64,000 bases of DNA, taken from NCBI RefSeq assembly GCF_963921235.1, contig NC_086108.1:21266001-21330000 (forward strand), written 5' to 3'. Source of the DNA: Mobula hypostoma. Taxonomy: Eukaryota. The notes under the pieces were generated by a model. That model was given only the letters and a program-made list of their open reading frames with translations. It was not told the DNA's origin and did not search any database. Positions within the stretch are counted from its first letter, which is position 1. The number at the start of each line of letters is the position of its first letter. A program made the position numbers and the translations under genes. Of the stretch, positions 1 to 64,000 are shown one piece after another.

Positions 1-774
1 CACTAAAGATTAAACAAGATTGGGAAAGAGAACTTAATATGACTCTTGTTAACGGAGATTGGTTGCGAGTTCTGAAAATGGTTAATTCTTCTTTGATATA
101 TGCCAATCATTGTTTAATTCAATTTAAAATTGTTCACCGTTATTATTTAACAAAGGAGAGGCTATCCAAAATATTTCCTAATACAGACAATTATTGTGAT
201 AGGTGTAAAAATGAAGTAGCTATTTTGTCACATATGTTCTGGTCATGTCCCTCATTGAAATCTTTTTGGAATTCTTTATTTTCTACAATTTCTAAAGCTT
301 TGAAAATTAATTTACAACTTAATACATTGACTGCTCTATTTGGAATAGTTCCGCATCATATTCAGGGTATTTCATTTTCAAACCAACATGTAATTGCATT
401 CGTTACATTGTTGGCAAGAAGGGCTATTTTATTGAAGTGGAAAGATACCGCTGCTCCTACACTAATTCAATGGTTTTCCCAAGTAATGTTATGTCTTAGT
501 TTGGAAAAAATTAGAAGTAGAATGTTTGATCCCTGATTCGATTTTGAGAGAAGGTGGGGCTCTTTTGCCAAATATTATCATTTAATTTGGATTAATTTAT
601 CTGGTTTCCTTCCAGTTTTATGTTATATAAATGTGATTTGGCGGTTGTTTTTTTTCTCTTTTATATATACTTATAGCTGATTGTAAGACGTATTGCTCTT
701 GGAGTTGGTTCCTAATGGGTTTTTTTTGTAGTTAGTGGGGTTTTTTTTTCAGTTAGTTGGGGTTCTCTTTTTTC

Positions 775-820
<46 letters not shown>

Positions 821-945
821 TTCATTAGCATATACAAGTTTTTTTTCCTTCAGCTTTATTAATTATATATATACTAATTTGTTGAACTTTGGTATTTTAT
901 AGCTGTAGAAGATTATACTGTATATCAATAAAAAGATTTAAAAAA
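1..945 (+). mobile_element. 3' end of an L1-clade LINE (ORF2 C-terminus with CCHC zinc finger, T-rich 3'UTR, poly(A) end)
   Basis: ORF 39-536 has HRYYLTKERLSKIFP...CDRC...HMFWSC, the zf-RVT motif typical of fish L1. It is followed by a T-rich UTR, then AATAAA and an A-rich tail near 927-945. Confidence 0.85.
779..814. repeat. (TA)n microsatellite within the L1 3'UTR
   Basis: Uninterrupted TA run read directly. Confidence 0.95.
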
Positions 946-1601
946 TGAAATGAGTTTTATAAGCTATGTAACCAAATACCTTTGATATTTGCCCCTCTTT
1001 GCAAACCCATAAATTTGATTACAAGAAGTGCCATGCTGAATTGCCTTTCACTTTGTGTTGACTGGGAGAAAAGTGAAAGTGACTCCATGTTGTGAATGGA
1101 TAGGCTCCCAGTTGGTTATTAATTGGATGGATGGTCATTGACATTTAAAAGAGGATTAATTATTTATGCTTAAAGAACAGGATTTATGTAAAAAGTGTCA
1201 CCTGCAGCATTTTCTTAACTTGCAAGCTTTAGGGTAATTACAACTGTCATTAACAGTGGCCAGTTTAAATCAAAAGGGCCGTAGGTCACATAAATTCAAT
1301 TGGAATTCATTGCGTCAAGGGATCATATGATGACATTTCTAAAGCTGCCTCCGAACTTGTTCTTTGGAGTAGTTGTATATCTCAATAACCATCCAGCAAG
1401 GCAAAGAGTGACTAGCAATTCTGTAAATATGGATCTTCTTCAATTAGGCTGTACCCCTCTGCCCTGAGTGACTCCTGTGATGACCTAGAGCAATGAATTC
1501 TGAGCTGAAGTGAAACCTGGCCGTTAGCAATCTCACTGGTTAAGGATATTTGCTTTACAGTGGTTAGGTGTTTTGCATGTAATTGTTGACACAAAAGTAT
1601 A

Positions 1602-2190
1602 AAGCAACATACACAAAATGCTGGAGGAGCTCAGCAGGTCAGGTAGCATCTATGGAAGAGAATAAACAGTTGACGTTTTGGGCCGAGTGTTCTTCAAGAT
1701 TGAGAAGGAAGAGGAAAGAAGCCAGAGTGATAAGATTGCCGGGGGGGGGGGTGGTTGTGGGAGGATAGCTGAAAGACAATAGGTGAAGCCAGGTAGGTGG
1801 GAAAGGTCAAGGGTTGGAGAAGAAGGAATCTAATAGGAGACGAGAATGGACCATAGGAGAAAGGAAAGGAGACCCAGAAGGAAATGATAGACAGTTGAGA
1901 AGAGGTAAAAGGTCAGAGTGAGAATAGAGGCAGAGGGGAGGGGAGGGAAATTTAATGCTGATTCCCATTCCTGTTCCACAATGAGGCCACCCTCAGGTTG
2001 GAGGAACGCCACCTTCTATTCCACCTGGGTAGCCTCTAACCTGATGGCATGAACATCGACTTCTCCATCCAGTAAAAAAAACCCTCCCCTTCCCCTCTTC
2101 CTCTATTCCCCATTCTGGCCTCTCACCTCTTCTCACCTCCCACCGGTGCCCCTCCTCCTCCCTTTTCTCCTATGGTCCACTCTCCTCTCT
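1602..2190. mobile_element. Penelope-like element remnant in inverted configuration (- arm then + arm)
   Basis: The - arm starts with the family terminus (acacaaaatgctggagga.ctcagcaggtcagg) and is purine-rich. The + arm has the post-GIY-YIG motif (gaggccaccctcaggttggaggaac...cctgatggcatgaacatcgac) and a pyrimidine-rich tail. Confidence 0.75.
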
Positions 2191-3237
2191 TATCCACTAT
2201 GGCAGAGCAGTTCATAATCATACCTAAGGGCATTTTTAGATGGAATATCCATGAGGATAGAGTGCGCAATTTCAGACTTGACCCTATGAATATCATGGTT
2301 TCAGAGGAAACATGATTAGTAAAACCTTCGTAAATAAGAACCAGTACTTTTCAGACCAGTACAGTTGTATAAGAGTGTGGCACTATTGCTGGCATATTGA
2401 GTGAGTTTTACACTGAAGTGAAAGCAGTGCTAGGTAAAATAAAGTCCTGCTGTAAAGTCAGCAGTTTAATCATTTGCCAGATGGACGGACACCCAGAATT
2501 ATGTATAAAATTGCTATTGTCCAATCTTCCATTGAACAGTGTTATTGCTGGAGATGTGAGAAGGAATTCCTAGATTGATCTATAAAATCAAGCTGAGTAA
2601 CTGGAGACAGCTATGGCTTTCCATACTTGTTGCCCAAGTTAACAATTACTCCAGTAGAAAGGATGGGGGGTTTTCTGTCTAATAGGTGATTAATCATAAA
2701 TAGACATTTTGACTTAAGAGATAGTTTTAGGGCAGGATTTACACTGCTGATATGTTTAGAAAAGCACAATGTGACTTACTTATTTTGAAGAGCATTGCAA
2801 ACTTTTGTATGTAGACTTGCACCAGGATTTAGTTTGTGCTAATTCATGTTTCCAGAAAGTAACACTGGAGAATCTTAAAAGGCCTCAGGCTCTGAGAATT
2901 CTTACTAGAGATCTGTTTTTCACCCTTACTGACTCAAGTGTTTAAGAACAACCTGGTGGGAAATGTCAATAACTGGAACAAGTTTCATTTCCAATAGTGA
3001 TGTTACCACTTAATTACCTTTGAACTGAAGCTAACTATAGCCAGTAAAATATCCACTGCTGCAATCATCTTTATTCTGGAAATAATGTAAAAATAAACAA
3101 GGTTTTATTGGATACTGAGTTTCATTTAAAAACAGGAAGTATACAGCAAGAGGTTAACATAAGTAAGGTATTAAAGATTTAGGTTACAGATGGGGCCTTT
3201 CAGCAGAATTTAACTCACTGTTTCTTACTCTGAACAG

Positions 3238-4671
3238 AAGCCAGCTCTGCCAGTGGCGAGGATGGAACTCTCCTCTTTTTGGATGATCAGCCTATTAAAC
3301 AGATGGATCCTGTAGTTAATGCTTCTCAGGCACCATTTCCTGCCCTGACAACCATCACTTCAGAGACAGCAACAAAATCCAGTGATCAGCTGAATATCAC
3401 AGATGAGACGAAGGCTTTGACTGGTGTTAGTCCAGTACTTGTCATAGGTTCAACAATTCCCAGTATGACGGTCACGTCCAGTGGTACCAATATAACTAAC
3501 TTTACTGTGATCACTCCAGAACAGCATCTTGCTCAGGCCAGCCAAACCGATGCCTCAGAGTCTGCCACAGCTATCAACACCACTGCTTCTATCCCACCTC
3601 CTACCCACACTCTCTCCACAGTAAACACAACTTTTACCACAGTCCCAATTCCCCCTCCTGCGACGACTCATGCAACTGACATCACATCCCCACGAATTTC
3701 TGCTTCCCTTCCACCATCCAAAGTTGCTCTCACATCCCCTGCAGTCACCACCACAACAATTCCTAACGGCGAAGTTCCCATCATCATCCCCAATGACATT
3801 GCAGCAACTGTTTCAAATATCCCACCCCACTTGGACACAACTGCTGCCCCACCCACCACAGCCCACATAACTAATACCAAACACCTGCCCACAACTAGGT
3901 TGAGCACTGCGGTCCCCACAACTACTGGAACAGCAGCAGCAACCACTGAGCTTCCCACCACAACAAGCACTGCAGCCACCACCATGATCACTGTAGCCAC
4001 TGCCTCACCCACCACCATGACCACTGTAACCACTGCTGCACCCACCACTGTAACCACTGCCTCACCCACCATTATGACCACTGTAACCACTGCCTCACCC
4101 ACCACTGTAACCACTGCTGCACCCACCACTGTAACCACTGCCTCACCCACCACTGTAACCACTGCTGCACCCACCACTGTAACCACTGCCTCACCCACCA
4201 CTGTAACCACTGCCTCACCCACCATTATGACAAGTGTACCCATTACAACACACAATACAACCACAATGCCAACCATCAGGAGGATGACACCTCCCACAGC
4301 CGCCACTTCTGCAACCACCAAACCCAGCACAACACTCACCACAATGACTATCACCACCACAACAGCTGCCCCCACCACAACTATACCAACCACAGTACCA
4401 ACCACCACATCTGCTACAACCACAGCACCTACTGTCACCAACATCACCACAGTGCCCACAACACCCACTATTACCACACCAACCACCACCACACCCACCA
4501 TCACCTCAACCATGGCAGGCACCGTCACCACCCCCAAGCAAAGAACTAAAACCCGTTCTCCACATGCCAGGACAACCTTACTTCCTCCCGCTGCCAGACG
4601 GAAATTCCACATGGAGGGCACACGGAGACAACGTGTAAGCTACAATTGGAATGATGGTTACCGAAGTTTTG
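3238..4671 (+). CDS. OLFML2B: OLFML2B internal coding exon: Thr/Pro-rich mucin-like linker
   Basis: Acceptor tttcttactctgaacag|AAG at 3237/3238 and donor TTTTG|gtacgt at 4671/4672. The 1434-nt phase-1/phase-1 exon is open throughout. SGEDGTLLFLDDQ resembles the start of the equivalent vertebrate OLFML2B exon. It joins in frame to the next exon (FG|ECKE). Confidence 0.85.
3987..4229 (+). repeat. Coding minisatellite, 24-nt unit encoding TTVTTA(A/S)P, with occasional 9-nt TIM/TTM spacers
   Basis: Eight ACCACTGTAACCACTGC(TG/CT)CACCC units plus one variant, read directly. Confidence 0.95.
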
Positions 4672-4879
4672 GTACGTGAGATCCCATCAAAACAGAACTT
4701 GCTTTTTATAATTGCAGAATATATTGATAAATTGTGCTGAGTTTATTCCATTTATTGGGAAAGGTTATAATTTGATAACTGCATGCTTTGAATTCGCTTG
4801 TGGTTTATAATCACACTTTGATAAGCTTCCACACAAATAGGTGGTAAACAGGTAGGTTGGAGCACCTGAAATGCTAGAC

Positions 4880-6024
4880 CAGGGGTCGACAACCTTTTTC
4901 CCACTGTGGGCCGGATCACTTATTAATGAGCGGACGGTGGGCCAGATAAATGCCATAAAAAACTTGAAATATGGGAATTATCCATTTAAGTACATCTAGT
5001 TATGTTTTGCCTCAAATTAATGAATAACACATGCTAGAAAATCATCTGTGCTTAACCAGGATGCCAATTAGTAATCAAAGAACTCAGTTTAGTTTTTCTG
5101 TCCCATCATTGCAGGTGCCCCGTCAGTTGTGATGCCAATTAGCTTCGACACATTAAGTTTCATTTCTGACATCATTTTCAGCAAAGCTTCAAAAATATCT
5201 GCTCCAGTAACTGTGTCCTTCATGGGAATTAATTGAATAAACTCTTCAAAAATTTGAAAAGTCGAGGTCACTCCTCACACAAACACTGCAAGTTGAGCAG
5301 TGTCTCTCAAGTCTGTACTCTCATCAAGCACAATTGAAAAAAAAATGCAATTTGTTGCAGGCATCCCTTAAACAACTTTTAACATCGGCTGATATTTCTT
5401 CAACTTGCCGTTCTTGCTGACAGGCTGATAGATGCAAATAAAGATTTCTTTTCAGGACAAACAATATCCACCACTGCCAGTAAACATTCTTTGACAAACT
5501 CTCCATTTGTAAGACTTCATCTTTTCTGCAATACGTTTTGAGACTTTGTAGCTGGCACGGGTATTTCCTTCATTTTCACTGCTTTTTTGGCACTCAGCGT
5601 CTACCTTCCTGCATTTTGCATTCATTGCCATTGGAATTTTTTTCTTTGATTTTATTTCAAAACGCGAGTTATTCAACAAGTATTGTAGCACATAAATATC
5701 TGGATATTTAGCATGGATTTCTTGTTAAAACACAGTGACGCTGTTTCTGTTTACAAATTTGAACGATCCCATCTGAAAACCTGCGCACGCACGGTGGGTA
5801 TCTAATACGTATTAATGGGGTAGTCTGCCTTCCCCTCATTCGTATATACCAGTGTTTGGTTTGGAACAAAACAGAACCTGGGGCCAGTGTAACAAGACAC
5901 CATGCATATCCATTAGTGTGGTTGCGTGAAACACTCAGAATAAGGAAAAATCGCTTGTGGGCCAGATAAGCATAGTATCTCAATATTTGCTCGCAGGCCG
6001 GATCTGGTAGGTTGCCTACCCCTG
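4880..6024 (-). mobile_element. Internally deleted hAT transposon (Charlie/SPIN/GTF2IRD2-like)
   Basis: TIRs CAGGGGTCGACAACCT / AGGTTGCCTACCCCTG. Imperfect 8-bp TSD TGCTAGAC / TGTTAGAA. Minus-strand peptides KCRKVDAECQ, TRASYKVSKRIA and GADIFEAL...KLIGITTDGAPAMMG. Confidence 0.9.
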
Positions 6025-6319
6025 TGTTAGAAGCACCTGTGGAAAGAGAAATGGTCAACATCTTTCAAGTCAACGATCCCTCATTAGAAACAGAAAAGTA
6101 AGAAAACAAGTTTGTTATCCCATTTTTCCAGTGTTGTACAGGGATCTTCAGTTTGAAGTGTTGAACCTGTTTCATATTCCACTGATATTGCCTGACCTGC
6201 CTTGTGTTTCTCGTATTTTCTGGTTTTATTTCTGATTTCCTTTTGTAGTTTTAAAAATTTTCAGACGTTGGACCTTTGGATACAGAGTCAAATGCTGGTA
6301 AATACCAATGGGCCAAGGG

Positions 6320-7413
6320 AAACATCTCCACCACCTCCATCAGCACAGGTGCACCACAAGGCTGTGTGATTAGCTCTACTTGTTGTACACCTATGACTGT
6401 GTGGCTGAGCACAGATTCTATGCCATATTCAAGTTTACTGATGACACCACTGTTGTTGGCCGAATCAAAGGTGATGATGAATCAGTATATAGGAGGGAGA
6501 CTGAAAATCTAGCTGGGAGGTGCCATAACAATAATCTCTTACTCAATGTCAGCAAGATCAAGGAGCTGATTATTGAGTTCAGGTGAAGGAAACCAGAGGT
6601 CCATGAGCCAGTCCTCATTGGGGGATCAGAGATGCAGAGGGTCAGCAACTTCAAATTCTTCGGTGTTATTATTTCATAGGAGCTTTCCTGGACCCAGCAC
6701 ATAAGTGGAATTTTGAAAAAAGCATAGCAGCACCTCTACTTCCTTAGGAGTTTGTAAAGATTCAGCATGACATCTAAAACTTTGACAAACTTTTAAAGAT
6801 GTGCAGAGGAGAGTATATTGACTGGCTGCATCACAGCCTGGTATGGAAACACTGATATCCTTGAACAAAAAATTGTACAAAAAGTAGTGAATACAGCCCA
6901 GTCCATCTCGGGTAAAGCCCTCCACACCACTGAGCGTACTTACATAAAATGCTGTCGCAGAAAAGCAGCATCCGTCATCAGGGACCCCACACCCCCACCC
7001 CCGATCTAGTTCATGCTCTGTTTTTGCTGCTGCTATGAGGAAGAATGTACAGGAGCCTCAGGTCTCACGCACCAGGTTCAGGAACAGTTGTTACCCCTCA
7101 GTCATCAGGCTCTTGAACCCCAGGGAATAACTTCACTCAACTTCAATTGCCTCATCATTGAAATGTTCCCACAACCTATGGACTCACTTTCAAGGACATG
7201 TCATCTCATCTGTTCAATACTTATTGCTTATGTAGCTGCACAGTGTGTTGATTTTTACAGACTGGTTGAACACCCAAGTTGGTGTGGTCTTTCGTTGATT
7301 CTGTTATGGTAATTATTCTATTATGGATTTATTGAGCATGCCCACAAGAAAATGAATCTCAGAGTTGTATATGGTAACATATATATACTTTGAAAATAAA
7401 TTTACTTTGAACT
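6320..7413 (+). mobile_element. Rex1/Babar LINE 3' fragment (decayed RT)
   Basis: STGAPQGCV, YTYDCVA...KFTDDTTVVGRI, LTGCITAWYG. Ends with an aataaatttactttgaact tail. Confidence 0.85.
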
Positions 7414-8052
7414 TCTGGAAATCTTTAGCCCGTAACCACTAAAAGTGGTGAAGAAGCATTTGGGGTTGGTACTGGATCCATGCATCAGGAGCACACAGAA
7501 GGAAAGCCGCATCAGGCCCTTTCTGTAGAAGAGCCTGGGCTCTCACGTTGTCCACTGTGGCATTTCAGGACTCCCAAAACTGGAATGCAAGCATCATCCT
7601 TGATCCAAATTGTCTATCTAGGAAGAAGAATTCATAAAACTCTCCTCATCGATGTTTTCTTTGTGCTCCGGTACAGTTAGTATTAGATGTCATTCCAGCC
7701 TTGATCCAAATGGACAAAGAGGTCAAGCCCACAATAGGGGTAAGAAAGACTGCTTTCAAATTGCAATTTTCTAAAAGTAGTTCATTCTCTTTATTTAGAG
7801 GCTAGGGCCTAGTATTAAGTTCTAGTGTATCAAGACGGTTCAGTTTTTTACCCTTAAGTGGTTCCCAGGGATAATGATGGATCAATAGGAAATATTACCA
7901 AGTAGCTCAATGTGATAAAGTGTGCTGTTAGGACCTTTACAATGCAATGAGGAAAGTTTTAATGCATGACTAAAGTGGGTATGTGGTTTTAGTAACCCTG
8001 TGCTGATTATTGTTACCCTAGCATGGTGGGCTGACTCGTCTGTGTCTGTGCT

Positions 8053-9632
8053 AGAAACATAGAAAACCTACAGCACAATACAGGCCCTTCGGCCCACAGA
8101 GATGTGCCAAACATGTCCCTACCTTAGAAATTACCTACAGCTACTAAGCTCCATGTACCTGTCTAAAAGTCTCTTTAAAAAAAACCCTATCATATCCACC
8201 TCCACCACCATTGCCGGCAGCCCATTCCACGCACTCACCACTCTCTGAGTAAAAAACTTACCCCTGACATCTCCTCTGTACCTACTCCCCGGCACCTTAA
8301 ACCTGTGTCCTCTTGTAGCATCCATTTCAGCCCTGCGAAAAAGCCTCTGACTATCCACACGATCAATGCCTGTTATCATCTTATACACTTCTATCAGGTC
8401 ACCTCTCATCCTCCGTCGCTCCAAGGAGAAAAGGCCGAGTTCACTCAACCTATTCTTATAAGGCATGCTCCCCAACCCAGGCAACATCCTTGTAAATCTC
8501 CTCTGCACCCTTTCTATGGCTTCCACATCCTTCCTGTAGTGAGGCGACCAGAACTGAGCACAGTACTCCAAGTGGGGTCTGACCAGGGTCCTATATTGCT
8601 GCAACATTACCTCTCAGCTCCTAAATTCAATTCCACGATTTATGCGGGCTAATACACCGTATGCCTTCTTAACCACAGAGTCAACCTGCGCAGCTGCTTT
8701 GAGTGTCCTATGGACTCGGACCCCAAGATCCCTCTGATCCTCCACACTCCCAAGAGTCTTACCATTAATACTATATTCTGCCATCATATTTGACCTACCA
8801 AAATGAACCACTTCACACTTATCTGGTTTGAACTCCATTGCCACTTCTCAGTCCAGTTTTGCATCCTATCAATGTCCCGCTGTAACTTCTGACAGCCCTC
8901 CACACTATCCACAACACCTTAACCTTTGTGTCATCAGCAAATTTACTAACCCATCCCTCCACTTCCTCATCCAGGTCATTTATAAATATTACATAGAATA
9001 AGGGTCCCAGAACAGATCCCTGAGGCACTCCACTGGTGACCGACCTCCATGCAGAATATGACCTGTCTACAACCACTCTTTGCCTTCTGTGGGCAGGCCA
9101 GTTCTGGATCCACAAAGCAATGTCCCCTTGGATCCCATGCCTCCTTACTTTCTCAATAAGCCTTGCATGAGGTACCTTATCAAATGCCTTGATGAAATCC
9201 ATATACACTACATCTGTTGCTCTACCTTCATCAATGTGTTTAGTCACATCCTCAAAAAATTCAATCAGGCTCATAAGGCATAACCTGCCCTTGACAAAGC
9301 CATGCTGGCTGCTCCTAATCATATTATACATCTCCAAATATTCATACATCTCCAAATATTCATACATCCTGCCTCTCAGGATCTTCTCCAACAACTTACC
9401 AACCACTGAGGTAAGACTCACTGGTTTATAATTTCCTTGGCTATCTCTACACCCTTTCTTGAATAAAGGAACAACATCCGCAACCCTCCAATCCTCTGGA
9501 ATCTCTCCCGTCCCCATTGATGATGCAAAGATCATTGCCAGAGGCTCAGCAACGTCCTCCCTCACCTCCCACAGTAGCCTGGGGTACATCCCATCCGGTC
9601 CCGGCAACTTATCCAACTTGATGCTTTCCAAA
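8053..9632 (-). mobile_element. CR1 LINE 3' portion (RT domain, frameshifted)
   Basis: [55 protein letters not shown]-type 3' end near 8053. Confidence 0.92.
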
Positions 9633-10810
9633 ATAGTTCAGGGTCTCTTCCTTCCTCACTTTATGAAACACCTTGGATTAATGGTGACATTAAAGGTCCT
9701 GAGAGTGAGTTGACCAGTTATCATTTAAGAAACACAGACAGCCATAGTATCTCGTGGTATTGATGGGATTGTGAAACAGGAGTGATACTGTCTTTGACTG
9801 ACTTGCACATGTACTAATATACTGTACACACATTCCAGTAAAGAATAACAGTGAAACATGAAACCCTGACTAGAAAGAGAATAACCTAGAAAGTGAACCT
9901 AGCTTGTAATGCACGGTAAACCAAGCTGGATCAGTGGTCTCGGCAACATACAAGTATCCAGTAACAATTTAACTGAGCTTTGATATTCTATGTTCAGTAT
10001 TGAAGCTCGCTAATTACAGAGCTGCTCAATGCTCCGTTTATTCCACCTGCATCCACAGCTCCAGCTGCTCCAGGATCATACAAGATTCTGAAGCAAAATA
10101 CAGTCTAATGGAATCCCAGTAGGGGAGCCACTGGCTGAGCCAGTTTCTGTTTCGTCCATGGGTCAGACGAAAATCCTTGCTACGGTTATAAGTACTTAAT
10201 GTCAAACCTTTCCATTGTCAACGCCCAATCAAAACTCACAAGGCTCTGACATTTATCTGAAGTACAAGCCCACTAATGCTTTAAATCACTTATTTTTTGC
10301 ATCAAACTTTTTTATGTGCAGGCAATTTCCAAAACTGTAGCACAAAGTGTCTGACCAGCTGGGAATGGTTGCCAAAAATTTACTGGCTGAAGTGTCTGTC
10401 ATCAGAATGTCCTAAATTATAAATTGCATTTTACTTAATCTGACTCATCCACTAGGAAGCCATCCTAATTCTAGATTAAGCATTATAATTGAGGACCCAC
10501 TTTTTTTCTCACAAGTGCATTTTAAAACATGGCTCTATTTTGAAAAAATCAGAATTTTCCCAAGTGTACTAGCCACTTCTATTCCTGAAAAAAGCATTAC
10601 TTATTGAAAGGATGAAGATCTGGTCATTGTCATATAAAACTTGCTGTGTAGAAATAGGCTGTTAAATTTACAAAGATGACTAAAATAGTTCATTGGCAGT
10701 GAAACACTTGAGGATACCCCAATGATGTGAAAGGTTCAATATAAGTGCTAATACTTCTGTTACAGTACATATTTGGAATTGTTTCTTAGCTGGAATGGTA
10801 GATTTATCTT

Positions 10811-11708
10811 CCAATCACAAACAAGAAAAAATCTTCAGATGCTGGAAATCCAAGCAACACATACAAAATGCTGGAGGAACTCAGCAGGCCGGGCAACATC
10901 CAGGAAAAGAGTACAACCGATGTTTCAGGCCAGAACCCTTCAGCAGGACTGGAGAAAAATGCTGAGGAGTAGATTTAAAAGGTGGGGGGAGGGGAGAGAG
11001 AAACTGGAGGGGAAAGGATGAAGTAAAGAGCTGGGAAGTTGATTGGTGAAAGAGATACAGGGCTGGAGAGGGGGAGAGTGTGATAGCAGAGGATAGAAGG
11101 CCATGGAAGAAAGAAAAGGGGGTAGGAGCATCAGAAGGAGGTGATGGGCGGGCAAGGAGATAAGGTGAGAAAGGGAAAAGGGGGTGGGAAATGGTGAAGG
11201 AGGGGAAATGGGGGGTGGCGTGACATATCCATTCCGATATGTCCACCCATGGCCTCCTCCATTATTGTGATAAGGCCACACTTAGGTTGGAGGAACAACA
11301 TCTTATACTCCATTTGGGTAGCCTCCAACCGGATGGCATGAATATCAATTTCTCAATCTTTTAGTAATCCCGTCCGCGCCCCCCTCACCATTTCTCATCC
11401 CCTTTTTCCTCTCTCACCTTATCTCCTTGCCCACCCATCACCTCCCTCTAGTGCTCCTCCCCCTTTTCCTTTCTTCCATGGCCTGCTGTCTCTTTCACCA
11501 ATCAACTTCCCAGCTCTTTACTTCATCCTTCCTTCTCCAGGTTTCACCCATCACCTTGTGATTCCCTCTCCCCTCCCCCCACATTTTAAATGTACTCCTC
11601 AACTTTTTTTCTCTAGTCCTGCCAAAGGGTTTCGGTCTGAAACATCAACTGTACTCTTTTCCTAGATGCTGCCTGGCCTGCTGAGTTCCTCCAGAAATTT
11701 GTGTGTGT
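10811..11708. mobile_element. Penelope-like element, fold-back (- arm about 10817-11220, + arm about 11226-11708)
   Basis: The two arms are reverse complements carrying the family terminus. TSD TGGTAGATTTATCTT (10796-10810) / TGGTAAATTTATCTT (11709-11723). Confidence 0.85.
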
Positions 11709-11754
11709 TGGTAAATTTATCTTATTGCTTTCAGAGGTGAGGATTTTCTGCAAC

Positions 11755-12020
11755 TATAGAGTCATACAGCACAGAAATAGGCCCTTCAGCCCATCGCGTG
11801 CATGCCCACCTTTTTGCCCATCTACACAAATCCTCCTTCCCCTCTCTCTATTGTTTCTCTTAGTTACCACCTCAAAAAATTTGTGAGACAGGAGTCTTCC
11901 CCTCATGAAGCCTTGATGGTTATCCCTGATGAGTCCCCATCTTTCCGAATATACATAAATCCTACCCCTTGGAAATTTCTCCAGTAAACTCCCTAGCACT
12001 TTTGCAAGGCTGAGCGGCCT
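11755..12020 (-). mobile_element. Short deleted CR1 remnant
   Basis: RPLSLAKVLGSLLEK...HQGFMRGR fused to a CR1 3' end (GLKGLFLCCMTL). Confidence 0.7.
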
Positions 12021-12321
12021 GCCATTAGCTGGCTTGATTCTATTCATTTACTGTGCATTTGTTTTCTTAAATAAAAGTGAACAGCAGTGATAGTTTTGAT
12101 TTAAACTATATTCATGTTTCATGCAGAGAAGCCAACAGATTAATAACAGTGAGTATTTATTAATGTACTATAGCATAACATCAGATTGTTTTAACCATTT
12201 TCAGTTCAAGGAGGTAGGTTGTGAGCTTGATGGGTGGCAGTTTCACCACACTTGTAGTTGGCTTTCTGTACCAAAGGTACTGAGAGTTCTCATCTTGATA
12301 AGAACAGACTGCTTCTTTTCT

Positions 12322-12749
12322 TTATTTATATAATTGACTTCTCAAACTTTCGCTAATGCTCCACCTCCCCCTCACACCCCATCCGTTATTTATTTATATA
12401 CACACATTCTTTTTCTCTCTCTCCTTTTTCTCCCTGTCCCTCTAACTATACCAGTTGCCCATCCTCTGGGTTTTCCCCCCCTCCCCCTTTTCTTTCTCCC
12501 TAGGCCTCCTGTCCCATGATCCTCTCATATCCCTTTTGCCAATCAACTGTCCAGCTCTTGGCTCCATCCCTCCCCCTCCTGTCTTCTCCTGTCATTTTGG
12601 ATCTCCCCCTCCCCCTCCCACTTTCAAATCTCTTACTAGCTCTTCTTTCAGTTAGTCCTGACAAAGGGTCTCCGCCCGAAACGTCGACTGTACCTCTTCC
12701 TAGAGATGCTGCCTGGCCTGCTGGGTTCACCAGCGTCTTTGATGTGTGT
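12322..12749 (+). mobile_element. Penelope-like 3' fragment with hammerhead-type motif
   Basis: Pyrimidine-rich tail, then agtc-ctgacaa-agggtctccgccc-gaaac-gtc-gact (12654-12689). TSD TGCTTCTTTTCT at 12310-12321 and 12750-12761. Confidence 0.85.
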
Positions 12750-12898
12750 TGCTTCTTTTCTGTGTTCTTGTCTTGCTGAAGTTCTCAACTTAGCAGGGCA
12801 GTATGAGCATTGGTTCTTTGGGTGATCTGCAATACCTACATAATGATTGCGTGTCTGACTGTGGGCTTTTTGATCATTATGCCTGCAAGAATATTTGA

Positions 12899-13150
<252 letters not shown>

Positions 13151-13750
13151 TGAACTATCTAAAATACAAGGAAGTTTCATGTTGTTCCAAGAATACACAC
13201 CTATATTTTTCTCACTTCTGAAAGGCCATTAAGCTGAACCAGTAACACTGAAATATTTTGCTTCACAGATGCTGCCTGACTTCCTGAGCGTTTCTAACAT
13301 TTTCTGTTTATATTCCTTCCTTTTTTTGTGAACAATTTTAAGGACAAGTTGTGCTACACTCCTTCCTCACTTAGCAATCAAACCTAGAGAACATTTTATT
13401 TTTACATCCTACATTCCCCAAAGGATTAGTTCACAGATGGAAATTGGTCTTTGTTGCATTGATAGACTCTTATTAATGAGATACCAGAGTGATTATCCTA
13501 GAACTTGAGCTTTAATAATTTATATCAGTGACTTAGTTGAAAAGGCAGTGCAACATGTTCACATATGTTGACAGTAGAAAGGTTGGTGGATGAGTGAGTT
13601 TTGAGATGATGCATGAGCTAATATGAGTCCATGGCATGACCATTTGAGGCATACCAAATTGTGGAGGGCACAGACAGGGCAGATAGTAAGAAACATTTTT
13701 TCTTTTGCAGAGTCGTCTAAAACCAGAGGGCCAAGGTCTATGTTAAGACA

Positions 13751-14233
13751 CAGTACTGTGCAAAAGTCATAGACAAATATATATAGCTAAGGTGCTTAAG
13801 ACTTTTGCACTGTACTGTATTTGTTAACATGGAGCAGAGAGCGAATTTGTAAATCTGGCGGGAGCAAAGGATATTGCGAATGACAAGGGTGGAGTGCTGC
13901 CCGAGCAGTATGGGACAGGTGGCAGAGAAGGAGTGCCGGGGTGGTGCCCAGCCCTGAGACACCAGGCAAGGTGATTTGATTCCAAACAATTGGTTTATTG
14001 ATCATTACAGAATGTCTCTCTGGTTCTTCCTCCTCCCTCCCCCATCCCTGCCTCCTTCGTACACTCAATCCACAATAAAGACCCACATCAGAATCAGATT
14101 TATCATCACTCACATATATTATGAATTTTTTTGCAGCAGCAATACAGTGCAATACATAAAATTACTACAGTGCTGTGCAAAGGTTTTTGGCACCCTAGCT
14201 ACATATATGTGCATAAGACGTTTGCACAGTATG
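13751..14233. mobile_element. Composite non-autonomous Tc1/mariner-type element (two terminal mini-hairpins around a captured segment), copy 1
   Basis: CAGT(A/G)CTGTGCAAA...TTTGCAC hairpins at about 13751-13817 and 14168-14233. The internal segment is the reverse complement of 40270-40660. Confidence 0.75.
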
Positions 14234-14419
14234 GTTTAGATGGGATCTTAGGAAGAATTTTTCCACCCAGAGAATGATTGGAATCTGGAATATAATTCCC
14301 ATGGGAATAGTGAATACAAAAATTCTCACAATGTCTAAGAAGTATCTAGATGCATTCCACTAGATGAAGGATATAAAAATCAGGGACAAAGTCTTAGGAC
14401 ATGGTTGTTTTTTTGGGAA

Positions 14420-14626
14420 CACAGTTCAGCATTCAATACTATCATCCCCTCAAATCTAACCAATAAGCTTCAAGACCTTGGCTTCAATACCTCCTTGTAC
14501 AACTAGATCCTCGATTTCCTCACTTGCAGACCCCAGTCAGGTCAAACTGGTAACAACACCTCCTCCACAATCAACATCAGCATTGGTGCACTGCAAAGCT
14601 GTGTGCTTCGACCCTGCTCTACTCAC
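14420..14626 (+). mobile_element. Rex1/Babar RT fragment interrupted by the LTR element
   Basis: SSAFNTIIP...LQDLG...CVL.PLLYS-type sequence that ends exactly at the LTR. Confidence 0.7.
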
Positions 14627-15044
14627 TGTTGTGTGAATGAAGTCACCAGAGAAAAGACTGGTAGTTATGAAACAGCCTCTTTATTGGACAAAACAAGATA
14701 CAGTAGGCATCATATTGAGGTCCTTTTGGTGGAAAGGTCTGCCTGCCCAGGATTACACACATTTTATATGCTAAAGATTAAAGAAAATGCAGGACAATTC
14801 AAACAAATCCATATTTACAATGCCTTCGTTGAGCTATATATGTGACATTTTCAAATGCCTGGGTCTTCCCGCCATCATACTATTCAGGGTGGGGGTGACT
14901 GCCTTCAGATGCTGTGTGCAATCTTTCTCAGACTGCCATACCATCGAAGTTGTAGAACCTGCTGTTGCTGTCTCTATTTTAACTTAAATCCCCCTCCATC
15001 TATTTTCCCCAATATCTTTTCTATTCTCTGCTATTCAACTTATA

Positions 15045-15956
15045 TAGTCGGCTCTCCTTATCTGCAAGGGATTGGTTCCGGGACCCCTTGCGGATACCAA
15101 AAACCATTGATGCTCAAGTCCCTTATTCAACCTGTCTCAATGTGGTGGATCTTAGGACCCAGGGGAACCTTGGACCTTATTTAACCTGTCTTGGTGCGGT
15201 GGGCATTAGGACCCGGCAGTGGAGCTCTAAATCCTCAGTGTTTCTTCACGAAAATAATCACGATCGTGATTTAAATTAAAGTGGAAATAGTAAAGCAATC
15301 AGAAAGCGGTGAAACGCCATTGGTCATTGGAAAAGCATTAGGCTACAGTCGGTCAATGATCGGAACAATTTTAAAGGATAAAATGAGAAAGGCCCTGCCC
15401 AATTAAAGCTACAATTATTACTAAGCAATGCAGTGGTTTAATTATTGGGTTTTGGGTTTTTGATCCTTCACATCAACCCAACAGCAATGGAGAGCGCACT
15501 CAGGAGTGATCTGTCACTGGATCGAACTCAGGAACTTCCGATCCCGAGCCCGGCGCTGAAACATATGTTTCTTAAGTATTTTATATGCATAGAAAGGTAA
15601 AATATATACTATATACTAAGACAAACATTTGACCAACTGACGCTAAATAATACTGGATGTACCTGTTCCGACTTACTTAGTAAGAGAACTTACGTTTTTT
15701 TTCGATCCTGATCCACGATAACCTACTTACATCCTCCCGTATACTTTAAATCATCTCTAGATTACTTATAATACCTAATACAATGTAAGTGAGATGTAAA
15801 ATATTTGTTATACTGCATTGCTTAGGGAATAATGACAAGAAAAACAAGTCTGTACATGCTCGAACAACAAGTGCTGGAAGAGCACTTCCGGGTTTTCTCG
15901 ATTCGCGGTTGGTTGAATTCGCGCATGCGGAACTCGCGGATAAGGAGGGCCGACTG
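15045..15956 (+). mobile_element. Tigger/pogo-type internally deleted DNA transposon nested in the LTR element
   Basis: TIR (C/T)AGTCGGC(T/C)CTCCTTATC at both ends, flanked by TA. Internal HTH fragment KLKVEIVKQSESGETPLVIGKALGYSRSMIGTILKDK (CENP-B/psq-like). Confidence 0.9.
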
Positions 15957-17044
15957 TAATCTACTTTCAGCAACCAGCCTTCATTACAGAGTACCGTTAC
16001 CATTACAGAGTACACTTTAGCATGCTACTCACGGACTTCTGTCATGCTCTCGGTGTCTTCTGCTTTCACTGTGACTTTCACCTGTTTTTCTTCCCTTTTT
16101 TTGGATACTGCCTCCAACCATGCCCTGGTAGGCCACAGCTGTAGCATATCAACTCCTTTACTGTTTTATGCTTGGTCTGGCAGTCCTTTGCTAGGTGCCT
16201 TCATTGCTAGCACACAAGCAAACCCTCTATGACATCACAGCAGCTACATCCACTACAGCCAGTTTACAATTTTTCTTGCATTTTCTTTGGTCTATCTTAT
16301 TGGCCCATGAAACTAGGTCAACCCCACTGCTATCTCTAACTCTAAAACTCGCTGGTGGGCTGAGCTCAGGCCTTCCTTCATCACTTTCAGGACTGGGTCA
16401 TCCCTCCCTGGATTATCCAACCCTGAATACTCCTCATACGCTCAGTAATTACCTTCTGTCTATCTAGCTGTTTGAATCACTGCCATTATTGTTCGCCAGT
16501 TACTCTCACTTCCTGCTAGTCGCTGCCTCACTTCCTTTTTAAAAGAGCGGAATCTTTTTTCACTGCTGGAGTTCCTAGAAGTTGCCCATGTACCACCTTG
16601 CACCCCCTCGGCCATACTGTCCCACATAATCCTCGGGCACTTTGCTTTTACCAACATGTGTATATCTTTAGGATGCATCTGATGAAATTCAACCACTTCC
16701 TCGAGCTTGCGCCAGAATTCCAAATTCTCACATGCGACTTTAAGTGAGGACAACTCTGACAAAATGCTCTGTTTCTCCCCCGGGGGTGAAGGGCTTATGA
16801 ATGGTCATAATCAGAGTCAAGGGCTAGTTCAGATCATCAGGGTTCTTGACCTGACGTTGCCTGACCTCATTAGGTGCTATCCTGACAGGTACATCGGGGT
16901 GAAATCTCTGCCTGAAATATCTCCACAGCAATTCCCACACAATGCAAAACATAAATGACAGATACAAGTTAAACAGTACACACTTAAACCACAGCATACT
17001 CCGCAATCTGCCACGTATGTGTGTCTAAACTCATGATATTGTCA

Positions 17045-17200
17045 TTTAAAGTTAAATTGGATAGCTATATGGACAGGAAAGGAATACAGGGTTATGGGCT
17101 GAGTGCAGGTCAGTGGAACTAGGTGAGAGTAAGTGTTTGGCATGGACTAGGAGGATCGAGATGGCCTGTTTCTGTGCTGTAATTGTCATATGGTTATATC
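17045..17200 (+). mobile_element. CR1 3'-terminal fragment inserted in the LTR element leader
   Basis: tttaaagttaaattggatag...gcctgtttctgtgctgtaattgtcatatggttat. Same 3' end as the CR1 at 18056. Confidence 0.8.
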
Positions 17201-18055
17201 CCCACTGTAGTCCTTTGCAATAAACTTGCAAAATGTGTATACTAAAATGCAGCTCCTGGAACAAGTATATATATGCCCCCGCTGGCCTTCAATAACTTCC
17301 TTTCGCAACTGGTGGCCTCATCTCACCAAATTAATACACAAAGTTTTGTCTCTTACATAAGCACTCATGCACGTATGCACACACCACTTTTATATCTACC
17401 AGTTCAGCTCCCTGTGTTCATGATACCTTGCATTCCATGTACCACCGACCTGAGCAGATCGAAGTGTGAGTGCTAATTCTAAAATGCTCGCCCACTTAGA
17501 CTGCTAAGATCATTAGCCACATGATGGGTCACAGAAGGTATTCCACATCTGACACCAAATGTTGTGTGAATGAAGTCACCTGAGAAAAGTACTGGTAATT
17601 ATGAGGCAGCCTGTTTATTTGACAAAACAAGATACAGTAGGCATCATACTGAGGCCCTTTCAGTTGAAAGGTTTACACTCATTTTATATGCTAAAGATCA
17701 AAGAAAATGCAGGACAATTCAAACAAATCCATATTTACAATGCCCTCTTTGAGCTTCATATGTGACAATTTCAAATGCCTGGATCTTTCCAATATCACAC
17801 CCACAATAAGTGTTAATTACTGTTGTATCCGTGCAATGGGATGTTGATTGGATTTATGCATATGTAGACAATTTGTTTAATGCTTGTTTCCTGGTCTGTC
17901 TGGTCTGCATTTTAAATTTAAGCTTAAGTGCATATTTGAATCTGAAGGCTAGTGGCCAAAGTTGGTTAAGTTAATTGCCACCTGTGCTAACCCCAAAAAT
18001 CGCTATAACACTCACTTTATGCTTATGGCTGTGAGGCTAGGCACAGCTCCAATGC

Positions 18056-19795
18056 CACATATAACCACATAACAATTACAGCATGGAAACAGGCCATCTT
18101 GGCCCTTCTAGTCCGTGCCGAACTCTTACCATATCCTAGTCCCACCAACTTGCACTCAGCCCATAACTCTCCATTCCTTTCCTGTCCATATATCTATCCA
18201 ATTTAACTTTAAATGACAACATAGAACCTGCCTCAACCACTTCTGCTGGAAGCTCGTTCCACACAGCTACCACTGTCTGAGTAAAGAAGTTCCCCCTCAC
18301 GTTACCCCTAAACTTTTGTCCTCTAACTTTCAACCCATGTCCTCTTGTTTGAATCTTCCCCACTCTCAATGGAGAAAGTCTAACCACGTCAACTCTTATC
18401 AATCCCCCTCATAATTTTAAACACCTCTATCAAGTCCCCCCTCAACCTTCTACACTCCAAAGAATAAAGACCTAACTTGTTCAACTCCGTAAATTAGGAG
18501 ATGAAACCCAGGCAACATTTTAGTAAACCTCCTCTGTACTCTCTCAATTTTATTGACATCTTTCCTATAACTCGGTGACCAGAACTGTACACAATACTCC
18601 AGATTTGGCCTTACCAATGCCTTATACAAATTCAACATTACATCCCAACTCCTATACTCAATGCTGTGATTACTAAAGGCCAGCAAACCAAAAGCTATCC
18701 ACATGAGATTCCATCTTCAGGGAACTATGCACCATTATTCCTAGATCCCTCTGTTCTACAGCATTCCTTAAAGCCCTACCATTTACCATGTATGTCCTAT
18801 TTTGATTAGTTCTACTAAAATGTAGCACCTCACATTTTTCAGCATTAAACTCCACCTCCCATCTTTCAGCCCACTCTTCTAACTGTCCTAAATCTCTCTG
18901 CAAGTTTTGAAAACCTATCTCATCATCCACAACACCACCTATCTTGGTATCATCTGCATACTTACTAATCCAATTTACCACCCCATCATCCAGATCATTA
19001 ATATATATTACAAACAACATTGGACGCAATACAGATCCCTGAGGCACACCGCTACACACCATCCTCCAATCTGACACACAGTTATCCACTACTACTCTCT
19101 GGTGTCTCCCATCTAGCCACTGCTGAATCCATTTTACTATTTCCATATTAATGCCTAATGATTGAACCTTCCTAACTAACCTTCCATTTTGAACCTTGTC
19201 AAAGGCCTTACTGAAGTCCATATAGACAACATCCACCGTTTTACCCTCGTCAACTTTCTTAGTAACCTCATCAAAAAATTCAGTAAGATTTGTCAAACAT
19301 GACCTTCCACGCACAAATCCACGTTGACTGCTCCTAATCAGACCCTGTCTATCCAGATAATTATATATACCATCTCTAAGAATACTTTCCATCAATTTAC
19401 CCACCACTGACGTCAAACTCACAGGCAGATAATTGCCAGGTTTACTCTTAGAACCCTTTTTAAACAATGGAACCATATGAGCAATACGCCAATCCTCCAG
19501 CACCATCCTCGTTTCTAATGACATTTGAAATATTTCCGGTCAGAGCTCCTGCTATTTCCATGCTAACTTCCCGCAAGGTCCTAGGGAATATCTTGTCCGG
19601 ACCCGGAGACTTATCCACTTTTATATTCCTTAAAAGTGCCAGTACTTCCTCTTCTTTAATTGTCATACTTTCCATAACTACTCTACCTGTTTCCTTTACC
19701 TTACACAATTCAATATCCTTCTCCTTAGTGAATACTGAAGAAAAGAAATTGTCCAAAATCTCCCCCATCTCTTTTGGCTCAGCACATAGCCGTCC
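18056..19795 (-). mobile_element. CR1 LINE 3' portion
   Basis: [48 protein letters not shown] across several frames. Confidence 0.92.
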
Positions 19796-19799
19796 ATTC

Positions 19800-20155
19800 T
19801 GATGCCATATTTAAAATTGCTGATAACACCACTGTTGGCTGAATCAAAGGTGGTGACAACTCAGAATGTAAGAGGGAGATTGAAAATCTGGCTGAGTGGT
19901 GCCGCAACAAATACCTCTCACTTAATGTCAGCAAGACTGAGAAGCTGATTATTGACTTCAGGATTAGGACACCGGAGGTCCACAAACCAGTCAGGGGATC
20001 AGAGTTGAAGAGGGTCAGCAACTTTAAATTCTTTGGTGTTATCATTTCGGAGTATCTGTCCTGGGTCCAGCAAGTAAGTACCATTGCAAAGAAAGAATGG
20101 CAATGCCTTTTTTTTTTAGAAGTTTGCGAAGATTCGGCACATCATCTCAAACTTC
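19800..20155 (+). mobile_element. Rex1/Babar RT fragment
   Basis: Encodes IFKIADNTTVG, NLAEWCRNKYLSLNVSKTEKLIIDFR and RVSNFKFFGV. Confidence 0.8.
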
Positions 20156-20351
20156 AAGGATGATTAGTCACCTTTTGCTGCTTAAAAGCAACGGCGAGGA
20201 ATGGCAACACAAATTGTGTCCTAGAGTGGAGCCAGCAGTAACTTCAAACAATCATGATGTCTTCCCTCAGGAAAAGAAACTGGATTCTAGGAAAATACTG
20301 ATAGACACAAAATGCTGGAGGAACTCAGCATCTATGGAAAAAAGGGAAGAG

Positions 20352-21019
20352 AAGATGGTGGCGCGACGCAGCTTGCAGCGGCCACTCCAGTGGTGATGTC
20401 TGTTATTTGTCAAGTAGGGTGCTGTGCACAATCCTGATTTGATGGAGACAGACGTGAGAGCACAGAGGAACATCTGGTGACACTTCTGAAATGCCTGCTT
20501 CGCTGCTGCTGCTACTGTGTGGTCCAGAATCTCCGGAGGAGAAGGTCCCGAGTCCCTGGCTTTGCTTGTTGCTCGGCGGCCGGGGTGGGGTCGAAGCGCT
20601 TGGCAGAGGATGGTGCTCGGAGAGGCTGTATCAGAGGGGCTGGTCAGAGGCTCGAAGTTTTTGGACAGACTCAGAGTCGGCTGTGGTCGGGTGCTTCCAA
20701 TGCATCAGCAAGTTGTCAGTGCTTGGAGGTTCATGGCAGGGAGAGTTTCTCCCTTCTGCCACCTGCATTAGATGATGAGTCAGTCGGGACTTTGAGACTT
20801 TTTTTTTACCATGCCCATGGTCTACTCTTTATCAAATTATGGTATTGCTTTGCGTTGTTGTAACTATATGTTATAATTATGTGGTTTTGTCAGTTTTAGT
20901 CTTGGTTTGTCCTTTTGTTTTGTGATATCATTCTGGAGGAACATTGTATCATTTTTTAATGCATGCATTTCTAAATGATAAACGAGGACTGAGTGTCCTC
21001 ATAATCTAATCTAATCTAA
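20352..21019 (+). mobile_element. GC-rich SINE-like element of about 670 bp with (TAATC)n tail, copy 1
   Basis: Starts AAGATGGTGGCG and ends GAGGACtgagtGTCCTC-ATAATCTAATCTAATCTAA. Close reverse-complement copy at 27389-28061. Confidence 0.85.
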
Positions 21020-21758
21020 AAAGTACAGTTGATGTTTTGGGCCAAGTCCTTCAGCAGGTCTGGAGATAAAAATATAGGGCATTTTGTGTGTGTTGCTTGG
21101 ATTTCCTGTATCTGCAGATTTTCTCTTGTTTCTTCAAAGAAAGGGGCTTCTCTTCCTCCACCATTAACACTGCCCTCAACTACATCTCTTCCATTTCACA
21201 CAAGTCTGCTATTACCTCATCCTCCATCATCCCACCAGCCTCTACGTCCAGTACATAATTCTTCGGAACTTCCGCTATCTCCTATGGGACACCACCACCA
21301 AGCACATTTTTACTCCTCCCCTCACTTTCTGTTTTCTTCAGGGATCGCTCCCTATACAACTCCCTTGTCTAATTGTCCCTCCCCACTGATCTCCCTCCTG
21401 GCACTTACTCTTGCATGCAGAATAAGTGCTACACCTGCCCCTACACCTCCTCCCTCACTACCATTCAGGGCCCCAAACAGTTCTTCCAGGTGAGGTGACA
21501 CTTCACCTGTGAGTCTGATTGGGTGATATACTGTATCTGGTGCTCCCGGTGTGGCCTCCTGTACATCGGTGAGACCTGACATAGATTGGGAGACTGATTC
21601 ACTGAGTACCTATGCTTCGTCTACCAGAAGAAGCTGGATCTCCCAGTGGCTTTTCATTTTAATTCCACTTCCCTTTCCCATTCTGATATGTCAATCCATG
21701 ACCTTCTCTACTGTTGTGATGAGGCCACACTCAGGTTAGAGGATCAACACCTAACCTT

Positions 21759-22221
21759 TTGGATCGGGACTACAGAGCATCGTGGGAGCTGAATTCTGAA
21801 GGAAGGCAGTTTTTTTAAAAGCTTCTTCGAGTGCAAGAAGGATGAGACTGCGCAGGCATGTGACGTAACAGGACAGCACAGAGAGTTTAAAAAGGGAGGT
21901 TGCTACCAACAGCTGTCTCTTGGATCGGGACTACAGAGCATCGTGGGAGCTGAATTCTGAAGGAAGGCAGTTTTTTTAAAAGCTTCTTCGAGTGCAAGAA
22001 GGATGAGACTGCGCAGGCGCATGACGTAACAGGACAGCACGGAGAGTTTAAAAAGGGAGGTTGCTACCAACGGCTGTCTCTTGGATCGGGACTATAGAGC
22101 GTCGTGGGAGCTGAATTCTGAAGTAAGGCAGTTTTTTAAAAAAACTTCTTTGAGTGCATGAAGGGTGAGACTGCGCAGGTGCGTGACGTCAACAGGACAG
22201 CGCGGAGAGTTTAAAAAGGAG
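21759..22221 (+). promoter_or_regulatory. Three tandem 161-bp monomers at the CR1 5' end carrying NRF1-, CRE- and TATA-like motifs
   Basis: Units start at 21759, 21920 and 22081. TGCGCAGGCGCA at 22010-22021, TGACGTCA at 22184-22191, and TTTAAAA in each unit. Promoter function is inferred. Confidence 0.7.
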
Positions 22222-22502
22222 ACCACCCTCTACAGTGGGCAGCTGTCGGAGCAGGCAGTGGAGTGAGCGGTAACAGAGTGTAGGGCTTTGGCATCAACGG
22301 GCTTCGGCGGTAAACGGGGAGAGGTGAGAGCGAAGCACCAACTCTTCTCCCCCCCCTTCACGAATCGGCCCGGACAGACAGGAACCGCAGGGCTCTCACA
22401 GCTAACGGTACGAGCTAACGGTTTAAAAAGTTCATCTGTTTGGCGAGGTAAGTGGGTGAGTAGACTTATTTCTCCTGTTTCATTCCTGTAGAATTAGATA
22501 GC

Positions 22503-23438
22503 ATGCCTGCAGGGTTAGTGCTTTGTTCAGGGTGACAGATGTGGGAGTCCGGGGAGACCTCCGGCCTCCTTGATGGCCACATCTGCGCCAGGTGCACCGA
22601 GATGCAGCTCCTCAGAGACCATGTTAGGGATCTGGAGCTGCAGCTCAATGACCTACTGCTTATCAGGGAAAGTGAAGAGGTGATAGACAGGAGCTACAGG
22701 GAGGTAGTCATCTCTAGGCTACAGGGGTCAGAAAACTGGGTCACTATCAAGACAGGGAAGGGAAATGCCCGGATAGTGGAGAGCATACCTGTGGCTGTCC
22801 CCTTCAGCAACAGATATCTTGTTCTGGATGCTGTTGAGGGGGATGACCTGACAGGGGACGCCCACGGTGACCGGGTCTCTGGCACTGAGCCTGGTGCTGT
22901 TGTGCAGGAGAGAAGGAGGGAGAAGAGGAATGTGGTAGTCATAGGGGATTCCATAGTCAGGGGAACGGACAGGAGATTCTGTGAGCCTGATAGAGATACT
23001 CGCATGGTGTGTTGCCTCCCAGGTGCCAGGGTACGGGATATCTCGGATCGGGTCCTGAATATTCTGAAGGGGGAGGGTGAGCAGCCAGTTGTCTTGGTAC
23101 ATGTTGGTACCAATGACATAGATAGGACAAAGGAGGAAGTCCTGAAGAGAGATTTCTGGGAGTTAGGAAGGAAGCTGAGAAGCAGGACCTCCAGGGTAGT
23201 AATCTCGGGATTGGTACCTGTGCCACGTGCTAGCGAGGGCAAGAGTAGTAGGATCAGGCAGATGAATGCGTGGCTGAGAGACTGGTGCAGGGGGCAGGGC
23301 TTCAGATTCTTGGATAATTGGGATCTCTTCTGGGGGAAGTATGACCTGTTCAAAAAGGACAGGTTACACCTGAACCCGAAGGGGACCAATATCCTGGCGG
23401 GAAGGTTTAATAGAGCTGTTAGGGAGGGTTTAAACTAA
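22503..23438 (+). pseudogene. CR1 ORF1 (N-terminal CxxC...CxxC finger, coiled coil, SGNH/GDSL esterase) with a premature TGA at codon 11
   Basis: ATG at 22503 gives MPAGLVLCSG*QMWE, in frame with the 299-aa ORF 22539-23438. Confidence 0.85.
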
Positions 23439-26400
23439 TTTGGCAGGGGGATAGGAACCGGAATGACAGAGCAAAGGGAGGGGAAAACAGAAATAAATCT
23501 AAGATAGTGAGCAGTAAAGATGTCAGGAAAGACAGGCAGGTGATGGGGCAAATTTGTAGCCATTGGGATGAGCTGCAGTGCGATAAAGTTGCAGTGAAAT
23601 CAAAGTAAAAAGTACCAAATACTGGTCTTAAGGTGTTATACTTAAATGCACGCAGCATAAGGAATAAGGTGGATGATCTTGTCGAGCAGCTACAGATTGG
23701 CAGGTATGATATTGTGGCCATCTCTGAGATGCGGCTAAAGGATGCATGTCTCTGGGAGCTGAATGTCCAAGGATACACGGTGTATTGGAAGGATAGGAAG
23801 GTAGGCAGAGGGGGAGGCGAGGCTTTATTGGTAAGAAATGATATTAAATCATTAGAAAGAGGTGATATAGGATCGGAAGGTGCAGAATCTTTATGGGTTG
23901 AGCAAAGAAATCGCAGGGGTAAAGGGACCCTGATGGCAGTTATTTATAGGCCTCCAAACAGCTGCAGTGATGTGGACTACAAATTACAACAGGAAATAGA
24001 AAAGGCTTGTCAGAAGGGCAGTGTTATGATAACCATGGGGGATTTTAACATGCGAGTGGATTGGGAAAATCAGGTCGGCACTGGATCTCAAGAGAGAGAA
24101 TTTGTAGAATGTCTGCGAGATGGCTTTTTAGAACAGCTTGTTGTTGAGCCCACTAGGGGATCGGCTGTACTGGATTGAGTATTGTGTAATGAACTGGAGG
24201 TGATTAGAGAGATTGAGGTGAAGGAACCCTTAGGAGGCAGTGATCATAACATGATTGAGCTCACTGTGAAATTTGAAAAAGAGAAGCCGAAATCTGATGT
24301 GTCGGTATTTCAGTGGAGTAAAGGAAATTACAGTGGCATGATAGAGGAACTGGCCAAAGTTGACTGGAAAGGGGCACTGGCGGGAAAGACGGCAGAGCAG
24401 TAGTGGCTGGAGTTTATGCAAGAAGTGAGGAAGGTGCAAGACAGGTATATTCCAAAAAAGAAAAAAATTTCGAATGGAAAAAGGATGCAACATTGTTGAC
24501 AAGAGAAGTCAAAGTTAAAGCAAAGGAGAGGGCATACAAGGAAGCAAAAATTAGTGGGAAGACAGAGGATTGGGAAGTTTTTAAAACCTTACAAAAGGAA
24601 ACTAAGAGGGAAAAGATTAACTATGAAGTGAAACTAGCAAATAATATCAAAGAGGATACTAAAAGCTTTTTCAAGTATATAAAGAGTAAAAGACAGGTGA
24701 GAGTAGATATAGGACCGATAGAAAATGATGCTGGAGAAATTGTAATGGGGGATAAGGAGATGGCAGAGGAACTGAACGAGTATTTTGCATCAGTCTTCAC
24801 TGAGGAAGACATCAGCAATATACCGAACACACAAGGGTGGCAGGGAAGAGAAGTGTGCGTAGTCACAATTACGACAGAGAAAGTACTCAGGAAGCTGAAT
24901 AGTCTAAAGGTAGAGAAATCTCCTGGACCAGATGGAATGCACCCGCATGTTCTGAAGGAAGTAGCTGTGGAGATTGTGGAGGCATTAGCGATGATCTTTC
25001 AAAAGTCGATAGATTCTGGCATGGTTCCGGAGGACTGGAAGATTGCAAATGTCACTCCACTATTTAAGAAGGGGGCAAGGAAGCAAAAAGGAAATTATAG
25101 ACCTGTTAGCTTGACATCGGTGGTTGGGAAGTTGTTGGAGTTGATTGTCAAGGATAAGATTACAGAGTACCTGGAGGCATATGACAAGATAGGCAGAACT
25201 CAGCATGGATTCCTTAAAGGAAAATCCTGCCTGACAAACCTATTACAATTTTTTGAGGAAATTACCAGTAGGCTAGACAAGGGAGATGCAGTGGATGTTG
25301 TATATTTGGATTTTTAGAAGGCCTTTGACAAGGTGCCACACATGAGGCTACTTACTTAAGAGCCCATGGAATTACGGGGAAGTTACATATGTGGATAGAG
25401 CGTTGGCTGATTGGCAGGAAACAGAGAGTGGGAATAAAGGGATCCTATTCTGGTTGGCTGCCAGTTACCAGTGGTGTTCCACAGGGGTCTGTGTTGGGGC
25501 TGCTTCTTTTCACATTGTACATCAACGATTTGGATTATGAAATAGATGACTTTGTGGCTAAGTTTGCTGACGATACGAAGATAGGTGGAGGGGCCGGTAG
25601 TGCTGAGGAAATGGAGAGTCTGCAGAGAGACTTGAATAGATTGGAAGGATGGGCAAAGAAGTGGCAAATGAAATACAATGTTGGAAAGTGTATGGTTATG
25701 CACTTTGGCAGAAGAAATAAACGGGCAGACTATTATTTAAATGGGGAAAGAATTCAAAGTTCTGAGATGCAACGGGACTTGGGAGTCCTCGTACAGGATA
25801 CCCTTAAGGTTAACCTCCAGGTTGAGTCGGTAGTGAAGAAGGCGAATGAAATGTTGGCATTCATTTCTGGAGGAATAGAGTATAGGAGCAGGGATGTGAC
25901 GTTGAGGCTCTATAAGGCGCTGGTGAGACCTCACTTGGAGTACTGTGGGCAGTTTTGGTCACCTTATTTAAGAAAGGATGTGCTGACGTTGGAGAGGGTA
26001 CAGAGAAGATTCAATAGAATGATTCTGGGAATGAGAGGGTTAACATATGAGGAACGTTTGTCTGCTCTTGGACTGTATTCCTTGGAGTTTAGAAGAATGA
26101 GGGGAGACCTCATAGAAACATTTTGAATGTTGAAAGGCATGGATAGAGTGAGTGTGTCAAAGTTGTTTCCCATGATGGGGGGAGTCTAGTACGAGAGGGC
26201 ATATCTTAAGGATTGAAGGGCGCCCATTCAGAACAGAAATGCAAAGAAATTTTTTTAGTCAGAGGGTGGTGAATCTATGGAATTTGTTGCCATGGGCAGC
26301 GGTGGAGGCCAAGTCACTGGATGTATTTAAGGCAGAGGTTGATAGGTATCTGAGTAGCCAGGGCATCAAAGGTTATGGTGAAAAGGCGGGGGAGTGGGAC

Positions 26401-27388
26401 TAAATGGGAGAATGGATCAGCTCATGATAAAATGACGGAGCAGACTCGGTGGGCCGAATGGCTGACTTCTGCTCCTTTGTCTTATGGTCTATTCCATCTG
26501 GTATCCTCCAACCTGATGACATGAACATATATTTCTCAAATTTCCAGTAATGCCTCTCCCCACCTTCAACATTCCCCATCCTCTTTTCCTTCTCTCACCT
26601 TATCTCCTTGTCTGCCCACCGCCTCCCTCTAGTGCTCTTCCCTGATTTTCTTTCTATCCTGTCCTATCAGACTCTCCCTTTTTCAGCCCTGTATCTCTCA
26701 ACCAATCAACTGCACAGCTCTTTATTTCAACCACCCCCCCTCCAGGTTTCACCCATCACCTTGTGTTTTTCTCTCTCCTCTCCCCCACCTTTTAAATCTA
26801 CTACTCAGCTTTTTTCCAAAGTCCAGCCTGAAACGTCAGCTGTACTCTTCCTGTCTGTCCTGCTGAGTTCCTCCAGCATTTTATGTGTGTTGCTCTGGAT
26901 TTCCAGCATCTGCAGATTTTCTCTTGTTTGAAAATACTGATACATCTGTTTTTGATGGATTTCTAAAGTGTGCCTGCACTAAATCTTCTGTAATGTATAA
27001 TCGAAACCTACAGTAATTTTCTGCCACCTCAAAAACGTAATCCACTAAAGAGGTCTAGGAGCATAGTGTGCCATTTACTGAATTTTATGCCCACAATTGC
27101 TTTCCTGGAAATGGTGAGCTGGAAGGAAGAGAATCAAGTATGCAGAAAGTGAACCACTTCCTGGAGATTGCTTTCATTTTTTGAAGAGAGTCACTGGGAG
27201 TGGATGGTAACCTGTGGATTGGTGGGAATTCGGTGAAGAAGGTTAAGAAGAGTTTCAAAGAAAAACTAAACACCCTGAGAAACTAGTAGTCATTTTATTT
27301 ATTTCTATTTTACTCATGTTAAAAGTTGTTTATTGATTACAGCTCTGCCTTCAATACTATAATTCCAAGCAAGATCATTATCAGACTC

Positions 27389-28061
27389 TTAGATTAGATT
27401 AGATTATGAGGACACTCAGTCCTCGTTGTCATTTAGAAATGCATGCATTAAAAAATGATACAGTGTTCCTCCAGAGTGATATCACGAGAAAACACAGGAC
27501 AAACCCAGACTAAACTGCCAAAACCACATAATTATAACATATAGTTACAACAGTGCAAAGCAATGCCATAATTTGATAAAGAGCAGACCATGGGCATGGT
27601 AAAAAAAAGTCTCAAAGTCCTGATAGGCTCATCATCTCACGCAGGCAGCAGAAGGGAGGAACTCTCCCCGCCATGAACCTCCAAGCGCCGCCAACTTGAC
27701 GATGCAGCACCATTGGAAGCACCCGGCCGTAGCGGACTCCGAGTCCGTCCGAAAACTTCGAGCCTCCGATCAGCCCCTCTGACACAGCCTCTCCGAGCAC
27801 CATCCTCTGCCGAGGGCTTTGATCCCACCCCGGCCGCCGAGCAACAAGCAAAGCTGAGGACTCGGGGCCTTCTCCTCCGGAGATTCCGGACCACACAGTA
27901 GCAGCAGCAGTGAAGCAGGCATTTCAGAAGTTTCACCAGATGTTCCTCTGTGCTCTCACGTCCGTCTCCATCAAATCAGGATTGTGCACGGCACCCTACT
28001 TGACAAATAACAGACATCACCACCGGAGTGACTGCTGCGAGCTGCGTCGTGCCGCCATCTT
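27389..28061 (-). mobile_element. SINE-like element copy 2, inserted in a Rex1 fragment
   Basis: Reverse complement of 20352-21019. Its 5' end is AAGATGGCGGC (28051-28061). Rex1 RT sequence lies on both sides. Confidence 0.85.
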
Positions 28062-29035
28062 GAGACCTCCCTCTGCAACTGCACCCTCGATTTCCTGACC
28101 AACAGAACACAATCAGTGGAGATCGGCAGCAACACCTCTGCCATGATTATTCTCAACACTGGTGCTCCACAGGACTGCGTCCTCAGCCCCCTGCTCTAAC
28201 CACTGTACACTCAGGACTGCATGGCCACATTTTGCTCGATATAAGTTTACTGTAACTCAAATAATTATGAGCCTGAAAACAGGGAGGTCGGGAGCTTAAT
28301 AACATGATGTCAAGACAATAACCTTTCCCTCAATGCCAACAAAACAAAAGAGCTAGTCATTGACTTCAGGAAGCGGGTGGTGTACATGTGCCGAGGTTGA
28401 GAAGGTTAAGAGCTGCAAATTCCTAGGAGTCAACATCAGCAGCAGCTTGCCCTTGTCCATCATGTTGATGCCACATCCAAGAAAGCTTACCAACACCTTT
28501 ACTTCCTGACTTAGCAAGTTGTATTAATGTACCACAGAAAGCATCCTTTCTGCATGCATCATGGCTTGGTATGATAGCTCTTCTGCCTGCAAGAGTTGTG
28601 GACACAGCTCTGCACATCATGGAAACCAGCTTCCCTTCTTTGGACTCTGTGTATATTTCTTGCTGCCTCAGTTAAGCAGCCAGAATAATCAAATACCTCA
28701 TCCACCTGAACATTTTTAATTCTCCCCTCTCCCACTGGGCAGAAAATACAAAAGCAAATACCACCAGGCTCGAGGACAGCTTCTATGAGACTATTGAATG
28801 GATCCTTAGCACAATAAGATGGATTCTTGACCTCACAATCTACCTTGTTATGATCTTGCACCTTCTTGTCAACCTGAACTGCTCTTTCTCTGTAGGTTAC
28901 ACTTTATTTCTGTTATTATTTTACCTTACACTACTCCAATGCCCTGCACAATGAATAGATGTGTATGAACAGTACGCAAGACAAGCTTTTCACTCTACCT
29001 TGGTCCATGTGACAATAATAAACCAATTCCAATTA
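28062..29035 (+). mobile_element. Decayed Rex1/Babar 3' fragment (continues from about 27330-27388)
   Basis: TGAPQDCVLSPLL and LVIDFRK motifs, with a gacaataataaaccaattcc tail. Confidence 0.8.
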
Positions 29036-30236
29036 AAATTTATAGATTGAAATTTTCCAAAGATGACTTGCGTGAGGTAAAGAGTAATTCAACTTCAGTC
29101 ACCTCTTTGTAAAGAAAGCAGTGACAATTGGACTTATTTGGTTTGATGACCATGAATAATGGCTTAATCAAATGCTATATGTATAAATTGCTGGCCAGGT
29201 AAAAAGGGCCATGGTGGGCTAAATAATGACATTTTAGCAGTTAGCCATCAATACCAGCATCAGCAGGTTACACTAGTTGCTAACTCAAGAGTATCAGAGC
29301 AGCCTTCAAGATGTTTGCCCTGGCCCCACAGGCTCATTTTGGATTATGCATCTGAAAACTGACACATCTGGAACAAACCCACCATTGAAGACTGCAGTGT
29401 GATTTAAGAACCCTTACTTGATGAGTATTTCAGGCTGCCTCCAGAGTTCAAGATTGCTATTTAACCTTGAAATGATAGCCACCTGAGCATGCAAGGTTGT
29501 TCTTAGGATCCTTTGTCTCTGTAACGCTGAGACATGCTAACAATGGAAATGATTGTTTGTTAAACTCAATGTTCTGAGTTCTCTTCCTTTAAAAGTGTTC
29601 ATGGAACTATCTGAAGGACCATTAGCCTATGCAGTTGGGTGGATATCAGGATAATTCACTTCAGTTCAGACATCTTTTCAACAGAAAATGTACACATTAA
29701 AAAGGTGACACTCTGCCAGCTTCTGTAGTGTAAATGAAAATTAATCGATTAGGAATAAATATCGACCATTTTATGGACCAAAACTAATAAAAATTATAAA
29801 AGTGCTATTTTCTGATCATAGAAATGACAATTATCTTTGTATAAGGTTTTAAAGGATTTAGAATTGTGTAAACTTGCATTAGTTAATGTATGTCCCAATA
29901 AGACATAGTACAATCTCAGGGGTAATCACTTTTGAACAAGCATTTTTTTCCAACCAGAAAAAGGTAGTAACTCATTAAGATGGCTATCACCTTTATCCTT
30001 AATGTCATTAGTAGTTCAATGAAAAATCATTTTTTTTTACTATTTGTTAATTTTTTAGCATCTGGATTTTGCCCTCATCCCTGATTGTCCTTGAATTTGC
30101 AAGACCATTTCTAAGGAGACCAGAGTGAGATATAAAGTGGTGCTAGGAAGTTTCTATTTCTGCATAAATATGACCTAAAATGTGATCAGATCTTCATGCA
30201 AACCCTAAAACTAGATAAAGAGCATCCAATTAAATA

Positions 30237-31944
30237 TAGTACCTATAAAAAGTATTCATCCCCCTTGGAAGTTTTCATGTTTTATTGTTTTACAACAATG
30301 AATCACAGTGGATTTAATTTGACGAAGGGTCTTGGCCTGAAACGTCGACTGCACCTCTTCCTAGAGATGCTGCCTGGCCTGCTGCGTTCACCAGCAACTT
30401 TTATGTGTGTTGCTTGAATTTCCAGCATCTGCAGAATTCCTGTTGTTTGCAGATTTAATTTGGCTTTTTTTTTTGACACTGATAAACAGAAAAAAAGCTC
30501 TTGTTGTGTCAAAATGAAAACAGATCTCTATAAAGTGATCTAAATTAATTACCAATATACAATGCAAAATAATTCATTGCATAAGTATTTACCCCCTTCA
30601 AGTCAGTATTCAGTAGATGCACCTTTGGCAGCAATTACAGCCTTTAGTCTGTGTGGATAAGTCTCTATCAACTTTACATATCTGAACACTACAGATTGCA
30701 TATGGATCATGAGTCCAGCCACAGATTCTCAATTGGATTGAGGTCTGGACTCTGACTTGGCCGTTCCTGGACATTAACTTTGCAGTTTTTAATCTATTTC
30801 TGTATAGCATTGGCTTTATGCTTGGGGTCAATATCTTGCTTGAAAACATCTTCTCCCAAATTGCAGTTCTCTTGCAGACTCCATCAGGTTTTCCTCCAGG
30901 ATTTCCCTATATTTTGTTGCATTCATTTTATCCTCTACCTTCACAAGCCTTCCTGGTCTACTGCAGTGAAGCATCCCCACAGCATGATGCAGCTACTACC
31001 ATGCTTCACGGTAGGGATGGTGTGTTTTTGACGATGTGCGATCTTTGATTTACGCCAGTGCGTTTAGTCCAATGGCCAAATAGCTCGATTTTTGTTTCAT
31101 CAGATCATAGAACCTTCTTCCAGCTGACTTCAGAGTCTCCCACATGCCTCTGGCAAACTCTAGCTGAGATTTCATGTGAGTTTTTTTCAACAGTGGCTTT
31201 CTCTTTGCTACTCTCCTATAAAGTTGTGACTGGTGAAGCACCCAGGCAACAACTGTATGCATAGTTTCTCCTATCTCAGTCACTGAAGCTTGTAACTCCT
31301 CCAGAGTTGTCATAGGGCTCTTGATGGCTTTCCTCACTAGTCCCCTTCCTGCACGGTCTCAGTTTTTGAGGATGGCCTGCTCTAGGCAGATTTACAGCTG
31401 TACCATATTCTTTCCACTTCTTGATGATTGACTTAACTGTACATCAAAAATATTCAGTGACTTGGAAATTTTCTTGTCTCCATCTCCTGACTTGTGCTTT
31501 TCAATACCCTTATCACGGCATTGTTTGGAGTGTTCTCTTGTCTTCATGGTGTAGTTTTTGCCAGCAGTTGGACCTTCCAGGTACAGGTGTATTTTTACTA
31601 CAATCAATTGAAACACCTTGATTACACACAGGTCTCCAAAAACAGATATTCATTTCACTAATTGTGTGACTTCTAAAACCAATTGGCTGCAGCAGTAATG
31701 ATCTGGTGTGTCATATTAAAGAGGTGTGGGTGGAGTACTTATACAATCAATTATTTTGTGTTTTACATTTGTAATTAATTTAGATCACTTTGTAGAGATC
31801 TGCTTCTGCTTTGACACGAAAGAGTCTTTTTCTGTTGATCAGTATCAAGAAAGCCAAATTAAATCCACTGTGATTCAATGTTGTAAAACAATAAAACATG
31901 AAAATTTCCGGGGGAGGGGGAGGTGAATACTTTTATAGGCATTG
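30237..31944 (-). mobile_element. Tc1-like transposon with long TIRs and decayed transposase
   Basis: TA-flanked inverted repeats (TAGTACCTATAAAAAGTATTCA... / ...TGAATACTTTTATAGGCATTG). Minus-strand peptides MKTREHSKQCRDKGIEKHKSG and TTLEELQASV...RRVAKRKPLLKK. Confidence 0.92.
30322..30451 (+). mobile_element. Minimal Penelope terminal fragment inserted in the Tc1 TIR
   Basis: Starts inside the hammerhead core (tgacgaagggtcttggcctgaaacgtcgactg). TSD GATTTAATTTG at 30311-30321 and 30452-30462. Confidence 0.85.
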
Positions 31945-32058
31945 TAAATAACCAAAAAAATTATACTTGTTCATTTATTTTTTGAGAAAAATGATAAAAG
32001 GTAGTGTAGATTTTAGACCTTGCAAAATCTGATTAGACTAAACTATTATTTGTTTTGA

Positions 32059-33832
32059 GCAACACACATAAAAGTTGCTGGTGAACGCAGCAGGCCAGGC
32101 AGCATCTCTAGGAAGAGGTACAGTCGATGTTTCAGGCCGAGACCCTTCGTCAGGACTAACTGAAAGAAGAACTAGTAAGAGATTTGAAAGTGGGAGGGGG
32201 AAGGAGAGATCCAAAATGATAGGAGAAGACAGGAGGGGGAGGGAGGGAGCCAAGAGCTGGACAGTTGATTGGCAAAAGGGATATGAGAGGATCATGGGAC
32301 AGGAGGCCTAGGGAGAAAGAACAGAGGGAGGGGGGAAGCCCAGAGGATGGGCAAGGGGTATAGTGAGAGGGACAGAGGGAGAAAAGAGAGAGAGAGAAGA
32401 AGAATGTGTGTATATAAATAAATAAATAACGGATGGGGTACGAGGGGGAGGTGGGGCATTAGCAGAAGTTAGAGAAGTCAATGTTCATGCCATCAGGTTG
32501 GAGGCTACCCGGATGGAATATAAGGTGTTGTTCCTCCAACCTGAGTGTGGCTTCATCTTTACAGTAGAGAAGGCCGTGTATAGACATATCAGAATGGGAA
32601 TGGGATGTGGAATTAAAATGTGTGGCCACTGGGAGATCCTGCTTTCTCTGGCGGACAGAGCGTAGGTGTTCAGCGAAATGATCTCCCAGTCTGCGTCAGG
32701 TCTCGCCAATATATAGAAGGCCGCATCGGGAGCACCGGATGCAGTATATCACCCCAGCCGACTCACTGGTGAAGTGTCACCTCACCTGGAAGGATTGTCT
32801 GGGGCCCTGAATGGTAGTGAGGGAGGAAGTGTAAGGGCATGTGTAGCACTTGTTCCGCTTACAAGGATAAATGCCGGGAGGGAGATCGGTGGGGAGGGAT
32901 GGCGGGGGACAAATGGGCAAGGGAGTTGCGTAGGGAGCGATCCCTGCGGAAAACGGGGGGGAGGGTGCGGAAGGGAAAGATGTGCTTAGTGGTGGGATCC
33001 CGTTGGAGGTGGCGGAAGTTATGGAGAATTATATGTTGGACCTGGAGGCTGGTGGGGTGGTAGGTGAGGACAAGGGGAACCCTATTCCTAGTGGGGTGGC
33101 GGGAGGATGCAGTGAGAGCAAAATATATATGCCCCACCCCCCCTACCCCATCCGTTATTTATTTTTTTATAACTCCCTTGTCCATTCGTCCCCCCCCATC
33201 TCTCCCCACCAATCTCCCTCCTCGCACTTATCCTTGTAAGCGGAACAAGTGCTACACATGCCCTTACACTTTCTCCCTCACTATCATTCAGGGCCCCACT
33301 CAGTCCTTCCAGGTGAGGTGACACTTCACCGGTGAGTCGGCTGGGGTGAAATACTGCATCCGGTGCTCCCAATGCGGCCTTCTATATATTGGCGAGACCC
33401 GACACAGACTGGGAGATCGTTTCGCTGAACTCCTACGCTCTGTCCGCCAGAGAAAGCGGGATCTCCCAGTGGCCACACATTTTAATTCCACGTCCCATTC
33501 CCATTCTGTCTATCCACGGCCCCTCCCCCTTTTCCTTCCCCCTGGGCCTCCTGTCCCATGATCCTCTCATATCCCTTTTGCCAATCAACCGTCCAACTCT
33601 TGGCTCCATCCCTCCCCCTCCTGTCTTCTCCTAACATTTTGGACCTCCCTCTCCCCCTCCCACTTTCAAATCTCTTACTAGCTCTTCTTTCAGTTTGCCC
33701 TGACGAAGGGTCTCGGCCTGAAATGTCGCCTGTACCTCTTCCTAGAGATGCTGCCTGGCCTGCTGCGTTCACCAGCAACTTTTATGTGTGTTGCTTGAAA
33801 TTCCAGCATCTGCAGATTTCCTCGTGTTTGCG
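32059..33832. mobile_element. Penelope-like element, large fold-back (- arm 32059 to about 33120, + arm about 33130-33832)
   Basis: GIY-YIG motif YCIRCSQCGLLYIGETRHRLGDRFAE in the + arm and its near-equivalent in the - arm. Perfect TSD TTATTTGTTTTGA at 32046-32058 and 33833-33845. Confidence 0.92.
32122..32157 (-). ncRNA. Minimal (PLE-type) hammerhead ribozyme motif with intact core
   Basis: The - strand reads AGUC-CUGACGA-agggucucggccu-GAAAC-AUC-GACU: CUGANGA/GAAA core, NUH triplet and helix I AGUC/GACU. Activity is not demonstrated. Confidence 0.7.
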
Positions 33833-34257
33833 TTATTTGTTTTGATAAGTTTCTTTTGCCAGATACATTGCTTGGTGTAGAATTCATCTGTCCAAGTTGG
33901 GATCTAGCCCAAATGGGTCTAATAGATTTAAGATGGGAGTGCTATGATTAATTTCAAAATTGGGAGATGGTATTTCCATTGTTCTGTGGTTTACACTGCT
34001 CCCACATCAAACAAAGGAACCAGGCTGTGTTGCTACAGAACCAAGGTGGGAAGATGGAGCTAAACTTCAAATCAGCCATGATAAGTTTGAAAGGCTGAAT
34101 AAAAGGCTTACCATCCTTCCAATTCAGCTCCCGCCCCACCTTCTGACAGCCATCGGTATTTTCTGCTACCCAGCCATATGAAAATACTAACTGTTGCCTG
34201 GATAAAGCTAGTTGGACAGATGCTGGTTAACAGGTGGTGCTGATGGAAGCTGAATAG

Positions 34258-34920
<663 letters not shown>

Positions 34921-37290
34921 AATGAAAAACCCATAGACACTTGATGAGCTTCCAGCACTTGGCTTTATAAAAGAAATATAAGGGGATTGATGTTCTTATA
35001 TTAATTAACAGATTGTAGATCAATCTGTTTTGTGATAATGTAATCAAAGTAACCTGCTTTAAGAGGGACAGAAATACAGACACACAAATGGCCTTCTTTT
35101 ATCCTGTGCTTTATACAATAATTGCACACCTTTCATGTCATGACCGAGAGAAACAAGATGCCTACCAGTCTTCCTTGCCGTGTTTCAAATGGATCATTCC
35201 TCCTGCTCAAATTTGGCATACTTTCTGACTGACAAAATTGCATGTTCCTCTGGCATTGGTCACTTTGCAGTGAAGAAACCAGCCTCTCTGCCCCTGTCTC
35301 TGCACTTTGAACAGATCTTCATGCTACCTTTGGGAATAATCACAGGGATGATTCAGTTCCACAGGTCCAATTATGTTTTATAATTTCTAAATTGTGAAAC
35401 AGCTGCTTTAAGCATCTTAACCTCATGGCTTGATAGATGGCATAACAACAAATAATATAATGTTTCACTGTCTTCTCAAGGACAAATAGCTGATCACTAT
35501 ATCCAAGCATTCTGTATTGTAGATTATCTCCTCCATGACTGAAAGGTATGAATTATTGAAGTATGTGTTGCACCTTACATTCACCAATTAGAAATGGCTG
35601 TTTCCTGTGGTGTTTAATATTAGTGATCATGTGCTTTATAATTCACAAGTAAAATTTTCCAACATTTAGTTTTTGCAAATAAATTGGATAACAAGCTGAT
35701 CTTACACTTTCTGGGTGGGAATATTTAGTTATTTAGTGTAGACCAGTGAAAATAAAAACTGTAGATTGCTAGTGTCTGAAACTGTCAGCAATACAATGTA
35801 ATACGTGCAGTTAATGATGCCAGTATTAACCATCTTGGAGATGTGGCATCTTAAACCACTTTGGAAAGAAAATAATGGCATGTTGTTCAGGTGCTTCTTT
35901 ACAACATGCCCTGCAGGTTATGACATTTATATTGAATGACTGATTCAAAGCAGACTGTTTGGTTTGCTGGGAACATCAGCAACCTGGAGCAACTAGAATT
36001 CGATATAATTCATGCTGCTGACATCCATTAGACTTCCCATTTAGGGCTAAATTTGTGTGTTCACCAAGGTGATGGAATACCGCGTCTTTCTACTTTCTAT
36101 CCTGAGGGTGAGGACAGGACTTTCCAAAGCCAAACATAAAATAAATAGAAATTTGCACTCTAATTCCCTCTTGGTTTTCAATGATAAAAAGGAAAAATCA
36201 ATCCCGTCAGGCATTCTTACTGAGTTTCAAAATGTTTATTCCTTCTTAAAGTTGGCGTGTGTCTTTGCCAACAAAACCCACATGCTCCTTTTACATCAGT
36301 TGCCTTGCACAGAAGAACCTAACCTCAGTATAAGACCTCCCCTTGTCACAGTGCCATAACGCTAAACTTGTGGGCTCCCACAGTAAGAAACCCAATTCAG
36401 GATTAAAATAAATTAATAATTAAATCTTTTTCTGTGGTTCTACTTGGCAATTGGTTGGGATTTTCCTGAAATTATGTAGGAAACTTTGTCAGGGCAGAAG
36501 TTTCCAAGCCTTTTACTGAAGACATGGGTTTGGGAGGGAGGGCAGGAACTAGACTGAACTCAGGTCCTGGAGCCATGAGAACAAGCCAGCAGCCAGTTTC
36601 CCACCCCTGCCTCCATTCTGCACTGGTGGGGCATTTCCCAGCAACACACGTACACAGGCAAGGCACATCATAGCTCCCTGTAAATATTGGTTATTCTATT
36701 TGCTTTTGGAAAGAGGTTATTGTCGATATAACCACTAAATACCTCTAAAAGGGACTGCACTGACATATGGAACTTATGGCACTGTTAAGCTCCAAAATCT
36801 TCAACAACAGATAAGATCTATCTTGCTCTGTAAGATCAGGATGAATTGGACATACAGACTTATGAAGAGGTTTTGTGGGAGAAGTGGGGAAGGGGTGTAC
36901 TAACTTCTTACTCTTCTCACCTTTTTACGGAGGTACATAATGTCATAAGGAACATATTTTTGGGAGTATATAATATCTTGGTAAAAATAAACGAATACCA
37001 TCTTTGTTAGCAGTATGCATCACAATGTAACTACAGATAAAGAGAAGTGTTTTATTGGTTATTGAATATTGAAATTCTATGACTCTTTAACGTAATAGTT
37101 GTGAGCTAATTAGAATGTGCTATGGGAATTTTAAAAATTGACAAAATGTTAATGAAATTTTAAATAATCCCATTATGATTAAATCAGGTTTCTGCTTGAC
37201 ACATGGAATGAATCAGTGATTGCTTTAAGATATAAATTGAACAAAATATTTCACTCAGATAAAATGAACTCATCATAATAATAGATTGTT

Positions 37291-38692
37291 AAATCATCCT
37301 TAGTGACAGGTCAGGTACCACAGGATTGGAGGATAGCTTTTTTTTGCTGTTTAAAAAAGGCTCTAAAAATAAACCAGGAAATTATAAGCCAGTGAGCCTA
37401 ACATCAGTAGTGGGAAAGTCATTGGAAGGTATTCTAAGGGACTGGATATGAGTATTTGGATAGATGTGGACTGATTAAGGATAGACAGCGTAGTTTTATG
37501 CATGGTAGATCATGTCTAACCAATCTTATAGAGTTTTTGAGGAAGTTACCAGGAAGGTTGTTGATGGCAAGGCAGGTGGATGTTGTCTACATAGACTTTA
37601 GCAAGATATTTGACAAGATCCTACATAGGGGGCTGATCAAAAAGGTTCAGTCGCTTGGCATTCAAGATGAGGTAGTAAATTGGATTAGACATTGGCTTTG
37701 TGAGAGAAGCAAGAGAGTGGTAGTAGATGGTTGGATCTCTGACTGGAAGCCTATGACTAGTGGAGTGCCGCAGGGATTGGTACTGGGCCCATTGTTGTTT
37801 GTCATCTACATGTGGTCAACTGGGTCAGCAAATTTGCAGATGGCACTAAAATTGGGGGTGTAGTGGACACAAGGAAGACTATCAGAGCTTGCAGTGGAAT
37901 CTGGACCGTTTGGACAAATGGGCTGAAAAATAGCAGATGGAAGTTAATACAGACAAATGTGAGGTGATTGACTTTGGTAGGACCAATCAGGGTAAGTCTT
38001 ACACAGTGAAAGGTAGGACATAATTCATTGAAAGTGGCAGCACAGGTAGATAGGATTGTAAAGAAAGCTTTTGGCACATTGGCCTTCCTAAATCAAAGTA
38101 TTGAGTACAGGAGATGGGGTGTTACATTGAAGTTGTATAGGACATTGGTGAGGCCTAATGTGGAGTATTGTATGCAGTTTTGGTCATCCACCCCTTATAG
38201 GAAAGATGTAAATAAGGTTGAAAGAGTACAGAGAAAATTTACAAGGATGTTGCCAGGACTGGAGAATCTGAGTGAAGGAAAGATTGAATAGGTTAGGACT
38301 ATATTCCTTGGAACATAGAGATTGAGGGGAGATTTGATAGAGGTGTTCAAAATTATGATGGGTATAGATAGGGCAAATGCAAACAGGCTTTTTCCACAGA
38401 GGTTGGGTGAGATTATAACCAGAGGTCATTGGTTAAGGGTGAAAGGAGAAAAGTTTAAGGAGAACATGAGGGGAAACTTCTTCACTCAGAGGGTTGTGTG
38501 AGTGTAAACTGCGCTGCCAGTGCAAGTGGCGCATGCAAGCTCCACTTCAACATTTATGAGAAGTTTGGATAGGTATATGGATGGGAGGGGTATGGAGGGC
38601 TACAGTCCCGGTGCAGATCGATGGGAGTAGGCAGTTTAAGTGGTTTGGCATGGATTAGGCCTATATCTGTGCTGTACATCTCTATGACTCTA
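37291..38692 (+). mobile_element. CR1 LINE 3' portion, decayed
   Basis: SCLTNLIEF, SGVPQGLVLGP, LVRPNVEYCMQFW. Ends TCTATGACTCTA. Confidence 0.9.
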
Positions 38693-38841
38693 AGGGGACA
38701 GCTTACCATCACTTCTCAAGAGCAAGGGTGGGTACTGAACACTAGAAATGACAATTTTGTCCACGTTCTGTAAATGAATAAACCAGGAAAAGTTTTGTGA
38801 TCAATGTAAATATTTCTTCATGAAATTCCAAAGGGAGTGGT

Positions 38842-39642
38842 ATAGAACCATAGAACATTACAGCACAGAAACAGGTCTTTTGGCCCTTCTTGGCTGTGCC
38901 GAACCATTTTTCTGCCTAGTCCCACTGACCTGCACCTGGACCATATCCCTCCATACACCTCTCATCCATGTACCAGTCAAGTTTTTCTTAAATATTAAAA
39001 GTGAGCCCGCATTTACCACTTTATCTGGCAGTTCATTCCACACTCCCACCACTCTCTGTGTAAAGAAGCCCCCCTTGTTGTTCCTTTTAAACTTCTCCCC
39101 CCTCACCCCTAACCCATGTCGTCTGGTTTTTTTCTCCCCTTGCCTCAGTGGAAGAAAGCCTGCTTGCGTTCACTCTATCTATACCCATCATAATTTTATA
39201 TACCTCTATCAAATCTCCCCTCATTCTTCTACGCTCCAGGGAATAAGGTGCTAACCTATTCAACCTTTCTCTGTAACTCAGTTTCTCAAGTACCGGCAAC
39301 ATTCTTGTAAACCTTATCTGCACTCTTCCAACCCTATTAATATCTTTCCTGTAATTAGGTGACCAAAACTGTACACAATACTCCAAATTCGGCCTCACCA
39401 ATGCCTTATACAACCTCACCATAACATTCCAACTCTCATACTCAATACTTGGATTTATAAAGGCCAATGTACCAAAAGCTCTCGTTATGACCCTATCTAC
39501 CTGTGACGCCACTTTTAGGGAATTTTGTATCTGTATTCCCAGAAGCCTCTATTCTACTGCACTCCTCAGTGCCCTACCATTTACCTTGTATGTTCTACCT
39601 TGGTTTGTCCTTCCAAAGTGCAATACCTCACACTTGTCTGTA
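38842..39642 (-). mobile_element. CR1 LINE 3' fragment
   Basis: LVRPNLEYCVQFWSP...LERRRMRGDLIEVYK, with a GTTCTATG-type end. Confidence 0.9.
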
Positions 39643-40205
39643 TAGGGAACATTAATTTTTTTTTCAGAATCCAGACTTCATTCTTTGTTTCATAGACAGT
39701 AAAATTTTGCTGCTGACTTTGTTAAAAGTGTAGCCAACGTTGTGATTGTCAGCAGGTAGGTGTGAGAAGGAGAAGCTAATCCACTCAATTCAAATAAAAA
39801 AAATAACTTTTTATCAGTATTTTCTTGATAAAGAGCTCCTTTTAATTTTGTTAGTTACCTGAATTATCTGGGTTCTAATCACCTTGATATTTGTCAGTGC
39901 TGCAGTTTCAGCTCATTGGTCATCTGCTTCCTTCAACGAGATGGTCAATCAAATTGCTCCTGCATGCAATGAAGAGCGGAGATGAACTGTTTGGAAGACT
40001 GTTACTGATACCATAGTTAGCAATAGCAGTTGCAAATGTCTTACTGCATTCTATCCCTTAGGAATCTTATTAAGTGTGATAAAAATTATGAACACATATG
40101 ATGTAGGGCCTATTAGCCTTTTCTATTACTGTATAATAAATCTGACAATTGAAACTTGAGTCTAATTCTAGTGTAGTATTATTCTCCAGACATTTAAAAT
40201 AAGTA

Positions 40206-40712
40206 CAGTGCTGTGCAAAAGTCTTAGGCGGATATATATAGTTAGGGTACCTGAGACATTTGCATTGTTCTGTAGTAATTTTATGTATTGCGCTGAACCA
40301 CTGCTGCAAAAGAAAAGCAAATTTCATGACATGTAAATGATGATAAACATGTTTCTGATATGGGTCTCTGTTGTAGACAGAGTGGGAAGGAGGCAGGGAG
40401 AGGAGAATCATGGTTGCAAAAAGGGGATGGGAGAGAGAAGCACCAGAAAGGCATTCTGTAATAATCAATAAATGAACTGTTTGGAATCAAATGACCTTGC
40501 CTAGTGTCCCAGGGCTGGGTGTGTCTGCAACCGCACCATCCCCCACCCCAGCACCTCTGCCATCTGTCCCTCACCCCTCCCGTGGCACTCCACTCTGGCC
40601 ATTCCCAACATCTTTCGCTCTCGCCTGATTTACAATCTTGCTCCCCACTCCATGTTGACAAGTACTGTGCAAAAGTCTTAGACACCCTAGCTATATAAAT
40701 GTGCTTTGCACT
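40206..40712. mobile_element. Composite non-autonomous Tc1-type element, copy 2 (opposite orientation to copy 1)
   Basis: CAGTGCTGTGCAAAAGTCTTAG hairpin at about 40206-40272 and a degenerate one at about 40662-40712. Interior homologous to 13820-14165. Confidence 0.75.
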
Positions 40713-41599
40713 TTTTTACACTGTTATTTGTAATTATTTAATATTTTTTAATGTCCTGAAAAAAAGGTTTTATTGCCTGTTTCAAGAAATGAGAACTGAA
40801 ATCTCAGTTATGTTCCTGCATCCAATTAATTCTTCCTTCAACTCTAGCCTTTTACCCATCTGCCATTTTTGCCTTCAAACTGGTTAACAATCCTTCCCTG
40901 TGTTTTTTTAAGTCCTTTTATTAAAAGTAGGCTATTAAACTTGAAGGTAGCGGTATTGTCTCTTCAAATTTAGCCAGGATGATATGGCTACATTTATATT
41001 GATGTAAACAACAATATTGAAGACAATGAAGATGAGGCAGGATACTACAGTGCAAAAGCTGAGGTAATAGATAAATATAATATTGATTTTTTAAAACTGT
41101 TACACTTTATCTGAGCAGTTTACTGTTGTAGTAACCATTTGAAGGCATCAAATTACTGGGAAAAAATTCCTGGTACAATAAATCAAGTCACAATCACGAG
41201 AAAATCTGCAGATGCCGGAAATCCAAAGCAACACACACAAAATGTTGGAGGTCAGGCGGCATCAATATTTTGTGCATGTTGCAATAAATGATATGCTTTC
41301 TTATCTAGGTCCCTAGTTATACTGAATTTTCATAAGCTGGGAATGGTTAAAATAGTTTAGTTAAAAGACAAGCTCTAATCTTAAACACCAGCTGAATCCC
41401 AATAACTGAATACGGCGGGCAAAATTCCTTCTTAAAATTCAGTATCAGTTAAGAGAAAAGGTGGTGAGAATCATTTTTAAAATGTTTGTTTTTATAGAAA
41501 TTTAAAATACATACTGTTTTTCAAAATTTTGTTGTTTACATTTCTGGTAAATTTCAATTAGTTTGGATGACAGTTTTAATGATTTCCTCAATGCAATTT

Positions 41600-42190
41600 C
41601 AAAGTCAAAGTAAATTTATGATCGAAATATCTATAATGTCACCATATACTACCTTGAGATTTATTTTCTTGCAAGCATTTATAGGAAAATAAAGAAATAC
41701 AATCAAGTTTATGAAAAACTATACATAAGCAAAGAATAACAAACAATGTGAAGAAAACAAATAATTTTGAGAACATATGTTGTAGAGTCCTTGAAATGAG
41801 TCCATAGGTTGTGGAATCAGTTCAGTGTTGGGGTTATTCACTCAGGTTCAGGTGCTTGATGGTTGAAGGGTAATAACTGTTTCTGAATCTGGTAGTGTGG
41901 GAACGAAGGCTGCTGTACCTCCTTCCTGATGGCAGCAGTGAGAAGAGAGAATTGCCCGGATGGGTGGGGGGGTTCTTGATGATAGATGCCACTTTCTTGT
42001 GGTAGCGCTCCTTGCAAATGTGCTTTTTAGTAGAGAGGACTCTATGGGGCTGTATCAAGGATTTTCTGTAGACGTTTCTGTTCCTGGGCACTAGTGTTTC
42101 CATGGCAGGCTGTGTTACAACTGGTTAGGATGTTCTCCACTGTGCATGCACAGAAGGTTGTCAAAGTTTTAGAAGACATGCTGAAGTTCA
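41600..42190 (-). mobile_element. Rex1/Babar 3' fragment
   Basis: TVENILTSCNTACHG and FSLLPSGRRYSSLRSHTTRFRNSYYP. Confidence 0.8.
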
Positions 42191-43644
42191 AAGAAATATA
42201 AGATTGTAAACATACTTTAATCACAGCTGAAACCTTTTATTGGAAGTTGTATGTTTAGAAAGTTTCAGATAAATATCCTGCAGCAATATATTACGCTAAC
42301 TGCACAAACATCTTTCTTTGAAATGATACTTTACAATCAACTTATTTTGCTTTTAATAATTGGGCTTTCTGATTAAAAGTCACATATTGAGTTGTAGTAA
42401 TGGGTAACTGGGTTCATTACCTATTTGACTCAATATTTTACATAGATAGACAACTAATATTGTATTATTGTTTCATAATATCATGTTTTACTGTGATACA
42501 ACACATGTATTTTTGAGAGATTGCTAGAGGCACTTCATTGCAAATAAATTCATATATAGACTGAGTTGGACAGAATCTAATGTTAGTCCATTTATAAATT
42601 TGTCTAGTGTGGGCTCAGGTCCTTCAGCCCATGGAATCCACACCAACTTTCAAGCAACAATTTACTCTAATCCCATACAAATCTCATGTTTTTCTCCCCA
42701 CATTTGTGATATACAGAGATAAGTGTATGATCCCATTGCTCACCAACAATTCCAGTAACTTTGTGGCACACTGCTCTTTTGCTCCAAATACTTGTCATGT
42801 TTGTTGAATGAAAATCTTATGCACCTTAATGTTGCAAGGCCAACATGTGTCTGATCACATTGGGCCAGGCAGCTGCCTTTGGCATGGTTGGCAGCCAAAA
42901 GGCAGAGTGACAGGCAAGTTGATCCCCCACACCCTAAAAGTGGAGCGGTCACAACTGGTGAGTAGGCCTGGTGCGTTATCCACAAGCTTCTATTGAACTG
43001 TTCATAAGATGTATAACTAGCTTAAAATATTAAATTAAAAATAATGAACTATTAATTACCAGATATAAAATAAAATGAAGGGAAATAATTCTAAATTTGC
43101 CTCTTTCTACAGTGGCAACACTTCCCATGAAATGAATGTGGTTGTTCTGTTCATAAGCAAGTACTACTTGGTGTAAACCCAGGGGTCAGGTGTGAAGTGA
43201 TCATTTCATCAATGCATTAGTGCTCTTTTGTTGGGATGAACAGCAGGTCCAACAGCATTGTGGAAGTTTCAGATATCCCCACATCTGATTTCCAGCACAT
43301 TGTGTACTTGTGTGTTAGACAAAGCATGCCGGCAAGTCCAAGACACCCTGAGCCGTAACTGGCTGTTAGTCTGTGGCTTTGTAGTGAACTAGTGTTTCAT
43401 ATTCAACTCAATTCCACTGCTCTTTTGTGTAATATAATTATACAGATCAGTGTTGGGCCCTCAGCTATTCAATGTATCTTCTAATGACTGAGATAATGAG
43501 ACAAGCTTGCTGAGAATTTGAAGGTAGGAGGATTGATGAGCAATGGATGAAAATGTGCCAGATAATATGGAGAATGTGAGGCTGTGCACATTGGCAAGAC
43601 AACTAGATATACAATGCTTTTTTTTAAAGAAGCAGGGAACTTTG

Positions 43645-44095
43645 TACAACGCACAAAGTTCCAGAGGAATTCAGGTCTGGCAGCATCGATGAGGGAAATA
43701 ATTAGTCAATGTTTTGGGCTGAGACCCTTCATCAGGACTGGGGAGGAAACCAAAATATGAACAGGGGAGGAGAAGGAGTACAAGCTTGAAGGTGATAGGT
43801 AAAACCAGGTGATGGGGTTGAAGTGAGAATGATGATGATGAGAATGGACGATGATAGTTAGAACATGTAAAGGACTCTGAAAGGGAGGACAGTGGACCAT
43901 GGGAGAAAGGGGAGGAGGATACCAAAGGGAGGTGATGCGTGGATAAGAAGAGAAGTGCTAAGAGGAGAGCCAAAATTAGGAATGGAAAAAGAAAGAAGGG
44001 GAGAGAAATTAGAAGTTAGAGAAATAGATACTCATACCATCAGATTGGAGGCTACCCAGATAGAAAATGAGGCCTTACTCCTCCAATCTGAGAGT
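43645..44095 (-). mobile_element. Penelope-like 3' fragment
   Basis: The - strand reads cagtc-ctgatga-agggtctcagccc-aaaac-att-gact, with a purine-rich arm on +. Confidence 0.75.
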
Positions 44096-44799
44096 GCCCA
44101 AGCCATTAGAAAAGCTTGGGGAGGCTGGGGTAGAAAGGGAAGGAACTCCTCCTAACTTCATGCATGATTTTGATGAGACCTCAATCGCAGTAGTGTGTAC
44201 AGTTTTGTTCTCCAATACAAATGAACTACTTGCTAGAAGTTTGCACATTGAAACTTCACCAAAATGATTTCAAGATGAGGGAGTTGTCCAATGAGATGTT
44301 TGATCTTCACCCACTGGAGTTTTGAAAATGAGAGGTGACACTACATGGGACTATTTAGATAATCAGAATTGTTTCATCCAACCAGACAATCCAGCACTTT
44401 TACTTCTACTTTATACTTTATTGTCACCAAACAACTGATACTAGAGCGTACAATCATCATAGCGATACTTGATTCTGCGCTTCCCGCTCCCTGGATTACA
44501 AATCAATAGTAACAGCGTGCGGTGTAAAGTTTTGTGGTTAGGGCAAGGTTTCAGGAAAAGTCAGTAGACATTTAGGACTGAGATAAGGAGAAATATCCCT
44601 ATGCAGAGGGTATTATGTATATTTTAAATGGAGATTTACAGAATTTGGTTTCCCTGAGTCCACACTGGGCTCAGTAATCTAATCAGGGCCAATAATTACC
44701 TAACATATTTACAGTTCTTCATTTATGGAGTCTTGGCCATCCCATATTTTAATTATTGCATTCCTCTTTCCAGGCTCAGGGGTTAAATCTTTCTTCCAT

Positions 44800-45975
44800 A
44801 AATGCTTTGCGAGGTTGGTTATGACCAGACTGAACTCTTGCCTCAGCAAGGACCTGGACCCACTGCAATTTGCCTATTGTCACAATAGGTCAATGGCAAA
44901 CGCAATCTCCATGGCTCTTCACACTGCTTTAGACCACCTGGACAACACGAACACCTACGTCAGGATGCTGTTCATTGACTATAGCTCAGCATTTAATACC
45001 ATCATTCCCACAATCCTGATTAAGTTGCAAAACCTGGGCCTCTGTACCTCCCTCTGTAATTGGATCCTTGACTTCCTAACCGGAAGCCCACAGTCTGTGT
45101 GGATTGGTGATAACATATCCTCTTTGCTGACGATCAACACTGGCGCACCTCGGGTGTGTGCTTAGCCCACTGCTCTACTCTCTCTATACACATGACTGTG
45201 TGGCTAGGCATAGCTCAAATACCATCTATAAATTTGCTGACGACACAACCATTGTTGGTAGAATCTCAGGTGGTGACGAGAGGGTGTACAGGAGTGAGAT
45301 ATGCCAACTAGTGGAGTGGTGCTGCAGCAACCACCTGGCACTCAACGTCAGTAAGATGAAAGAGCTGATTGTGGACTTCAGGAAGGGTAAGATGAAGGAA
45401 CACATACCAATCCTCAGAGAGAGAACAGAAGTGGTTAGAGCGAGCAGCTTCAAGTTCCTGGGTGTCAAGATCTCTGGTCCCAACACATTGATGTAGTCAT
45501 AAAGAAGGCAAGACAGTGGTAACTTTATTAGGAGTTTGAAGCCATTTGGCATGTCAACAAATACATCAAAAAAACTTCTATAGTTGTACCGTGGAGAGCA
45601 TTCTGACAGGCTGCATCACTGTCTTGTATGGAGGGGCTACTGCACAGGACCGAAAGAAGCTGCAGAAGGTTGTAAATCTAGTCAGCTCCATCTTGGGCAC
45701 TAGTCTACAAAGTACCCAGGACATCTTTAGGGAGCAGTGTCTCAGGAAGGCAGCATCCATTATTAAGGACCCTCCAGCACCCAGGGCATGCCCTTTTCTC
45801 ACCGTTACCATCAGGTAGGAGGTACAGAAGCCTGAAGGCACACACTCAATGATTCAGGAACAGCTTCTTCCACTCTGCCATCTGATTCCTGAATGGAATT
45901 TGAAGTTTTGGACACTACCTCACTTTTTTAAATATACAGTATTTCTGTTTCTGCACATTTTAAAATAATCTATCA
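44800..45975 (+). mobile_element. Rex1/Babar RT 3' portion (its UTR continues at about 47473-47630 after the CR1 insertion)
   Basis: [44 protein letters not shown]. Confidence 0.9.
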
Positions 45976-45982
45976 ATATCTA

Positions 45983-47472
45983 TCAATAGATTCTGGACTA
46001 GTTCCTGAGGATTGGACGGTGGCTAATGTAACCCCACTTTTTAAAAAAGGAGGGAGAGAGAAACCGGGGAATTATAGACCGGTTAGCCTAACGTCGGTGG
46101 TGGGGAAACTGCTGGAGTCAGTTATCAAGGATGTGATAACAGCACATTTGGAAAGCGGTGAAATGATCGGACAAAGTCAGCATGGATTTGTGAAAGGAAA
46201 ATCATGTCTGACGAATCTCATAGAATTTTTTGAGGATGTAACTAGTAGAGTGGATAGGGGAGAACCAGTGGATGTGGTATATTTGGATTTTCAAAAGGCT
46301 TTTGACAAGGTCCCACACAGGAGATTAGTGTGCAAACTTAAAGCACACGGTATTGGGGGTAAGGTATTGGTGTGGGTGGAGAATTGGTTAGCAGACAGGA
46401 AGCAAAGAGTGGGAATAAACGGGACCTTTTCAGAATGGCAGGCGGTGACTAGTGGGGTACCGCAAGGCTCAGTGCTGGGACCCCAGTTGTTTACAATATA
46501 TATTAATGACTTGGATGAGGGAATTAAATGCAGCATCTCCAAGTTTGCGGATGACACGAAGCTGGGTGGCAGTGTTAGCAGTGAGGAGGATGCTAAGAGG
46601 ATGCAGAGTGACTTGGATAGGTTGGGTGAGTGGGCAAACTCATGGCAGATGCAATTTAATGTGGATAAATGTGAAGTTATCCACTTTGGTGGCAAAAATA
46701 GGAAAACAGATTATTATCTGAATGGTGGCTGATTAGGAAAAGGGGAGGTGCAACGAGACCTGGGTGTCATTATACACCAGTCATTGAAAGTGGGCATGCA
46801 GGTACAGCAGGCGGTGAAAAAGGCGAATGGTATGCTGGCATTTATAGCGAGAGGATTCGAGTACAGGAGCAGGGAGGTACTACTGCAGTTGTACAAGGCC
46901 TTGGTGAGACCACACCTGGAGTATTGTGTGCAGTTTTGGTCCCCTAATCTGAGGAAAGACATCTTTGCCATAAAGGGAGTACAAAGAAGGTTCACCAGAT
47001 TGATTCCTGGGATGGCAGGACTTTCATATGAAGAAAGACTGGATGAACTGGGCTTGTACTCATTGGAATTTAGAAGATTGAGGGGGGATCTGATTGAAAC
47101 GTATAAGATCCTAAAGGGATTGGACAGGCTAGATGCAGGAAGATTGATCCCGATGTTGGGGAAGTCCAGAACGAGAGGTCACAGTTTGAGGATAGAGGGG
47201 AAGCCTTTTAGGACCGAGATTAGGAAAAACTTCTTCACACAGAGAGTGGTGAATCTGTGGAATTCTCTGCCACAGGAAACTGTTGAGGCCAGTTCATTGG
47301 CTATGTTTAAGAGGGAGTTAGATATGGCCCTTGTGGCTACAGGAGTCAGGGGGTATGGAGGGAAGGCTGGGGCGGGGTTCTGAGTTGGATGATCAGCCAT
47401 GATCATAATAAATGGCGGTGCAGGCTCGAAGGGCTGAATGGCCTACTCCTGCACCTATTTTCTATGTTTCTA
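45983..47472 (+). mobile_element. Young 5'-truncated CR1 (RT nearly intact, one in-frame stop)
   Basis: ORFs 46019-46732 and 46748-47383 are in the same frame with canonical CR1 RT motifs. Ends TTTCTATGTTTCTA. Confidence 0.95.
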
Positions 47473-48381
47473 TATACTTGATTTAATTGTTTATTTATTA
47501 GTATGTTTTATTTTATTTATTATTATTATTTTTTCTCTCTCTCTGCTAGATTATGTATTGCATTGAACTGCTGCTGCTAAGTTAACAAATTTCATGTCAC
47601 ATGCTGGTGATAATAAACCTGATTCTGATTCTTGGCACCCAAAGAAAGTTCCCCTGCACCCCAGTTTTCGACGAAGCTTTGATCACCTGCAGCACGCCAG
47701 TGTCAAATTTTGTTTGAAAGTACTGTGAAATATTCCAAAGCCTGTGTTAAATTTTATTTTAGAATGTGGAGATCACTGGCAATTTTGTTCATTCCAAATT
47801 ATTTCTGAAGTGCTGTATTACAGCAATGCTGCTGGGGAGGGAATTGAAGATTTTCCATCTAATGACATTGAAGGAGTGAGGATATATTCCCAAGGTACCA
47901 TAGTGAAAGACTGGAAGGAACCCCGCTGGCAGTGGTAGTATACCCATGAACCTGTGGTGCTAGTGCCTTTTGATAGCCGTGGAACATCTTTTCTTTGTGT
48001 GTGAAAGGGGTATTAGTGGCTCAGATTAGAAAGTATATGGAATATTTATAACTTACTTCTTAAATAATATAATTACTCATTGTTTGAAATCACTTACTCA
48101 GAGCTGAAGCTATGACCAGTAAAATCAGGAGAAATTCATTTTTTCCTCACTTCAAACACTCTAGTACAATTGAGTTTGTTCTATGGACTACATACAATTA
48201 ATCAAAGTGGGAAGCTGCAATACACTGAGCGAGAGTCTACTCATATTACATCTGCCAAAACTAAAAGAGAAGCTGAAAGAGTCATAGAAGAGTTATAACA
48301 GATGCATTATTCGTACAAGTGTCCAAAGAATTACCATAGAACAGCAAGACAGATAAATAAATAGAGAAGATAAATAACAAA

Positions 48382-48387
48382 TTTATT
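48382..48387 (-). terminator. Candidate ATF6 polyadenylation signal
   Basis: AATAAA on the - strand followed by U/GU-rich sequence (ttgttatttatcttctc...tgtcttgctgttc). It ends an apparently TE-free stretch of about 1.7 kb after the ATF6 stop. Confidence 0.55.
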
Positions 48388-50117
48388 GGCATACAGAAAT
48401 GTTTGCAATTTCACAATTTTCCAGAAGTAACAAAAAATAACTAATATCACAAAATAAATTATATAAACGAAGAGAGTAGGAACATTGAAAACAGAAGCGC
48501 ATTCTTTAAAATAACTTACAGTCATGAACTGTAAGGGACAAAGAACAAATCCTTAATGTAGCACAGGCTACTATTTTAACAAGCCTGGAGACAGTTGCAA
48601 ATGATGTGGCCTTCACCTCTAAAATAAACGGTGAGATCCTATGGCTTCAATAGTAGCACGTTATCCTTATTGGTGTTCCCTCACACTGGAATGAGACCGG
48701 CCAAATTTGATGATTGGAAGTTCTGGCCACTGTTCAGCACACGGTCGTTTTCAACTCTGCACAAACAGTGATTCTCTTTCAAACATCCCTGGTGCCTGAT
48801 CACAATGTAGCTAAATTCCAGTGAACTGGAATAATTCACAAATAATTGCGGTCTCAGTCATTGATTGCAGAAGGAACACCGAAGAGTAGTCAAGTCTGAA
48901 CACCAAAGTAAATGGTTGACCTAGATCCACAATGCGATGACCAAGAATCCACTAAAATATTCACTGTGCACAGCCATAATAGCCTAGATTTGATTTCTGG
49001 TCAGTGATGAGCCAAATAGTGATGAATAGTGACTACATTGTTTCATCACTGCCAGGATCCAGAGGTCAGAAATTAGCTAGTATGATCTATGCCCACGATC
49101 ACAAATCCAATAAAATACCCGGTAATGAAACATTACATTATGCAGAAAGGAGCTTACGATAGACCACAACTGCCAAACAGCTTGTACTTTGTGTACAGAC
49201 CCGAATGTGAAAAACAAGCTCAATTACATCAGACAAGGTAACAAGGCCTGCAGAGACCAAGCTCATGATAATGGTCATTGATGAGATTAAGGAGAAATAA
49301 TATATTTATATATGAATACACTTTCCAGAAGTTTGTTTCACCCTCACAACTGTGAAGTGAGTTGTTATTTAATCAATGAGTTTATGCAGATTATTAAGCA
49401 AAATTCTTGAATGATCCACAGTTCTGGTATGCACGAAAAAATGCATAGCCCGATGGTGTCAGTGGGTAACATCTTCAGGAAAACACTCACCCAGCAAAAA
49501 TTAACAAGACACCTGCAACAAATCAAAACTGTACAACCACCAAGTTTCCCGTCGGTAAAAGCAATAGGTTTTATAGCTCAAAGAGAAAAAGGCTCTTGTG
49601 ACTTGAAATTTTGGCTCAGTGAGAGGTAGGTTTACCCAAAAATAACTATCTATTAGAAGTTTATTTCAATTGAATTATTTTTTGAGCACTGATATGAACA
49701 TCCATTTTACGCAACAGTTTTGGTTATAAAGCACATTTCAAAACCAAAATTTCATGGTGAACATGTGCTTACTGTGGTAATGGCTTTTTTTTGTAAAGAT
49801 TAAAGATGCTTCAGCCTATTGCTTTTACCTTTTTTGATTCCCTCAAAGCATTTCACCTTTCAAAGCCCATGGCTGCAACAATTCACCAGTAAAATCTATT
49901 CTAAACAAGGTTTTAAACAGGCCAGAATCATAGAGAGTTAGTTTCAAATTAGTTTGATCTGAATTTACATTAAATTAAGTTGAAGAAAAACTTCTATCCA
50001 ATCATCTTATTTTCAAATGCACTGAATGAGTCCTTGGAAACAGTGACCCGCAGAGTCAGTGTACATTCACCTGCAGTGCAGTGGTTTACAGCACAATGTT
50101 CTCAGGTGAGTACCACA

Positions 50118-50359
50118 CTACTGGTAAATGTTGAACTCAGTCCCTTGGGCAGACTCTGTGATGATAGGTGGTGCAGTGTGAGGTGGTGCTGGTGCTGGTG
50201 CTGGTGCTGGCTGTTGATATGCTGCCGTGCGGTTTTCCTGCTGTTCTCGTAGAAAGGCAGGTATCAATGATGTCTTGATGTGAATGACTCTGGTGGCCAT
50301 TACTTCACAATCAATCTGCATCATTACCTCATGATCCTTGGGCTCATTGATAAACTGCT
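50118..50359 (-). CDS. ATF6: ATF6 last coding exon (luminal C-terminus)
   Basis: Acceptor ttttatgtgtttcag|AG. [37 protein letters not shown] matches vertebrate ATF6 [37 protein letters not shown]. TAG at 50118-50120. Convergent with OLFML2B. Confidence 0.93.
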
Positions 50360-50750
50360 CTGAAACACATAAAAGCAGTGGCAAAAATTAGCAAATTTAT
50401 AAAGCGGAATATGCTGCACACTTACAAATGAAAGTATTTATGTTGCCAATGTGAGCTCAATCACTGCTAAGTAACTTCAATTTCATACTGAACACATGGA
50501 ACATCCTTTCATGTACCAACCAGTAGAGCTAGCTTAAACAAATGCTACCAAATTCCAGTTGATTTTCTCAAGTCCTTTTCAATCTCACTTAGCTGCTTGC
50601 TCAGATGGTTGCCAGCTCCAATAATGAGCAAACAACCTGATAACAAGAAAGATGAGTGGTAAAAATAAAAAGGAAACCTAATCCACAAATGAAAAATATA
50701 AATAGAACCAGAAGTCACTTACATTGAGAAAAGGTCGTGACTAGTTAGAG

Positions 50751-51032
50751 GTGTACGGTAACCTTGTGGTTAGCACAACGCTTTACAGCACACGTAATCT
50801 GGGTTCAATTTCCGCTGCTGCTTGTAAGGAGTTTGTACATTCTCCCCATGACTGTGTTGGTTTCCTCTTGGTGCTCTGGTTTTCTCCCATAGTCTAAAGA
50901 TGTACCAGTTAGTAGGTTAATTGGTCATTATAAATTACCCCTCGGATTAAATTAGGGGGTTGCTGGGCAGCATGGCTTGAAGGGTCAGAAGGGCCTATTC
51001 TGCACTGTATGTTAATAAATAAATAAATAAAA
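50751..51032 (+). mobile_element. tRNA-derived V-SINE (HE1-like)
   Basis: Box A/B-like tggttagc and ggttcaatttc. V-domain GGAGTTTGTACATTCTCCCC...TCCCATAGTCTAAAGA. CR1-like 3' end and (AATA)n tail. Confidence 0.8.
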
Positions 51033-53491
51033 TGATTAAATTCTTGTTTTTCTTACTTTTCCACAGTATTATTAAGGAGCTCTCTTATATTTTATAAGTT
51101 TATAGTTCTGATGAAGGGCTTCCACCTGAAACATAAGCATCTTAAACCTTGACAAGGCTTGATGCGTATTTACAGAATATTCTGTGTTTGTTTAGGCATT
51201 TAAACTTAATGTCAGAGCCATCACGGAAAAAATAATCAATATATATTATTGATGCAAGCTGTTGCTGTGACTTGGTCCACTTTAAAATGTGTTCTTGGAA
51301 TACAGGGAATATCTTTAATCACCATTCTTACCTTCCATAATAAAGTGTTCTGAGCCCTCTCCCTTTGTGGGGATTGATTTTACAGCTGAGCAGCTTGTGA
51401 GGCTGTTCCGACTCAAACATTTATTTGGGATTAGTTTTATACCCACCAGATGATTAGAAAGGCAGGTTCTGTTCCCTAGAGTTTGTGAGTGAATCAGTTG
51501 AATTATTTGGCAAATGAGTCATTTTCACAGTTATTTCTTGAATGACAGCCCATTAATTATGAAGTGTTGTAAGGCGTTAAAATGTGCCAGAAGGGCCGAT
51601 AAATAACTCACTCTTAGAGCTAAATGATTTGTTTCAGTGATGTTGGTTGACCATTGCACACAGTTCATTGCTCTTACATTGTGAATGCCTAACTTCATCT
51701 CAGATTCCTTCAGTTATTTGGTTTGGCTACTGATGAAAAGGATAATCTATTACCCAGACACGTCATGTTCATTTTTTTTTTGCCTCCCACTGAAGGGAAA
51801 TAAAATACCTGCTGCTTAGCTCAGAGAACAAAAAAGCAGTGAAGTGAAGGGACTGACGATATCAGCTTACAGCACAGAAACACTCTCTCCTGCCCTCCAT
51901 CTCTATGCCAACCTTTCTGCCCATCAACACTACTCCCATTTACCTGCATCATGCCTGCATCCTTTAATGCCTTGACTATTTAAGTGTTTATCTAAATCAC
52001 AGAAATAATTTCTGATTCCAGCACCTACTCTGGCAATACATCCCATCAATGTGTGGCACTGATTCAGTACCAGCACTGACACCCATCTGTTCATTCTGAT
52101 GCACTTCCTGCCTTGTGGGTGATTTAATTTGCAGCTCACGATAAACTGAGAAGTGAAATCTCAGAATTGTGCACCAACTGGACCTGTATGAGATCATCAA
52201 ATTTTGCAGCTGAAAAAAGCTATGATTTTTATTTAAAAAAACATCTTTTCTGCCAAAGTGAGTAATTAATTTGGACTGTACGCTCCAATGACAGAAGTAG
52301 AAACCAATGAACATATGAAGGCAGTGAATAAACAACAAATTTCAACTTATATTCTTCCCGTCTGCCATCTGATTTTTAAATGGACATTGAACCCATGAAC
52401 ACCACCTCACTACCTTTTAAAATTTCTGTTTTTGCACTACTTATTTAACATAACTATTTAATATACATATATATAAAATTACCATATTTCAGGTTTGTTT
52501 CTATATTTATCATGTATTGCATTGCAAAGTTAACAAGTTTCATGACATATACTGGCGATACTAAACTTGATTCTGATTAAGGAAACCATATCTGACATTT
52601 TCACTTTTTTCAGATTTAAGCCACAAAATGCCTAATCTTCCAAAATAAATATATGATACAATCTAGCCACTTATCCTTGTCAGTAAGCAGTGTGATCTTC
52701 TCAACTATCAACATCCTAGGGGCCGTCACTGACAGAAATTCAATTGGACCTACTATATACATATAGTGGCTGTTCAGAGTACACTGCAGGGGGATACTCA
52801 CCTCCTGTCACCATAAAGCCTTTCCACTGATTACGAGCAGAATTAAATACACCTTACTTGCCTAGACGAGTGCAGTTGCAACCCCATCCAACAATCTCAA
52901 ACCAGTTCAATTGATTGGTCTCTATTACACACAGTGACTTGTCCAGACAATGTCTGTGGTGGTAATCTTTTACCACCAAAAAGGCATAGAGAAGCACCAT
53001 TACCTGAAAGTTTCACATGAAATTAAACATCACCTGAATTGAAATACATTGCTATTCTTTCACCATCTCTGGTCTAAATCCTGGAGCTCCCAGCTCAACA
53101 GCATTATGGGAGCTCCTTCGCCACAGCAGCCCCAGAGGTTGTCTCACTACAGCCTTGGCAAAGACAATAAATGAAGCAATAAATGCAATCTGAAAAACGA
53201 ATAAATGAAAATAACAATGCTTCAATAGCCATTGAGATGAGATGGGAAAACAGATGGTGCTGATGTGGTACTCAGAAGGTAGCAGATAAAGGACAGATTG
53301 AGAGGAAACTGAAAGACGGTTGGAGAAGAAGAGAGCAAAAATATTAATATAAAGCACAGAACAGTTCAGCAGAGAAAAAGGCCCTTTGGTCCACAATGTT
53401 ATGCCAAACTAATTAAATTAGTAAACATTCTGAAATAATCTCTTCTGCCTACACACTGTCTATGTTTTTCTATTTCCTGTGCATTCTTGTT

Positions 53492-54232
53492 CAGTGCCTT
53501 CAGTGGTATTTGGCTTCCAGAACTATTTTTACGTTTTACTGCCTCATTTTCTAAATTTAAAATATATTGAAGTAGGATTTTTCTGAGCTAATCTATAAAA
53601 CGCTGTGAATCATATCAAATCAAAAGAAAAAAAATCCAAAAGCTTTCAACAATTTACAAAAAATTAAAAACCAAAATTGTGAGGCTGAAAAATTATTCAT
53701 CCCCTTAGTAACTACTACACTAACCTTCCTCAGGTGCAATATACAACATTTCCTTACCAACTCACCGAGTTTGTTGAAGTAGAAAATTGGAGGATCACCT
53801 GTTTTCAATGAATTCATAAGAATAAATACCTCCTCTGTTTGTAAGGTCCAACCATATGGTAGATTTTCAACAGACCAAACCAAACTGAAGACGAAACAGC
53901 GTTCAAGACAAGTCAGGGAAATTATAATGGAGAAGCACAAATCTGGGGAAGAGTACAAGACCATCTCAAAGGCACTGAACGTATCACAGAGCTTAGTACC
54001 ATCATTATGAAAAAGTGGAAAAAAGATGAAATTACAGCCATTCTGCCTAGGTCAGGCCACCACTATAAAACTGAGTCACCAGAGAAGAATGGCACTTGTA
54101 AGAGAGGCTACTGTGACACCAACAGTCACTCTGAGTCAGCTGCAGAAGTCAGTGACTGCAAATGGAGATGAAGTTCATGGCTCCACAATCTCTAAGGCCT
54201 TGCACAAAAAGGGTAATTCTGGAAGAGTGGCA
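53492..54232 (+). mobile_element. 5' half of a Tc1-like transposon
   Basis: CAGTG start. KTKQRSRQVREIIMEKHKSGEEYKTISKAL and LVREATVTPTVTLSQLQKS HTH region. Confidence 0.8.
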
Positions 54233-55005
54233 ATGTCAGCAAAACGAAAGAGCTGGTCATTGACTTCAGGAAGGAATGTGTTGCACATGGTCCTATATAC
54301 ATCAATGGTGCTGAGCTCGAGAGAGGGGATTGAGAGCTTCAAGTTCCTTGGATTGAACATAACCAATAGCCTGCCGTGGTCCAACTACACAGAAAGCACA
54401 GCCAAGAAAACTCACCAGCACCTCTACTTCCTCAGGAGGCTAAAGAAATTTGGCATGAACCTGTTGACACTTACCAATTTTTATCAATGCATAATAGAAA
54501 GTATCCTATCTCATGAATCACAGCTTGGTATGACACCTGCTCAACCATGACACAAGGAGTTGCAGAGAGTTGTGGATACCGCTCAGCACATCACAAGAAC
54601 CAGCCTCCCCACCATGGATCGTGTCTAAACTTCTTGCTGCCTCAGTAAGGCAGCCAGCATAAACAAAAACCCACCCACCCTAGACAGTCTTTCTCCTTTT
54701 GTCACCCAATGGGCAGAAGATACAAAAGCCTAACAGCATGTACTGCCAGGCTCAAGGACAGCTTCTACCCTGATGTTATAGGACTATTGAATGTTCCTCT
54801 AGTATGATAAGATAGAATCTTGACTTGACAATCTATCTCGTTCTGCACTTGCACCATATTCTTGACTTTCACTGCATTTTGTGTGTAGCTGTTACACTTT
54901 ACTCTGCATTGTGTTACTGCTTTACCCTGTGTAAAGAACTGTGTAATGAATTGATTTGTGTCTACAGGAAGCAAGGAGAGCTTTTCACTGTACCTTGGTA
55001 GATCT
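54233..55005 (+). mobile_element. Rex1/Babar 3' fragment
   Basis: ESFKFLGLNITNSLPWS...HLYFLRRLKKFG...IIESIL. Confidence 0.8.
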
Positions 55006-58000
55006 GACAGAGTTCTGTCTGGTATTAGACATTTCAACCCTGGGAAGAAGATTCCAGCTGTCCACTCTATATGTGCCCCTCATATTCTGTAACCTTTCTT
55101 TCAGATCTCCTCTTAGCCTCAACCTCCCCAGAGAAAACAACAAAAGTCTGTATTTAACTTCTCCTTTTAGCACATGCCCTCTATCCAGTCAGCATCCGGG
55201 AAAACCTCTTCTGCCCCCTCTCCAAAGCCTGAACATCCTTCTACAATGGGGCTACAGAACTGAATGCAATAGTACAAATGCTGTCGAACTAGAGTTTTAT
55301 AAAGCTGCAACATAACTTCAGACTAACAAAGGCAAGCATGCCGTATGTTTTTCTTACCACGTGATCAATCTGTGCAGCCACTTTCACAGGGCTTTGAACT
55401 CGGACCCAACATTCAAAGTTCAAATAAATTTGTCATCAAAGTACATATATGTTACCATTGAGGTTACCATAAGATACATTTTCTTGCAGACATTTTCAGG
55501 GAACAATTGAAATACAGTACAACAGAATTTTAAGGAAAACTATAGATAAACAAAGTCTGACAAACAACCATTGTGCAAAAAAAGGGCAAACTGTGCAAAT
55601 AATTAAAAATAATACCAAGGACACGAGCTGTAAAATCCTTGCAATCAGTTTAGAGTGGTGATGATTGAAATTAGCCACACTGGTTCAGGAGCCTGATGGT
55701 TGAGGGGAATTAATTGTTCCTGAACCTGGTGGTGTGGGATCTAGGGATTCTGTACTTCCTGCCCTATGCTTCTGCCTGCACTCCTCTGTAAAGTGTGTGG
55801 CAGAACTTTAAGCTCACTGAAACTCTTGGTATCAGTTCCTCCTCTATACAGAGGGATGTCACAAAGATTAAAGATCTAGTAGTGTCTACTTAGGATTATC
55901 TTCTAGCATATCAACAAAATAAAAGGCAATTGAACAGAATCAAATTCCTGCCCAAATATAGAAACAAAAGGCCTGCATTATTTCAACTAGCAAACTTTTT
56001 TATTGCCTGGAATTGGCAGGGGTTGTCATGTAATGACAAGGTTGAAAACTAGCATGGAATAACTTCTCTGTGTGGCCAGTGCCAAGTGTAAATATTAACA
56101 ACTGAGGGATAGAATAAGTAGAGCCAAAGTGAATCAGTGCCCTGCAACCTAGCAGTTACAGAAATCATTGACTCTTCTCCACAACTTTTCTAATGTGGCT
56201 GAACCAGTTCCTGAGTCAAAAGCTGGTGATGAACATTTCATGTGATTCAATTTAAGGCATTCCTGACGCTGAAGATGATTCAACTTTTAGTACCAGTACA
56301 CTCTATAATTCGCTGTGAGTGGGCTACCTTCCAGATCAATTTCTAGTGGACAGGCTGGAAGAGATGGCTGATATTGTGTAGCAGTCCACATCTGCAACTA
56401 AGCAAATGCCAAATATGAATTCAAAATGCAATGATGTGGACTGAGTTGCTTAATTACAATGATCAGAAACATTACCTCTTAGTATCACATCCGAGATCAA
56501 TACAAATTGAAAGAGGCAGCAGTATTGGAACAGACTACAATGACAGATGTCTATGAATTTAACATTAACCAGTACATATTTTAAATTGGAAGCCAATGTT
56601 TCCTAACATTTTGTGCACATGAAATGAATTAGCACGAGATATGTGGCAATGAATTTTACACATCTCTCACAGCCTGCCAACAGACAAGAGGCAGTTGAGG
56701 CAATGATCAAAACTTGTTCATCATTCTCTTTCTATATACAAATGATCTTCAGAAAATATTTTAAAGTGATGCATTATTTGTCTGGTGGATCACTGACTTA
56801 TGAAAAGTAAAGTTGAAAGAAATTGTATCAACCAATTCTCCTGGAATAAAGGGATATTAAAAATGGATATCAGAAGACAGAGACAGCGCAATGGTCTCTT
56901 TGTGTATAAACGTGCATGATACTGAGTCTTGGAGCTTGCATAAAATTAAATACTGTCCGGAGGGGTGATGGTGGTAGAAGAGGTTGGTCTCACGTTCAAA
57001 GAACGGACATTGCACAACAGCAGTTTAGGAAAAGGAAAAATGCTCAAACCACATGCTTGACCAGACAGATGTGCTATTCTAAGCTAATGAAAATACATCT
57101 TATCTGTCAGCAATCCATTATCTCTCAATCATTTTTAATTATCTCTTCTGCATCGTGTCTATTGCCAAAATATCCTACCTGTATTGCACTGAGCTGAACC
57201 ATACCAGTACTGATTTATAAAGTGACAAGATTTCACCGTTACATCAACACCATGTAGACATTTTGCAACATCCTGTCCTCTAATTTTCCTTATCACCCAC
57301 TGTTACAACAGCTTCCACTTATTATTGTTTGATTTCATTTTATACTTACTTCATAACTGCCTTCAGATGTTTTGTATCAAATGGAAATTTAACCACTACA
57401 TAGTTGGTATTCTAGTTTACTTCCAGATAAAATAATTAATCTGTCCTTCTCTTGGTCAAAACTTATTCAACATTTATTTCTGAGTTAGTCAACTAGCTTG
57501 GTGACACAATGTTTGAGCTGGGTCTATATCCGAACAGGTACAGGGTAAACATGATAGTAACTGAGAGGCAGAAGTTCCAACAAGTCACTTTCTTTTCCAC
57601 ATTACAAAATTGATTCAAGTGTAATGAAATCAGATAAACTTGATGCACCATCTGCATCTCCATCTGGTGGATTCACTTCCTACAATATTGCGAATAACAC
57701 TTTCTGCGCAGTATTTAGAATATTACATAACAGGAGGATCATGTCATGGTGTTTGATCAGCTCCATGACATAGCTCTTGCTCCACATGCCTGCAATTCCC
57801 CCACCCCCAATGTACAACTACTTATTTTTGAGTCTGCATGCTCAACTTTTGCAGGAAATGCATTCTACTATGCGTCCCAAACACATCACTTCGACTATCT
57901 AGGAGAGCTGGCACATGGGCATCACCACATGCAAGTGTCCTTCCAAATCAAATACTATTCCAGTTTGGAAATATGAGCTACTGGATCTCAACCTTATCAA

Positions 58001-59035
58001 GCAACCCTTTGGGGGGTTTTCCAAACAGAATGATTGTGGTGATTGAAGAAGGTACCTCATAGCAGCCGTGAAAGATGAGCAATAAATGCTGGCAGTGGCA
58101 GCACAAACGTTATTAATGAATAAAAAGGCTAATAATTTTGAGAAATACAGTATCAGGTTTATTATCACTGATATGAAATTTTATGTGTTGTGGCAGCAGT
58201 ACAGGGCAAAGGTATAAAATTACTCTCAGTTCCAAAATAAATAAATAGTGCAGAAAGAGAAATAATGAAGTAGAGGTCATGGTCCATTCAGAAACCTGAT
58301 GGCAGAGGAAAAGAAACTGTTCCTGAATCATTGTGTGGATCTGCAGCCTCCTGTCCCACCTCCCTGATGGTAAAGGAGAGTACATGACCTCAGTGATGAA
58401 GGATGCATACTCCCTCGAGCTTTTCTGCAAATTATTTTAGATGTTTCTTCTAGTTACTGATCTTTTATCAAAATCCGTAACAATTTTGAACACCTCTCTT
58501 AAATCCCCTCATACTTATTCACTAATGAGACAACCCCAGCTTTTCAAGTTTCTGCAGTACTTACTAAAAAACTGGAACTCCCACAGTTCCCATGAAGCAA
58601 TTTACATTGGAGCAACCCTTCACTGAAAATCCATGTGTGACAGAGTAAACGCGTTCCTCACACACTGCCTTCTCGTCCTGCTTTTGTTGCACTGTGTATG
58701 CTCTTCATTGTCTTCCTTGGTATATTCTCATACTGGGTCCTAAATCAAACTGATGTACTTTATGGTGCCTTCCCCACCACACACAGCAGAATATTCTATT
58801 TCTTTAGTAATGGGGATGTTTATCTGCTGCATATATACTATATTTAAGGTAGATCAGAACTAGAATCTGAATCAGGTTTAATACCACTGGCATATGTGGT
58901 GAAATTCATTAGCTTTGCAGCAACAGCACAGTGCAATACATGATAAACATAGAAAAAAAAAGTGAATTATTACATAAGGTCTAACATGGGTAAAATTATC
59001 CTTAAATTGTTGCAGGTAAGTTATTAAACAGAGGA

Positions 59036-59188
59036 CACGAGGAATTCTGCAGATGCTGGAAATTCAAGCAACACACATCAAAGTTGCTGGTGAACGCAGC
59101 AGGCCAGGCAGCATCTCTAGGAAGAGGTACCTCTTCCTAGAGATGCTGCCTGGCCTGCTGCGTTCACCAGCAACTTTGATGTGTGTTG
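59036..59188. mobile_element. Penelope-terminus-derived mini element containing a perfect 120-bp palindrome
   Basis: 59069-59188 is self-complementary about GGT|ACC (59128/59129). TSD ATTAAAC(A/G)GAGGA at 59023-59035 and 59189-59201. Confidence 0.92.
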
Positions 59189-60410
59189 ATTAAACGGAGG
59201 AGCTGGAATATGAAAGACTGACATCTTTTTGAGATCTGGATGACTACATAATTAATTGAAATACATGTGGTTAATTTTCAATCAATGCCCGAGTGTTTGG
59301 GAAATATTAACCATCAGGATTATTTTCTGACTTGTTTGCAAAATGAGAATAATAAAAGATAACTTTCAATGAATAAGGGGTCTGAATATAAACTGAGTTG
59401 TTAACTGTGAAGGTTAACTGTTAAATTTGAGACCAGCTACATGGAAGACCATCATGAGAACAAAGGCAACTCCAACTGAAGCTAGAGGCACAATCAGATG
59501 GCATGTCAACTGTCCTGGCATTATTTCATACAAGGCAAAACCTAACAGTATAAATGGTTGTAATGCTTCTCTCCCCAATAAACTCAGCGCCTTTTATGCA
59601 CACTTTGAAAAGGAGAAGAACACTACACCTGTGTAAATCCCTACAGCACATGGCTATCCTGTGATCTCTGTCTCAGGGGCCAATGTCTGGATATCCTTCA
59701 AATTACAACAGGAGCTAGAAAAGGCATGTAAAAAGGGGAACAGCCATAGGGGATTTCAATATGCAGGTATATTGAGAAAATCAGGTTGGTGCTGGATCCC
59801 AAAAGAGGGAATTTGTGGAATGCATACAAGATAGTTTTTTAGAGCAGCTTGTGGTTCAGCCCACTAATGGAAAGGCAATTCTGAATTTGATGTTGTGTAA
59901 ATTAATCAGATTTGATTAGGGAACTTATGGTAAAGGAACCTTTTGGAGACAGTGATTATAACATGATAGAATTCACCTTGGAGTTTGAGAAGGAGAAGAT
60001 AAAGTCAGATGTAACAGTATTACAGTGGAGCAAAGGGAATTACAGGGGCATGACAGAGGAGCTGGCCAAAGTTGATTGGAAGGGGACACTAGCAGGAATG
60101 ATGGTAGATCAGCAATGGCTAAGACGCAGGATAGACACACCACAAAGGTGAAGAAATATTATAAAGGGAGAATGAGGCAACTGTGGCTGGCAAGGAAAAT
60201 CAAAGGCAGCATGAAGACAAAAGAGAGGGCATATAATATAGTCAAATTAGTGGGAACTTAGAGGATTGGGAAGCTTTTAAAAACCAACAGAAGGCAATTA
60301 AAAAGCCATAAGGAGTGAAAACATGAAATGTGAATGAAAGCTAACCAAAAAATTAATACCAAAAGAATTTTCAGATTCAGATATAAAGTGTAAAAGAAAA
60401 GTGAGAGTAG

Positions 60411-61873
60411 GGCCCCAGCTATGCCTGCCTCTTCGTTGGTTACGTGGAACAGTCTGCGCTCCAAACCTATTCTGGTCCCCAACTTTTCCTTCACTACATT
60501 GACGACTACATTGGTGCTGCTTCCTGCACCCATGCTGAGCTCGTCAATTTCATCGACTCTACTTCAACCTTCTACCCAGCCCTCAAATTCACTTGGTCTA
60601 TCTCGGACACTTCTCTCCCCTTTCTCGATCTCTCGGTCTCCATCTCTGGAGACAGACTGTCCACTGACATCTTCTACAAGCCCACTGGCTCTCATAACTA
60701 CCTCGACTATACATCTTCCCACCCTGCCACATGTAAAAATGCCATTCCCTATTCCCAGTTCCTCCGTCTCCACCGCATCTGCTCCCAGGATGAGGCTTTC
60801 CGTTCCAGGACATCTCAAATGCCCTCTTTCTTTACGGATCGTGGTTTCCCTTCTGCTATCATCAACGATGCCCTCACCCGCATCTCCTCCATTTCCCGCA
60901 CTTTGGCCCTCACCCCATCCTCCCGCTACCATAACAGGGATAGAGTTCCCCTTGTCCTCACCTACCACCCCACCAGCCTCCGGATCCAGCACATTATCCT
61001 CCGCAACTTCTGCCACCCTCAACAGGACCCCACCACTAAACACATCTTTCCCTCTCCACCCCTCTCCACTTTCCGCAGGGATCGGTCCCTCCGCACTCCC
61101 TGATCCACACGTCCCTCCCCATGGATCTCCCACCCGGCACTTATCCCTGTAAGCGTAAGTGCTACACCTGTCCCTAAACCTCCTCTCTTGCCACCATTCA
61201 GGGCCCGAAACAGTCCTTCCAGGTGAGGCAACACTTCATTTGTGAGTCTGTTGGGGTTATCTATTGCATCCGGTGCTCCAGGTGCGGCCTCCTCTACATT
61301 GGTAAAACCCGACGCAGACTGGGGGACCGCTTCGTCGAGCACCTCTGCTCCATCCGCCACAACAGACAGGATCTCCCGGTTGCCACCCACTTCAACTCTG
61401 CTTCACATTCCCATGGCCTCCTCTACTGCCATGATGAGGCTAAACTCAGGTTGGAGGAGCAACACCTCATATACCGTCTAGGTAGTCTCCAGCCCCTTGG
61501 TATGAACATAGAGTTCTCCAGCTTCTGGTAATTCCCTCCCCTTATCCCTATTTCACTTTGCCCCCTCCCCCAGCTGCCCATCACCTCGCTCATGGTTCCG
61601 CCTCCTTCTACTACCCATTGTATTTTCCCCTATTCCTTCTTCACCTTTCCTGCCTATCACCTCCCTGCTTCCACTCCCCCACCCCTTTATCTTTCCCCTT
61701 AATGTTTTTTCACCTGAAACCTACCAGCCTTCTCCTTCCCATCCTCTCCCCACCTTCTTTATAGGGCCTCTGCCCCTTCCCTCTTCAGTCCGGACGAAGG
61801 GTTCCGGCCTGAAACGTTGACTGTTCTTTTCCACGGATGCTGCCTGACCTGCTGAGTCCCTCCAGTGTGTTGT
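60411..61873 (+). mobile_element. Penelope-like element, 5'-truncated (RT C-terminal half, GIY-YIG endonuclease, terminus)
   Basis: GPSYACLFVG, FLHYIDD, LPFLDL, DIFYKPT and VIYCIRCSRCGLLYIGKT. TSD AAGTGA(G/A)AGTAG at 60399-60410 and 61874-61885. Confidence 0.92.
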
Positions 61874-62205
61874 AAGTGAAAGTAGATTTTAGACAGCAGG
61901 AAAATGATGCTGGTGAGGTAGTAATAAGGGAGGAAGAAATAGTGGACGAATGTAGTAAGTATTTTGCATCAGTATTCACAAACAGCAAGCCAGAAAGTCA
62001 AGAGTGATGGGGCAAAATTGAGTGTAGTTGCTATTATTAAGGAGAAGGTGCTTGGAAAGCTGAAAGGATAAAGGTAGATAAATCAGGGTTCTGAAAGAGG
62101 TAGGTGAAGAGATTGCAGAGGCACTAGTAGTGATCTTTTAAGAATTACTAGATTCTGGAAAGGTTCCGAAGGACAGGAAAATTGCAAATGTCACTCCAAT
62201 CTTTA

Positions 62206-62748
62206 AAATCTTTAACATCTGCCGGACGATGCTGAGGATGCTCTACCAGTCTGTAGTGGCCAGTGCTATCATGTTTGCTGTTGTGTGCTGGGGCAGCAGG
62301 CTGAAGGTAGCAGACACCAACAGAATCAACAATCTCATTCGTAAGGCCAGTGATGTTGTGGGGATGGAACTGGACTCTCTCACGGTGGTGTCTGAAAAGA
62401 GGATACTGTATAAGTTGCATGCCATCTTGGACAATGTCTCCCATCCACTACATAATGTACTGGTTGGGCACAGGAGTACATTCAGCCAGAGACTCATTCC
62501 ACTGAGATGCAACACAGAGCGTCACAGGAAGTCATTCCTGCCTGTGGCCATCAAACTTTACAACTCCTCCCTTGGAGGGTCAGACACCCTGAGCCAATAG
62601 GCTGGTCCTGGACATATTTCCTGGCATAATTTACATATTACTATTTAACTATTTATGGTTTTATTACTATTTAATTATTTATGGTGCAACTGTAACGAAA
62701 ACCAGTTTCCCCCGGGATCAATAAACTATGACTATGACTATGACTATG
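62206..62748 (+). mobile_element. Rex1/Babar 3' fragment with (ACTATG)n tail
   Basis: LYQSVVASAIMFAVVCWG...SHPLH...RKSFLPVAIKLYN, then gggatcaataaa and ACTATG repeats. Confidence 0.88.
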
Positions 62749-63069
62749 AAAAGGGAAAGGTGCAGAAGAAAGGAAATTTACTTGGATTTTTAGAAGGCTT
62801 TTGCCACACATAGGCTGCTTATCAAGATGAGAGCCCACAATAGTACAGAAAAGTTACTTGCATAGATAGAAGACTGGTTGACTGGTAAAAGGAATAAGGG
62901 CATAGACTATTTTCTAAATGGGGAGAAAATTCAAAATTCTCTGGTGCAAAGGGACTTGGGAGCCCTTGTGCAGAATTCCCTAAAGGTTGGCTTGCAGGTT
63001 GAGTCGGTGGTAAGGAAGGTAAATGCAATGTTAGCATTCATTTCGAGAGGACTAGAATATGAGCAAGAA

Positions 63070-63620
63070 CATAATCAAATCAAATGAAATCAAGTTTAAT
63101 TGTCATCTAAACCATACATGGATACAGCCAAATGAGACAGTGTTCCTCAGGGGCCAAGTTGCAAAAACTTACCCACGCATTCAAAATAACAAGAAAAAAA
63201 GTTATTTAAAATAACAAATTTTAGACCAAGATCCTGAGTTCCGAGTTCCAAGTTCCAAGTCCTGCTAATGAATGGTTCCCGGCAGTCCAGCTTATAATTC
63301 CACTGATCTGCCACTTGAGGTCAGTATCAACAGGAGTGGCCGCCCCCCACCCCCCTCCCCCCGTCAACCGAGCGCAGATGCCACTCTACAATGCAAGCCC
63401 GAAAACTGAGGCCTCGTTCTAGTACAACTGCAGTGGCACTGCCCCCACACCTCATGACCCCCACCAAACACGGGAAGCAGGATTGCAGCAATCAATGTCT
63501 AACAGGTTTCTGTGATCGCAAAACAAACATCTAAGACAGTCATTTACGATTTTACTGCACGCCACCTTCACAGCAACTCGAAGGCACCCCAACTCCAGTG
63601 CCTCCAAGTAGCATGCAGCA
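63070..63620 (-). mobile_element. Unclassified insertion with a LINE-like (TTTGA)n tail interrupting the CR1
   Basis: The - strand ends gacaattaaacttgatttcatttgatttgatt. The flanking CR1 (…RGLEY / …TLRLYK) is in register across it. Confidence 0.5.
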
Positions 63621-64000
63621 GCATGGTCTCCACGCTGAGGCTTTATAAGCATTGGTCAGACAGTACTTGGTGTATTGTGAGCAGCTTTGGGCCCCGTACC
63701 TAAGAAAAGATGTGCTGACATTAGAGAGGGTCCAGAGGAGGTTTATGACAATGATCCCGAGAACAAATGGGTTTACATATGAGGGGCATCTGAAGCCTCT
63801 GGAGTTCAGAAGAATAAGAGAGAATCTCATTGAAACCTATTAAATATTTAAAGGCCTAGTTAGAGTGGATGTTGAGAGGATGTTTTCTATACTGTGCGAG
63901 TCTAGGTCCAGAGGGCAAAGCCCCAGATTAGAGGGACATCCATTTAGAACCGAGATGAGGTGGAATTTCTTTAGCCAGAAGACAGTGAATCTGTGGAATT

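Follow-up and report, generated by a model that had tools for sequence, protein, structure and literature searches.

Minimal hammerhead ribozymes are carried in the pseudo-LTRs (pLTRs) of metazoan Penelope-like elements, including the fish elements Xena, Poseidon and Neptune (Cervera and De la Pena 2014, PMC4209133). EN+ Penelope-like elements leave 5′-truncated copies, with an inverted adjacent copy and a 30–40 bp tail at one end; a CX2-5CxxC linker between RT and EN is a trait of Neptune, shared with Nematis (PMC8557442). In PAc, a Poseidon of Anolis carolinensis (Frangieh et al. 2024, PMC11167929), the hammerhead lies upstream of two reverse-transcription starts. Non-LTR retrozymes are short sequences of Penelope origin that carry type I hammerheads, defined by tandem repeats that contain two or more complete hammerheads, and they occur in one chondrichthyan genome among others (bioRxiv 10.64898/2026.07.22.740005).

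We analysed a window of 64,000 nt from the ray Mobula hypostoma (GCF_963921235.1, NC_086108.1, positions 21,266,001–21,330,000, forward strand), in which such motifs are dispersed. The arrangement was already described in 2014, and the ray family is a further case of a known kind. The main value lies in annotating a very abundant Penelope family of a ray, the ends of which carry a textbook minimal hammerhead. Like the motifs of the 2014 study, those of the ray are type I, with no loop 3, a palindromic 15.2–16.2, an extra nucleotide between 9 and 10.1, a G10.1–C11.1 pair and a helix I of 4–5 bp. In both cases most are single, dispersed and highly variable motifs from truncated elements, and some form close pairs on opposite strands. 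Helix II in the ray, however, has 4 bp and a 4-nt loop, against 7–8 bp in the Schistosoma families, and ray variability is largely CpG decay, whereas the 2014 study floats RNA-to-RNA replication. In the supplement text searched for that study, no chondrichthyan term turned up. PAc and the ray element share the position of the hammerhead upstream of two starts, ends with and without a 30–40 bp tail, and AT-rich targets, but PAc belongs to the Penelope/Poseidon clade and lacks the linker zinc finger of the ray element. Very probably, the ray motif is the passenger hammerhead of a Penelope-like element, selected in source elements and decaying after insertion.

Hammerhead copies in the window

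A family pattern allowing up to three mismatches matched nine times in the window, against a mean of 0.01 over 100 shuffles, and a chance motif is thereby rejected. The generic CUGANGA..GAAA..UH pattern gave three exact matches against 0.32 in shuffles, with none of 100 shuffles reaching three. A descriptor for complete hammerheads returned none in the whole window, and the covariance-model check proposed in the preliminary description, run as an Rfam scan of the window, gave 11 matches up to E=5 with no hammerhead among them.

Positions, strands and defects proved as stated for all eight copies listed in that description, and its three decayed copies were located at 11615–11650 (+), 21027–21061 (−) and ∼1668–1701 (−). 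The 11 sites thus stand, but a twelfth, a half-deleted remnant at 26819..26841 (+) without the helix I 5′ strand and CUGANGA, had been overlooked. The copy at 61787..61822 (+) has U4>G and C17>U with its palindrome intact, and at 12654..12689 (+) the sole lesion is G8>A, a CpG transition, with all helices intact. Helix III has become ACAU at 10915..10950 (−, A6>C), 11615..11650 (+, A6>C and G8>A), 21027..21061 (−, A6>C and G12>A) and 43704–43739 (−, G12>A). The copy at ∼1668–1701 has C3>U and G12>A, and the clipped copy at 30320 (+) starts at U4.

The CUGANGA, GAAA and UH core is intact in three of the 12 copies. One of them, at 33696..33731 (+), has a broken helix I (2/4 pairs) and AUGU in helix III. 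The other two, at 32122..32157 (−) and 51104..51139 (+), had been described as core-intact, which holds for the core; helix III in both is ACAU rather than the palindromic ACGU, by CpG decay at 32122..32157, where helices I and II are intact. The palindrome had been given as general, and is present in 5/12 copies; the seven exceptions are all CpG transitions. No copy keeps core and ACGU palindrome together, in line with the earlier view that the majority are defective. G5, A9, A13, A14, A15.1 and U16.1 are invariant in all copies having those positions, and the extra nucleotide between 9 and 10.1 is a bulged A in 10/10; position 11.1 is C in four of the 12 copies and U, a wobble, in eight. In contigs from four sequencing runs the majority letter at position 15.2 is C (51–96% of depth), and the family majority letters restore helix I at 94–100% of depth.

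The observation is real: the motif is a hammerhead of minimal type I, situated in a Penelope-like element's 3′ pseudo-LTR. The Penelope-like carrier of the preliminary description is upheld except at 51104..51139, an orphan with three helix I pairs and no detectable Penelope flank.

The Penelope-like carrier and its insertions

The carrier is best seen at 60411..61531 (+), a 5′-truncated, frameshifted open reading frame (ORF) with an RT end, a CX2-3CxxC linker and a GIY-YIG endonuclease with CCHH. GIY-YIG at 61178–61528 scores above the Pfam cutoff (E=2e-5); the upstream 230 aa, with no Pfam match of their own, are 49% identical to residues 548–778 of P0053, a protein with RVT_1 at 414–603 and GIY-YIG at 839–919. 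The ORF is 65–81% identical to its eight best matches among proteins of sharks and rays. The CCHH motif (a CxxC preceding the YIG half-site, plus two histidines downstream) is found in the 32-kb and 61-kb translations, and the zinc-finger linker in those at 32, 33 and 61 kb, with a degenerate form at 21 kb. By these translated features the carrier classes as a GIY-YIG (EN+) Penelope-like element with a Neptune/Nematis-type linker. Its 3′ pseudo-LTR, of subfamily C, follows at 61532..61876 (+), with the hammerhead, on the strand of the ORF, 255 nt past its stop; this insertion lies within a CR1 fragment and has a 12-bp target duplication (one mismatch).

Three of five distant Penelope-type loci reach past the ORF stop, and each has one complete minimal hammerhead 66–220 nt beyond it (shuffle means 0–0.005). 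In these relatives, at 24–30% protein identity, core, bulge and palindrome are again present, and the helices pair although their sequences are unrelated. The downstream block had no match in an exact pattern scan of metagenome contigs, viral contigs gave 12 candidate stretches of which none was confirmed, and no terminus peptide was present among 240 proteins; a search by spurious terminus translations gave one protein out of 8000 candidates. The carrier is a high-copy Penelope-like family of a ray.

The 11 sites represent nine insertions, since the copies at 10915 and 11615, and those at 32122 and 33696, are two arms of single inverted insertions. The latter, of subfamily A (32059..33830), is head-to-head, with a minus arm at 32059–33123, a plus arm with tail at 33171–33830 and an exact 13-bp target duplication. 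The former, of subfamily B (10815..11712), has its tail on the minus arm only and a 15-bp duplication (one mismatch). Another inverted insertion of subfamily B, 20302..26927, also with a 15-bp duplication (one mismatch), was later split by a repeat (∼20352–21017) and a CR1-type LINE (∼21755–26489); the element continues in register across the LINE, positions 61467 and 61470 mapping to 21752 and 26490. A single 5′-truncated insertion of subfamily A, 12333..12752 (+), has no tail and a 14-bp duplication (one mismatch). At 30320..30449 (+) a 130-bp insertion starts at hammerhead position U4 and extends to the tail end, with a 13-bp duplication (one mismatch). A tiny fold-back insertion without hammerhead, 59035..59191, has a tail on one arm and a 13-bp duplication (one mismatch), and both arms start at a self-complementary GTAC that lies 4 nt to the 3′ side of the predicted cut site; the Rfam matches to mir-2 and mir-194 at 59.1 kb are this fold-back. 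Target duplications were sought but not found at an old inverted remnant of subfamily D, 1602..2193, and at an old 3′ end of subfamily E, 43645..44113 (−), which carry the copies at ∼1668–1701 and 43704–43739.

Target duplications of 12–15 bp thus flank 7/10 insertions, against a null maximum of 10 among 90 mismatched pairs. The four complete inverted pairs all have target duplications and a tail at one end only, so that the window insertions have the truncation, inverted-pair and one-sided-tail traits of EN+ elements. The window holds no full-length element (ORF between two direct pLTRs) and no 5′ end.

Short units could alternatively be a non-autonomous retrozyme or SINE family spreading as ribozyme-processed RNA circles, as might be suggested by the 130-bp unit spanning core to tail, by one contig in one run that returns from the tail to the core, a backward jump of 131 nt, and by the 59-kb fold-back beginning 4 nt from the cut site. 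We regard this as extremely unlikely: a tandem array of the unit is absent among the window repeats listed, 5′ ends occur at scattered positions, from within the ORF up to within the motif, and the 24 of 848 loose-end rows listed show no pile-up at the cut site. A retrozyme array, which would call for tandemly repeated units with two or more complete hammerheads, is likewise rejected, as the repeats listed in the window include no tandem unit. The motif rides as a passenger on 5′-truncated retrotransposon ends, and is not an independently spreading ribozyme family.

Conservation, decay and core variants

Between subfamilies the core is more conserved than upstream element sequence (82.5% versus 54.1%), the excess on which the original reading depended. 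The helices stand at 73.6% and loop II at 55.2%. The block downstream of the hammerhead is nearly as conserved, at 70.9%, so that protein binding or coding may account for some of the conservation. Among window copies, 89% of helix I and II cells are paired (14–50% in slid controls), with compensatory change in 0/8 pairs. Private changes in the youngest subfamily fall at 1/43 core, 6/60 helix and 20/906 flank positions. Samples are small. CpG sites have changed at 20/71 and other sites at 22/247 (p=9e-5). Decay concentrates on CpG at G8, G12 and helix III, and both G8>A copies and all three G12>A copies retain the preceding C. The core is conserved between subfamilies but without visible constraint after insertion.

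The downstream block, conserved almost like the helices, folds with the tail into a long stem-loop, and one reading frame of subfamily A is open across motif and tail. The motif might be no working ribozyme even in source elements, kept instead as a protein-bound structure or sequence at the reverse-transcription start, or as coding sequence at an ORF start. A6>C in two independent insertions would agree with this, as would PAc, where ribozyme mutants left in vitro insertion unaffected and none of the reads stopped at the cut site (PMC11167929). We nevertheless think this improbable, as core, bulge and palindrome recur with unrelated helices in the 24–30%-identity relatives, and the Anolis element cleaves with protein, cleavage being abolished by C3 and G8 mutants (PMC11167929).

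With the passenger hammerhead as the preferred explanation, the motif would be under selection in source elements, where cleavage after GUC would most likely require an intermolecular dimer paired via the ACGU palindrome. Judging from published relatives, cleavage may be slow, perhaps occurring only with help of the element's protein. Reverse transcription would start ∼65–70 or ∼100 nt downstream of the cut site, as the two termini suggest, and would usually abort early, so that most insertions long enough to pass the motif carry it as a passenger. Inserted copies would then be free of visible constraint, and because CpG dinucleotides coincide with G8 and G12 as well as with the palindrome of helix III and the cut site, presumed methylation-driven transitions would disable them quickly. 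In CpG decay there is a simple explanation for the ‘extreme variability’ reported for vertebrate motifs and for genomes tolerating many of them.

A6>C is common to three subfamily B arms from two independent insertions, which suggests that a source element transposed with a weakened core and that not every source element had a canonical one. The source elements from which subfamily B was amplified may have had a CUGCYGA (A6C) core, a tentative reading that we hold somewhat doubtful. Such cores are nearly inactive at low Mg; that of phage Bcep176 is slow with Mg and active with Mn in vitro (PMC3088659, PMC7151607). Bcep176 has the same CUGCUGA core as subfamily B, but is a bacteriophage ribozyme tested in vitro, whereas subfamily B belongs to a vertebrate retrotransposon. 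If true, this would be natural evidence for a Penelope lineage transposing with a hammerhead that does not work or is metal-shifted. If confirmed, the C6 subfamily would be relevant to the unsettled matter of whether Penelope elements require their ribozyme; with CpG on G8, G12 and the palindrome, the family would make a natural experiment on that need and on methylation disarming dispersed ribozymes.

Copies in and around OLFML2B

The last three coding exons of OLFML2B (Pfam OLF; 99% to ray OLFML2B) lie on the plus strand within 3237..34920, at 3237–4673, ∼12970–13147 and ∼34310–34920. Dispersal through host introns, as previously proposed, applies to eight of the 11 sites, all in OLFML2B introns; the other three are 9–27 kb past the stop codon.

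A complete homodimer is possible for none of nine copies tested, and among four sense intronic copies none of 16 pairings combines an intact core with more than two helix I pairs. The copy at 32122–32157, antisense to OLFML2B, had been recommended for cleavage assays, for which it is ill suited: as a homodimer its helix III forms only 2/4 pairs, so that a negative assay would be uninformative about the family. The active dimer, at a predicted −14.7 kcal/mol, falls short in stability of both a pair of monomers (−11.9 each) and the best co-fold (−32.1). Folded as a single strand, 32120–32159 takes the helix I and II shape, though with no unusual stability (z=0.31), whereas 51102–51141 does not take it. 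No window copy is likely to cut OLFML2B pre-mRNA.

Host selection might also remove or disable intronic copies on the sense strand, since intact ones would form trans-dimers and cut pre-mRNA. An intact enzyme strand is missing from every sense intronic copy, the best-preserved copy (32122) is antisense, and a preprint reports tandem retrozymes as under-represented in Xenopus introns. Such selection nevertheless seems very unlikely here: the comparison of sense and antisense core integrity that had been suggested, confined to the window, shows no difference (intact in 1/5 sense and 1/4 antisense intronic copies), and the lesions are the expected CpG transitions. A host-exapted ribozyme family was rejected too. 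Two of the five sense copies (11615 and 33696) moreover lie near an inverted arm, and would probably be buried in double-stranded RNA.

Hammerhead motifs and their Penelope-like carrier

All eleven hammerhead ribozyme sites of the preliminary description are present, each named copy with the location and defect ascribed to it, but they represent only nine insertions. The family pattern (≤3 mismatches) is matched 9 times in the window against 0.01 in shuffles, and a generic hammerhead core pattern 3 times against 0.32; an Rfam scan of the window reported no hammerhead. Profile searching added a half-deleted copy (26819-26841), three Penelope termini without the motif (21078-21131, 41191-41266 and 59035-59191) and older, weak Penelope remnants near 6170 and near 13280. 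The motif at 51104-51139 is an orphan, core-intact with unrecognisable flanks, and may stem from an older or different Penelope family.

In the majority motif, helix I (AGUC/GACU) leads into CUGAYGA and a single extra A; a helix II of 4 bp closed by a 4-nt loop comes next, then GAAA. Helix III is only the palindrome ACGU, and the predicted cut site follows GUC. This feature set is the one given for the minimal hammerheads of metazoan Penelope elements (PMC4209133), which have been reported in fish Xena, Poseidon and Neptune elements and described as showing no activity as monomers and weak activity as dimers (PMC4209133; review PMC6765202). For the family majority, contigs from 4 of 23 listed sequencing runs (22,860, 4,272, 2,153 and 3,910 contigs) were aligned to 33480-33900; it restores helix I in 94–100% of depth and has C15.2 in 51–96%. 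Invariant core positions are absent among the 40 of 92 rows listed, which do not bound core variation in the family.

The claim of a Penelope-like carrier is borne out by a truncated, frameshifted ORF (60411-61531) in which a reverse transcriptase end precedes a CX2-3CxxC linker and a CCHH-bearing GIY-YIG domain; the 61-kb hammerhead lies 255 nt 3′ of its stop on the same strand. A CX2-5CxxC-type linker is described as a mark of the Neptune or Nematis clades (PMC8557442), and the linker suggests a carrier of one of these two types. The best eight matches of the ORF are shark and ray proteins (65–81% identity); below them identity is ∼50% and most proteins are unnamed, the named ones being from marine invertebrates. 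Five distant Penelope loci from metagenome contigs (24–32% identity) were compared. Three reach past the ORF stop, each with one complete minimal hammerhead 66–220 nt beyond it (shuffle means 0–0.005), with unrelated helix sequences and palindrome ACGU or ACCGGU; in the other two the contig ends too early or no hammerhead was seen.

On one distant contig (L005, 1-4289) the Penelope-type RT/GIY-YIG ORF and downstream hammerhead directly follow bacterial-looking flagellar export genes, with a FliJ-like match at the start of the same frame; the contig is possibly chimeric. Two ray gene models (P0001 and P0002), named as DIPK1C and chitinase-domain protein isoforms, hold long Penelope RT/EN sequence, probably through mis-annotation or as exonised element fragments.

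The hammerhead/Penelope arrangement is already published, and the window family is a further case. Among the papers listed by literature searches, none treats Penelope hammerheads of sharks or rays, their CpG decay or a C6 Penelope subfamily; published variant lists and supplements may do so. A 2026 preprint on non-LTR retrozymes (bioRxiv 10.64898/2026.07.22.740005) includes one chondrichthyan genome.

Conservation and decay of the motif

We assigned five subfamilies (A–E) from pairwise identity, excluding the 51.1-kb motif and motif-less termini from the conservation figures. Identity between subfamilies is highest at the 11 invariant positions (82.5%), followed by the helices (73.6%) and the downstream block (70.9%); loop II, N7 and position 17 together reach 55.2%, upstream sequence 54.1% and the spacer 50.2%. 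Measured against upstream sequence, the core thus shows the excess conservation that the preliminary description called for; relative to the downstream block the excess is narrow. Base pairing of the helices persists in 89% of cells, and compensatory changes are absent. Private changes in the youngest subfamily (core 1/43, helices 6/60, flanks 20/906) indicate that copies are not protected after insertion.

In hammerhead catalysis, G8 and G12 act as acid and base. Both are CpG positions in the majority motif, as are 15.2, 16.2, 17 and 1.1, and changes from the majority concentrate at these (20/71 cells versus 22/247 elsewhere, p=9e-5); N7 and 11.1, whose state could already be fixed in source elements, are not counted here (counting both gives 33/94). 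The C preceding the G is kept in both G8>A copies and all three G12>A copies. Transposons of cartilaginous fish are reported as hypermethylated (PMC5437953).

Most copies had been described as defective, and no copy is complete: an intact core remains in 3 of 12, an intact palindrome in 5 and the two together in none. None of nine modelled copies is predicted to form a complete homodimer; 10 of their 81 ordered pairings would give a partial heterodimer, with none among the 16 pairings of the four sense intronic copies. In source elements the hammerhead probably cleaves as a dimer, possibly with protein assistance; in the window insertions it is probably a passenger.

All three subfamily B arms retaining position 6 (10946, 11619 and 21061 regions) have C there. 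They belong to two insertions with separate target duplications. As both arms of one insertion share A6>C, the change was already in the template, and its recurrence in the second insertion suggests a C6 source lineage (n = two insertions). A6C is a known natural variant, reported with low Mg activity (PMC3088659, PMC7151607). Against such a lineage, no A>C change except 33588 reaches 4% in three of the four runs, where divergent contigs, clipped near 33699, may be missed.

Insertion architecture

Four insertions form complete inverted pairs with their arms head to head (10815-11712, 20302-26927, 32059-33830 and, without motif, 59035-59191), each with a tail on a single arm. With ends placed by eye on alignments, 7 of 10 insertions have target duplications of 12–15 bp (≤1 mismatch), where 90 mismatched flank pairs reached at most 10; the other insertions gave 10 (41.2 kb) and 6 (1.6 kb and 43.6 kb). 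The 3′ ends fall into two groups ∼35 nt apart, matching the two reverse-transcription start sites described for PAc, the Anolis Poseidon element (PMC11167929). The fold-back at 59 kb, a single case, has its start at a self-complementary 4-mer lying 4 nt from the cut site, for which microhomology is the simpler explanation; the 24 of 848 loose-end rows listed from the four-run alignment show no pile-up at the cut site.

Two other elements later interrupted the 20302-26927 insertion, and Penelope sequence resumes in register beyond them. This three-layer nest includes a repeat ending in (TCTAA)n (∼20352-21017; second copy 27389-28061, 90%) and a near full-length CR1-type LINE; the LINE carries an esterase ORF1 and, at its 5′ end, a tandem duplication of 161 bp (21756-22077). 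The 157-bp insertion at 59035-59191 is the source of spurious Rfam mir-2 and mir-194 matches and, if transcribed, would fold into a near-perfect hairpin.

In subfamilies A and B (33728-33833 (+), 30347-30452 (+) and 10815-10918 (−)) the downstream block is weakly predicted to fold with the tail into a single long stem-loop (z −0.7 to −1.7) whose inner hairpin has the first 3′ terminus at its base; this is a candidate protein-binding or initiation structure. Two subfamily A copies (33486-33845 (+) and 32041-32307 (−)) have one frame open through the pseudo-LTR end, hammerhead and tail, which could be an ORF start like that of the Anolis element, or chance.

The host gene OLFML2B

The window is ray DNA. 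Its exon at ∼34310-34920 matches OLFML2B of two rays, Mobula hypostoma and Hypanus sabinus, at 99% identity, and a mucin-like exon at 3237-4673 has 99.8% identity to that of M. hypostoma; as residues 1-316 lie outside the window, 1-3236 is taken as intron. On this exon map, the proposed location in host introns applies to 8 of the 11 sites, but those at 43704, 51105 and 61786 lie beyond the OLFML2B stop codon. The core is intact in one of five sense versus one of four antisense intronic copies. The window copies probably leave OLFML2B unaffected.

The mucin-like exon is Thr-rich, strongly expanded in rays and sharks, and holds a 24/15/9-bp tandem array (3930-4254); most ray and shark OLFML2B matches are ∼910–1090 aa, against ∼750 in mammals.
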